Shown: positions 1 through 32,000 of the stretch, in pieces
Layout of the letters: each line of letters starts with the position of its first letter
Position numbering within the stretch: the first letter of the stretch is position 1
NCBI GenBank assembly: GCA_963843975.1
Contig: CAWJMG010000003.1
Span: 1,170,001-1,202,000, forward strand
Origin: an uncultured Actinomycetes bacterium
GTDB taxonomy: Bacteria > Actinomycetota > Actinomycetes > S36-B12 > CAIYMF01
Reading direction: 5' to 3'
DNA length: 32,000 bases
The notes under the pieces: model-generated
The model's input: the letters and a program-made list of their open reading frames with translations, nothing else
Database searches by the model: none
What the model was told of the DNA's origin: nothing
Position numbers and translations under genes: made by a program

Positions 1-134
1 TGAAGGTGCTGCGCGACGCCGGCCTGGTCACGGCCACGCGTCGTGGCCGATGGATCGATTACGCCCTCGCCACCGACGCCCGAGACCGCATCGCCGCCGC
101 ACTGCCGACGTCTCCGGGCGGCAACCGGCCATGA
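1..134 (+). CDS. ArsR/SmtB-family transcriptional regulator, C-terminal fragment (5' end lies outside the window)
   Basis: Frame 3 reads KVLRDAGLVTATRRGRWIDYALATDARDRIAAALPTSPGGNRP*. The 'LRDAGLV..RRGRW.DY' stretch is typical of the recognition-helix/wing region of ArsR-type wHTH proteins. The TGA (132-134) overlaps the next ATG (131-133). Confidence 0.7.
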   Translation, partial: KVLRDAGLVTATRRGRWIDYALATDARDRIAAALPTSPGGNRP

Positions 135-1183
135 GCCTGCTGGAACGGATGCCGGAGACGCGCCGTGGTCGCGGACTCACGCTCGCCGCAGCGGGCGCGC
201 TGTGGTTCGCGGCGTACCAGCTGAACGAGCACCTGTGGGACTGGATCCTCTACGGCGCGCTCAGCCTCGACCCGGCGGCGCGCGTCACGGAGACGATCCA
301 CTTCTTCCTGTATGACACGATCAAGATCGCCCTGCTGCTCGTCCTCATCATCTTCACGGTCACCTTCCTGCGGTCGTACATGAGCGTCGAGCGCACCCGC
401 GCCCTCCTCGGCGGCAAGCGCGAAGGTGTCGGCAACGTCATGGCTGCCGGGCTCGGGGTCGTCACGCCCTTCTGCTCCTGCTCGGCGGTCCCCGCCTTCA
501 TCGGCTTCGTCTCCGCCGGTGTCCCGATCGGCGTGACCCTCAGCTTCCTGATCGCATCGCCCATGGTCAACGAGATCGCGATCGGCATGCTTCTCACGCT
601 GTTCGGCATCAAGATCACGGCGATCTACGTCGGCACCGGTCTCGTCATCGCGATCGTCGCCGGCTGGATCCTCGGGCGCCTCGGCGTGGAGCGGTGGGTC
701 GAGCCGTTCGTGTTCGAGACCACACTGCGGGGCAACCCGGTCGACCCGTCCCTCGGGCTCAGCTTCGACGACCGCGTCGCCATGTCGCTGGAGGAGGTCG
801 GCACGGTCCTGCGCAAGATCTGGCCCTACCTGCTCGTCGGCATCGGGCTCGGCGCGGTCATCCACGGTTGGGTGCCGACGGAGTTCTTCACGACGTACGC
901 CGGACCGGGCTCGAGCTTCGGCGTGCTCGTCGCGGTCGGCATCGGCATCCCCCTCTACTCGAACGCCGCCGGCATCATGCCGCTCGTCCAGGCCCTGTAC
1001 GAGAAGGGCCTCCCGATGGGGACGCTCCTCGCGTTCATGATGGCTGTCGTCGCGCTCTCGCTGCCCGAGATGATCCTGCTGCGCCGCGTGCTGAAGCCCC
1101 AGCTGCTGGCCGCCTACGTCGGGGTGGTCGGCACGGGGATCGTGGTGGTCGGCTATCTGTTCAACGCGCTGCTCCCGGCGTGA
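131..1183 (+). CDS. Permease of the UPF0718/ArsP-like family (multi-TM, Cys-motif)
   Basis: Internal ATG of track ORF 50-1183 (MSLLERMPETRRG...), coupled to the ArsR stop by ATGA. Highly hydrophobic with about 8-10 TM segments. Carries the 'VTPFCSCSAVP' motif characteristic of this permease family. Confidence 0.85.
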   Translation: MSLLERMPETRRGRGLTLAAAGALWFAAYQLNEHLWDWILYGALSLDPAARVTETIHFFLYDTIKIALLLVLIIFTVTFLRSYMSVERTRALLGGKREGVGNVMAAGLGVVTPFCSCSAVPAFIGFVSAGVPIGVTLSFLIASPMVNEIAIGMLLTLFGIKITAIYVGTGLVIAIVAGWILGRLGVERWVEPFVFETTLRGNPVDPSLGLSFDDRVAMSLEEVGTVLRKIWPYLLVGIGLGAVIHGWVPTEFFTTYAGPGSSFGVLVAVGIGIPLYSNAAGIMPLVQALYEKGLPMGTLLAFMMAVVALSLPEMILLRRVLKPQLLAAYVGVVGTGIVVVGYLFNALLPA

Positions 1184-1211
1184 CCCTCCCCCACCCACCC
1201 AGGAGAAGTCC

Positions 1212-1454
1212 ATGATCATCAAGGTCCTCGGCCCCGGCTGCACCAACTGCAAGAACCTCGAGCGCGTCACGCGCCAGGCGGTGGCCGAGCTCGGCCTAGA
1301 CGCCAGCATCGAGAAGGTCGAGGACTACGTCACGATCGCCGGATACGGCGTGATGTCGACCCCGGCCCTCGTCGTCGACGAGCAGGTCGTCGTGTCAGGC
1401 CGGGTGCCGACGGTGTCCGCAGTGCGCGAGCTGCTGTCAGCCGGGACCGAGTGA
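1212..1454 (+). CDS. Thioredoxin-fold 'redox-active disulfide protein 2'-type small protein (CxxC)
   Basis: 80 aa starting MIIKVLGPGCTNCKNLE, i.e. an N-terminal beta-strand plus a GCxxC motif. Preceded by GGAGAAG RBS. This kind of protein is typically found next to the UPF0718 permease. Confidence 0.85.
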   Translation: MIIKVLGPGCTNCKNLERVTRQAVAELGLDASIEKVEDYVTIAGYGVMSTPALVVDEQVVVSGRVPTVSAVRELLSAGTE

Positions 1455-1464
1455 GACACGCCTG

Positions 1465-1480
1465 ATACCCCCCAGGGTGT
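1465..1480. promoter_or_regulatory. Weak/degenerate copy of the ATACCCC-N2-GGGGTAT palindrome (ATACCCC-CC-AGGGTGT) upstream of the malic enzyme gene
   Basis: The left half-site is perfect. The right half-site has 2 of 7 mismatches. It lies in the 84-bp gap between the Trx-fold gene stop and the malic enzyme start. Confidence 0.3.
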
Positions 1481-1538
1481 CTGCAGGATCACGTTCCGAA
1501 TCAGCCCCTCGGGCGAGGCACGCGCCTACGGTCGACAG

Positions 1539-3266
1539 GTGACCATGCGAACCGGGCCCGAGCACGTCATCCGCTGGAACGACGACGACGAGGCGTGGGA
1601 GACCACGCTGCGCGGACGAGCGGTGCTCGCCGAGCCACGGCTCAACAAGGGGACGGCGTTCAGCACGGCTGAGCGCGAGCAGCTGGGCCTCGTCGGCCTC
1701 CTGCCGCCGCGCGTTCTGACGCTCGAGCAGCAGGCCAGCCGCGCCTACCTGCAGTACCTCGACCAGCCGACCGACCTCGCCAAGAACGTCTTCCTCACCG
1801 CGCTGCACGACCGCAACGAGGTGCTGTTCTTCCGCCTGCTCGGCCACCACCTGCCGGAGATGCTGCCGATCGTCTACACGCCGACCGTGGGCGAGGCGAT
1901 CCAGCGCTACAGCCACGAGTACCGCCGCCCGCGCGGGGTCTACCTGTCCATCGAGGACCCGCACAGCATGGAGGACGCGCTGCTCGCCACTGGTCGAGCG
2001 CGCGACGACGTCGACCTCATCATCGCCACCGACGCAGAGGGCATCCTCGGCATCGGCGACTGGGGCGTCGGCGGCATCGAGATCGCTGTGGGCAAGCTCA
2101 ACGTCTACACCTCCGCCGCCGGCATCAACCCTGCGCGCACGCTCGCCGTGATGCTCGACGTCGGCACCGACCGGCAGGAGCTGCTCGACGACCCGCTCTA
2201 CCTCGGCGTCGCGAAGCCGCGCATCGGGCGCGAGGAGTACGACGCCTTCATCGACCGCTACGTCACCGCGGCGACCAAGCTCTTCCCTCACGCGATCCTG
2301 CACTGGGAGGACTTCGGCACGTCCAACGCGCGCCGCATCCTCGACCGCTACCGCGACGAGGTCCTCACCTTCAACGACGACATGCAGGGCACCGGCGCCG
2401 TGAGCCTCGCGGCCGTGCTGTCGGCCAGCGACGTCAGCGGCACCCCTCTCGCCGAGCACCGGGTCGTCGTGTACGGCTCAGGCACCGCGGGGATCGGCAT
2501 CGCCGACCAGATCCGCGACGCGATGGTCGTGGCCGGCGTGCCCCGGGACGTCGCAACGCGGCAGTTCTGGTGCGTCGGCCGCCACGGCCTCCTCACCGAC
2601 GCCCGCCCCGACCTGCGCGACTTCCAGGAGCCGTTCGCGCGCCCGGTGACCGAGGTCGAGACGTGGGACGTCGACGCCGAGTACGGCGGCGCAAGCCTCG
2701 CGGAGGTCGTACGCCGGGTGCAGCCGACGATCCTGATCGGCACGTCGGGCCGGCCGCAGGCCTTCACCGAGGACGTCGTGCGCGAGATGGCCGCCCACGT
2801 CGACCGCCCGATCATCATGCCGATGTCGAACCCGACGGTTCTGGCCGAGGCGTTCCCCGCCGACCTGCTCGAGTGGACCGACGGCCGCGCCCTCGTCGCC
2901 AGCGGCAGCCCGTTCCCGCCGGTGTCGTACGCCGGGACGACGTACGAGATCGCCCAGGTCAACAACGCGCTGGTCTTCCCGGGCCTCGGCCTCGGCGTCA
3001 TCGTCGCTCGCGCCACGCGCATCACCGACGGCATGCTGCTCGCGGCCGCCCAGGCCGTGGCCGGCAAGGCCGATGCTCACGGTCCGGGGGCCTCGCTGCT
3101 CCCCCGTGTGGCCGACCTGCGTGCGACCTCCGCGGTCGTCGCGGCCGCGGTCGCGCGAGCCGCGCTGGCCGACGGCGTCTCGACGGCACCGGTCGACGAC
3201 ACCCTCGACGCGGTGATCGAGAAGGCCATGTGGCGCTGCGACTACAACGCGGTGCGCGCGGTCTGA
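1539..3266 (+). CDS. NAD(P)-dependent malic enzyme (oxaloacetate-decarboxylating malate dehydrogenase)
   Basis: 575 aa with hallmark motifs VYTPTVGEAIQRYS, ATDAEGILGIGDWGVGGIEIAVGKL, FNDDMQGTGAV and GSGTAGIGIAD. Start is GTG 1539 or ATG 1545. Confidence 0.9.
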   Translation: MTMRTGPEHVIRWNDDDEAWETTLRGRAVLAEPRLNKGTAFSTAEREQLGLVGLLPPRVLTLEQQASRAYLQYLDQPTDLAKNVFLTALHDRNEVLFFRLLGHHLPEMLPIVYTPTVGEAIQRYSHEYRRPRGVYLSIEDPHSMEDALLATGRARDDVDLIIATDAEGILGIGDWGVGGIEIAVGKLNVYTSAAGINPARTLAVMLDVGTDRQELLDDPLYLGVAKPRIGREEYDAFIDRYVTAATKLFPHAILHWEDFGTSNARRILDRYRDEVLTFNDDMQGTGAVSLAAVLSASDVSGTPLAEHRVVVYGSGTAGIGIADQIRDAMVVAGVPRDVATRQFWCVGRHGLLTDARPDLRDFQEPFARPVTEVETWDVDAEYGGASLAEVVRRVQPTILIGTSGRPQAFTEDVVREMAAHVDRPIIMPMSNPTVLAEAFPADLLEWTDGRALVASGSPFPPVSYAGTTYEIAQVNNALVFPGLGLGVIVARATRITDGMLLAAAQAVAGKADAHGPGASLLPRVADLRATSAVVAAAVARAALADGVSTAPVDDTLDAVIEKAMWRCDYNAVRAV

Positions 3267-3973
3267 TCCCGGTCGGCCGGGGCGTCGGTCGGACTCCCGA
3301 CGCGACCGAACGGCAGGGTGTTGCTCGAGCGCTCGTTGTGCAGGTACCGCAGGTGCTCCCGGTCGCCGAGCAGCTCGAGCCGTCGCCACAGCGGGCTGCC
3401 CGGCACGGCCTGGCTCGGGTGCTCCTGCACCGCGGCGAGCTGCGCCGCCCGGTCCACCTCGACGGTGACGTCGACCGCCGCATCCGGTACGCCGACGAAG
3501 CCGGGGAACCCCTCCTCGTCGAGCTGCCGGGTGACCGACTCGGGCAGCGTCCAGGCCACCACATCGACACCCGCACGCCGACCGACCTGCACCGCCGCCT
3601 GCGTCGCCGCGACGTGGTCCGGATGCCCGCTGATACCGGTGGAGTCGAACACGAGCAGCGCGTCCGGCGAGAAGGCGCTGACGGCCGCTGCGACGTCAGC
3701 CACGAGGGCCCCTCCGAGCGATGCGAGCCCGCCGTCGGGCCGATCGAGGAGCCGCACCCAGCACAGGCCCAGTCGCCTCGCTGCCGCGTGCAGCTCCGCC
3801 TCGCGGATCTCGCGCAGGTCTCCGTCGACGCCGTGCAGCGTCGATGCCTCCCCGTGGGTCAGGCAGAGCACACCTACGCGGGCACCCTCCGCGGCCGCCT
3901 GGGCCAGGAGTGCGCCGAGGCCGAACGACTCGTCGTCCGGGTGTGCGACCACCGCCAGGATCGAGGTCGTCAT
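3242..3973 (-). CDS. PIG-L/LmbE-family N-acetylglucosaminyl deacetylase (MshB/Mca-like)
   Basis: 243 aa. N-terminus MTTSILAVVAHPDDESFGLG carries the AHPDDE zinc-site motif. HPDH appears later (ISGHPDHVAAT). GGGGAG RBS upstream. The 3' end overlaps the convergent malic enzyme gene by 25 bp. Confidence 0.85.
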   Translation of the reverse strand: MTTSILAVVAHPDDESFGLGALLAQAAAEGARVGVLCLTHGEASTLHGVDGDLREIREAELHAAARRLGLCWVRLLDRPDGGLASLGGALVADVAAAVSAFSPDALLVFDSTGISGHPDHVAATQAAVQVGRRAGVDVVAWTLPESVTRQLDEEGFPGFVGVPDAAVDVTVEVDRAAQLAAVQEHPSQAVPGSPLWRRLELLGDREHLRYLHNERSSNTLPFGRVGSPTDAPADRDQTARTAL

Positions 3974-4015
3974 GCGTTGCTCCCCTGTTCGTCGGCTGCC
4001 TCATGTGGTCCCGAG

Positions 4016-4057
4016 CGCTCAGGGACCGATACCCCTAGGGGTATCGGTCCCTGAGCG
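4016..4057. promoter_or_regulatory. Perfect 42-bp palindrome with core ATACCCC-TA-GGGGTAT (4029-4044): candidate CsoR/RicR/CstR-type operator and/or intercistronic hairpin
   Basis: CGCTCAGGGACCGATACCCCT|AGGGGTATCGGTCCCTGAGCG checked base by base as 21+21 with no mismatch. It sits between the DUF2202 stop (4106) and the deacetylase start (3973). Confidence 0.6.
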
Positions 4058-4105
4058 TAGCCCCCGGTGCTCCTGCAGGCCACCGTCCCCGGCAGCGGCG
4101 CGCGA

Positions 4106-4813
4106 TCAGCTCGTGAAGGCGGTCAGGTGGTGCTGGGATCCGTTGCGCAGGTTGGTGTACACGCGCTGGACGTCGGCGTGACCCCCCGCGTCCGTGATCG
4201 CCCGGGTGAGGTCGTCGATGTCCATCCTTTCGATCTCGGCGCCGACCACGTCGGCAGCGACAAGGCTGACCGAACCCCGGGCGACGAGATCGTCGTACAG
4301 GGTCTGGAACGACGCGGTGGGGAAGTCGCCTGCCGCGTAGCCGACGGTCGGGTCGGCGATCCCGTAGCGCGTCAGCAGCGTGCGCAGCGACGCCGCGTGC
4401 TTGTCCTCCGCCGCCGCGATCCGCGCGAGCTCGGCGTCCCCGTACTGCGCTGCCAGCGTCGCGTAGACGTCGCCCGCGAGCTTCTCCTCCTCCACCATGG
4501 CCAGAAGGTCCGCCGTCTGCTGGGTCGTGAGAGCAGCTGTGGCGGTTGCGCCACCTGACCCTCGGGTCGCGCCGGCGTTCCCGGAACCGTTCCGGCTGCC
4601 CGAGCGGGTTCCGGCGTTCATGCCGGTCCCGGAGTGGGTGCCGGCGGTCGCGTGGGTACCGGTCCCTGCCCTGCCGTTGCCGTTGCCGTTGCCGTTGCCG
4701 GCGGCAGCGTTCACGGGCTGCGCCTGGGCCGAGCCCACCAGCACACCCGCTGCGATCAAGGCCATCGCCGCTGCGCCCGCCGTGGTCGCGAGTGCGGTTC
4801 GACGTGTCGTCAT
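4106..4813 (-). CDS. Secreted DUF2202 (ferritin-like fold) protein with low-complexity N/G/T/H-rich linker
   Basis: 235 aa. Signal peptide MTTRRTALATTAGAAAMALIAAGVLVGSAQA. The C-terminal 'LLAMVEEEKLAGDVYATLAAQYG...AAAEDKHAASLRTLL' matches the DUF2202 pattern. Confidence 0.8.
   Translation of the reverse strand: MTTRRTALATTAGAAAMALIAAGVLVGSAQAQPVNAAAGNGNGNGNGRAGTGTHATAGTHSGTGMNAGTRSGSRNGSGNAGATRGSGGATATAALTTQQTADLLAMVEEEKLAGDVYATLAAQYGDAELARIAAAEDKHAASLRTLLTRYGIADPTVGYAAGDFPTASFQTLYDDLVARGSVSLVAADVVGAEIERMDIDDLTRAITDAGGHADVQRVYTNLRNGSQHHLTAFTS
4673..4696. repeat. (GCCGTT)x4 hexanucleotide microsatellite inside the DUF2202 gene, encoding (NG)4
   Basis: Direct reading: gccgtt gccgtt gccgtt gccgtt. 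It translates on the minus strand to GNGNGNGNG. Confidence 0.9.
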
Positions 4814-4952
4814 CGTCGTCCTCCTTCATCGGGCCTCCTGCTGATCGCGGGTGGCTCCGAGATGACCATCGGCCCGCTCTGGCGGACGACGCTGTGGCCG
4901 TGATGAACGCCCGCTGAGAGATCGACCCCGAACCGCGCAGGGTCGCCTCACC

Positions 4953-4966
4953 TACCCCTGGGGGTA
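4953..4966. promoter_or_regulatory. CsoR/RicR/CstR-type operator candidate A (TACCCC-TG-GGGGTA) in the divergent DUF2202 / trxA intergenic region
   Basis: GC-tract palindrome flanked by TA/AT, of the same architecture as the 4029-4044 core. Confidence 0.55.
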
Positions 4967-4975
4967 CCTGGGAAC

Positions 4976-4991
4976 ATACCCCGGGGGGTAT
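4976..4991. promoter_or_regulatory. CsoR/RicR/CstR-type operator candidate B (ATACCCC-GG-GGGGTAT), 24 bp centre-to-centre from site A
   Basis: Both 7-nt arms are perfect. The site ends 43 bp upstream of the trxA ATG. Confidence 0.6.
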
Positions 4992-5033
4992 AGTGTTCAG
5001 CAGGGCAGAGACCCCGACTCCTGGAGGACCAGC

Positions 5034-5402
5034 ATGGCCACCCTGACGCTCACCAGCGACACCTTCGAGCAGACCGTGACCGCCGACGGCATCACGTTCG
5101 TCGACTTCTGGGCCGCATGGTGCGGCCCGTGCCGCGCGTTCGCCCCGATCTTCGAGAAGGCGTCCGACAACCACGACGACATCCGCTTCGGGAAGGTCGA
5201 CACCGAGGCCGAGCAGTCGATCGCCGCCGCCGCACAGATCTCCGCCATCCCCACGCTCATGGCGTTCCGCGACGGGATCCTCGTCTACCGCGAGGCGGGT
5301 GCCTTGCGCGAGAAGGACTTCGAGCAGCTGATCACCGCGGTGCGCGAGCTCGACATGGACGACATCCGCGCCCAGGTGGCCGCGGCCAACGCCTCGGTCT
5401 GA
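5034..5402 (+). CDS. trxA: Thioredoxin
   Basis: 122 aa with the canonical FWAAWCGPCRAFAP active site. GGAGGA RBS upstream. Confidence 0.9.
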   Translation: MATLTLTSDTFEQTVTADGITFVDFWAAWCGPCRAFAPIFEKASDNHDDIRFGKVDTEAEQSIAAAAQISAIPTLMAFRDGILVYREAGALREKDFEQLITAVRELDMDDIRAQVAAANASV

Positions 5403-5433
5403 CACCCCTCCCCACCACGACCCGGAGATCCCC

Positions 5434-5838
5434 GTGAAGAACCCCGCCCGCATGGCAGTGCTCGCCCTCATCGCCCTCGTCGGCTCGTTGGTCCTCGCCG
5501 GCTGCGGTGGCGGCAGCAGCGTGCAGACCGTGAGCCCACAGGACTTCCTGGCCAAGGCATCCACGTCCGGGGTCGTGGTGGTGGACGTCCGCACCGCAGG
5601 CGAGTTCGCCCAGGGCCACGTCGACGGAGCGATCAACATCGACGTCGAGGCACCCACGTTCGACGCGCAGATCGGCCAGCTCGACAAGGCAGCGACGTAC
5701 GCCGTCTACTGCCACAGCGGCCGCCGCTCGGGGCTCGCCACGGACGCGATGGGCAAGGCCGGCTTCACGAGCGTGTACAACCTGCAGGGCGGCATCGCCG
5801 ACCTCCAGTCCGCCGGCGCCTCGATCGTCACCGGTTAG
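5434..5838 (+). CDS. Rhodanese-domain lipoprotein (extracytoplasmic sulfurtransferase)
   Basis: 134 aa. Signal peptide plus lipobox (LVLAGCGGGSS). Rhodanese active-site loop YCHSGRRS. GTG start 31 nt after the trxA stop. Confidence 0.85.
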   Translation: MKNPARMAVLALIALVGSLVLAGCGGGSSVQTVSPQDFLAKASTSGVVVVDVRTAGEFAQGHVDGAINIDVEAPTFDAQIGQLDKAATYAVYCHSGRRSGLATDAMGKAGFTSVYNLQGGIADLQSAGASIVTG

Positions 5839-5847
5839 CCGCACCGC

Positions 5848-6330
5848 ATGCCGTACGACCGTTCGGCCTGGGCGGCGCTCGCCCAGTGGCCTCGACGCCG
5901 CTGGGTGGCCGCAGGCCTCGCGACGATCAGCACGGTGCTCGTCCTCGGCAGCCCCACGGTGCTCGTGCCGACTCCGGTGTTCGGCCGCGAGGTCGCGGTG
6001 ACGGGGTGGGCCTGGCCCGCCCTGATCGTGACATCCGTTCTGGCGGGTCTCGTCGCCGCGACCTACGTGCGCACAGGTGCGCCGGAGGTGCGCGACGATT
6101 TCAGCCGGGTCGGGCTTGCGGGCGGCTTCCTGACCTACCTCGCCGTCGGCTGCCCGGTGTGCAACAAGATCGCGCTGCTCGCACTCGGGTACACAGGCGC
6201 CCTGCAGTGGTTCGCACCGGTGCAGCCGTTCCTCGCCGTGGCCGGCATCGCACTGCTCGCCTACGCACTTCAGCGCAGGCTGGAGGGCGAGAGGTCCTGC
6301 CGTGTCCCGGACTCCGCGACGGCGTCATGA
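5848..6330 (+). CDS. Integral membrane protein (about 4 TM) with intramembrane CPVC motif, unknown family
   Basis: 160 aa with four hydrophobic segments. 'LAVGCPVCNKIALLALG' lies in predicted TM3. The gene starts 9 nt after the rhodanese stop. Confidence 0.7.
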   Translation: MPYDRSAWAALAQWPRRRWVAAGLATISTVLVLGSPTVLVPTPVFGREVAVTGWAWPALIVTSVLAGLVAATYVRTGAPEVRDDFSRVGLAGGFLTYLAVGCPVCNKIALLALGYTGALQWFAPVQPFLAVAGIALLAYALQRRLEGERSCRVPDSATAS

Positions 6331-6680
6331 ACCCCGCCGCACCAGACCTGCTCGGCACGCTGCTCGAGGACGCCGCCCTCACGCTCTCGCGACTGGCCGG
6401 CGGTGCCGCCGTCTGCACGTTCAGCCGTGCTGGGGTCCCGGTGCCGGGTATCAAGTACGCCGAAGGCCGCTGGGCAGCCCTCCGCGGGGTGCAGCGCGCC
6501 GCCCTCCGAGGAGCCGACCTCGGCGAGGCATCGTCCGACGCACTCGCGACGTGGTCGCGCGAGCTCGAGTCCGCGGCCTCCCGCGAGCACGGGCGCGACT
6601 GGATCGCCTACCGAACCGGTGGTGTCGACGCGATCTGCGAGCTGCTCGACCGCCACGCCGCGCCGAGTCCGGGTGCATGA
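6327..6680 (+). CDS. Hypothetical protein (117 aa), translationally coupled to the CPVC membrane protein
   Basis: ATGA overlap at 6327-6330. It is the in-frame tail of track ORF 5886-6680 (MNPAAPDLLGTLLEDAALTL...). High GC3. I recognise no domain. Confidence 0.55.
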   Translation: MNPAAPDLLGTLLEDAALTLSRLAGGAAVCTFSRAGVPVPGIKYAEGRWAALRGVQRAALRGADLGEASSDALATWSRELESAASREHGRDWIAYRTGGVDAICELLDRHAAPSPGA

Positions 6681-6763
6681 CCTGCGTACAGCGCCCGTTC
6701 CTCGGCGGTCCTGGGGTGTTCTTGGCAGGCTGGACCCCTCACATCGCACTCGAGGAGGGCCTC

Positions 6764-6955
6764 ATGTTCGGGATCGGCGGCTTCACCGGTGGCAGCAAGA
6801 ACGGCGACCACTATGAGATCGAGGTCAACGAGGGCTCGGTGAACATGAAGAAGTTCAGCTCGGCGGCCAACGAGCGCCACGCCAACGGCTATCGCATGGC
6901 CCACGTCTTCATGCAGGAGGGCAACACGATCGTCGTCTGGGAGAAGGTCGGCTGA
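6764..6955 (+). CDS. Small hypothetical protein (63 aa), possibly DUF4177-like
   Basis: ATG preceded by GAGGAGGG RBS (6752-6759). Sequence: MFGIGGFTGGSKNGDHYEIEVNEGSVNMKKFSSAANERHANGYRMAHVFMQEGNTIVVWEKVG. GC is noticeably lower than in neighbouring genes. Confidence 0.6.
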   Translation: MFGIGGFTGGSKNGDHYEIEVNEGSVNMKKFSSAANERHANGYRMAHVFMQEGNTIVVWEKVG

Positions 6956-7009
6956 CCGCCAGGCGGTACGTCGCACGCTGACACCTCCTCGCTGCGGGAC
7001 AATCAGCCG

Positions 7010-8326
7010 GTGGAGCGCATCAGCGGCAGGGCCTGGCTCGTCTGGGCCGTCGCCGTCGGCGCCTACACGATCGCGGTGCTGCAGCGAACGTCGCTGAGCG
7101 TCGCAGGGCTCGACGCCGCCGCCCGCCTCGAGGTGTCGGCCGGCGTCCTCGGCACCTTCGCCGTCGTCCAGCTGCTCGTGTACGCCGGCATGCAGGTGCC
7201 GGTCGGCGTGATGGTCGACCGCGTCGGTCCGCGCGTGCTCGTCGTGACGGGTGCGGTCCTCATGGCCGTCGGCCAGGTGAGCCTCGCGCTCGCGCACTCG
7301 TTCCCCGCGGCGCTCGCTGCCCGGGTGCTCGTGGGGGCCGGCGACGCGATGACGTTCATCGCGGTGCTGCGCCTCGTCACCGCGTGGTTCCCGCCGCGGC
7401 GAGTGCCGCTCATGACCCAGGTGACCGGCCTCGTCGGGCAGACCGGCCAGCTCCTCAGCATCATCCCGCTCGCCGCGCTGCTGCACGGCCCGGGGTGGAC
7501 GCCGGCGTTCCTGTCCGCAGCGTCGCTGTCGGTCCTCTTCGCCGTCCTCGCGTTCCTGGTCGTGCGCGACACCCCGACCGGCAACCGGACCGACGAGGCG
7601 TCGCCGTCGTGGGCCCAGGTGCGGCACGATCTCGTGAGCGCGTGGAAGCACCCCGGCACCCGGCTCGGACTGTGGACCCACTTCACGACGCCGTTCGCGA
7701 GCACCGCGTTCCTGCTGCTGTGGGGGTACCCGTTCCTCGTGTCCGCCCAGGGCCTCACCCGGGCCGAGGCCAGCGTGCTGTTCAGCGTGATGACGGTGGT
7801 GGGCCTCGTCGCCGCACCCTTCCTCGGCGAGGCGGTGGCCCGGCATCCGCTGCGCCGCAGCTGGATCGTGCTCACCATCGTCGGCACGACCATCGCCGTG
7901 TGGACGGCGGTCCTCGTCCTCGCGGGCCCGGCGCCTCGGTGGCTGCTGCTGCTGCTCGTGGTCGTGCTCGCAGTCGGCGGCCCTGCGTCCATGATCGGCT
8001 TCGACTACGCGCGCACGTTCAACCCGCCCAACCGGATCGGCACGGCCACCGGCATCGTGAACGTCGGCGGGTTCGTGTCGGCGCTGATCGTCATCCTGCT
8101 GATCGGTCTCGTGCTCGACTGGACCGGCAGCGGGTCGTCGTACTCGCTCGAGGGGTTCCGAGCGGCGTTCAGCGTGCAGTACGTGATCTGGGCGATCGGC
8201 GTCGCAGGGATCCTGCGGACCCGTCATGTCGTCCGCACCCGCCTCGCGGAGGACGGCATCGTCGTGCCCCCGATGCGCGACGTGGTGCGACGTCGACGCG
8301 CAGCGCGTCGCGGCACGCCGCGCTGA
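7010..8326 (+). CDS. MFS transporter
   Basis: 438 aa with 12 hydrophobic segments. MFS-like loop motif 'GVMVDRVGPR' between TM2 and TM3. Confidence 0.85.
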   Translation: MERISGRAWLVWAVAVGAYTIAVLQRTSLSVAGLDAAARLEVSAGVLGTFAVVQLLVYAGMQVPVGVMVDRVGPRVLVVTGAVLMAVGQVSLALAHSFPAALAARVLVGAGDAMTFIAVLRLVTAWFPPRRVPLMTQVTGLVGQTGQLLSIIPLAALLHGPGWTPAFLSAASLSVLFAVLAFLVVRDTPTGNRTDEASPSWAQVRHDLVSAWKHPGTRLGLWTHFTTPFASTAFLLLWGYPFLVSAQGLTRAEASVLFSVMTVVGLVAAPFLGEAVARHPLRRSWIVLTIVGTTIAVWTAVLVLAGPAPRWLLLLLVVVLAVGGPASMIGFDYARTFNPPNRIGTATGIVNVGGFVSALIVILLIGLVLDWTGSGSSYSLEGFRAAFSVQYVIWAIGVAGILRTRHVVRTRLAEDGIVVPPMRDVVRRRRAARRGTPR

Positions 8327-8375
8327 GTGCGGGACTCGACCCCGCCGCTCGCGTACGTTCGCCCCGGGAGGGTCG

Positions 8376-9029
8376 ATGACCGAGGCACGGCGGGGCGAGC
8401 GACGGCTCCCGATGGCGCTCGCGGTGCTCGCGGTCGCCGTGCTCTACCTCTTCGTCCCCGACGACTTCCGGCTCGCGCCGTGGACGCGCATCGCGTTCCC
8501 CGTCTTCCTCGTGGTGCTGCTGCTGGTCCTCGTGATCGGCGACCCCGGGCGCATCGACCGCGAGGTGCGCTGGCTGCGGATCCTCACCGGCGTCATGATC
8601 GCGATCATCACGTTCTTCACCTTGGTGGCGGCCGTGCGTCTGGTGCTCGGAATCCTCCACAAGTCGTCCTTCGCCGACGCCGGGCAGCTGCTCGTGATCG
8701 GCGGCATCATCCTGTTCACCAACATGGTCGCGTTCGCGCTGTGGTTCTGGCACCTCGACTCCGGTGGCCCGGCCGCCCGCGCCCACGGGCGCACCGAGCC
8801 CCGGCCCGCGTTCGTCTTCCCGGAGCAGTCCTTGCCCCACCTCGTCGGCGAGGGCTGGTACCCGCAGTTCGTCGACTACTTCGCGGTGTCGTTCAACACC
8901 TCGACCGCGTTCAGCCCCACCGACGTCTCCGCGATCCGCCACTGGGCCAAGCTCTTCATGGTCGTCGAGTCCTCGACCTCGCTCCTGCTCGTCGCACTGG
9001 TGATCGCGCGGGCCATCAACATCCTGTGA
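8376..9029 (+). CDS. Membrane protein, DUF1345-like
   Basis: Internal ATG of track ORF 8226-9029 with GGGAGGG RBS. MTEARRGERRLPMALAVLAVAVLY... Several TM segments. 'WHLDSGGPAARA...FVFPE' loop. Confidence 0.7.
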   Translation: MTEARRGERRLPMALAVLAVAVLYLFVPDDFRLAPWTRIAFPVFLVVLLLVLVIGDPGRIDREVRWLRILTGVMIAIITFFTLVAAVRLVLGILHKSSFADAGQLLVIGGIILFTNMVAFALWFWHLDSGGPAARAHGRTEPRPAFVFPEQSLPHLVGEGWYPQFVDYFAVSFNTSTAFSPTDVSAIRHWAKLFMVVESSTSLLLVALVIARAINIL

Positions 9030-9093
9030 CCGCAGGACACGGACGGGGGCTCCCGGGCAGGCTGTGCGTCGCCGGATCGTGGGAGGGAGAGCC

Positions 9094-9924
9094 GTGAGCA
9101 CGACGACCGAGCTGGAGGGCCGCTGGTCCATCGTGCGCGGAACCCCGGTGTACCACCGGGCGCACGAGGTCGAGGGGGCCGACACGATCCTGCACCTGCA
9201 CGGCTTCGCGATCTCCGGCAGCTACATGGTGCCGACGGCGGGCCTCCTGGCCGACGAGTTCACGACGTACGTGCCCGACCTGCCCGGCTTCGGACGGAGC
9301 CCCCGACCGGACCACGTGCTGACGATCCCCGAGCTCGCCGACTCGGCTGCCGCGTTCCTCGACTCGGTCGGAGTCGAGCGGGCGACGGTGGTCGGCAACT
9401 CGCTCGGCTGCACCGTTCTCGCAGCGTTCGCCCAGCGCCACCCCGACCGGCTCGAGCGTGCAGTGATGGTGTCGCCGGCCGGCGGCGTCCAGAGCCAACC
9501 GCTCTCGCGGGCCATCTGGCAGCTGATCCGCGACACCCCGCGCGAACCGCCGTCGATGGCCACCGTTGCCGTCCCCGACTACGTGAGCTTCGGGGTCGTG
9601 ACGACGTACAAGCTCTTCGTCGCGATGACGCGGTTCCCGGCGTTCCAGGCGCTCATCGAGATCGACAAGCCGCTGCTCGGCGTGCTCGGGGTGCGGGACC
9701 CGCTGCTGCCCCCGGCCGCGCGGATCAAGGAGATCGTGCGCCAGATGGACATCGACCAGATCACGATCGCGGTGCTGAAGGACGCGGCGCACGCCATCAA
9801 CTACAGCCACCCGCGCGAGACGGCCGATCTCGTCCGCGGCTTCATGCGCGGAGAGGAGCTCACGTCCGACCTCGCGCCGAGCGACGGCCGCAGCCCGGTC
9901 GCGGTGATCAGCCGCCGCGGCTGA
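9094..9924 (+). CDS. Alpha/beta-fold hydrolase
   Basis: GTG start after GGGAGGGAGAG RBS. HLHGF oxyanion region, GNSLG nucleophile elbow, and a C-terminal His (AAHAINYSHP). Confidence 0.8.
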   Translation: MSTTTELEGRWSIVRGTPVYHRAHEVEGADTILHLHGFAISGSYMVPTAGLLADEFTTYVPDLPGFGRSPRPDHVLTIPELADSAAAFLDSVGVERATVVGNSLGCTVLAAFAQRHPDRLERAVMVSPAGGVQSQPLSRAIWQLIRDTPREPPSMATVAVPDYVSFGVVTTYKLFVAMTRFPAFQALIEIDKPLLGVLGVRDPLLPPAARIKEIVRQMDIDQITIAVLKDAAHAINYSHPRETADLVRGFMRGEELTSDLAPSDGRSPVAVISRRG

Positions 9925-9933
9925 GCAGCGCAG

Positions 9934-10332
9934 TCACGCTGCCGGGGTGAGCTCGAACCAGACGCTCTTGCCCTCGGCCCCCTGGATGGACCCCCAGCGG
10001 GTCGCGACGCGATCCACGATCTCGAGGCCGCGCCCAGAGGTCGCTGTGGCATCGGCATGCCGTAGCGCCGGCTCGGTCGCGTCGTCGTCCAGGACGCAGA
10101 CGCGCAGGACGCCCGTCGACGGGGTCCAGCAGGCGCCGACCACCATCGCGGTGTGCGCGTGGAGGACGGCGTTGCTCGCCAGCTCGCTGACGAGCAGGAC
10201 CGCGTCGTCGATCAGGGCGCGAAGGCTCCAATCGAGCAGGGCCTCGCGCACGAACTCTCGTGAGCGCGAGGGGCTCTCGACCGTAGCCGGCAGTGCCACC
10301 CATCGCGTTCCGGGTCGTGGTGCGGACGACAT
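9934..10332 (-). CDS. RsbW-type anti-sigma factor / HATPase_c serine kinase
   Basis: 132 aa from the internal ATG (GGGAGG RBS). N-box SELASNAVLHA and G2-like SGRGLEIVDRVATRWG. The upstream part of track ORF 9934-10560 overlaps the STAS gene and is not coding. Confidence 0.8.
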   Translation of the reverse strand: MSSAPRPGTRWVALPATVESPSRSREFVREALLDWSLRALIDDAVLLVSELASNAVLHAHTAMVVGACWTPSTGVLRVCVLDDDATEPALRHADATATSGRGLEIVDRVATRWGSIQGAEGKSVWFELTPAA

Positions 10333-10429
10333 CCGACCTCCCAGGACGGTGCGGGTTGATGGGTGCGGCCTCGTGAGGTCGCAGACTCGGGGACCGTGGT
10401 ACCCGTTGGCGGGTCGGCCCACCTGCGCG

Positions 10430-10756
10430 CTACTCCAACGCGCGCAGGTAGGACCGAGCTGCCTCGACGTCATCCTCGTAGGGCAGGACTGAGTCGAGCC
10501 TCGTGATGGAGAGCACCCGCCGCACGGCGCCCTGAGCGCCGGCGAGCACGAGCCTGCCACCGGCCTCCTCGCGGCGGCGCAGCGCGCGCACGAACCGCGA
10601 CAGGGTCACGGAGTCGACGAACTGCACGGCGGACAGGTCCACGATGAGTCGACCGTCGAGCGGCGCCGAGGCGAGCATCGCGTCGATCTCGTCCAGGCGC
10701 GTGATGTCCAGCTCGCCGACAGGTGCGGCCACGACGACGGACTGGTCGACGTTCAT
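10430..10756 (-). CDS. STAS-domain anti-sigma-factor antagonist (RsbV/RsfA-like)
   Basis: 108 aa. 'VVDLSAVQFVDSVTLSRFVRALRR' is the typical STAS phospho-site region (DS). Confidence 0.85.
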   Translation of the reverse strand: MNVDQSVVVAAPVGELDITRLDEIDAMLASAPLDGRLIVDLSAVQFVDSVTLSRFVRALRRREEAGGRLVLAGAQGAVRRVLSITRLDSVLPYEDDVEAARSYLRALE

Positions 10757-10774
10757 CTCCGACCGCGAGTGCGG

Positions 10775-11371
10775 TCAGCGCGCGTCACCGGGTCCACCGG
10801 AGAGAGGGCTCCGCTGACCAGGCATCCCCGCTCCGTCACCCAGGCTTCCGCCCGCCCCGGCGGCGCGCTCCTGATCGCGGAGCGGGTAGTCGGTGAGGTC
10901 GACGGACGTGTCGCCGGCGCCCTCCTCGACGGTGCCGCGCCAGCCGCCCTCGGCCTCACCGCGCTCCTCGATGAAGTCCTTGAACCTCTCGAGCGAGCCG
11001 TTGACGGACGACGAGACGACACCCAGCGCGTCGCCGACGCGCTCGGTGACGCCATGCGGCTCGAAGTCGAGGCGCAGCGTCACCCTCGTGTGCTCGGGGT
11101 CGAGGCTGGCGAAGGTGACTCGCCCCGCCTGCTCCGGGCCGTCCACACTGGACCAGGCGATGACCTGGCCCGGGTGCTGCTCGACGATGCGGGCGTCGTA
11201 CTCGCGCGACACGCCGCCGACGGAGACCCGCCAGTGCGTCAACGTGTCGTCGATCTGTCGCACCGACTCCACGTTGTCCATGAAGTGCGGGTAGGACTCG
11301 AACTGCGTCCACTGGTCGTAGACGGTCGTGATCGGTCGATCCACGACAACTGAGTGCTCGTGCGTGGTCAT
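10775..11371 (-). CDS. SRPBCC-family (cyclase/dehydrase-like) protein
   Basis: 198 aa. 'VVVDRPITTVYDQWTQFESYPHFMDNVESV' is the typical N-terminus of this family. AGGAGG RBS upstream. Confidence 0.85.
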   Translation of the reverse strand: MTTHEHSVVVDRPITTVYDQWTQFESYPHFMDNVESVRQIDDTLTHWRVSVGGVSREYDARIVEQHPGQVIAWSSVDGPEQAGRVTFASLDPEHTRVTLRLDFEPHGVTERVGDALGVVSSSVNGSLERFKDFIEERGEAEGGWRGTVEEGAGDTSVDLTDYPLRDQERAAGAGGSLGDGAGMPGQRSPLSGGPGDAR

Positions 11372-11419
11372 GTGCGCCTCCTGTGCTCGGCTACGTGCCG
11401 TCCGTGCGATGGGCGGGCG

Positions 11420-11602
11420 TCAGCTCGTGGCGTCGCGCAGGCCGTCCTTGACCTTCTCGCCGCTCTGCTTGACGTCTGCCTTGGCCTGGTCGAGCTTGCC
11501 CTCGGCCTCCAGCGACTCGTTGCCGGTCACCTTGCCCGTGGTCTCCTTGATGACGCCGCCGGCCTTCTCGGCGAGGTTCTTGGCCTTGTCCTCGGTGCTC
11601 AT
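11420..11602 (-). CDS. CsbD-family general stress protein
   Basis: 60 aa from ATG 11602 (AAGGAC RBS 9 nt upstream). MSTEDKAKNLAEKAGGVIKETTGKVTGNESLEAEGKLDQAKADVKQSGEKVKDGLRDA matches the CsbD signature. Confidence 0.85.
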   Translation of the reverse strand: MSTEDKAKNLAEKAGGVIKETTGKVTGNESLEAEGKLDQAKADVKQSGEKVKDGLRDATS

Positions 11603-11647
11603 GTCACGCACGTCCTTTCGCGTTGGATGAATAGTGCTTCCGTCCGG

Positions 11648-11673
11648 ATTCCCTTGCCCGGGTGGGGCTAAAC
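11648..11673 (-). promoter_or_regulatory. SigF/SigB-type promoter candidate P1: GTTT-N16-GGGAAT, upstream of csbD-like gene
   Basis: Minus strand reads GTTTAGCCCCACCCGGGCAAGGGAAT. The -10 element ends about 45 nt before ATG 11602. Confidence 0.6.
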
Positions 11674-11835
11674 GCCTTGCCGTGCAACGGGACCGGGCAG
11701 GGGTTCGGGCGACGGCCCCACGGGCGGTGCAGGGACCGGCGGCATCGGCTCCGGAGTCGGGACGACGGGCTCCGGCACGTCTGGGCCGGGCTCGACGGGC
11801 GGCACGGGGCCGGGCTCACCTGGGTCGTTGGTCAT
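11668..11835 (-). CDS. Small proline-rich hypothetical protein (55 aa); absent from the ORF track
   Basis: Hand translation: MTNDPGEPGPVPPVEPGPDVPEPVVPTPEPMPPVPAPPVGPSPEPLPGPVARQGV*. GAGGAG RBS 5 nt upstream. It has its own promoter motif (P2). GC3 is high. Confidence 0.45.
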   Translation of the reverse strand: MTNDPGEPGPVPPVEPGPDVPEPVVPTPEPMPPVPAPPVGPSPEPLPGPVARQGV

Positions 11836-11875
11836 GTCTGCTCCTCACGTGCGCCGCAGACGCGGCAGCGAAGGG

Positions 11876-11900
11876 ATGCCCCCGCGTCGGTGGGCCAAAC
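11876..11900 (-). promoter_or_regulatory. SigF/SigB-type promoter candidate P2: GTTT-N15-GGGCAT, upstream of the proline-rich small ORF
   Basis: Minus strand reads GTTTGGCCCACCGACGCGGGGGCAT. The -10 element ends about 40 nt before ATG 11835. Confidence 0.55.
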
Positions 11901-11918
11901 GCGCAGCATCCTCGTGAG

Positions 11919-13112
11919 CTACCCCACGGCGACGTCGTCGAGCCGATCGTGACCGGAAGAGGCGAGGTCCGCACCCAGTGCGTCGGCACGGGCGGTGTCC
12001 AGCGCTACTGCGACGAGGATCGCGGCACCATGGCGGTCGAACCGCTCCATGGCACGACGGTGCGCGGACCACGCCCAGGTGGAGCGGGCCGGGGTGTCGC
12101 GTCCGATCACGCGCAGCGCCCGAGCCAGCCGGCGCGGCTGCCCCGCCGGGAGGAGCAGGCCGGTGGTGCCGCTCTCGATGAGCTCGCGGACCCCCGGGAC
12201 GTCACTGGCGACGACCGGCGTGCCCGCCCACATGGCCGTGGCGATGAGCGACGACTCCGGACGGCCGTGCGGCAACGACACGACGAGGTCCGTGGACCGG
12301 ACGAGCACGCGCAGGCCCTCTCCGGAGGCCACGCGGACGAACCTGATGCGGTCGCCGGCGCGGAGGCCGCTCGCGAGCCGCGACCAACGGTCGACGAGGT
12401 GGGCGTCGGCCGCGTGCGCCTCGTCCACCGCCACACTCAGCCTCAGCTCCGGCAGGACGGCGACGGCGCGGATGACGTCACTGACGCCGGCGCCGCCGGC
12501 CCCGGACGTCGTCAGCACCGAGCCCGCGACGGCCTGGACCTCCCCCATGACCTTGCTTCCCTGGCCGGGGGTGGCCAGCTCCCACGGCACGACGTCGCAG
12601 CTCTCGCCGTCCACTCCTGCCCGTGCGAGCCGCTCGGCCTCGTCCAGGGAGCCCACGACGACGCGTGCGGCGCGCCGCGGGATCCACGGACCGACGGTTC
12701 CCGGCACGGAGCGCAGGTCGTCGGCGCCGGCGCTCCACACCCAGGGCACATGCAGATCGGGGCCTAGCCGCTCCAGCAGCTCCGCGGCGCCGCGCCCCAC
12801 GGCGAGTGCCACATCGATCCTGTTGGGGTCGATCACGTCCAGCAGCTGCTTGCGCCGGGTGCAGCGGACGACCGCCACAGCGGTGTCGACGCTCCCGGCA
12901 GTGCCGCGGGTGATCCTGTCGAGCATCTCCAGGGAGGGTGCACCCTGAGCCGGGCGTCGCCCTGCAGGCTGTCGGGCCTCGACGACGACCACATCGTGGC
13001 CGAGCGCCGCAAGATCGGTGCCGAGCTCCGCGACAGGGCGACGCAGCAGGGCGACGACCGTGTCCCGACCGCCCTGACGGGCACCCGCCTCGACCACCAG
13101 TGCTATCCGCAT
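11919..13112 (-). CDS. Glycosyltransferase, GT4/GT1-type (GT-B fold)
   Basis: 397 aa from the internal ATG (GGAGG RBS): MRIALVVEAGARQGG... The C-terminal 'ESSLIATAMWAGTPVVASDVPGVRELIESGTTGLLL' is the typical GT4 nucleotide-sugar binding region. Confidence 0.85.
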   Translation of the reverse strand: MRIALVVEAGARQGGRDTVVALLRRPVAELGTDLAALGHDVVVVEARQPAGRRPAQGAPSLEMLDRITRGTAGSVDTAVAVVRCTRRKQLLDVIDPNRIDVALAVGRGAAELLERLGPDLHVPWVWSAGADDLRSVPGTVGPWIPRRAARVVVGSLDEAERLARAGVDGESCDVVPWELATPGQGSKVMGEVQAVAGSVLTTSGAGGAGVSDVIRAVAVLPELRLSVAVDEAHAADAHLVDRWSRLASGLRAGDRIRFVRVASGEGLRVLVRSTDLVVSLPHGRPESSLIATAMWAGTPVVASDVPGVRELIESGTTGLLLPAGQPRRLARALRVIGRDTPARSTWAWSAHRRAMERFDRHGAAILVAVALDTARADALGADLASSGHDRLDDVAVG

Positions 13113-13164
13113 GCGGCTACCTCCATCGTGCTCGGACGAACGGGAGTGACGCGCAGACGACTCC

Positions 13165-13189
13165 GTTTGGTCGGGAGCGAGCAGGGAAC
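13165..13189 (+). promoter_or_regulatory. SigF/SigB-type promoter candidate P4: GTTT-N15-GGGAAC, pointing towards ORF 13364
   Basis: Plus strand reads GTTTGGTCGGGAGCGAGCAGGGAAC. It lies about 175 nt upstream of ATG 13364. Confidence 0.45.
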
Positions 13190-13295
13190 ACCCGAGATGT
13201 CGTGCGAGCACCCGCTGATTCGTGGCCCAGAGGCTCCGGACGCCATCACTGCTCCGCTCTCTCTGCGTGACACGCAACCACGCGGCGTCACCCCA

Positions 13296-13321
13296 GTACC
13301 CACAGCCGGAGAGCGGCAAAC
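13296..13321 (-). promoter_or_regulatory. SigF/SigB-type promoter candidate P3: GTTT-N16-GGGTAC, pointing towards the glycosyltransferase gene
   Basis: Minus strand reads GTTTGCCGCTCTCCGGCTGTGGGTAC. It lies about 180 nt upstream of ATG 13112. Confidence 0.55.
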
Positions 13322-13363
13322 AAGGACCGGACGCAGACCGTCACTGACAGGAGCGAAGGACCG

Positions 13364-13570
13364 ATGAGCACGCACCCCGTGGCCGGCCAAGCACCGGACG
13401 ACAACACCGATCAGAGCCAGCCCGAGCCGGACGCCTCATCCGACGGCGACGGCTCGTGGACCGACGACCCTCAGACGCAGGACCCGCACGAGGACCGGTC
13501 CGTCGAGGCCGTGATCCGACGCACGTCGCAGGGTGGCCCGAACGCGTTTCGCGACGGCAGCGACGGGTAG
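13364..13570 (+). CDS. Small acidic hydrophilic protein (68 aa), hypothetical
   Basis: AGGAGCGAAGGA RBS. MSTHPVAGQAPDDNTDQSQPEPDASSDGDGSWTDDPQTQDPHEDRSVEAVIRRTSQGGPNAFRDGSDG. Composition resembles hydrophilin-like stress proteins. Confidence 0.5.
   Translation: MSTHPVAGQAPDDNTDQSQPEPDASSDGDGSWTDDPQTQDPHEDRSVEAVIRRTSQGGPNAFRDGSDG
13546..13570 (+). promoter_or_regulatory. Relaxed SigF/SigB-type promoter candidate P5: GTTT-N15-GGGTAG, upstream of the YtxH-like gene
   Basis: Plus strand reads GTTTCGCGACGGCAGCGACGGGTAG. The -10 element overlaps the TAG stop of ORF 13364-13570 and lies 63 nt before ATG 13633. Confidence 0.4.
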
Positions 13571-13632
13571 TGCCGAGGCAGCGGCGGCGTCGTCCGACCC
13601 CGCCGAACGACAGCTCACCCCCGAGGGGAACC

Positions 13633-13944
13633 ATGAAGAAGCTCATCCTCCTGTCCGTTGGCGGCGCCGTCGGCTACGTGCTCGGCGCCCGTGCCGGACG
13701 CCCGGCGTACGACCGCATGAGCAACAGCTGGCAGGCCCTGACCCGCCGATCCGGCCTGGACGACCTCGCGTCGACCGCCAAGAGCGCGGCGACCGATGTC
13801 CGCGACGTCGCTGCCGAGCGCGCCTCGACCGCGATGGCCAAGGGCGCCGACGACCTGGCCCAGCGCATCGACAGCCTGGCTCCGACCCGCGGCAACGGGT
13901 CAGGCCCGGCCGAGGCGAGCCTGACGCACCCCACCGGCGTCTGA
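13633..13944 (+). CDS. YtxH-like membrane-anchored stress protein
   Basis: 103 aa from the internal ATG (GAGGGGAA RBS). The N-terminus MKKLILLSVGGAVGYVLGARAGRPAYDRM is the typical single-TM-plus-AGR motif of YtxH-like proteins, followed by an Ala-rich helical region. Confidence 0.65.
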   Translation: MKKLILLSVGGAVGYVLGARAGRPAYDRMSNSWQALTRRSGLDDLASTAKSAATDVRDVAAERASTAMAKGADDLAQRIDSLAPTRGNGSGPAEASLTHPTGV

Positions 13945-13952
13945 CCGACGCC

Positions 13953-14153
13953 ATGACCGAACCCGTGAGCGAGCAGGGGCACGAGCCCGACCAGGTCGCT
14001 GAGGACAAGGCGCGTCGCCAGCGCGACGAGCGTGAGGCCATCGCCGACGGCGGGGGCACCGGGGTCACCACCGACGAGCAGACCCGCCGCGAGTCGGGCT
14101 ACTCCACCGCGGACGATCAGGGCGCGGCCCAGCCGTCACCCGAGGGCTCGTGA
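13953..14153 (+). CDS. Small acidic hydrophilic protein (66 aa), hypothetical
   Basis: ATG 8 nt after the previous stop. MTEPVSEQGHEPDQVAEDKARRQRDEREAIADGGGTGVTTDEQTRRESGYSTADDQGAAQPSPEGS. High GC3, but no clear RBS. Confidence 0.45.
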   Translation: MTEPVSEQGHEPDQVAEDKARRQRDEREAIADGGGTGVTTDEQTRRESGYSTADDQGAAQPSPEGS

Positions 14154-14197
14154 CGGTGCTGACGACGGTGGCATCGACGACCGACGGCAGGCACCAG

Positions 14198-14222
14198 GTT
14201 TAGCCAGGCGTACGAAGGGCAT
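14198..14222 (+). promoter_or_regulatory. SigF/SigB-type promoter candidate P6: (G)GTTT-N15-GGGCAT, upstream of the GlsB/YeaQ-like gene
   Basis: Plus strand reads GTTTAGCCAGGCGTACGAAGGGCAT. The -10 element ends 46 nt before ATG 14269. Confidence 0.6.
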
Positions 14223-14268
14223 TCGAGGACCCGCGCCACCGATCGGGTGGCGGATCAAGGAGAAGAAC

Positions 14269-14538
14269 ATGCTCTGGTTCATCATCGTCACCATCGTGAT
14301 CGGCTTCATCGCCGGTCTCATCGCCCGGGCGATCCTGCCCGGCAACGACTCGATGGGGCTGCTCGCGACGACGGTCCTCGGCATCGTCGGGTCCCTGGTC
14401 GGAGGCTTCCTGGGCTACGCGCTCACCGGGGCCGACCGCGCCGACGGCGCCTTCCAGACCTCGGGCCTCATCGGGTCCGTCCTCGGCGCCATCGTCGTGC
14501 TGCTCCTGGTCCGGATGACACGCCGTGCTCGCACCTGA
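14269..14538 (+). CDS. GlsB/YeaQ/YmgE-family stress-response membrane protein
   Basis: 89 aa. AAGGAGAAG RBS. MLWFIIVTIVIGFIAGLIARAILPG...GIVGSLVGGFLG matches the family signature. Confidence 0.85.
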   Translation: MLWFIIVTIVIGFIAGLIARAILPGNDSMGLLATTVLGIVGSLVGGFLGYALTGADRADGAFQTSGLIGSVLGAIVVLLLVRMTRRART

Positions 14539-15112
14539 CCGCGGCACCGATCCGCAGCGCCCCGCCGGCGACTTCATCCGCGACGTCGAGACGCTGCGCG
14601 CCCAGGCACGCGCCAACATCGACAAGGGTGCCGTCACCGAGGCGTACAGCGGTGATGTCGACCGGGTCGTGCAGATGCTGCAGACCGCGCTGGCGACCGA
14701 GGTCGTGTGCGTCCTGCGCTACCGCCAGCACCACTACGCGGCTCGCGGTATGGACGCCGAGCCCATCGCGGCCGAGTTCCTCGTCCACTCGGAGGAGGAG
14801 CTGCGCCACGCGGGCATGATCGCCGCCCGCATCAGCCAGCTCGGAGGCACGCCCGACTTCCATCCCTCGACGCTGGAGGCGCGTTCGCACAGCCAATACG
14901 TCGAGGCCAACTCCTTGCGCGACATGGTGACGGAGAACCTCGTGGCCGAGCGTGTGGCCGTCGCGTCGTACACGGACATCATCGAGTGGCTCGGGTCCAG
15001 CGACCCCACCACCCGACGGATGCTCGAGGAGATCCTCGCCGTCGAAGAGGAGCACGCCGACGACCTGGTGTCGATGCTCGACGGCCTTCCGACACCGCGC
15101 ATCATCCGCTGA
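14525..15112 (+). CDS. Ferritin-like (bacterioferritin/Dps-superfamily) di-iron protein
   Basis: 195 aa. 'LQTALATEVVCVLRYRQHHY', 'AAEFLVHSEEELRHAGMIAARISQLGGTPDF' and 'EEILAVEEEHADDLVSML' provide the ExxH metal-site helices. The GTG start overlaps the glsB-like stop by 14 nt. Confidence 0.85.
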   Translation: MLAPDRGTDPQRPAGDFIRDVETLRAQARANIDKGAVTEAYSGDVDRVVQMLQTALATEVVCVLRYRQHHYAARGMDAEPIAAEFLVHSEEELRHAGMIAARISQLGGTPDFHPSTLEARSHSQYVEANSLRDMVTENLVAERVAVASYTDIIEWLGSSDPTTRRMLEEILAVEEEHADDLVSMLDGLPTPRIIR

Positions 15113-15154
15113 CCGCTGGCTCATCGCCGCACGGCAGCACAACCTGGAGGAACC

Positions 15155-15307
15155 ATGATCGTTCTCGGACTCATCCTCGTCCTCGTCGGATGGATCGCGC
15201 ACGTGTCGATCCTCGTCACGCTCGGCGTCATCCTCGCCGTCGTCGGCGTCGTCCTCGCCCTCGTCGGGCGCACCCGCCCCGTCGCCGGCCGGGCCCACTG
15301 GTTCTAG
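15155..15307 (+). CDS. Small two-TM membrane protein (50 aa); absent from the ORF track
   Basis: GGAGGAACC RBS. Hand translation: MIVLGLILVLVGWIAHVSILVTLGVILAVVGVVLALVGRTRPVAGRAHWF*. Confidence 0.5.
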   Translation: MIVLGLILVLVGWIAHVSILVTLGVILAVVGVVLALVGRTRPVAGRAHWF

Positions 15308-15331
15308 GCACCACCGCTCGACCGCACGTCC

Positions 15332-15366
15332 ACGAGGGCGCGCCCGCACTGCGGGCGTGCCCTCGT
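15332..15366 (+). terminator. GC-rich hairpin (16-bp stem, one mismatch, 3-nt loop) after the glsB/ferritin/small-membrane operon
   Basis: ACGAGGGCGCGCCCGC-ACT-GCGGGCGTGCCCTCGT, 25 nt after the stop at 15307. There is no U-tract, which is common for actinobacterial terminators. Confidence 0.5.
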
Positions 15367-15390
15367 CGTCCTCCTGGGCGGTCTCACGGG

Positions 15391-15415
15391 GTTTGAGCGG
15401 TCCACCACGGGGCAT
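15391..15415 (+). promoter_or_regulatory. SigF/SigB-type promoter candidate P7: (G)GTTT-N15-GGGCAT, upstream of the GAF-PP2C phosphatase gene
   Basis: Plus strand reads GTTTGAGCGGTCCACCACGGGGCAT. It lies about 67 nt before GTG 15483. Confidence 0.6.
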
Positions 15416-15482
15416 ACCGGTGGTACGCGTACGGCCTCGACCTCGGAGCCGCCGCCGCGTCGACCGCGAGGGGGTGGTTGCA

Positions 15483-17261
15483 GTGCCGCTCGACAGCGCC
15501 ACCGACGCCCTCATCGCGCTGGCGGCCGACCTCGCCGGCGCGACCGACACGACAGCGGTCGTCGACGTCATGACCGCGCAGTGCCCGCCCCTCCTGGGGG
15601 CAAGCATGGTCACCGTCTCCCTCGTCGAGGAGGACGGGCAGACGCTGAGGCTCGTCGCGTCGGTCAACACGCCCACCCCCGTCGTGCTGGCGTTCGACAC
15701 GTACGAGACCGGGCTGCACCTTCCCGCCGGCGACGCCCTCCGTTCCGGCGAGCCGGTCGTCGTGCACACCGTGCAGGAGCTCCACGCGCGCTACCCGTCG
15801 CTGGCCGACGTCGACCTCGAGCACTCGGCGCTGGCCGTTCTGCCCCTCGAGCACGACAGCACACCGCTCGGCGTCCTCGGCCTCGGCTGGTGCGACACCG
15901 ACGAGATGACCCCCGACGTCCTCGCGATGGCGGGATCGGTCACCATGCTCTGCTCGGCCGCGCTGCGCCGCGTGATCGCCGCCGAGCACCCTGGTCGCGA
16001 GCGCAGCCGCGCCGAAGCAGCGCTCGCCAGTCTTCGCTCGTTGCAGGCCGTCGCCGCCGAGCTCGCCCACACGGTCGACCTCTCACAGGCCGGCGCCGTG
16101 GTGCTCGAGCACGCCGTGACAGCGCTGGGCGCGGAGGCCGGCGCGCTCAACGTGCTCGACGAGGACGGCGTCGAGTGCACGCAGATCGCCACGGTCGGCA
16201 TGAGCGGCTCGCCCGTCTCCGACTGGTCGACCTGGCAGGTGCGCGACTCGTCCCTCGCACGCGAGCTGGTCCGCACCGGGCTGCCGATCCTCATCACCGA
16301 CGCCATGAACCAGCGCGAGCGGTTCCCCGATCTCGACGTCCACGAGCTGCCGCAGCAGGCGTGGGCCAACCTGCTGCTGGTGTCCGGCTGCCGCAACCTC
16401 GGGATCGTGTCGATCGGATGGCGCGAGCCGCGCGAGTTCGGCAGTGAGGACGTGTCGTTGCTGCAGACGCTCGCCGACCACCTGGCCGCGGCCCTGGACC
16501 GCAACCGCCTCATGTCCTCGAACGACGCCCTGCTCACCGAGAGCACCCGCGTGGCGGAGACACTGCAGCGCTCGCTCATGCCCGGGCCGCTGCCCGAGTG
16601 GCCGGGGGTCGACCTGGCCGCGGGGCTGCAGCCCGCGGAGACCGGCACGGAGGTCTGCGGCGACTTCTACGACGCCTTCCCGGCTCTGGACGGCTCGCTG
16701 GTCGTCGTGATCGGCGACGTCGCCGGGCGCGGTGTGACCGCCGCAGGGCTCACCGGCATGGTGCGGCACACGCTGCGGGCGCTCGCCCGCGACATGCCGC
16801 CGGCCGAGGCCCTGAGCCGGCTCAACCGGGCGCTGGTCGAGGGCGCCTGGGCAGACGAGCCCCGACTGCTCACAGCGGCGATGCTGCGGCTCACGCGCCG
16901 CGAGGAGGGGCTGCACGTGGAGATCTCGCTCGCGGGGCACTGCCTGCCCGTGGTGGTGCGCGACCACGTCGCCGCGCACGTCGGCGACCCGGGCATGCTC
17001 CTCGGCGCGTTCGCCGACGTGCGGATCGGGACGGCGTCCGTCGACCTCTCCCCCGGCGACGTGCTGCTGCTGCACACGGACGGCGTCACCGAGGCGCGCA
17101 GGCACGGCATCGAGTTCGGCGAGGCGCGGCTGCTCAAGATGCTCGGCGCGCTCGCCGACCCGCGCCCCGCGGACACCGTGGAGCACGTGCTCGGGTCGGT
17201 CGACTGGTACCGCACGACCGCACCGGACGACATGGCCGTGCTCGTTCTGCGCGCGACCTAG
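15483..17261 (+). CDS. GAF-GAF-PP2C (SpoIIE-type) serine phosphatase, RsbU/RsbP-like partner-switching input
   Basis: About 592 aa from GTG 15483 (GAGGGGG RBS). There are two GAF-like N-terminal regions. The C-terminal 'EVCGDFYDAF...VVIGDVAGRGVTAAGLTGMVRHTLRA...LLLHTDGVTEA' matches PP2C/SpoIIE motifs. Confidence 0.85.
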   Translation: MPLDSATDALIALAADLAGATDTTAVVDVMTAQCPPLLGASMVTVSLVEEDGQTLRLVASVNTPTPVVLAFDTYETGLHLPAGDALRSGEPVVVHTVQELHARYPSLADVDLEHSALAVLPLEHDSTPLGVLGLGWCDTDEMTPDVLAMAGSVTMLCSAALRRVIAAEHPGRERSRAEAALASLRSLQAVAAELAHTVDLSQAGAVVLEHAVTALGAEAGALNVLDEDGVECTQIATVGMSGSPVSDWSTWQVRDSSLARELVRTGLPILITDAMNQRERFPDLDVHELPQQAWANLLLVSGCRNLGIVSIGWREPREFGSEDVSLLQTLADHLAAALDRNRLMSSNDALLTESTRVAETLQRSLMPGPLPEWPGVDLAAGLQPAETGTEVCGDFYDAFPALDGSLVVVIGDVAGRGVTAAGLTGMVRHTLRALARDMPPAEALSRLNRALVEGAWADEPRLLTAAMLRLTRREEGLHVEISLAGHCLPVVVRDHVAAHVGDPGMLLGAFADVRIGTASVDLSPGDVLLLHTDGVTEARRHGIEFGEARLLKMLGALADPRPADTVEHVLGSVDWYRTTAPDDMAVLVLRAT

Positions 17262-18163
17262 GTCCCCGAGCGGCCCTCGTGGGCGGCGAGCTCCAGAGCC
17301 TCCGCCAGAGTCCGCTGCGCGAGACCTCCGCCCTCCACCTGAGCCCACGTCACCGGTGTCGCCGCCGTGGGGCTCTCCCTGCCGCGCAGGGACCACGGCA
17401 CGATCGTCGTCTTGGCGGGATTGTTCTGGCTCCAGTCGACCAGCACCCTGCCGGGTCGCAGCTCACGCGCCTGCCGGGTCACGACCAGGTCGGGCAAGCC
17501 CACCTCGAGAGCGCGGGCGAGGGTGTGCGCGTAGTCCGACACCGACCCCACGCGTGCCACCGCCTCGGACGCATCGCCGGGCGTGAGGTCGGCGTACAGC
17601 TGCAGCCCCTTCGAGCCGCTGGTCACCGCGCGGGCGACGAGGCCGTCAGCTGCCAGCAGGTCGCGAGCGGCGATGGCCACCTCGGCGCAGGCGTCCAGAC
17701 CTGCGGGCGCGCCGGGGTCGAGATCCACCACGAGCCGGTCGGGAAGCAGCGGCTCGCCCGTGGCCCTGTCGGCCCGCCACTGGGGCGCGTGGAGCTCGAG
17801 GGCGCCGGACTGCGCCAGCCAGACCAGCACGGCCTCGTCGTCGACCAGCGGGTAGTCGAGGTCCCGCGGAGGACGACCCGACCGCTCCCCCGTGTGGTGC
17901 TGCGTCATGCGCGGCACCCACTCGGGGGTGCCGCGCGGAAGGTTCTTCTCGATGAACGGCTCATGGTCGACGCCGTCCGGCCATCGCTTGCGCGTGACCG
18001 GACGGTCGCGCAGCTCGGGGAGGATCCGCGGCGCGACGCCGAGGTAGTACTGCAGCACGTCGGCCTTGGTGGTGCCGGTGCTCGGGTAGAGCACCTTGTC
18101 GAGGTTCGTCACGCGGACCTCGCGCCCGGCGACCGTCACCGAGCCGCCCGCCGACGCGCTCAT
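17258..18163 (-). CDS. Stand-alone LigD polymerase/primase domain protein (NHEJ PolDom)
   Basis: 301 aa. 'VRVTNLDKVLYPSTGTTKADVLQYYLGVAPRILPELRDRPVTRKRWPDGV' is the typical LigD-Pol N-terminus. Its stop shares a CTAG with the convergent phosphatase stop. Confidence 0.85.
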   Translation of the reverse strand: MSASAGGSVTVAGREVRVTNLDKVLYPSTGTTKADVLQYYLGVAPRILPELRDRPVTRKRWPDGVDHEPFIEKNLPRGTPEWVPRMTQHHTGERSGRPPRDLDYPLVDDEAVLVWLAQSGALELHAPQWRADRATGEPLLPDRLVVDLDPGAPAGLDACAEVAIAARDLLAADGLVARAVTSGSKGLQLYADLTPGDASEAVARVGSVSDYAHTLARALEVGLPDLVVTRQARELRPGRVLVDWSQNNPAKTTIVPWSLRGRESPTAATPVTWAQVEGGGLAQRTLAEALELAAHEGRSGT

Positions 18164-18189
18164 GCCGCGGCACCGGTGCTGCCGGGCCA

Positions 18190-18215
18190 GGTTTGGTGCT
18201 CGTGGTTCACGGGAA
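18190..18215 (+). promoter_or_regulatory. SigF/SigB-type promoter candidate P8: (G)GTTT-N16-GGGAAT, upstream of ku
   Basis: Plus strand reads GTTTGGTGCTCGTGGTTCACGGGAAT. The -10 element ends 40 nt before ATG 18256. Confidence 0.6.
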
Positions 18216-18255
18216 TCTCCCTCGTTGGTGTCCTGACGGTGCGAGGAGAGCGGCC

Positions 18256-19302
18256 ATGCAGTCGATGTGGAAGGGGTCCGTCTCGTTCGGGCTCGTCAAC
18301 GTACCGGTGAAGCTGCACGCCGCGACCGAGGATCACGACGTCCGCTTCCACCAGGTGCACGCCGCAGACGGAGGCCGCGTGAAGATGGTGCGCACCTGCT
18401 CGGTCGACGGCCAGCCGGTCGCGTACGACGAGCTCGCCAAGGCGTACGAGACGCCGGGCGGCGAGCTGGTGGTCATGGACGACCGCGACTTCGACAGCCT
18501 TCCCGTGCGCGGCAAGCGCGAGATCGACGTGCTGGAGTTCGTCCCGTCCGACCAGGTCGACCCTGTCCTCTTCGACCGCAGCTACTACCTGGAGCCCGAG
18601 CCGCGCGCCCTCAAGCCGTACGTGCTGCTGCGCGAGGCTCTGCGGACCACCGAGCGCACGGCCCTCGTCCGCGTCGTGCTGCGGCAGAAGTCCCAGCTGG
18701 CGGCGCTGCGGGTCCGCGACGACGTCATCCTCCTGCAGACCATGCTCTGGCCGGACGAGGTGCGCAGCCCGACCTTCGGCGTGCTGGACGCCGATGCCGA
18801 GATCCGCCCGCAGGAGCTCGCGATGGCGTCGTCCCTGATCGACAGCCTGGCCGGCGACTTCGACCCCGATCGCTTCCACGACGAGTACCGCGAGGCGCTG
18901 CTCGAGGTGATCGACCGCAAGCTCGCCGGCGGTGGCGGCGTGCCCTCGGAGGTCGCAGCCGCGGGCGAGGACGACGGCGACGCGATCGTCGTGGACCTGA
19001 TGGCAGCGCTGCGCGAATCGGTCAAGCGCAGCGGGCGCACCGACGCTGCAGCAGAGCGGCGCCCATCGCCGACCGCCAGACCCGTCAAGGACGCGGCTCC
19101 GAAGAAGAAGGCCGGTCAGCGGACGGCCGCTGCGGCAGAGCCGGCGAAGCGAGCCAGCACGGCGACCCGCGCGAGCGCGGCGAAGAAGACCAGCCGGTCC
19201 ACCACGTCCACGAAGGCCGCAGGTGCCTCCGCAGGGGCCAAGCGCTCGACCACGAAGAAGGCGGCGGCGTCGGCCAAGCAGAGCAAGCGCCGCAGCGCCT
19301 GA
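18256..19302 (+). CDS. ku: Ku protein (NHEJ DNA end-binding) with Lys/Ala-rich basic C-terminal tail
   Basis: 348 aa from ATG 18256 (GAGGAGAG RBS). MQSMWKGSVSFGLVNVPVKLHAATEDHDVRFHQVH is the canonical bacterial Ku N-terminus. The tail is rich in KKK/AKR repeats. Confidence 0.9.
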   Translation: MQSMWKGSVSFGLVNVPVKLHAATEDHDVRFHQVHAADGGRVKMVRTCSVDGQPVAYDELAKAYETPGGELVVMDDRDFDSLPVRGKREIDVLEFVPSDQVDPVLFDRSYYLEPEPRALKPYVLLREALRTTERTALVRVVLRQKSQLAALRVRDDVILLQTMLWPDEVRSPTFGVLDADAEIRPQELAMASSLIDSLAGDFDPDRFHDEYREALLEVIDRKLAGGGGVPSEVAAAGEDDGDAIVVDLMAALRESVKRSGRTDAAAERRPSPTARPVKDAAPKKKAGQRTAAAAEPAKRASTATRASAAKKTSRSTTSTKAAGASAGAKRSTTKKAAASAKQSKRRSA

Positions 19303-19441
19303 CCCGGCGGCTGCGTCTCCCACCTCGACCTCCCGGACCGGATGTGGCGCCCGGGACGGGAGGGGGGTCTCGCCCCGGGCACCCTGGGGTTACCCGGCGC
19401 CCAGGCCGCGAAACCCGGTGAGCAGCCGAGTCCGCCGTCGG

Positions 19442-21556
19442 TCAGGAGGGCTGCTGGTGGGCCACGAACGGCGTCACGCTGCGCGCGCCCGCCTCGCGGA
19501 GCAGGGCACCGGCGAGGGTCGCCGTCCAGCCGCTGCGCCAGGTCTCGTCGACCAGGAGCACGGGACCCTCGGGCACGGCGGCACCGGGAACGAGCGAGAT
19601 GCGCGCCGCCTGCGCGCACGCCCGGGCCGCGGGTGACAGGTCGGGCCGCGGAGGCGGACCGGCCAGCGAGACCGCTTGTACGAGCGGCACGCCGATCCCC
19701 TGCGCGATCGTCGAGGCGAGCGACTGCACGAGTCTCGGGTGCCGGGTGCTCGGGATCGGCACGACGGCCTCGAGCCGCTGCGGGAGCGAGGGCAGCCAGC
19801 GGCCGAACGCACGCTGGAGCGCGGCCAGCAGCCAGTCGGGGGCAGGCCCGTCGGGTGCCGATGGCCCGGTGACCGTGGCCATGAGCTCCCAGGCGGGGTC
19901 GTCGGCGAAGGCCAGCGCGCGGCCGGGCGCCAGGGCGAGCGACGGCGCGATCCGCCCACGCCACTGCGATCTGCCGCTCGCGGCATCGATCCCCGAGGTG
20001 AACATCTTGCGCGGCTCGAGCGGCACGACGAGGTCGCGCAGCCAGGCCCGGGCGGCCTCGCGCGACTCGGGGTCGCTGGTGGCGGGCAGCCCGGCGGGCA
20101 ACGAGCCGGTGCAGACCGAGCAGCGGCCGCACCGCTCCCCCGGTGTCGTCGGGTCGTCGAGCGAGCGACGCAGCAGCACCTCGAGGCAGTCGCCGCCGCG
20201 CACGTACTCGCGCATGATGTCCGACTCGCGCCGGCGCACAGCGACGAGCGCGTCGTACTTCTCGTGGTCGTAGGACCACTCCTGCCCGGTAGCGGCCCAC
20301 GACGTTCCCTCGCGCGCTACCGCGCCGTCGACGGCCAGCACCTTCACGAGCAGCTCGACGCGGGTGCGACGTACGCCGGTCGCCGCCTCGAGCGCGGGCA
20401 CGCTCATCGGCCCCTGCTCGCGGAGCGCGCCGAGCACGGCAGCGGCCTCGTCGGGCTTCGGCACGCTCGCGGTGGCGAACCACTCCCACAGCCGCTCGTC
20501 GGAGTCGCCCGGCAGCAGCACCACGCTCGCCTCGGGCAGCGCACGGCCGGCACGCCCGACCTGCTGGTAGTAGTCGACGGGCGACGACGGCGACCCCACA
20601 TGGATGCAGAAGGCGAGGTCGGGCTTGTCGTAGCCCATGCCGAGCGCCGAGGTCGCGACCACGGCCTTGAGCTCGTTGGCCTTCAGCGCTGCCTCGATGC
20701 GCGCGCGGTCGGCGGTCTCGGTCTTGCCGGAGTACGCCGCCACCGCGTGCCCGCGCTCGGCGAGGAAGCCCGCGAGCCGGTCGGCGTCGGCGACGGTGAG
20801 GCAGTAGACGATCCCCGAGCCGGGCAGCAGGCGGAGCGCCTGGTCGGTCCAGGCATACCGGTCGAGCGAGCTGAGCCCGGGCAGCACGCCGAGGTGCAGC
20901 GACTCGCGCGCGAGCCGGCCGCGCTGCACGAAGGTGTTGTCGCCCAGCTGCTGCGCGACGTCGGCCGTCACACGGGAGTTGGCGGTGGCGGTGGTGGCCA
21001 GCACCGGGAGCTCGGGATTGGCGAGCAGAAGCCCGGCGATCCGCTGGTAGTCGGGCCGGAAGTCGTGTCCCCACGAGGAGATGCAGTGCGCCTCGTCGAT
21101 CACGAGCAGGCCGAGGCGCGGGAGCAGGACGTCGAGCACGGTGGCGGAGAAGCGCGGGTTGGCGAGGCGCTCGGGCGACACGAGGAGAACGTCGACGTCG
21201 CCCGCCATGAGCGCGCGCTCGACGTCCGGCCAGTCGTCGAGGTTGCCGGAGTTGAGCGTCGCCGCGGTGAGCCCGGCGCGCTGCGCCGCCGCGACCTGGT
21301 CGCCCATCAGCGACAGCAGCGGCGACACGACGAGCACGGGGCCTCCACCGGCGTCGCGCACGGCTCGGGCCGCGATCCAGTAGACGGCCGACTTGCCCCA
21401 CCCCGTGGCCTGGACGACGAGGGCGCGACGTCGCTCCAGCACGAGCGCCGCCACCGCCGCGCGCTGGTCGTCGCGCACGACGGCTTCCGGCCCCGCGAGC
21501 GCGGTGATGACGCGGGTGGCCGCGGCGTCGAGCAGCTCGGGCGTCACGACGGTCAT
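19442..21556 (-). CDS. RecQ-family (RqlH-like) ATP-dependent DNA helicase with Cys-cluster and C-terminal ComF/PRTase-like domain
   Basis: 704 aa from ATG 21556. Walker A ATGWGKS, DEAH box (VIDEAHCISSWGHDFRPDY), TATA motif and QQVGRAGR. Cys cluster CGRCSVC. The C-terminus 'VVPIPSTRHPR...GPVLLVDETWRSGWTATLAGALLREAGA' resembles the ComF/type-I PRTase fold. The remaining 449 aa of track ORF 19442-22903 are non-coding read-through. Confidence 0.85.
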   Translation of the reverse strand: MTVVTPELLDAAATRVITALAGPEAVVRDDQRAAVAALVLERRRALVVQATGWGKSAVYWIAARAVRDAGGGPVLVVSPLLSLMGDQVAAAQRAGLTAATLNSGNLDDWPDVERALMAGDVDVLLVSPERLANPRFSATVLDVLLPRLGLLVIDEAHCISSWGHDFRPDYQRIAGLLLANPELPVLATTATANSRVTADVAQQLGDNTFVQRGRLARESLHLGVLPGLSSLDRYAWTDQALRLLPGSGIVYCLTVADADRLAGFLAERGHAVAAYSGKTETADRARIEAALKANELKAVVATSALGMGYDKPDLAFCIHVGSPSSPVDYYQQVGRAGRALPEASVVLLPGDSDERLWEWFATASVPKPDEAAAVLGALREQGPMSVPALEAATGVRRTRVELLVKVLAVDGAVAREGTSWAATGQEWSYDHEKYDALVAVRRRESDIMREYVRGGDCLEVLLRRSLDDPTTPGERCGRCSVCTGSLPAGLPATSDPESREAARAWLRDLVVPLEPRKMFTSGIDAASGRSQWRGRIAPSLALAPGRALAFADDPAWELMATVTGPSAPDGPAPDWLLAALQRAFGRWLPSLPQRLEAVVPIPSTRHPRLVQSLASTIAQGIGVPLVQAVSLAGPPPRPDLSPAARACAQAARISLVPGAAVPEGPVLLVDETWRSGWTATLAGALLREAGARSVTPFVAHQQPS

Positions 21557-22407
21557 GCGGACGCCTGGTCGATGGAGCCGACGAGTGCGGCGAGGGCGGC
21601 ACCCAGCCGCGCCACCTCGGCCGGGATCGGAGCGCCGTCGGGGTCGAGGTACTGGTCGCGCCGGATCTCGACCATGACCGACGAGACCCGTTCGTCGGTG
21701 CCGAAGTGGCGCAGCGGCACGTAGGTGCCCGCGAAGGGCTGGTCGACCGCGACCTCCCACGCCGCGAACGCCTCGATCGCGTTGCGCCGCAGCCACTCGG
21801 GGCTGTGCCGGCCGTCGAACCCGAGGCAGACGGCCGGGCGGGCGGCGTGCGGGTGCCGCTCGTAGGGCAGGAGGTCGCGCGGGTAGGAGTGGACGTCGAG
21901 GATCACCGCCCGGCCGTGCGCCTCGAGGCGGGCCGACACGAGATCGGCGAGCGAGGCGGCGTACGGCTCGAAGTAGCGCGCGAGGAGGTCGGCCCGGTGC
22001 GTGGGGTCTGGCTCGCGCAGACGGGCGAGGTGCGACGTGGCGGTGTACACGGCGCCCATGCCGATCGCGTTCATCTCCTCCTCGTCGGGATCGGTGAAGC
22101 GCTCCGGGTCGATGACGAGGCGCGACAGCCGGTTGACGAACGACCAGGGCCGCACCGACGTGACCGCCGCCGCGTGCTCGGCGATGCGGTCGGTGGCGGC
22201 GTCGGTCATCGCGCGCAGCTCGGCGGTCAGCGCGGCGTCGTCCAGCAGGATCCGCGCCCGGACGTCGTCCGGGATCGCGGTGGCCGAGTGCGGCACGTGC
22301 AGAACGACCCACGACGACGGGTCGCCGGCGACGACGTCGAACGAGGACAGCTGCGGGTGCGTCACGGGGACGACCGTAGGCGACACGTCCGACGACTGCG
22401 CAGCCAC
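21553..22407 (-). CDS. N-formylglutamate amidohydrolase (FGase) family protein
   Basis: 284 aa, GTG start. 'VVLHVPHSATAIPDD' and 'ILDVHSYP' are the characteristic FGase-family motifs. Its stop overlaps the helicase start (ATGA at 21553-21556). Confidence 0.8.
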   Translation of the reverse strand: MAAQSSDVSPTVVPVTHPQLSSFDVVAGDPSSWVVLHVPHSATAIPDDVRARILLDDAALTAELRAMTDAATDRIAEHAAAVTSVRPWSFVNRLSRLVIDPERFTDPDEEEMNAIGMGAVYTATSHLARLREPDPTHRADLLARYFEPYAASLADLVSARLEAHGRAVILDVHSYPRDLLPYERHPHAARPAVCLGFDGRHSPEWLRRNAIEAFAAWEVAVDQPFAGTYVPLRHFGTDERVSSVMVEIRRDQYLDPDGAPIPAEVARLGAALAALVGSIDQASA

Positions 22408-22453
22408 GTGGCGCGGCGCACGGCGACCTCCCCGGATCTACCATGACAACGAT

Positions 22454-22478
22454 GTTTGACCGTCCGTGCGCAGGGTAC
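22454..22478 (+). promoter_or_regulatory. SigF/SigB-type promoter candidate P9: GTTT-N15-GGGTAC, upstream of the second RsbW-like/STAS pair
   Basis: Plus strand reads GTTTGACCGTCCGTGCGCAGGGTAC. It overlaps the track-predicted start at 22466, which argues that the real start lies further downstream. Confidence 0.65.
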
Positions 22479-22507
22479 TGGGATCCCATCAGGTGCGCTC
22501 GAGCGAT

Positions 22508-22954
22508 GTGACCAGCCGAAGGACCGTTGTGACGCAGAGGCGGCAGCCCTCCGCCACCGACCGTGGTCGGGTGGCGATGACCCTCGCCCTCGACGAGGTC
22601 GGGCGGGCGGGGTGGCGGTCGGAGATGCGGAGCGCGCTCGTCGGTGCCAGGTCTCCGGACATCGTCGAGGACGCCATCCTGGTAGCAGGCGAGCTCGTGG
22701 CCAACGCCGTGGAGCACGGTCTGCCGCCGGCATCGCTCGAGCTCGCAGCAGAGCCTGGTGGCCCGGTGCTCGTGAGCGTGCACGATCACGGCGCTCCTGT
22801 GCCCCTGGCCCCGGTGGCGTTCTCGCACGAAGCGGTGCGCGGACGCGGACTGCTGATCGTCGACTCGCTCAGCAGCGAGTGGGGCGTGCGCGAGACCGAG
22901 CACGGCAAGGCAGTGTGGGCCCGCGTGGCTCAGCAGGACGGGACAGGATCATGA
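22508..22954 (+). CDS. RsbW-type anti-sigma factor / HATPase_c serine kinase (second paralogue)
   Basis: N-box GELVANAVEHG, 'VHDHGAP' and 'RGRGLLIVDSLSSEWG'. The start is uncertain: GTG 22508 or ATG 22577. 22466 is rejected because it lies inside the promoter motif. Confidence 0.7.
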   Translation: MTSRRTVVTQRRQPSATDRGRVAMTLALDEVGRAGWRSEMRSALVGARSPDIVEDAILVAGELVANAVEHGLPPASLELAAEPGGPVLVSVHDHGAPVPLAPVAFSHEAVRGRGLLIVDSLSSEWGVRETEHGKAVWARVAQQDGTGS

Positions 22955-23295
22955 CGACCAACGAAAGGCATACGCCCATGGGAACCGCACCGGTCGTGAT
23001 CACGCTCGAGGGCGAGTACGACATCGCGAACGCACCCGAGCTGCTCGAGATCCTCACCGGCAGCGGCCAGGAGGCGACTGTCGTCGCCGACCTCACCGGG
23101 GTCACGTTCCTCGACTCCGCGGCGCTGTCTCAGCTCGTCCGCGCCAACTCCCAGCTGTCCGAGGGCGGCGGATCGCTGACCCTCGTGCTGCCGAGCAGCG
23201 GCCCGGTGGCGCGGGTCATGTCGATCACCCAGCTCGACTCGGCGCTCACCACGACCCGCTCGCTCGAGCAGGCCGTGGCGGACCTCGGCGCCTGA
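22951..23295 (+). CDS. STAS-domain anti-sigma-factor antagonist (second paralogue)
   Basis: 114 aa. ATGA overlap with the preceding kinase gene. 'VVADLTGVTFLDSAALSQLVRAN' is the STAS phospho-site region. Confidence 0.85.
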   Translation: MTTNERHTPMGTAPVVITLEGEYDIANAPELLEILTGSGQEATVVADLTGVTFLDSAALSQLVRANSQLSEGGGSLTLVLPSSGPVARVMSITQLDSALTTTRSLEQAVADLGA

Positions 23296-23361
23296 CGCCG
23301 GCCGCAGCCGCCGGTCGACGCCGGTCGACGCGGGGGCGGCGTACCGCCGGTCAGTGAACGG

Positions 23362-24240
23362 CTAGTCCTCGAGAAGGCCCTCCCGGAGCACGGCGAGCGA
23401 CTTGGCGAGCAGGCGAGACACGTGCATCTGCGAGATGCCGACCTCCTCGGAGATCTGCGTCTGCGTCATGCCGTGGAAGAACCGCAGCACCAGGATCCGT
23501 CGCTCGCGCGCCGGCAGCTGGGCGAGCAGCGGGCGCAGCGACTCGCGGTACTCGATGGTCTCGATCTGCGGATCGTCGGCGCCCATGAGGTCGACGAGCG
23601 AGGTGGAGTCGTCGGACGAGCCGACGTGCGCATCGAGGCTCGTGTAGCTGTAGGCCTGGGCGCCCTCGAGACCCTCGAGCACCTCCTCCTCGCTGATGCC
23701 GAGGTGCTGGGCGAGCTCGGCCACGGTCGGCGAGCTGCCCGTGCGCTGCGACAGCTCGGCCGTGGCCTGCCCCAGCGTCATGCGCAGCTCCTGCAGCCGG
23801 CGGGGCACCCGGATCGCCCAGCCCTTGTCGCGGAAGTGCCGCTTGATCTCCCCGACGACCGTGGGCGTCGCGTACGTCGCCAGCTCGACCCCGCGCTCGG
23901 GCTCGAACCTGTCGACTGCCTTGAGCAGGCCGATCATCCCGACCTGGGTGAGGTCCTCCACCGGCTCGCCGCGGTCGCGGAACCGGCGGGCGAGGTACTG
24001 AACCAGGGGGATGTGCAGGGTGACGAGCTCGCTGCGTGCGCGCTGGTGCTCGGCGGAGTCGACGTCGGACGACGCGAGCACCTCGAGGAGGTCGCGCTCG
24101 CGCGCCCGGTGCGCGTCGGACCAGCCTCGCGGCAGCACGACGTCGGGCCCGGAGTCCTGACCGGGCTCGACGTCGGGGGCGCCGTCGGGCGCGGCTCCGC
24201 CCGTCGACGGCGGTTCGGCGTGAGCCGTGGGAGGCGTCAC
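23362..24240 (-). CDS. SigB/SigF/SigG-family (group 3) RNA polymerase sigma factor, SigF-like
   Basis: 292 aa from GTG 24240 (GTGA overlap with the anti-sigma stop). Region 2 'DLTQVGMIGLLKAVDRFEPERGVELATYATPTVVGEIKRHFRDKGWAIRVPRRLQE'. Region 4 'RRILVLRFFHGMTQTQISEEVGISQMHVSRLL'. Confidence 0.9.
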   Translation of the reverse strand: MTPPTAHAEPPSTGGAAPDGAPDVEPGQDSGPDVVLPRGWSDAHRARERDLLEVLASSDVDSAEHQRARSELVTLHIPLVQYLARRFRDRGEPVEDLTQVGMIGLLKAVDRFEPERGVELATYATPTVVGEIKRHFRDKGWAIRVPRRLQELRMTLGQATAELSQRTGSSPTVAELAQHLGISEEEVLEGLEGAQAYSYTSLDAHVGSSDDSTSLVDLMGADDPQIETIEYRESLRPLLAQLPARERRILVLRFFHGMTQTQISEEVGISQMHVSRLLAKSLAVLREGLLED

Positions 24241-24626
24241 GAAGGGTCCGCGACGCTGATGGATCGCTTGGCGCGCAGGGAGATGGTGACGCCGTCCGGC
24301 GTCTCCTCGGCCCACAGGTCGACGACGAGCGCGGCGAGCACCGCCCAGGCGAAGCTGTCCTCACGAGGGACGACGGAGCTCTCGCACTTCCCGGTGACGC
24401 TGATGAGGACACCGTCGGGCTCGAGCTCGAACCGCGCGTCGATCACGGTGCCGGGCTGAGCGTTCGCGGCCAGGAGACCCGCCGCCTCCCCCACAGCGAG
24501 ACGGACGTCCTCGAGCTGCTCGAGGTCGAAGCCCGCACGTGAGGCCACGGCGACCGCCGTGGACCGTACGAGGGACACCCAGCCGGTCTCGGCGGGCACG
24601 GACAGTCGAACGGTGCTCTGGGTCAT
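24237..24626 (-). CDS. UsfX/RsbW-like anti-sigma factor (degenerate HATPase fold)
   Basis: 129 aa. GAGGAG RBS. 'DVRLAVGEAAGLLA', 'SFAWAVLAALVVDL' and 'ISLRAKR' resemble mycobacterial UsfX as I recall it. I could not find an E-x3-N-x3-H N-box or a GxGxG motif. Translationally coupled to the sigma gene. Confidence 0.7.
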   Translation of the reverse strand: MTQSTVRLSVPAETGWVSLVRSTAVAVASRAGFDLEQLEDVRLAVGEAAGLLAANAQPGTVIDARFELEPDGVLISVTGKCESSVVPREDSFAWAVLAALVVDLWAEETPDGVTISLRAKRSISVADPS

Positions 24627-24744
24627 CCGTGCTGCTCCTCGTCGCAGGTGTGCGTCGTGCCCGCGACGCTAACGCGAGGGGCGGCCCGCCACCAGCGTGC
24701 GGACGGCACGCTCGACGGGACCTGGGCACAGGGCACGAGGGCTA

Positions 24745-24770
24745 GTGCCCCGCTTTCAGGGATCCCAAAC
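24745..24770 (-). promoter_or_regulatory. SigF/SigB-type promoter candidate P10: (G)GTTT-N16-GGGCAC, upstream of the anti-sigma/sigma operon (autoregulation candidate)
   Basis: Minus strand reads GTTTGGGATCCCTGAAAGCGGGGCAC. It lies about 119 nt upstream of ATG 24626. Confidence 0.55.
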
Positions 24771-24932
24771 CTCGGAATCCACCGGATCGCCGGCCGGGGG
24801 CCGGACGCGGCCCTGAGCGATCAGCCTCCGGGTCTGTCTCTCGCCGGCCGGTTGCCGTGTCGTCGCAGCTGACCATCCGGGAACCCGCGACAGGCCAAGA
24901 AAGAACCGGTATTCGGCGTCGCTTCGGCTGCC

Positions 24933-25040
24933 GGTAGTCGAAACGCGGTCTATACCTCGCGAAACGACTACCGACGACGGGGACGTAGTCGGGGTGGTAG
25001 TCGAAACGCGGTCTATACCGCGCAAAACGACTACCGACGA
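24933..25040. repeat. Two tandem 45-nt units (63-bp period), each an interrupted hairpin GGTAGTCG-AAA-CGCG-loop-CGCG-AAA-CGACTACC followed by GACGA
   Basis: Copy 1 at 24933-24977 and copy 2 at 24996-25040 differ at 2 positions. An extra GTAGTCG half-site lies at 24986-24992. The element is in a locally lower-GC, 470-bp intergenic region. Confidence 0.8.
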
Positions 25041-25098
25041 GCGACCTAGAGCTGCCGATCTCGATCGCTTCCGGGGCTCGGCTGCCTAAGGTGGCCGG

Positions 25099-25569
25099 GT
25101 GACCGAGACGCCGGAGCTGAAGTCGTTCGGAGACCTTGCGCCCGACGACTTCGTGCGGCACTCGGTGTGGGTCAGCTGCCATGTCGCGGACCACGGCGAG
25201 CCTTGGTACGACGACACCGACGAGGAGACCTTCCGCCCGTACCTCGATCGCCTGCCGGTCGATCCCCGCTCCGGCATGTACGTGGTGGCCGCCATCTCGA
25301 CCCTCCCCGACGGCAGGACGCTCCCGGCGTTCATCACGCCGTCGATCCAGGAGGGCGACGTCGGGGCTCTCCAGCCGCACGTCTTCGTCGGCGATCGGAT
25401 GTTCGGGTTCTGGGGCGGGATGCTCGGAGTGGCCGAGGCCTACCGGAATGAGATGTACGCCGCCCTGGGAGCGACCGAGGCCGACGTGTTCCCGCTCCGG
25501 GTCGGTGCGCCCCCCGGCCTCGCGCTGGGAGTGGCCGAGGCGCTTGTCCCGGGTTGGATGGGCGTCTGA
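25099..25569 (+). CDS. Hypothetical protein (156 aa), no recognised domain
   Basis: GTG start with AAGGTGG RBS. High GC3. MTETPELKSFGDLAPDDFVRHSVWVSCHVADHGEPWYDDTDEETFRPY... Confidence 0.6.
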   Translation: MTETPELKSFGDLAPDDFVRHSVWVSCHVADHGEPWYDDTDEETFRPYLDRLPVDPRSGMYVVAAISTLPDGRTLPAFITPSIQEGDVGALQPHVFVGDRMFGFWGGMLGVAEAYRNEMYAALGATEADVFPLRVGAPPGLALGVAEALVPGWMGV

Positions 25570-25780
25570 CCGACCCCGCCCCGGCCCTGCGCTCGAGCAC
25601 CGCTCACGTGAGCCGGACCGCCCCGAGCGCGCCATGTCGCCGTCGAACGACTGAGCGAACGAACGCCGTGTTCGCTTGGGGCTGAACACTTTTCCCTCAT
25701 GCAGCGCCCAGGACCCGGTCGCACTGTCAGAGGTGCCGTGGATGATGTGATCACTCGCCCAGCACCCGAGGGAGGTGACC

Positions 25781-27368
25781 ATGTCGACCACGTACGAGAC
25801 GTACGACGATGCGTTCCCGCCCGACTGGTCGCCGGTGCCGCCCGAGCAGGAGCGTGCGTTCGCCGAAGCCCTGTGGCGGGAGTTCCCGCCCGAGCGCGAG
25901 GAGGTGCGCCCCGACTGCGAGCCGGTCGAGGCGGGACCCTTCTCCGAGCTCGACCTGATCGCCGCGGTGGATGGTGCAGCCGACCCGTTCGACCTCGTGC
26001 TGCTCCATGACCTCGACCCGGCCACGGTCACCGACCCCGCGGACCAGTTGCGGATCCTCACCGCCCTCGACCGGGTGGAGTGCCTCACCCAGGCACTCAG
26101 GGTCCGCACCCTCATGGCCCTCGGCGGCGCCGACGACGACCCCGCCTGGACCGGCTTGGACGAGCAGGAGCTGCGGCACGACGTCGCGATCGCGCGCCGC
26201 ACCTCGGAGTACGCCGCCGGCCAAGCCCTCGAGGCTCGCCCGCACCATCACCCGCCACTACCCCGCCTTCCTGAGCGCGCTGCGCGACGGGCGGGTGTCC
26301 TGGGGGCACCTGGCCGTCCTGGTCGACCGCACCCGCTACGTCACCGACCCCGATGCCATCGCCGCCATCGCCACCCGCGCGCTGACCAGGGCCCTGACGC
26401 GCACGCCGGGGCAGTTCGCCACCGAGGTGGAGAAGCTCGTCGCCCGCTTCGACCCAGACGCCTCCGAACGCCACCGCCGCGCCAAGAAGAAGGAGCGCAC
26501 GGTCTGGGCCAAGCGCCTCGCCGACGGCATGGGCATGCTCGGCTACGTCGACGACTGGGCCCTGGTCAACGCCGTCTACGAGACCATCGCCGCCGACGCC
26601 CGCGCCACGAAGAAGGCCACCCGGGCGAAGAACAAGGCACGCAAGGCCGCCCGGAGCGCGGCCCCCGAGCCGGCACCCGGCACCGACGTCGCCACGAGCG
26701 ATGGTCAGGACGAGGACGAGCCCGACGCCGACACCGCCCGCGCGGACGCCCTCGCGGCCCGCGTCCTCGGCACCGTGAACTCCGACGGATCCGTCGTCTG
26801 GGATCGCGCCGCCTCCGTGGTCTACGAAGGCAACCTCGTCATCGACTTCCTCACCCTGACCCGCGAGCGCGACCGCATCGCCCTGCTGGACGGCCAGCCG
26901 GTCCCCGCCGCGATCGGCCGCGAGCTCGCCGCCGGGATCGCCGCCTGGCGCCGATTCGTCACCGACCCCGCCACCGACCACCTGATCGACGTCGGCAGCC
27001 GCTACACCGACCCCGGCCTGCGCCGCTTCCTCCTCGCGCGCGACATCTGCCGCAACCCCGTCCACCAGCACATCCCCACCTCCACCCGCCTGCAGATGGA
27101 CCACGCCGAGGAGGCACCCCACGGCCCCACGAGCGCAGACAACTGCGGCGGCCTCTGCATCGGCAGCCACCAGCTCAAGACGGCCAGGCGCGTCGACATC
27201 ACCGAATCCCGGGCCGACGGGTCGTGCACCTGGACCACCGGCCGCGGTCAGGTCCTCCACATCCCGCCCCGACCCTTCCTCGACCACCCCGACCCACCAC
27301 CGCCGCCGAGACGTCGACCCGACGCACCGCCGGCGCCTGACCCTGCCGACGACATCCCGCCCTTCTGA
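25781..27368 (+). pseudogene. DUF222 / HNH-endonuclease family gene (13E12-repeat-like) interrupted by a +1 frameshift near 26231-26234
   Basis: The N-terminal part is in the frame of ORF 25775 (ATG 25781, GGGAGG RBS). The rest is in the frame of ORF 25971. Deleting one G from GAGG restores '...SEYAAGQALELARTITRHYPAFLSALRDGRVSWGHLAVLV'. The C-terminal HNH-like motif is degenerate (CRNPVH...MDHAEEAPHGPTSADNCGGLCIGSHQLKTA). Confidence 0.7.
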
Positions 27369-27494
27369 CCACCACGCACAGCCGTGAGCCGGACCCCCAC
27401 CAGGGCATCCGGCCCACCGACATGCCCGAGACCGTGCGCAGCGGCCTTCGCGGGGTGGAGGATTCGACCTACGCGCCCCAGCCGAGGAGAGCAG

Positions 27495-27956
27495 ATGAGC
27501 CGGCACGTGCAGGTGACGTTCGACGCGCGTGACCCGCGCGGCCTCTCGACGTTCTGGCGCGACGTCCTCGGCTACGTGCACCCCGCTCCCCCTGGCGTCC
27601 AGCTGCCCGAGGGTGCCGACCCGTTGGCGGCCTGGGACGACTTCCTCGAGCGGATCGGCGTCCCCGTGGAGCAGCGCAACTCCAGCTCCGCCATCGAGGA
27701 CCCGGACGGCCACGGGCCGCGGATCTTCTTCCAGCAGGTGCCCGAGGACAAGGTCGCGAAGAACCGCGTCCATCTCGACGTCCGCGCCGCACCTGGGCTG
27801 CAGGGCGACGAGCGCATGGCAGCGCTGGAAGAGGGGTGCACGCGGCTCGTCGCCCTCGGCGCGAGTCGGCTGCGTCGTCACGAGCCGGCGCCGCCGCTGT
27901 CGTACGGCCACATCGTGATGGCCGACCCCGAGGGCAACGAGTTCTGCCTCGACTGA
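27495..27956 (+). CDS. VOC (glyoxalase/bleomycin-resistance fold) family protein
   Basis: 153 aa. GAGGAGAG RBS. 'VQVTFDARDPRGLSTFWRDVLGY' and 'NRVHLDV...IVMADPEGNEFCL' are typical VOC beta-alpha-beta-beta-beta modules. Confidence 0.8.
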   Translation: MSRHVQVTFDARDPRGLSTFWRDVLGYVHPAPPGVQLPEGADPLAAWDDFLERIGVPVEQRNSSSAIEDPDGHGPRIFFQQVPEDKVAKNRVHLDVRAAPGLQGDERMAALEEGCTRLVALGASRLRRHEPAPPLSYGHIVMADPEGNEFCLD

Positions 27957-27970
27957 CCTGAGGCCCCTCG

Positions 27971-28814
27971 CTAGGGCGTCAGGAAGTCGAGCACGAGCCG
28001 GTTGAACGCGTCGGCGTGCTCGATCTGCGTCCAGTGCCCGCAGCGGCCGAACACGTGCAGCCGCACGTCGGGCACGACGTCGAGCAGGTGCAGCGCATTC
28101 GACAGCGGGATCACACGGTCCTCGCGACCGTGCACCACGAGCGTCGGCTGCGGCAAGCGTGCGATCTCGTCGTCCGGCGTCACCATCGCGTCGACCCACC
28201 GCTGGCGCGGCGCGGGGAACATCGCGGCGAACGACTCCTGGAACCCCGGATGGATCGACGCCTCGTAGCGCACCTGGGCCAGCTCGTCGGTCACGAGCGC
28301 GCGCGAGTGGGCGAAGATCCCGATGAGCTCGCGCATGCTCTCGACAGACGGCTCGTAGCCCCACACGCGGTCGAGCCCGTCGGTGATCTCGAACGGGACG
28401 CCGACGCTCCCCATCAGCACGAGTCGCGACACCCGCTCGGGGTGCCGCGCCGCGACCCGCAGCGCCAGCGCGCCGCCGAAGCTGTTGCCGACGAGCGCGA
28501 CCTGCTCCAGGCCGAGCGCGTCGAGGAAGCCGACGACCTGGCCGACCCACGTGTCCATCGAGTAGTCCACGCCGTCCGGCCGCTCGGTGAAGCCGAAGCC
28601 CACCAGGTCCGGCGCGTAGACCGAGAAGCTCCGGCGACAGCGCCGGGATCGTGAGCCGCCAGTTCGCGTACGCCGTGACGCCCGGGCCGGAGCCGTGCAG
28701 CAGCACGACGGGCGCGCCGGCACCTGCGTGCAGGTAGTTGGTGCTGATTCCTGCGGCGTCGACGGTGGATCCGATCTCGGGGCGTGCCTGCGCATCCGTC
28801 ACGCACGCCAGCAT
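27971..28814 (-). pseudogene. Alpha/beta hydrolase (meta-cleavage-product hydrolase-like) interrupted by a 1-nt frameshift near 28631-28636
   Basis: The N-terminus (...GISTNYLHAGAGAPVVLLHGSGPGVTAYANWRLTIPALS) lies in the frame of ORF 26112-28856. The rest (FSVYAPDLVGFGFTERP...GNSFGG...GHWTQIEH) lies in ORF 27971-28795. Removing one C from CTGTCGCCGGAGC joins the two. Confidence 0.7.
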
Positions 28815-28950
28815 GCCGCGCGGGCGCACGCACCGATGCCCGGAGTCCCGCGACACGGGACGGTCGGGTCGTCACCGGACGTTCACCGACGCGTCGGCTG
28901 AACACGAGCCGGATGACCGAATCCGCCGCTGGGCTGCGCGCGTGAGCGTG

Positions 28951-29526
28951 ATGACGCAGACGCTGGTCGCCCCTCGGACGCCGGACACCCCGGCACCCCT
29001 GGCGCGGCACGCCCAGGACTCCGACCTGGCAGCCATCCTCGACGTGTACGCCGCGTGCCGCACGAGCGACCCGACGTACCCCGCCGGGGTGGGCGGTTCG
29101 CAGGCCCCGGACCTCGCGGAGTGGTTCTTCCGCAAGCCCCTAGCGGCCTGCCTGGTCGTCGAGGAGCCCGACGGCGTGATCGTCGGGGTCGCCGGCCTCC
29201 GCGCGGCCGCTCCCCCGCCGTCGGCGCGCGGCGACCGCCGCGTGCGGTGGATGGAGTCGTGCCGCCTCGCCGTCCACCCGGACCACCGCGGGGGTGCCGC
29301 ATCGCGGGCCCTCACCTCGGCGAGGATGCGTGCCGCGTTCGAGCTCGGGGCCGACAAGCTGTGGCTGCGCTGCCTGCCCGGCTCGCCCGCGCACGGCCTC
29401 TACCTGAGGGTCGGCTGGTCGTTCCTGTCGCGCGGACACATCGACGTCCCCGGCGAGGCGTCGCGCCCGGCCGTGCTCCTGCAGCGCGCCGTCGCACCGC
29501 TGGCAGCGCACCGCGTGACCCCCTGA
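28951..29526 (+). CDS. GNAT-family N-acetyltransferase
   Basis: 191 aa from the internal ATG. 'RLAVHPDHRGGAASRALTSARMRAAFELGADKLWL' is a motif-A-like acetyl-CoA binding segment. Confidence 0.7.
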   Translation: MTQTLVAPRTPDTPAPLARHAQDSDLAAILDVYAACRTSDPTYPAGVGGSQAPDLAEWFFRKPLAACLVVEEPDGVIVGVAGLRAAAPPPSARGDRRVRWMESCRLAVHPDHRGGAASRALTSARMRAAFELGADKLWLRCLPGSPAHGLYLRVGWSFLSRGHIDVPGEASRPAVLLQRAVAPLAAHRVTP

Positions 29527-29575
29527 CCGACCCTTGGCGCGGACGGCCGTCGGCCCCGCGTGGTGGGATCGGGGC

Positions 29576-30628
29576 ATGACGCGAGCCGGAGCCCCCGACC
29601 CGGTTCTCGTCGCGAGGCTTCGCGCACAACAGCTGACCGAGCGGGCGGCGTCCGACCCGGTGGCCGTGGTCGAACGGATCCTCGCGGTGCAGGCGCAGGA
29701 CGGCCGCGGTTTCCGCCTCGCCGTACGCGCCCGCTCCACCGTCGCGGCCGCGTCGACCGTCGACCGGGCGCTCACCGACGACCGCAGCCTCGTCGTCGAC
29801 TGGCTGGGCCGCGGCACGCTGCACCTCGTCACCGCCGAGGACAGGCACTGGCTCCACGCCCTGCTCGCGCCGCAGCTCACCACCGCCACGAAGCGGCGGC
29901 TCCAGCAGGAGGGCGTCGACCCAGCGATGGCCGAGCGCGGAGTCGCCCTCGTGGCGCGCACGCTTCGCGAGGACGGCCCGCAGAGCCGCGCGCAGCTGCG
30001 CGAGCGGCTCGACGCCATCGGGGTGCGCACCCAGGGCCAGGCCCTGGTGCACCTGCTCGGGGCCGCGACGACGCAAGGCCACGTGCTGCGCGGGCCGGTG
30101 GCGGGCGGCGAGCAGCTCTTCGCCGACCCGCTCACCTGGCTGGGGCCGCAGCCCGCCCTGCCCGACCGCCACGTGCTCCTCGCCGAGCTCGCACGGCGCT
30201 ACCTCGTCGGCCACGGCCCGGCCTCCGACCGCGACCTCGCCTACTGGACGGGGCTCACCCTCGGCGACGCGCGCACCGGGCTCGCGGGCGTGCACCACCT
30301 CGTCGAGCACGGGGACGGCCTCGTCTCGCTGCGAGCCGAGCAGCCCGACGACACCGCACTCCCCGAGCCGGTGCTGCTCGGCCCGTTCGACCCCCTGCTG
30401 CACGGCTGGGTGTCGCGCGAACGCGTGCTCGGCGAGGACCTCGGCGTCGTGACGAGCAACGGGATCTTCCGCCCGGTGGCCCTCGTCGACGGCCGTGCAC
30501 CGGCCGTGTGGCGGCTCGCCGGCGGCACGCTCACCTGGGAGGTGCGCGAGGGCTGGTCCCTGCCGCAGCGCGCGGAGCAGGCCCTGCGACGCGACGCCGA
30601 CGCCGTGCGGGCCTACCTCGCAGCTTGA
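29576..30628 (+). CDS. Winged-helix DNA glycosylase of the AlkZ/YcaQ (DUF1006) family, AlkZ-like Q-A-Q motif
   Basis: 350 aa from ATG 29576. 'LRAQQLTERAASDPVAVVERILAVQAQDGRG' and 'WLGRGTLHLV' are typical of the family. The Q-hydrophobic-Q triplet is at residues 39-41. Confidence 0.8.
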   Translation: MTRAGAPDPVLVARLRAQQLTERAASDPVAVVERILAVQAQDGRGFRLAVRARSTVAAASTVDRALTDDRSLVVDWLGRGTLHLVTAEDRHWLHALLAPQLTTATKRRLQQEGVDPAMAERGVALVARTLREDGPQSRAQLRERLDAIGVRTQGQALVHLLGAATTQGHVLRGPVAGGEQLFADPLTWLGPQPALPDRHVLLAELARRYLVGHGPASDRDLAYWTGLTLGDARTGLAGVHHLVEHGDGLVSLRAEQPDDTALPEPVLLGPFDPLLHGWVSRERVLGEDLGVVTSNGIFRPVALVDGRAPAVWRLAGGTLTWEVREGWSLPQRAEQALRRDADAVRAYLAA

Positions 30629-30635
30629 GCCGCGG

Positions 30636-31913
30636 TCAGTGGCCGGCGAGCTCGAGCGCGCGGACGTCGCTGCGCAGGCGGGCGGACGGCCAGCGCAGGA
30701 AGCCGATGCTGACGACGACGAGGCCGATCACCGCCATGATCGTGACGGAGAAGGCGGGGCTGGTGCGGTCGGCGATGAAACCGGCAACGAGGTAGCCGAG
30801 CGCCGTCACCGCGGCGAAGCCGGCGCTGGCGATGCCGATCACCCGGCCGCGGTGCTCGTTCTTGGTGAGCAGCGTCGTGAACGACATCACCGGCACGAGG
30901 AAGGCCTGGGCCACGCCCGACACGAACCACAGCACGACGAGCACGACGATCGGCGGCTCGATGCCCGTGAACAGCAGCGGCAGGCACACGGCGATCGACA
31001 GGGGCAGCACGAGGTCGAGCTGGTCCCGCGGTGCACGGCGTCCGACGAGGATCGAGCCGAGCGCGGCACCGGTGATCACCGACGCCATGAGCACGCCGCC
31101 CCAGGCGTCGAGCTCGCCGTTGCTGCGCACGTAGGCGAGCGCCACCGCCTCAGGCGCGACGAGCGAGGCGGCCATGCCCCAGCCGAGCAGGACGAGGGCG
31201 CGGCGCGAGCGGTCGGCCATGAGCATGCGCCAGCCCTCGGCGAGATCGGCGAAGAGCTGACCGACCGACTCGGTGGCGTCGAGCATCGACGGCCGGTTCT
31301 TCACGAACGCCGCGATCAGCGCGTACGACACGACGAACGAGATGGCGTCGATGAAGAGCGCGGCCTGCGGCGAGGTCAGCTGCACGACGATGCCGCCGAG
31401 CACCAGGCCGATCGCCTGGTTCGCGAGGTGGAGCGACCGGGTCAGGCCCGTGCCCGCGGTGACGAGCGAGGGGGTGCCGAGCACGTCCGGGATCGACGCG
31501 GCGCGAGCCGACTCGAACAGCGGCGTAAAGAGCTCGGCGACGAACAGCAGCGCGAACAGGAGCCACAGCGGCGCGCCCGGCCCGGCGGCCAGCGCGAGCA
31601 CCGCGATCGCGATCGCGCGCGCGACGTCGGCGAGCAGCATGAGCGACTTGCGGCTGAAGCGGTCGGCAAGCGAGCCGAGCAGCGCGGCGCCGAGGAAGGT
31701 CGGGATGAACGACACCGCGAAGGTGGCGGCGGCCAGCAGCGCCGACCCCGTGTCGGACAGCACGAGCAGGGCGAGCGCGACGCGCGCGATCTGGTCGCCG
31801 GCCTCGCTGGCGACCTGGGCGGCCACCAGCCCGCGGAACTCGGGCACGGCCAGGACCTCACGGACACCGGCGCGCTGACGACCACCAGTCCGACCTTCGT
31901 CGGCAGCGCTCAC
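30636..31913 (-). CDS. MFS transporter (EntS/DUF894-like)
   Basis: 425 aa, GTG start, 12 hydrophobic segments. 'LGSLADRFSRKSLMLLAD' loop motif. GTGA overlap with the upstream gene. Confidence 0.85.
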   Translation of the reverse strand: MSAADEGRTGGRQRAGVREVLAVPEFRGLVAAQVASEAGDQIARVALALLVLSDTGSALLAAATFAVSFIPTFLGAALLGSLADRFSRKSLMLLADVARAIAIAVLALAAGPGAPLWLLFALLFVAELFTPLFESARAASIPDVLGTPSLVTAGTGLTRSLHLANQAIGLVLGGIVVQLTSPQAALFIDAISFVVSYALIAAFVKNRPSMLDATESVGQLFADLAEGWRMLMADRSRRALVLLGWGMAASLVAPEAVALAYVRSNGELDAWGGVLMASVITGAALGSILVGRRAPRDQLDLVLPLSIAVCLPLLFTGIEPPIVVLVVLWFVSGVAQAFLVPVMSFTTLLTKNEHRGRVIGIASAGFAAVTALGYLVAGFIADRTSPAFSVTIMAVIGLVVVSIGFLRWPSARLRSDVRALELAGH

Positions 31914-32000
31914 GCGTAGAACACCCTCTCCACGACCCCCCGTGCGCGACGCGTGATCCGCCGGTAGTCGTCCAGCAGTGCCCCGCTCTCGCCGGGAGCG
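31910..32000 (-). CDS. 3' end of an unidentified gene (possibly a small transcriptional regulator), truncated by the window edge
   Basis: Hand translation of the minus strand: ...APGESGALLDDYRRITRRARGVVERVFYA*. The stop overlaps the MFS GTG start. Confidence 0.4.
   Translation of the reverse strand, partial: APGESGALLDDYRRITRRARGVVERVFYA

Follow-up and report, generated by a model that had tools for sequence, protein, structure and literature searches.

A candidate MerT-like cysteine-relay transporter in a predicted persulfide-stress operon of an uncultured actinomycete

Four closely packed genes in the genome of an uncultured Actinomycetes bacterium (assembly GCA_963843975.1, contig CAWJMG010000003.1) encode a thioredoxin (Trx), a rhodanese, a membrane protein with four transmembrane (TM) helices and a 117-aa soluble protein. 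A first-pass annotation, made from the sequence alone, had proposed that they form a thiol or persulfide relay across the cell envelope, with a logic like that of CcdA/DsbD or VKOR-type systems. The locus thus raises the question of what the membrane protein passes across the membrane, and whether the three neighbouring gene products take part. We analysed the genes within a stretch of 32,000 nucleotides, referred to here as the window, together with the rest of the genome and with homologous loci in other actinobacteria.

An ORF check recovered the four genes, spaced by 31 nt, 9 nt and an ATGA overlap, as well as the tandem operators that had been noted upstream of them (Table 1). Operator 2 adjoins a TATAGT -10-like hexamer located 43 nt upstream of the trx start. 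A scan for consensus promoters and terminators found no sigma-70 promoter, and its single terminator-like site does not exceed the chance expectation. Gene neighbourhoods were counted with a codon-usage gene caller; it failed to call the membrane gene at 9 of the 81 loci, leaving 72 on which the synteny counts given below rest. The genes on the other side of the operators also recur. A DUF2202 gene is in the neighbourhood of the membrane gene at 7 of the 72 loci. The PIG-L gene, whose product matches the NCBIfam models BshB1, Mca and MshB, all below the cut-off, recurs at several loci close to either the membrane gene or gene 4.

Table 1. Genes and operators at the locus (positions are those of the window)
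Feature	Position	Strand	Evidence
PIG-L family deacetylase (BshB/Mca/MshB-like), behind third operator	3242..3973	-	PF02585 E 3e-28
Third operator, ATACCCCTAGGGGTAT, upstream of the PIG-L gene	4029..4044	.	genome site scan
Secreted DUF2202 (ferritin-like) protein, divergent, sharing the operator region with the operon	4106..4813	-	PF09968 E 1e-30
Operator 1, TACCCCTGGGGGTA, CsoR/CstR type	4953..4966	.	read directly; perfect TACCCC-N2-GGGGTA
Operator 2, ATACCCCGGGGGGTAT	4976..4991	.	match to ATACCn6GGTAT
Gene 1: thioredoxin, cytoplasmic, regulon-specific paralogue	5034..5402	+	PF00085 E 7e-24; TIGR01068 99.9 bits (cut-off 96.8); WCGPC read directly
Gene 2: single-domain rhodanese, lipoprotein signal (lipobox LAGC), catalytic Cys93 in CHSGRRS	5434..5838	+	PF00581 E 3e-18
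Gene 3: 4-TM protein, GCPxCNK in TM3, Cys151 in cytoplasmic tail	5848..6330	+	residues 90-152, remote MerT homologue
Gene 4: 117-aa soluble protein, four-helix bundle and beta-hairpin with invariant Cys30	6327..6680	+	AF2 pLDDT 92.3

The whole genome contains eight perfect TACCCC-N2-GGGGTA sites, operator 1 among them. Besides the four-gene operon and the PIG-L gene, they precede genes for an MBL-rhodanese (PDO-rhodanese) with TauE, a SLAC1/TehA-like channel, an SQR-like flavoprotein, a CoADR-rhodanese and two CsoR-family proteins of the x-C-x-C (CstR) type. There are three x-C-x-C paralogues in the genome, none of them encoded within the window: two adjoin identical operators, and the third lies beside a CcdA-like and redoxin gene pair. 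The genome therefore encodes repressors with two cysteines and no metal-ligand histidine, the mark of a CstR-type regulon, and the promoter carries the ATACC-N6-GGTAT operator common to sulfide-oxidation genes. This sequence is the experimentally defined sulfane-sulfur operator of S. coelicolor ScCsoR, present in tandem in the pdo promoter too, and the same operator type serves the copper-sensing RicR/CsoR elsewhere (PMC7533328). The x-C-H-C CsoR gene adjoining copZ-copA in our genome has a site, ATACCCTAGGGGGGTAC, with a spacer one base longer than that of the perfect sites. Because the same operator precedes sulfur-oxidation genes and CstR-type repressors, and the copZA site is spaced differently, the four genes are, as judged from sequence, one operon of a persulfide-stress regulon with a predicted CstR-type repressor of the CsoR family.

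In 65 of the 81 named loci, the membrane gene or the operon that contains it is preceded by the operator, as it is in 15 of the 27 genomes of an evenly drawn sample. The regulons of Demequina and Actinotalea comprise the membrane gene, Trx, a lipoprotein rhodanese, SQR, CoADR and PDO; that of Demequina contains no copper genes, and one site of the operator type in Actinotalea also precedes a CopC/PCuAC cluster. The described CstR/ScCsoR regulons (the S. aureus cst operon and the S. coelicolor SCO0618-0620 circuit) likewise have the tandem ATACC-N6-GGTAT operator, x-C-x-C repressors and, as members, PDO-rhodanese, TauE, rhodanese and SQR. However, they lack a thioredoxin, a lipoprotein rhodanese, the 4-TM membrane family, gene 4, DUF2202 and a PIG-L deacetylase, and the four-gene operon differs from these circuits in having no adjacent regulator gene.

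Domain models agree with the first-pass description of the first two genes as a cytoplasmic thioredoxin with a WCGPC motif and an extracytoplasmic lipoprotein rhodanese with the active loop CHSGRRS. The signal of the latter was read by eye at its N-terminus, MKNPARMAVLALIALVGSLVLAGC, and both signal and lipobox are kept in the rhodaneses of four loci (L039, L041, L042 and L097) and in the operator-controlled copies of Demequina and Actinotalea. At the genome level, a lipoprotein rhodanese is present in 18 of 28 genomes with the membrane protein, compared with 25 of 273 genomes without it. In NCBIfam, the rhodanese matches PspE below the cut-off (E 6e-12), and both it and the thioredoxin weakly match NF045694 ('rhodanese/DsbD fusion-like selenoprotein TsoB'). 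The earlier statement that no module of thioredoxin, CxxC membrane protein and exported rhodanese has been described must be qualified by this model.

The product of gene 3 belongs to no Pfam or NCBIfam family and has four hydrophobic segments, with the CPVC pair lying 13-16 residues into the third, in keeping with what had first been noted. The motif GCPxCNK is present in 98-99% of 105 family representatives (clustered at 50% identity), so the CxxC is not a chance feature, and the cysteine in the cytoplasmic tail is kept in 74 of 75 members. Conservation is highest in the CPxCNK motif and in the two extracytoplasmic loops. Counts of K+R residues place the N-terminus, loop 2 and the C-terminus inside. 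The family is large, actinobacterial and unannotated, comprising at least 808 clusters at 50% identity, and it occurs in about 10% of the sampled Actinomycetia genomes. An AF2 model of the membrane protein had a pLDDT of 81.7, with moderate values of 66-75 around the CPxC. Foldseek comparison of this model with the PDB gave nothing significant (best E 2.5), profile and sequence searches of the PDB gave no match at E<=10, and comparison of the N-terminal with the C-terminal half revealed no internal duplication. One of 75 members touched PF04143 (Sulf_transp), with an E of 0.013.

MerT is the Pfam family touched, below threshold, by the largest number of members (11 of 75, best E 0.0013). P0148 matched its HMM with an E of 1e-4 and 22.6 bits, compared with a cut-off of 32.9; the membrane protein of the window did not match PF02411 at E<=1, and a search of the genome with the MerT HMM returned nothing at the membrane gene at E<=10. 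Profile comparisons with hhalign gave 87% against a single MerT and, for the 105-sequence profile against a MerT set, 93.6% with an E of 2e-7 and a score of 48.4. The reversed profile scored 10.9 and column shuffles 14.9 +/- 3.8, about 9 SD lower; overall, true scores were 45-48 and those of reversed or shuffled controls 11-15. The C-terminal half alone reached 95% (E 4e-8), whereas the N-terminal half had no match to MerT. The aligned motifs are GC..C with CC, LG(Y/F)(T/S)GA, (A/E)PxQ/RP and the cytoplasmic cysteine: CPxC, with Cys102 and Cys105 in the window's protein, aligns with Cys24/25 of MerT and Cys151 with its Cys76, with CxxC rather than CC spacing and no counterpart of C82. These profile alignments identify the C-terminal half as remotely homologous to the two-helix core of MerT.

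The likeness to the MerP-MerT-MerA relay of the Tn501/Tn21 mer operons covers the TM1-TM2-loop core with its intramembrane cysteine pair, the LGxxGA motif and the cytoplasmic cysteine. It also extends to the logic: because detoxification takes place in the cytoplasm, the stressor induces an extracytoplasmic carrier, a membrane protein lined with thiols and thiol proteins of the cytoplasm. MerT has a vicinal CC, a second cytoplasmic cysteine and a third helix, while the family has CPxC, a single tail cysteine and no third MerT helix, but carries two additional helices at the N-terminus, with an outer loop that is conserved. Unlike mer operons, the membrane-gene loci have no merR, merP or merA, and instead have a CsoR/CstR-type regulator and sulfur and thiol genes as neighbours. 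No MerA above the cut-off was found in the genome. With neither MerA nor mer neighbours, canonical mercury resistance was rejected as a function of the locus.

The MerT homology, together with the operon context, leads us to favour, tentatively, a MerT-like cysteine-relay transporter working in a persulfide-stress operon, with sulfane sulfur as its most likely cargo. Thioredoxin orthologues adjoin the membrane gene in 12 of the 72 loci, and counts for Trx or rhodanese synteny are 12-13 of 72. The membrane protein, Trx and lipoprotein rhodanese cluster in at least three gene orders and are co-regulated by the persulfide-type operator even where dispersed, as in Demequina and Actinotalea. However, 55 of the 72 loci have neither trx, rhodanese nor gene 4, although the operator is kept, and since most members of the family occur on their own, pairing with a rhodanese or Trx is not obligatory. 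Most syntenic rhodaneses have no signal peptide and are thus cytoplasmic. The pair of Trx and rhodanese is often under an operator of its own or fused (in L101, for instance), and the rhodaneses with which Trx is paired or fused are often cytoplasmic ones. The proposed module of thioredoxin, membrane protein and exported rhodanese therefore holds for the nearly invariant CxxC, the co-regulation, the clustering and the genome co-occurrence, but not as a fixed gene neighbourhood, nor for the export of most of the syntenic rhodaneses.

Gene 4 encodes, as first described, a soluble protein of no known family, for which neither Foldseek nor sequence and profile searches of the PDB gave a match. Small cytoplasmic cysteine proteins are encoded 3' of the membrane gene, gene 4 directly so in 17 of the 72 loci and OsmC in 5. 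Seen from gene 4, the membrane gene lies directly upstream in 23 of 44 loci. We rejected the idea that gene 4 encodes a partner dedicated to the membrane protein, since the membrane gene is absent from 18 of these 44 loci, where gene 4 adjoins other sulfur-stress genes. In Actinotalea, a 128-aa membrane protein with a GCTPC motif is encoded after trx and a gene-4-like gene. The architecture is analogous only: homology to the membrane family or to MerT was unsupported (hhalign 8-11% and 0.1%).

The electron-conduit function implied by the first-pass comparison, in which electrons from Trx would pass through the CPxC to the exported rhodanese and regenerate or depersulfidate its catalytic cysteine, appears improbable. 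Three conserved cysteines do lie on a path from the cytoplasmic tail to mid-membrane, Trx and lipoprotein rhodanese are co-regulated with the membrane gene in several genera, and lipoprotein rhodanese and membrane protein co-occur across genomes. In CcdA/DsbD, ScsB/ScsC and TsoB, moreover, a membrane protein uses essential cysteines to connect thioredoxin in the cytoplasm with thiol proteins outside it, and TsoB illustrates that rhodanese, DsbD-like and Trx-like modules can combine. Yet the resemblance does not extend to sequence or fold. There is no Pfam match to DsbD_TM (PF02683), VKOR or DsbB, nor did the Foldseek and PDB searches reveal any; CcdA has six TM helices with one cysteine on each of two of them, whereas the non-homologous membrane family has four, with both membrane cysteines on one helix. 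The homology that was detected is to MerT, a cargo transporter. True DsbD_TM proteins accompany the family either as products of genes of their own or in a fusion: the operons of a divergent subfamily include DsbA-like and CcdA-like genes, and one family protein is fused to CcdA. A second conduit would be redundant where CcdA-like genes share the regulon or operon, and our genome has its own CcdA-like and redoxin pair; the frequent pairing of Trx with cytoplasmic rhodaneses also speaks against it. Because CcdA-like genes share regulons and operons with the family, one being fused to it, the membrane protein looks like a partner of reductant conduits rather than a conduit itself. These operons and the fusion, as well as the strong conservation of the extracytoplasmic loops and CPxCNK, would also suit a protein that serves the thiol-disulfide systems of the envelope as client or scaffold, such as a sensor or a membrane-embedded sink for persulfides or disulfides, with Trx or CcdA/DsbA-like proteins keeping it reduced. 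We consider this very doubtful: the conserved MerT core with its cytoplasmic acceptor cysteine fits transfer through the membrane better than a one-sided sink, and there is no signalling domain.

The MerT homology and the 55 loci that keep the operator without trx, rhodanese or gene 4 are also compatible with co-regulation without coupling. Trx and rhodanese would then detoxify persulfides each in its own compartment, while the membrane protein would independently transport soft metals (Cu(I), Ag(I) or Hg(II)) or another thiophile; CsoR-family control would be expected, since thiol-reactive metals and persulfides cause overlapping stress. The operon context with DsbA-like and CcdA-like genes, which we take to be similar to that of the copper-linked Scs system, was counted in favour of such a metal, as were the Actinotalea site ahead of CopC/PCuAC and the use of this operator type by copper-sensing RicR/CsoR (PMC7533328). 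Against it, the site of the copper-type CsoR and copZA is spaced differently, and every perfect site lies beside genes for sulfur oxidation or for x-C-x-C repressors. The Demequina regulon is free of copper genes, the genome lacks MerA, and rhodanese recurs in both contexts of the family, also in the form of an ArsR-rhodanese regulator. Inducing an importer under copper stress would also be counterproductive without a cytoplasmic sink. On this evidence, the uncoupled alternative is unlikely.

In the cysteine-relay transporter that we favour, the intramembrane CPxC pair would pass a thiophilic cargo to Cys151 in the cytoplasmic tail, and sulfane sulfur would be borne on the relay cysteines as a persulfide or trisulfide. 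The lipoprotein rhodanese would be the outside counterpart of MerP, and the Cys30 protein and thioredoxin would act as acceptor and reductant inside; what the cargo is, which way it moves and any physical contact among the four proteins are what we infer from homology and context. Thiosulfate uptake by YeeE/YeeD (TsuA/TsuB) similarly combines a conserved-cysteine membrane protein with an adjoining small cytoplasmic single-cysteine protein. Those proteins are of other folds and families (Sulf_transp PF04143 and TusA) than the membrane protein and gene 4. Thioredoxin is described as a remover of sulfane sulfur in one account (PMC6831875). PspE of E. coli, like the operon rhodanese, is a single-domain, single-cysteine rhodanese outside the cytoplasmic membrane, where it makes sulfane sulfur, and the route by which this sulfur enters the cell is stated to be unknown (PMC10215317). 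PspE, however, is soluble, belongs to the psp regulon and has no known dedicated membrane partner, whereas the operon rhodanese is a lipoprotein in a persulfide regulon.

A more specific and somewhat unlikely form of the relay is that the membrane protein provides the membrane step of an undescribed trans-persulfidation pathway on a MerT scaffold, with zero-valent sulfur crossing from cysteine to cysteine. The exported rhodanese would replace MerP, and sulfur would move from CPxC to Cys151 within the membrane protein and on to the Cys30 four-helix protein, OsmC or thioredoxin in the cytoplasm. Trx would keep the relay reduced, a task that would fall to CcdA/DsbA-like partners in other lineages.

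These results extend the known CstR/ScCsoR regulon by recurrent members, namely Trx, a lipoprotein rhodanese, the MerT-like protein, the Cys30 protein, OsmC, a PIG-L deacetylase and DUF2202. They suggest that the MerT scaffold is used for a cargo other than mercury. Even with a metal as cargo, the family would represent a new MerT-like transporter under CsoR control. A large actinobacterial family that had no annotation thereby becomes a concrete and testable candidate for the crossing of sulfane sulfur through the membrane.

The four closely packed ORFs had been read in the first-pass annotation as a possible trans-envelope thiol/persulfide relay, and their coordinates and spacings (in operon order, gaps of 31 nt and of 9 nt, then ORFs that overlap at ATGA) were borne out on reading the sequence. 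Profile searches of this high-GC actinobacterial DNA agreed with the calling of a WCGPC thioredoxin (PF00085, TIGR01068) and of a CHSGRRS rhodanese (PF00581), whose N-terminus, MKNPARMAVLALIALVGSLVLAGC, was judged by eye to be a lipoprotein signal. For gene 3, in which no family had been recognised, and gene 4, noted as of unknown function, Pfam and NCBIfam searches gave no family. The closest named relative is Longivirga aurantiaca, the membrane proteins (gene 3) being 88% identical. Directly 3' of gene 4 lies a 63-aa ORF (6764-6955) with a strong GAGGAGG ribosome-binding site and no Pfam family; a hairpin at 6700-6716 is weakly terminator-like, no more than chance.

Features of the operon and of its putative regulon (window positions)
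Feature	Position	Remarks
PIG-L deacetylase gene, BshB/Mca/MshB-like	3242-3973	behind third operator
Third operator	4029-4044	within 4016-4057, between DUF2202 stop and PIG-L start; precedes PIG-L gene, opposite strand to trx operon
Operator TACCCCTGGGGGTA	4953-4966	upstream of trx
Operator ATACCCCGGGGGGTAT	4976-4991	upstream of trx
trx, thioredoxin with WCGPC	5034-5402	PF00085 E 7e-24; TIGR01068 99.9 bits (cut-off 96.8)
Single-domain rhodanese, loop CHSGRRS	5434-5838	GTG start, GGAGA ribosome-binding site; PF00581 E 3e-18
Membrane protein (gene 3)	5848-6330	ORF
Gene 4	6327-6680	ORF
Site outside window		before MBL-fold/rhodanese protein (PDO-like), then TauE
Site outside window		before SLAC1/TehA-type channel
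Site outside window		before 485-aa SQR-like flavoprotein
Site outside window		before a CsoR-family gene
Site outside window		divergent promoter of CoADR-rhodanese / CsoR-family / rhodanese unit

The 16-bp site of the window corresponds to the ScCsoR operator ATACCn6GGTAT, a sulfane-sulfur-responsive element that EMSA experiments established in Streptomyces coelicolor, where the pdo promoter contains two copies (PMC7533328). A pattern scan of the genome retrieved eight perfect TACCCC-N2-GGGGTA sites and, allowing one mismatch, 15 sites per strand versus 5 for a control pattern. Both site-associated CsoR-family proteins and a third paralogue carry x-C-x-C, the CstR pattern, at the ligand positions. 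The fourth paralogue has x-C-H-C, adjoins copZ and copA, and scores 141 bits with the RicR model, compared to 35-42 for the others. The site upstream of it, ATACCCTAGGGGGGTAC (locus L001 of this genome, G000:C1:1236742-1239987, around 1369-1387), has one extra base in its spacer compared with the eight sites of the sulfur regulon, which may be a means for copper and persulfide paralogues to avoid cross-talk. Together, the x-C-x-C paralogues, the regulon genes and the identity with the ScCsoR operator place the operon, as predicted from sequence, in a persulfide (CstR-type) regulon. The third operator, before the PIG-L gene, and the repeated occurrence, in further genomes, of PIG-L genes adjoining gene 4 or the membrane gene suggest that this regulon has a low-molecular-weight-thiol (mycothiol-type) branch. 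The described CstR/ScCsoR regulons (PMC7533328) contain neither the genes of the operon nor a PIG-L gene.

Two loci of the same genome deserve mention. The third x-C-x-C paralogue (L003, G000:C3:2680586-2683768) is located just downstream of a CcdA-like gene, which is a fragment, and of an AhpC/TSA-type redoxin with GCQSC; ATACC-N6-GGTAT is absent from the 3.2 kb of this locus. The operator-preceded CoADR-rhodanese gene appears in the gene calls as two ORFs, 273 and 276 aa long and 70 nt apart (L135 3848-5570; G000:C3:1647847-1649569); a frameshift, an error in sequencing or a gene that is truly split might account for this.

The membrane protein belongs to a large family, with 2,543 matches in a 90%-clustered collection (808 clusters when the threshold is 50% identity); every one of these matches bears the name 'hypothetical' and lacks a Pfam domain. 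It is found in 32 out of 301 evenly drawn Actinomycetia genomes and in 26 out of 150 genera. The CxxC pair singled out in the first-pass annotation proved conserved: G-C-P-x-C-N-K is 95-99% conserved among 105 representatives. In a 75-sequence alignment, T37, F45, R47, T52, G67, G92, A99, G101, C102, P103, C105, N106, K107, G114, G117, F122, P124, Q126, P127 and R144 are invariant, and Cys151 is present in 74 sequences. Counts of K and R predict both termini and loop 2 inside and loop 1 outside, with the CPxC occupying positions 13-16 of a roughly 30-residue hydrophobic stretch; conservation peaks in the two outer loops and at CPxCNK. An AF2 model (pLDDT 81.7) has helices at 16-39, 55-71, 87-100 and 103-149, the break falling exactly at G101-C102.

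The proposed synteny with rhodanese and thioredoxin held in part. In 72 named loci, those in which gene calling recovered the membrane gene, a rhodanese is encoded no more than four genes away in 13 and a Trx in 12, and gene 4 is directly 3' on the same strand in 17; but the lipoprotein rhodanese form is restricted to Longivirga-type loci and locus L097, the other loci having cytoplasmic forms. Also encountered were DUF2202 (7/72), PIG-L (8/72), a TetR gene 5' of the membrane gene (10/72) and an OsmC gene nearby (5/72, directly after in 4). With partners or not, the operator is found a few dozen bases 5' of the membrane gene or its operon in 65 out of 81 named loci, and 5' of the gene in 15 out of 27 genomes of an independent sample, evenly drawn. 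The genes are arranged in at least three orders: the Longivirga/Nanopelagicales group has trx-rhodanese-membrane-gene 4; a second order is membrane-gene 4, a further operator and trx-rhodanese(-rhodanese); and in Propionicimonas, membrane-gene 4 has a divergent rhodanese opposite. One further locus (L101) encodes a Trx-rhodanese fusion. The operator stands in front of genes at separate locations in Demequina sediminis and in Actinotalea lenta, namely the genes of the membrane protein(-OsmC), Trx, lipoprotein rhodanese, SQR-like protein, CoADR(-rhodanese) and rhodanese plus PDO, together with cstR. Actinotalea has it, in addition, before a DsbD_TM (CcdA-like) gene and before a CopC/PCuAC cluster. 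Within the set of 301 genomes, close homologues of the lipoprotein rhodanese were detected in 18 out of 28 with the membrane protein versus 25 out of 273 without it; since related genomes are not independent, the comparison is indicative and does not amount to a statistical test.

The gene 4 family is small (59 matches), with C30, E46, G47, W49, A50, L52, W76, D91, W92, A94, Y95 and G98 invariant. Its AF2 model (pLDDT 92.3) is a four-helix bundle with Cys30 on a hairpin, and PDB searches gave no match. The gene directly follows the membrane gene in 23 out of 44 loci and is without membrane gene, trx or rhodanese in 18, where its neighbours are the sulfur-stress genes PIG-L, YgaP-like TM protein, SQR, cstR, OsmC and Tpx. 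An operator-controlled locus of Actinotalea lenta (L164 2539-3657) encodes, in this order, a trx, a gene-4-like protein (HMM E 1e-13) and a membrane protein of 128 aa, in which a helix bears GCTPC and a C-terminal Cys is present. The architecture is analogous to the window module, but the membrane protein has no detectable homology to the family.

A second genomic context bears on the proposal that the membrane protein is itself a CcdA/DsbD-like electron conduit. In six out of 27 evenly sampled genomes, the gene belongs to or adjoins an operon encoding exported DsbA-like (Thioredoxin_4/DSBA, CPFC) and CcdA-like (DsbD_TM) proteins; all six are more divergent family members, and five are without the operator. 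P0123, a 457-aa metagenomic 50%-cluster representative, joins a CcdA-like DsbD_TM domain (8-190) to the membrane-protein domain (297-445) in one continuous fusion protein, through a linker whose extra helix and R-rich RRRRR segment are consistent with the predicted topologies. The family is thereby firmly tied to envelope thiol chemistry. These operons and the fusion, together with the CcdA-like fragment and redoxin of the present genome, argue for electron conduits serving the family, and against the family being one itself. The first gene of two such operons (L215 6956-7633; L216 5493-6170) encodes an ArsR-type HTH/rhodanese fusion, a possible sulfur-sensing regulator of this context. Elsewhere, BlaI/BlaR1-type pairs (Penicillinase_R plus M56/M48 peptidase) adjoin the membrane gene (L219 5957-7365; L220 4641-6025) in two genomes without the CsoR-type operator, and unrelated genomes repeatedly encode, next to operators and sulfur-stress genes, a small Cys-rich protein with the motif C-x2-C-x-K-x-T-W-x-G-C-G-Q-H-V and without Pfam family (L216 4988-5191; L195 3321-3608).

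Foldseek and PDB profile searches with the membrane protein gave no match, and the sole hmmscan hint was MerTP (E 0.027, residues 102-149). Using hhalign, it matched a Tn501-type MerT, 99.1% identical to an annotated plasmid MerT, at 87% (E 4e-6, score 40.6), compared to scores of 13.4 for the reversed control, 13.2 +/- 2.6 for 60 global shuffles and 13.8 +/- 3.0 for 60 local shuffles. The 105-sequence profile matched a set of five MerT sequences, four of them from annotated plasmids, at 93.6% (E 2e-7, score 48.4; reversed 10.9, column shuffles 14.9 +/- 3.8). The signal comes from the C-terminal half, with 95% (E 4e-8) when compared alone; profile comparison of the N-terminal half with MerT gave no match, and the two halves are unrelated to each other. 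The alignment pairs GC102PVC105 with MerT C24C25, LLALGYTGA with LIALGFSGA, FAPVQP with LEPYRP, and Cys151 with Cys76, the first cytoplasmic Cys of MerT. MerT is also the Pfam family with most sub-threshold member matches (11 out of 75), and one representative reaches it at E 1e-4. Judged from these profile comparisons, the membrane protein is remotely related to the core of MerT; strictly taken, it is no MerT family member, because the Pfam MerT model, searched against the genome, misses the window's gene and the genome contains no MerA.

We infer the cargo, the direction and the protein contacts of the following model. Persulfide stress would free the tandem operators, as their matches suggest, of a CstR-type repressor, and the lipoprotein rhodanese would form Cys93-SSH outside. 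Trans-persulfidation could then pass the sulfane sulfur to the CPxC of the MerT-like core and on to Cys151, from which the Cys30 protein might take it, or thioredoxin reduce it to sulfide, to be handled by the SQR/PDO/TauE arm of the same regulon. That thioredoxin removes sulfane sulfur is established (PMC6831875). Export, the reverse direction, is equally compatible with the data, and the main uncertainty is whether the cargo is sulfur or a soft metal. The import model is alike in logic to the mer system, in which the stressor induces uptake so that detoxification can take place in the cytoplasm. How sulfane sulfur that is made outside gets into cells has been stated to be unknown (PMC10215317), and our literature search retrieved no paper joining MerT with persulfide or sulfane sulfur. 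Read in this way, the operon would hold a MerT-type cysteine relay within a CstR regulon.

Follow-up and report, generated by a model that had tools for sequence, protein, structure and literature searches.

A candidate SigF-type regulon island in a soil actinobacterium, with partner-switching regulators, stress-protection genes and ku among its predicted members

The closest described system is that of SigF in Mycobacterium smegmatis (Humpel 2010; Singh 2015, PMC4694148; Oh 2020, PMC7693655). Its promoters, derived experimentally, read GTTT-N15/16-GGGTA, GGGCA or GGGAA, and a dense run of them extends from MSMEG_1766 to MSMEG_1804, includes an RsbW paralogue and ends in chaB-rsbW-sigF (PMC4694148). 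Targets include a transglycosylase-associated protein, Dps, a RecQ helicase and RsbW paralogues, and mycobacterial SigF regulons exceed 100 genes (PMC4694148). Of the three RsbW proteins in M. smegmatis, RsbW1 is transcribed together with sigF, and the other two adjoin RsfB and RsfA (PMC7693655). Streptomyces coelicolor has nine SigB homologues, several of which read promoters of the SigB class in common (PMC8346170), and its dpsA gene has a SigB-like promoter (PMC3184153). In Sinorhizobium meliloti, ku3-ku4 and ligD4 are under the general stress sigma factor RpoE2, and NHEJ is stress-inducible (PMC6379672).

The window analysed here is a 32-kb stretch of DNA from a soil actinobacterium that is a relative of Longivirga. 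It contains an island of about 15 kb, in which a sigma factor gene and its regulators lie together with about 11 promoter-type sites before stress-protection genes and ku. Intergenic DNA makes up 10% of the island (9934-24800). Our best reading of the sequence is that this would be a self-activating SigF-type regulon island controlled by partner switching. Islands of this kind are already known, because M. smegmatis has a similar cluster of SigF promoters, MSMEG_1766-1804, beside rsbW-sigF (PMC4694148). For the same reason the first-pass annotation's description of the tight clustering as unusual is not supported. The same annotation also spoke of an almost complete regulon map, which a 32-kb stretch does not allow one to know; mycobacterial SigF regulons run to more than 100 genes, and relatives carry island members that are absent from the window (hemerythrin, a second glycosyltransferase and a small Rho_N-like protein).

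The resemblance to M. smegmatis is extensive. Both have the promoter class GTTT-N15/16-GGG(T/C/A)A, an anti-sigma gene co-transcribed with the sigma gene, three RsbW homologues of which two adjoin STAS antagonists, and a network that includes a PP2C phosphatase, and the roughly 15 consensus promoters in about 40 genes adjoining sigF have their parallel here. The target types (transglycosylase-associated protein, Dps, RecQ helicase, RsbW paralogues) also recur. On the other hand, the present island is seen from its sequence to be the smaller and the more densely packed of the two, with 11 sites over 13 kb; its -10 element prefers GGGCA (base four is mostly C, in 14 of 26 sites), whereas the mycobacterial consensus favours T at that base; and the phosphatase has GAF sensor domains instead of a receiver domain.

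The promoter class as read here consists of a -35 element GTTT(G/A), a spacer of 15-16 nt and a -10 element GGGNA(C/T). Both strands of the window were scanned with the strict motif GTTTN{15,16}GGGNAY. This gives exactly nine matches, the number counted in the first-pass annotation, all of them within 11648-24770 and none on either strand in the rest of the window. In 100 dinucleotide-preserving shuffles the expectation is 0.06, with at most one match in any shuffle, in agreement with the earlier estimate of fewer than one per 32 kb. The tetramer GTTT is indeed rare: with both strands counted, the 32 kb contain 17 copies, of which 11 belong to strict or relaxed sites. With GTTT and GGGNAY fixed and the spacer varied, the window has matches at 15 and 16 only, and none at 10-14 or 17-22. 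Scoring with a weight matrix derived from these sites, at a threshold of at least 18 bits, gives nine matches in the window and none across an empirical background of 1.33 Mb, made up of 78 ku-anchored loci of other actinobacteria (65-76% GC). A chance or compositional artefact of GC-rich DNA, which has no points in its favour, is thus refuted by the shuffle expectation, the background matrix scan and the spacer scan, and the retention of sites at orthologous positions also speaks against it; we give it practically no probability.

Placement points the same way. The orientation of the strict sites is that of the downstream gene in all nine cases, as had been claimed, and a start codon with a purine-rich ribosome-binding site follows each at 39-183 nt, slightly beyond the 30-180 nt first proposed. 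The sites had also been described as all intergenic, which is true of eight; the ninth overlaps the final 6 nt of the ORF upstream. The bipartite motif might instead be a transcription-factor binding site or a dispersed repeat, but nothing specific favours this, and the asymmetric halves, the strict 15/16 spacing and the orientation that follows the downstream gene in every case make it very improbable. Moreover, the spacer sequences differ between sites with no relatedness seen, so that the sites did not arise as repeat copies. The motif is the same as the SigF/SigB consensus established by experiment (PMC4694148, PMC7693655, PMC8346170).

The gene order and the motif at orthologous positions are shared with three relatives, namely a Nanopelagicales MAG, Longivirga aurantiaca and GCA_964269125 (loci L002, L003 and L091). 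Across these syntenic loci the island proteins are about 70-90% identical, and the motif persists at the orthologous positions between genes, whereas its spacers and the flanking DNA have diverged. The sites before ku, the PP2C gene, csbD and the acidic small ORF are strict in every genome that covers them. Thus the clustering of SigB/SigF promoters with a sigma gene and partner-switching regulators, as first proposed, is upheld by the statistics, by strand and position, by the orthologous sites in three relatives, and by the family and the -35 recognition helix of the sigma factor described below.

At the left of the island, a strict site at 11648-11673(-) (GTTT-N16-GGGAAT; strict also in L002 at 4411 and L003 at 1932) lies 45 nt upstream of the gene for a CsbD-like stress protein (11420-11602, -; domain match). 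It is predicted to drive, probably as a single operon, this gene together with those of an SRPBCC (Polyketide_cyc) protein (10775-11371, -), the antagonist STAS3 and RsbW3. Its -35 element GTTTAG includes the stop codon of a Pro-rich small ORF (11668-11835, -), whose C-terminal part shows codon-periodic conservation. This ORF has its own strict site 40 nt upstream (11876-11900, -; GTTT-N15-GGGCAT), with a relaxed counterpart in L003 (2148, GGGCAG) and a weak one in L002 (4653). The gene for a GT4 glycosyltransferase (11919-13112, -; domain match) is preceded at 183 nt by GTTT-N16-GGGTAC (13296-13321, -), strict in L003 (3826) and relaxed in L002 (6044). Within its 5' leader, on the opposite strand, is the strict site GTTT-N15-GGGAAC (13165-13189, +; strict in L002 at 5941 and L003 at 3443), which precedes the acidic small ORF (13364-13570, +; conserved in L003) by 174 nt. 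The two sites face each other, and about 90 nt of their predicted leaders are therefore antisense to one another.

Both relaxed sites of the first-pass annotation were located, and are probably promoters of the same class, judged by their sequence. One, GTTT-N15-GGGTAG (13546-13570, +), is contained in the 3' end of the acidic ORF and precedes by 62 nt the gene for a membrane-anchored coiled-coil protein (13633-13944, +). The relatives do not conserve it as such; in this region of L003 a strict site stands before a second GT4 gene, which is followed by the orthologue of the coiled-coil gene. Next comes the gene for a hydrophilic 66-aa protein (13953-14153, +), which carries its own strict promoter in L002 and L003. 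A further strict site, GTTT-N15-GGGCAT (14198-14222, +; strict in L003 at 5919 and L091 at 20784), is 46 nt upstream of a Transgly_assoc (GlsB/YeaQ-type) gene, followed by a ferritin/Dps-like gene and the gene for a 50-aa DUF6131-like membrane protein (together 14269-15307, +). The gene labels assigned earlier were supported by Pfam and NCBIfam for CsbD, GT4, Transgly_assoc and ferritin-like, GAF-PP2C and Ku, as well as for the RsbW/STAS pair (HATPase_c_2 and STAS) and the anti-sigma/sigma pair; the label 'YtxH-like' for the coiled-coil protein has no Pfam support.

The sigma factor (23362-24240, -; 292 aa) belongs to the SigB/SigF/SigG family, scoring 301.6 bits against TIGR02980 (cut-off 234), and has the Sigma70 regions r2, r3 and r4. 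Region 4 is 71% identical to that of the solved SigF (PDB 8jzt), and the -35 recognition helices of the two are identical, which supports the earlier description of the gene as SigF-like. In contrast to the mycobacterial protein, its score of 310 against the SigF subfamily model NF005514 is under the cut-off of 372. Its start overlaps the stop of RsbW1 (24237-24626, -), an anti-sigma-like HATPase_c_2 protein recognised by profile match and sequence, in which no obvious kinase boxes are seen. The strict site GTTT-N16-GGGCAC (24745-24770, -), 118 nt upstream of this operon, is by its sequence the predicted autoregulatory site; it is strict in L002 (16416) and L091 (9423) and relaxed in L003 (16928).

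The other regulators lie in further transcription units. RsbW2 (22529-22954, +), a HATPase_c_2 protein with an N-box ELVANAVEH and a G2-like box, is followed by STAS2 (22951-23295, +), an anti-sigma-factor antagonist with an FLDS motif (TIGR00377 57.9, cut-off 53.45). The strict site GTTT-N15-GGGTAC (22454-22478, +) lies about 50 nt upstream of this operon; its counterpart is strict in L003 (14663) and a relaxed GGGTAA in L002 (14126) and L091 (11714). STAS3 (10430-10756, -), the second antagonist, has an FVDS motif (TIGR00377 57.6, cut-off 53.45), and RsbW3 (9934-10332, -), the third HATPase_c_2-like protein, is related to the RsbA family by profile match and sequence. The putative input phosphatase is a GAF-GAF-PP2C (SpoIIE-type) protein (15483-17261, +; domain matches), with the strict site GTTT-N15-GGGCAT (15391-15415, +) 67 nt upstream (strict in L002 at 7147, L003 at 7127 and L091 at 19578).

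Taken together, it is likely, and we hold this with good confidence, that the strict sites are SigB/SigF-class promoters in a partner-switching regulon island, read in all likelihood by the sigma factor encoded at 23362-24240. We infer that the reader is the local sigma and not a paralogue. The SigB homologues of S. coelicolor share promoters: nearly all of 24 tested promoters of this class are recognised by at least two of nine homologues, and GTTT...GGGTAC promoters are read by up to six (PMC8346170). The sequence itself assigns no promoter to one particular paralogue. These could therefore be genuine SigB/SigF promoters read mainly or also by SigB-like paralogues, the local sigma being one target among others. 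We consider this rather unlikely, since the sigma operon itself bears the motif (strict in the window, L002 and L091) and is linked to the targets in four of the four genomes with the island, and the genes for three RsbW-like proteins, two STAS proteins and a PP2C phosphatase lie within it, as in a self-contained module. The Streptomyces network is alike in being actinobacterial, in its motif type GTTT...GGG(T/C)A(C/T) and in having a Dps gene under a SigB-like promoter; but its targets are dispersed and read by overlapping paralogues, whereas here they are contiguous with one sigma gene. Sigma orthologues in L092 and L093 (72-77% identity) are in a different gene context with no motif within 10 kb, and therefore the autoregulated island is specific to this lineage.

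If the local sigma is the reader, it would be held in the unstressed cell by the co-transcribed RsbW1, and freed on stress or starvation through the two STAS antagonists, the two further RsbW-like proteins and the GAF-GAF-PP2C phosphatase. Free sigma would then transcribe its own rsbW1-sig operon and, in feedback loops, the phosphatase gene, the RsbW2-STAS2 operon and the csbD-SRPBCC-STAS3-RsbW3 operon. It would also transcribe a protective set of genes, those for CsbD, the Dps-like ferritin, the GlsB-type membrane protein, the GT4 glycosyltransferase, small proteins of hydrophilic or membrane type, and Ku, which serves end-joining repair. Transcription start at the sites, the reader, the partner-switch wiring and the inducing signals are all predictions.

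The general stress regulon of B. subtilis SigB shares the sigma family (TIGR02980) and, for RsbV/RsbW/RsbU-P switching, the parts list of HATPase_c_2, STAS and PP2C. Its effector types match those of the island, including CsbD and Dps-like proteins. The promoter logic is also alike, for example Pctc, GTTTAA-N14-GGGTAT (PMC8346170). However, it belongs to another phylum, its spacer is about 14 against 15-16 here, and the regulator genes are spread here over four transcription units rather than one rsb operon. Unlike in B. subtilis, no stressosome genes (RsbR, RsbS, RsbT) are found in the 32-kb window.

The gene for Ku, which has a Lys/Ala-rich tail (18256-19302, +), has the strict site GTTT-N16-GGGAAT (18191-18216, +) 39 nt upstream, strict also in L002 (9938), L003 (9936) and L091 (16768). 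The remaining ku loci (L004-L081) have nothing comparable directly before ku, apart from two one-mismatch sites (L041, 9964-9989; L071, 6660-6685). Ku is absent from the published M. smegmatis SigF list. In Bacillus, a sigma factor of the same family drives ku, with SigG controlling ykoV (ku) and ykoU (ligD). In S. meliloti too, a dedicated promoter for an alternative sigma factor places ku in the general stress regulon, but the EcfG-type ECF sigma and its motif are unrelated to those here. A further difference is that only ku bears the motif here: the stand-alone LigD primase-polymerase gene (17258-18163, -), divergent from ku, has none of its own. The N-formylglutamate amidohydrolase-family gene and the RecQ-family helicase gene that follows it (together 19442-22407, -), embedded in the island, also have no motif.

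The second relaxed site, GTTT-N15-GGGTAA (19390-19414, -), lies between the stop codons of ku and the recQ-family gene. It is kept at the same place in L002 (where it is strict), L003, L091 and L082, and in L091 and L082 it precedes the gene for the small Rho_N-like protein. A near-invariant hairpin of 38 nt with a C-rich loop (19346-19383, -) begins about 6 nt past its -10 element; the hairpin matches no Rfam family, and folds with -31 kcal/mol (z from -3.9 to -8). A conserved candidate orphan promoter and a hairpin thus adjoin ku.

The region between positions 9934 and 24800 of the window is best interpreted, with good support, as a putative stress regulon of the SigF/SigB type under the control of a partner switch. 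Gene calls were based first on third-position GC and next on Pfam and NCBIfam. On the minus strand there are first an RsbW3-like gene (9934-10332), STAS3 (10430-10756), an SRPBCC protein (10775-11371), CsbD (11420-11602), a proline-rich ORF (11668-11835) and a GT4 glycosyltransferase (11919-13112). These are followed on the plus strand by an acidic small ORF (13364-13570), a membrane-anchored coiled-coil protein (13633-13944), a hydrophilic 66-aa protein (13953-14153), a GlsB-type Transgly_assoc protein (14269-14538), a ferritin/Dps-like protein (14525-15112), a 50-aa membrane protein (15155-15307) and a GAF-GAF-PP2C phosphatase (15483-17261). Further on are a LigD primase-polymerase (17258-18163, minus), Ku (18256-19302, plus), a RecQ-family helicase (19442-21556, minus) and an FGase-family protein (21553-22407, minus), then RsbW2 (22529-22954) and STAS2 (22951-23295) on the plus strand, and finally the sigma factor (23362-24240) and RsbW1 (24237-24626) on the minus strand. 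The gene labels of the first-pass annotation were right except for 'YtxH-like', which has no Pfam support. A minus-strand 'YtxH' gene at 13674-14135 was also rejected, the genes of 13633-14153 being on the plus strand.

The flanks of the window (1-9900 and 24800-32000) hold ordinary metabolic and transport genes. An origin of the island as a mobile element was rejected, because the GC content is uniform, there is no tRNA or integrase, and the gene order is kept in relatives. It is worth adding that a DUF222 gene (25959-27368, plus) adjoins the sigma operon, and does so at the same position in the three related genomes described below. Members of the DUF222 family are often HNH-endonuclease-associated and 13E12-like.

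A search of both strands of the window for GTTTN{15,16}GGGNAY recovered exactly the nine strict sites that had been proposed from a reading of the sequence. All nine lie within 11648-24770, with none in the flanks 1-9900 and 24800-32000. Fewer than one match per 32 kb had been expected by chance; dinucleotide-preserving shuffles put the expectation for both strands at 0.06. GTTT itself occurs only 17 times in 32 kb on both strands, and the nine strict and two relaxed sites account for 11 of these 17 copies; the relaxed ones (13546-13570, plus, GGGTAG; 19390-19414, minus, GGGTAA) differ in the last -10 base. When the spacer was varied from 10 to 22 with the half-sites fixed, five sites had a spacer of 15 and four a spacer of 16, and no other length gave a match. 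Scored with a weight matrix derived from these sites, the window has nine matches of at least 18 bits and the background none; this background comprises 78 loci of other actinobacteria anchored on ku (1.33 Mb, 65-76% GC), and even a threshold of at least 16 bits gave only 0.07 matches per 32 kb in it.

Only 10% of 9934-24800 is intergenic, and eight of the nine strict sites are wholly intergenic; the ninth shares the last 6 nt of the proline-rich ORF, so that the earlier description of all sites as intergenic is true for all but this one. Each lies upstream of and co-oriented with its predicted target, facing the next gene at 39-183 nt from a start codon that is preceded by a purine-rich ribosome-binding site; the orientation is as first described, and the distances differ slightly from the 30-180 nt given then. 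Promoters of the SigF/SigB class combine a -35 element GTTT (or GGWWT) with a GGGTAY-like -10 element across a spacer of about 14-17 nt, and the nine strict sites, with their spacers of 15 or 16, have this form. Scans of the island for consensus sigma-70 promoters, which found none, and for terminators, which gave one terminator-like match inside a gene, are uninformative in such GC-rich DNA. In the 97-nt gap between STAS3 and RsbW3 (10333-10429, minus) there is a GGGTAC with GTGG or GGTG 15-16 nt before it; it falls below the matrix threshold, and could represent a weak, internal promoter of this class.

The sigma factor scores 301.6 bits against TIGR02980, the SigB/SigF/SigG family of group 3 (cut-off 234.35). 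In the long ORF, Pfam places Sigma70_r2, r3 and r4 between residues 97 and 312; regions 1.1 and 1.2 are absent, and the N-terminal 60 or so residues form a low-complexity extension. Against the SigF subfamily model NF005514 it reaches 310.1 bits, short of the cut-off of 372, and is therefore filed as a member of the SigB/F/G family and not of that SigF subfamily. Among solved structures, the nearest to it are 8x6g_H and the SigF chain of 1l0o. Region 4 is identical to that of SigF in PDB 8jzt at 47 of 66 residues (71%), and the DNA-recognition helix of region 4.2, GISQMHVSRLLAKSLA, is fully identical there, which fits recognition of the same -35 element. That the sites are read mainly or also by one or more SigB-like paralogues encoded elsewhere in the genome seems improbable to us; the precedent for such reading is S. 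coelicolor, where a promoter of this class can be recognised by several of the nine SigB homologues (PMC8346170). Our preferred reading remains that the sigma factor of the island reads the sites around it.

In a ku-anchored scan with one genome per species, the whole island was found in the same order in two of 80 loci, the closest ones: L002, a 'Candidatus Nanopelagicales' MAG, and L003, Longivirga aurantiaca of the family Sporichthyaceae. Island orthologues in these are about 50-90% identical at the protein level. Within 20 kb, L002 has eight strict sites and L003 nine; the other 78 loci have eight in total. A fourth island genome, L091 (GCA_964269125), was reached through the sigma factor, which is 84% identical. 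The promoters of ku, the PP2C phosphatase, csbD and the acidic ORF (13165+) are strict in every genome that covers them, and that of the GlsB-type gene is strict in the window, L003 and L091. Those of rsbW1-sig, rsbW2-STAS2, GT4 and the proline-rich ORF are strict in some genomes and one base off in others, as GGGTAA, GGGTAG or GGGCAG. Over 26 sites in three genomes, the fourth -10 base is C in 14, T in eight and A in four. When the intergenic regions are aligned, conservation is seen at the GTTT and GGGNA blocks and at the ribosome-binding sites, against diverged spacers and flanks; this is the pattern expected for functional promoters and not for repeats. The statistics and this comparative evidence together support the SigB/SigF-class reading of the motif first made from sequence alone.

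Two other sigma homologues (L092 and L093, 72-77% identical) are found in a different neighbourhood, with DAGK, WhiB and PdtaS, and a search of 20 kb at these loci found no motif. Because these homologues lie elsewhere without the motif, and ku outside the clade has no comparable site directly upstream apart from two with one mismatch, the predicted autoregulated island, including its ku promoter, is a feature of this lineage. Its content varies between close relatives, as shown by extra members: L003 has a second GT4 glycosyltransferase behind a strict site (4129-5341), which is missing from the window, and L003 (11140-11553) and L091 (14772-15256) have a hemerythrin gene that is also absent here. 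The hemerythrin gene has a relaxed GGGTAG site upstream in L091 and in a metagenome contig (L082), and no site upstream in L003. The window was at first taken to hold an almost complete regulon map, a claim that is not supported, given these members that it lacks.

RsbW1 adjoins the sigma gene, overlapping its start by 4 nt, and has the HATPase_c_2 character of an anti-sigma factor, scoring 28.0 against PF13581 (cut-off 27.4), with weak matches to RsbW equivalogs. Both STAS proteins pass the TIGR00377 cut-off of 53.45 (STAS2 57.9, STAS3 57.6) and contain the (F/L)xDS serine motif, as FLDS and FVDS, the phospho-serine being assigned by eye and not by alignment. The phosphatase has a SpoIIE/PP2C domain (E = 4.6e-37) preceded by two GAF domains. 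RsbW2 and RsbW3, judged by eye only, retain the N-box, a G2-like GRGL box and a degenerate G1, and RsbW1, judged likewise, has no kinase boxes, in which it resembles the kinase-negative mycobacterial RsbW1/UsfX proteins (PMC7693655).

In its parts and in its class of promoter the system matches the Bacillus SigB and mycobacterial SigF switches, and we infer the following wiring. RsbW1 would sequester the sigma factor, and unphosphorylated STAS proteins would relieve this hold. Proteins of the RsbW2/RsbW3 type would modulate the STAS proteins through phosphorylation or binding, and the GAF-PP2C phosphatase would connect the switch to a redox or small-molecule signal. The promoter is present at the sigma operon, at the phosphatase gene and at both RsbW/STAS units, so that activation should be self-reinforcing, to be damped later by freshly made anti-sigma factor. 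The predicted effectors (a DNA-binding ferritin, CsbD, small membrane and hydrophilic proteins, the glycosyltransferase and Ku) point to protection of the non-growing or desiccated cell.

There is a close parallel in M. smegmatis, where the SigF consensus is GTTT-N14-19-GGGTA and the table of targets also includes GGGCA, GGGAA and spacers of 15 and 16 (PMC4694148); all three of these -10 variants occur in the present island. An almost unbroken run of SigF-consensus promoters there extends from MSMEG_1766 to MSMEG_1804, includes an RsbW paralogue and ends in chaB-rsbW-sigF (PMC4694148). Clustering of SigF targets into a dense island next to the sigma gene has thus been described before, and the view of the first-pass annotation that it is unusual is not supported. 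Target types that recur here include the transglycosylase-associated protein, Dps and the RecQ helicase. M. smegmatis also has three RsbW proteins, with RsbW1 being the anti-sigma factor co-transcribed with sigF, RsbW2 a kinase adjoining RsfB, and RsbW3 adjoining RsfA, and a PP2C phosphatase lies nearby (PMC7693655). The island leaves the general understanding of these systems unchanged; what it provides is a map, at sequence level, of the core module for general stress in Longivirga and soil 'Nanopelagicales' MAGs, an actinobacterial lineage that is unstudied, with clear experimental targets.

In the rsbW1-sig leader (about 24640-24690, minus) a strongly conserved block, GCGTTAGCGTCGCGGGCACGACGC, lies between the motif and the start codon; within it are TAGCGT, a hexamer of the TANNNT type, and an inverted repeat of 6 bp. 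The block may serve as a second promoter, of housekeeping type, or as an RNA element. A SigF-independent promoter lies just upstream of rsbW-sigF in M. smegmatis (PMC7693655), to which the block may correspond.

The ku gene differs from the M. smegmatis pattern, in that it has a predicted promoter here and is absent from the published list of SigF targets there. A stand-alone LigD primase-polymerase gene divergent from ku (17258-19302 in the window) is found across many actinobacterial genera, and is the only neighbour of ku kept outside the clade. Among the ku loci, a SigF-type site in the 92-nt LigD/ku intergenic region is found only in the Longivirga-like clade and only on the ku side; directly upstream of ku in the loci outside it (L004-L081) there is no comparable site, with the exception of two that have one mismatch (L041 9964-9989, L071 6660-6685). 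The predicted ku promoter thus looks lineage-specific, and the clade offers a clean example of recruitment to a regulon. In B. subtilis ku is under SigG, of the same sigma family, and in S. meliloti under RpoE2 (PMC6379672, PMC5124664). An actinobacterial ku with a predicted SigB/F/G-class promoter parallels both, and supports a function of bacterial end-joining in stress or dormancy.

Behind ku, the relaxed site at 19390-19414 (minus) had been described as an orphan. It is conserved in place in L002 (where it is strict), L003, L091 and the contig L082, and as a predicted promoter it is not an accident. Some 6 nt past it is a near-invariant hairpin of 38 nt with a C-rich loop (about -31 kcal/mol), the whole unit being at 19346-19414 (minus) in the window, 11015-11084 in L002, 11047-11115 in L003, 15277-15345 in L091 and 568-631 in L082. 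For a small basic gene in L091 and L082 (about 108 aa, with a weak Rho_N match) the unit forms the leader, and the loop of the hairpin is complementary to the Shine-Dalgarno sequence of that gene, GGGGAGG. The gene is missing from the window, L002 and L003, which retain promoter and hairpin.

Two A-to-G changes in the stem in the window give G-U pairs on the minus-strand RNA vs C-A mismatches on the plus strand, which hints at selection for structure in the minus-strand transcript. Rfam at the gathering threshold gave nothing for the whole window, and the only matches obtained with permissive settings around the orphan site were of the hairpin to microRNAs, and are meaningless. Of nine loci from a metagenome scan for the hairpin, one was a true homologue (L082); its stem is identical, so no covariation test is possible. 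The fold of the 87 nt downstream of the promoter is no better than that of shuffles (z = -1.0), and only the 40-nt hairpin stands out. The unit would represent the remnant of a leader, or else a small or antisense RNA adjoining ku. As it is kept in three genomes where its small gene is absent, a short RNA from it could act as an anti-Shine-Dalgarno, or as antisense to the ku 3' end.

The GT4 and acidic-ORF promoters face each other at 13165-13321, each lying inside the predicted leader of the other, so that about 90 nt of the two leaders would overlap in antisense. L002 (5941-6069, overlap about 60 nt) and L003 (3443-3851, about 350 nt) share the arrangement, and such overlap would couple the GT4 gene with the small-protein operon or make each limit the other. 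If the island holds anything new, it is in this feature and in the hairpin. A broader reading, to which we give only tentative credence, would see the island as a vertically inherited, self-contained stress cassette of a lineage related to Sporichthyaceae, one that has recruited NHEJ (ku) and has two extra layers of control at the RNA level, namely the promoter-hairpin unit by ku and the face-to-face promoters with their antisense leaders. Finally, the -35 element of csbD, GTTTAG, includes the TAG stop codon of the proline-rich ORF (11668-11673), as it also does in L002 and L003.
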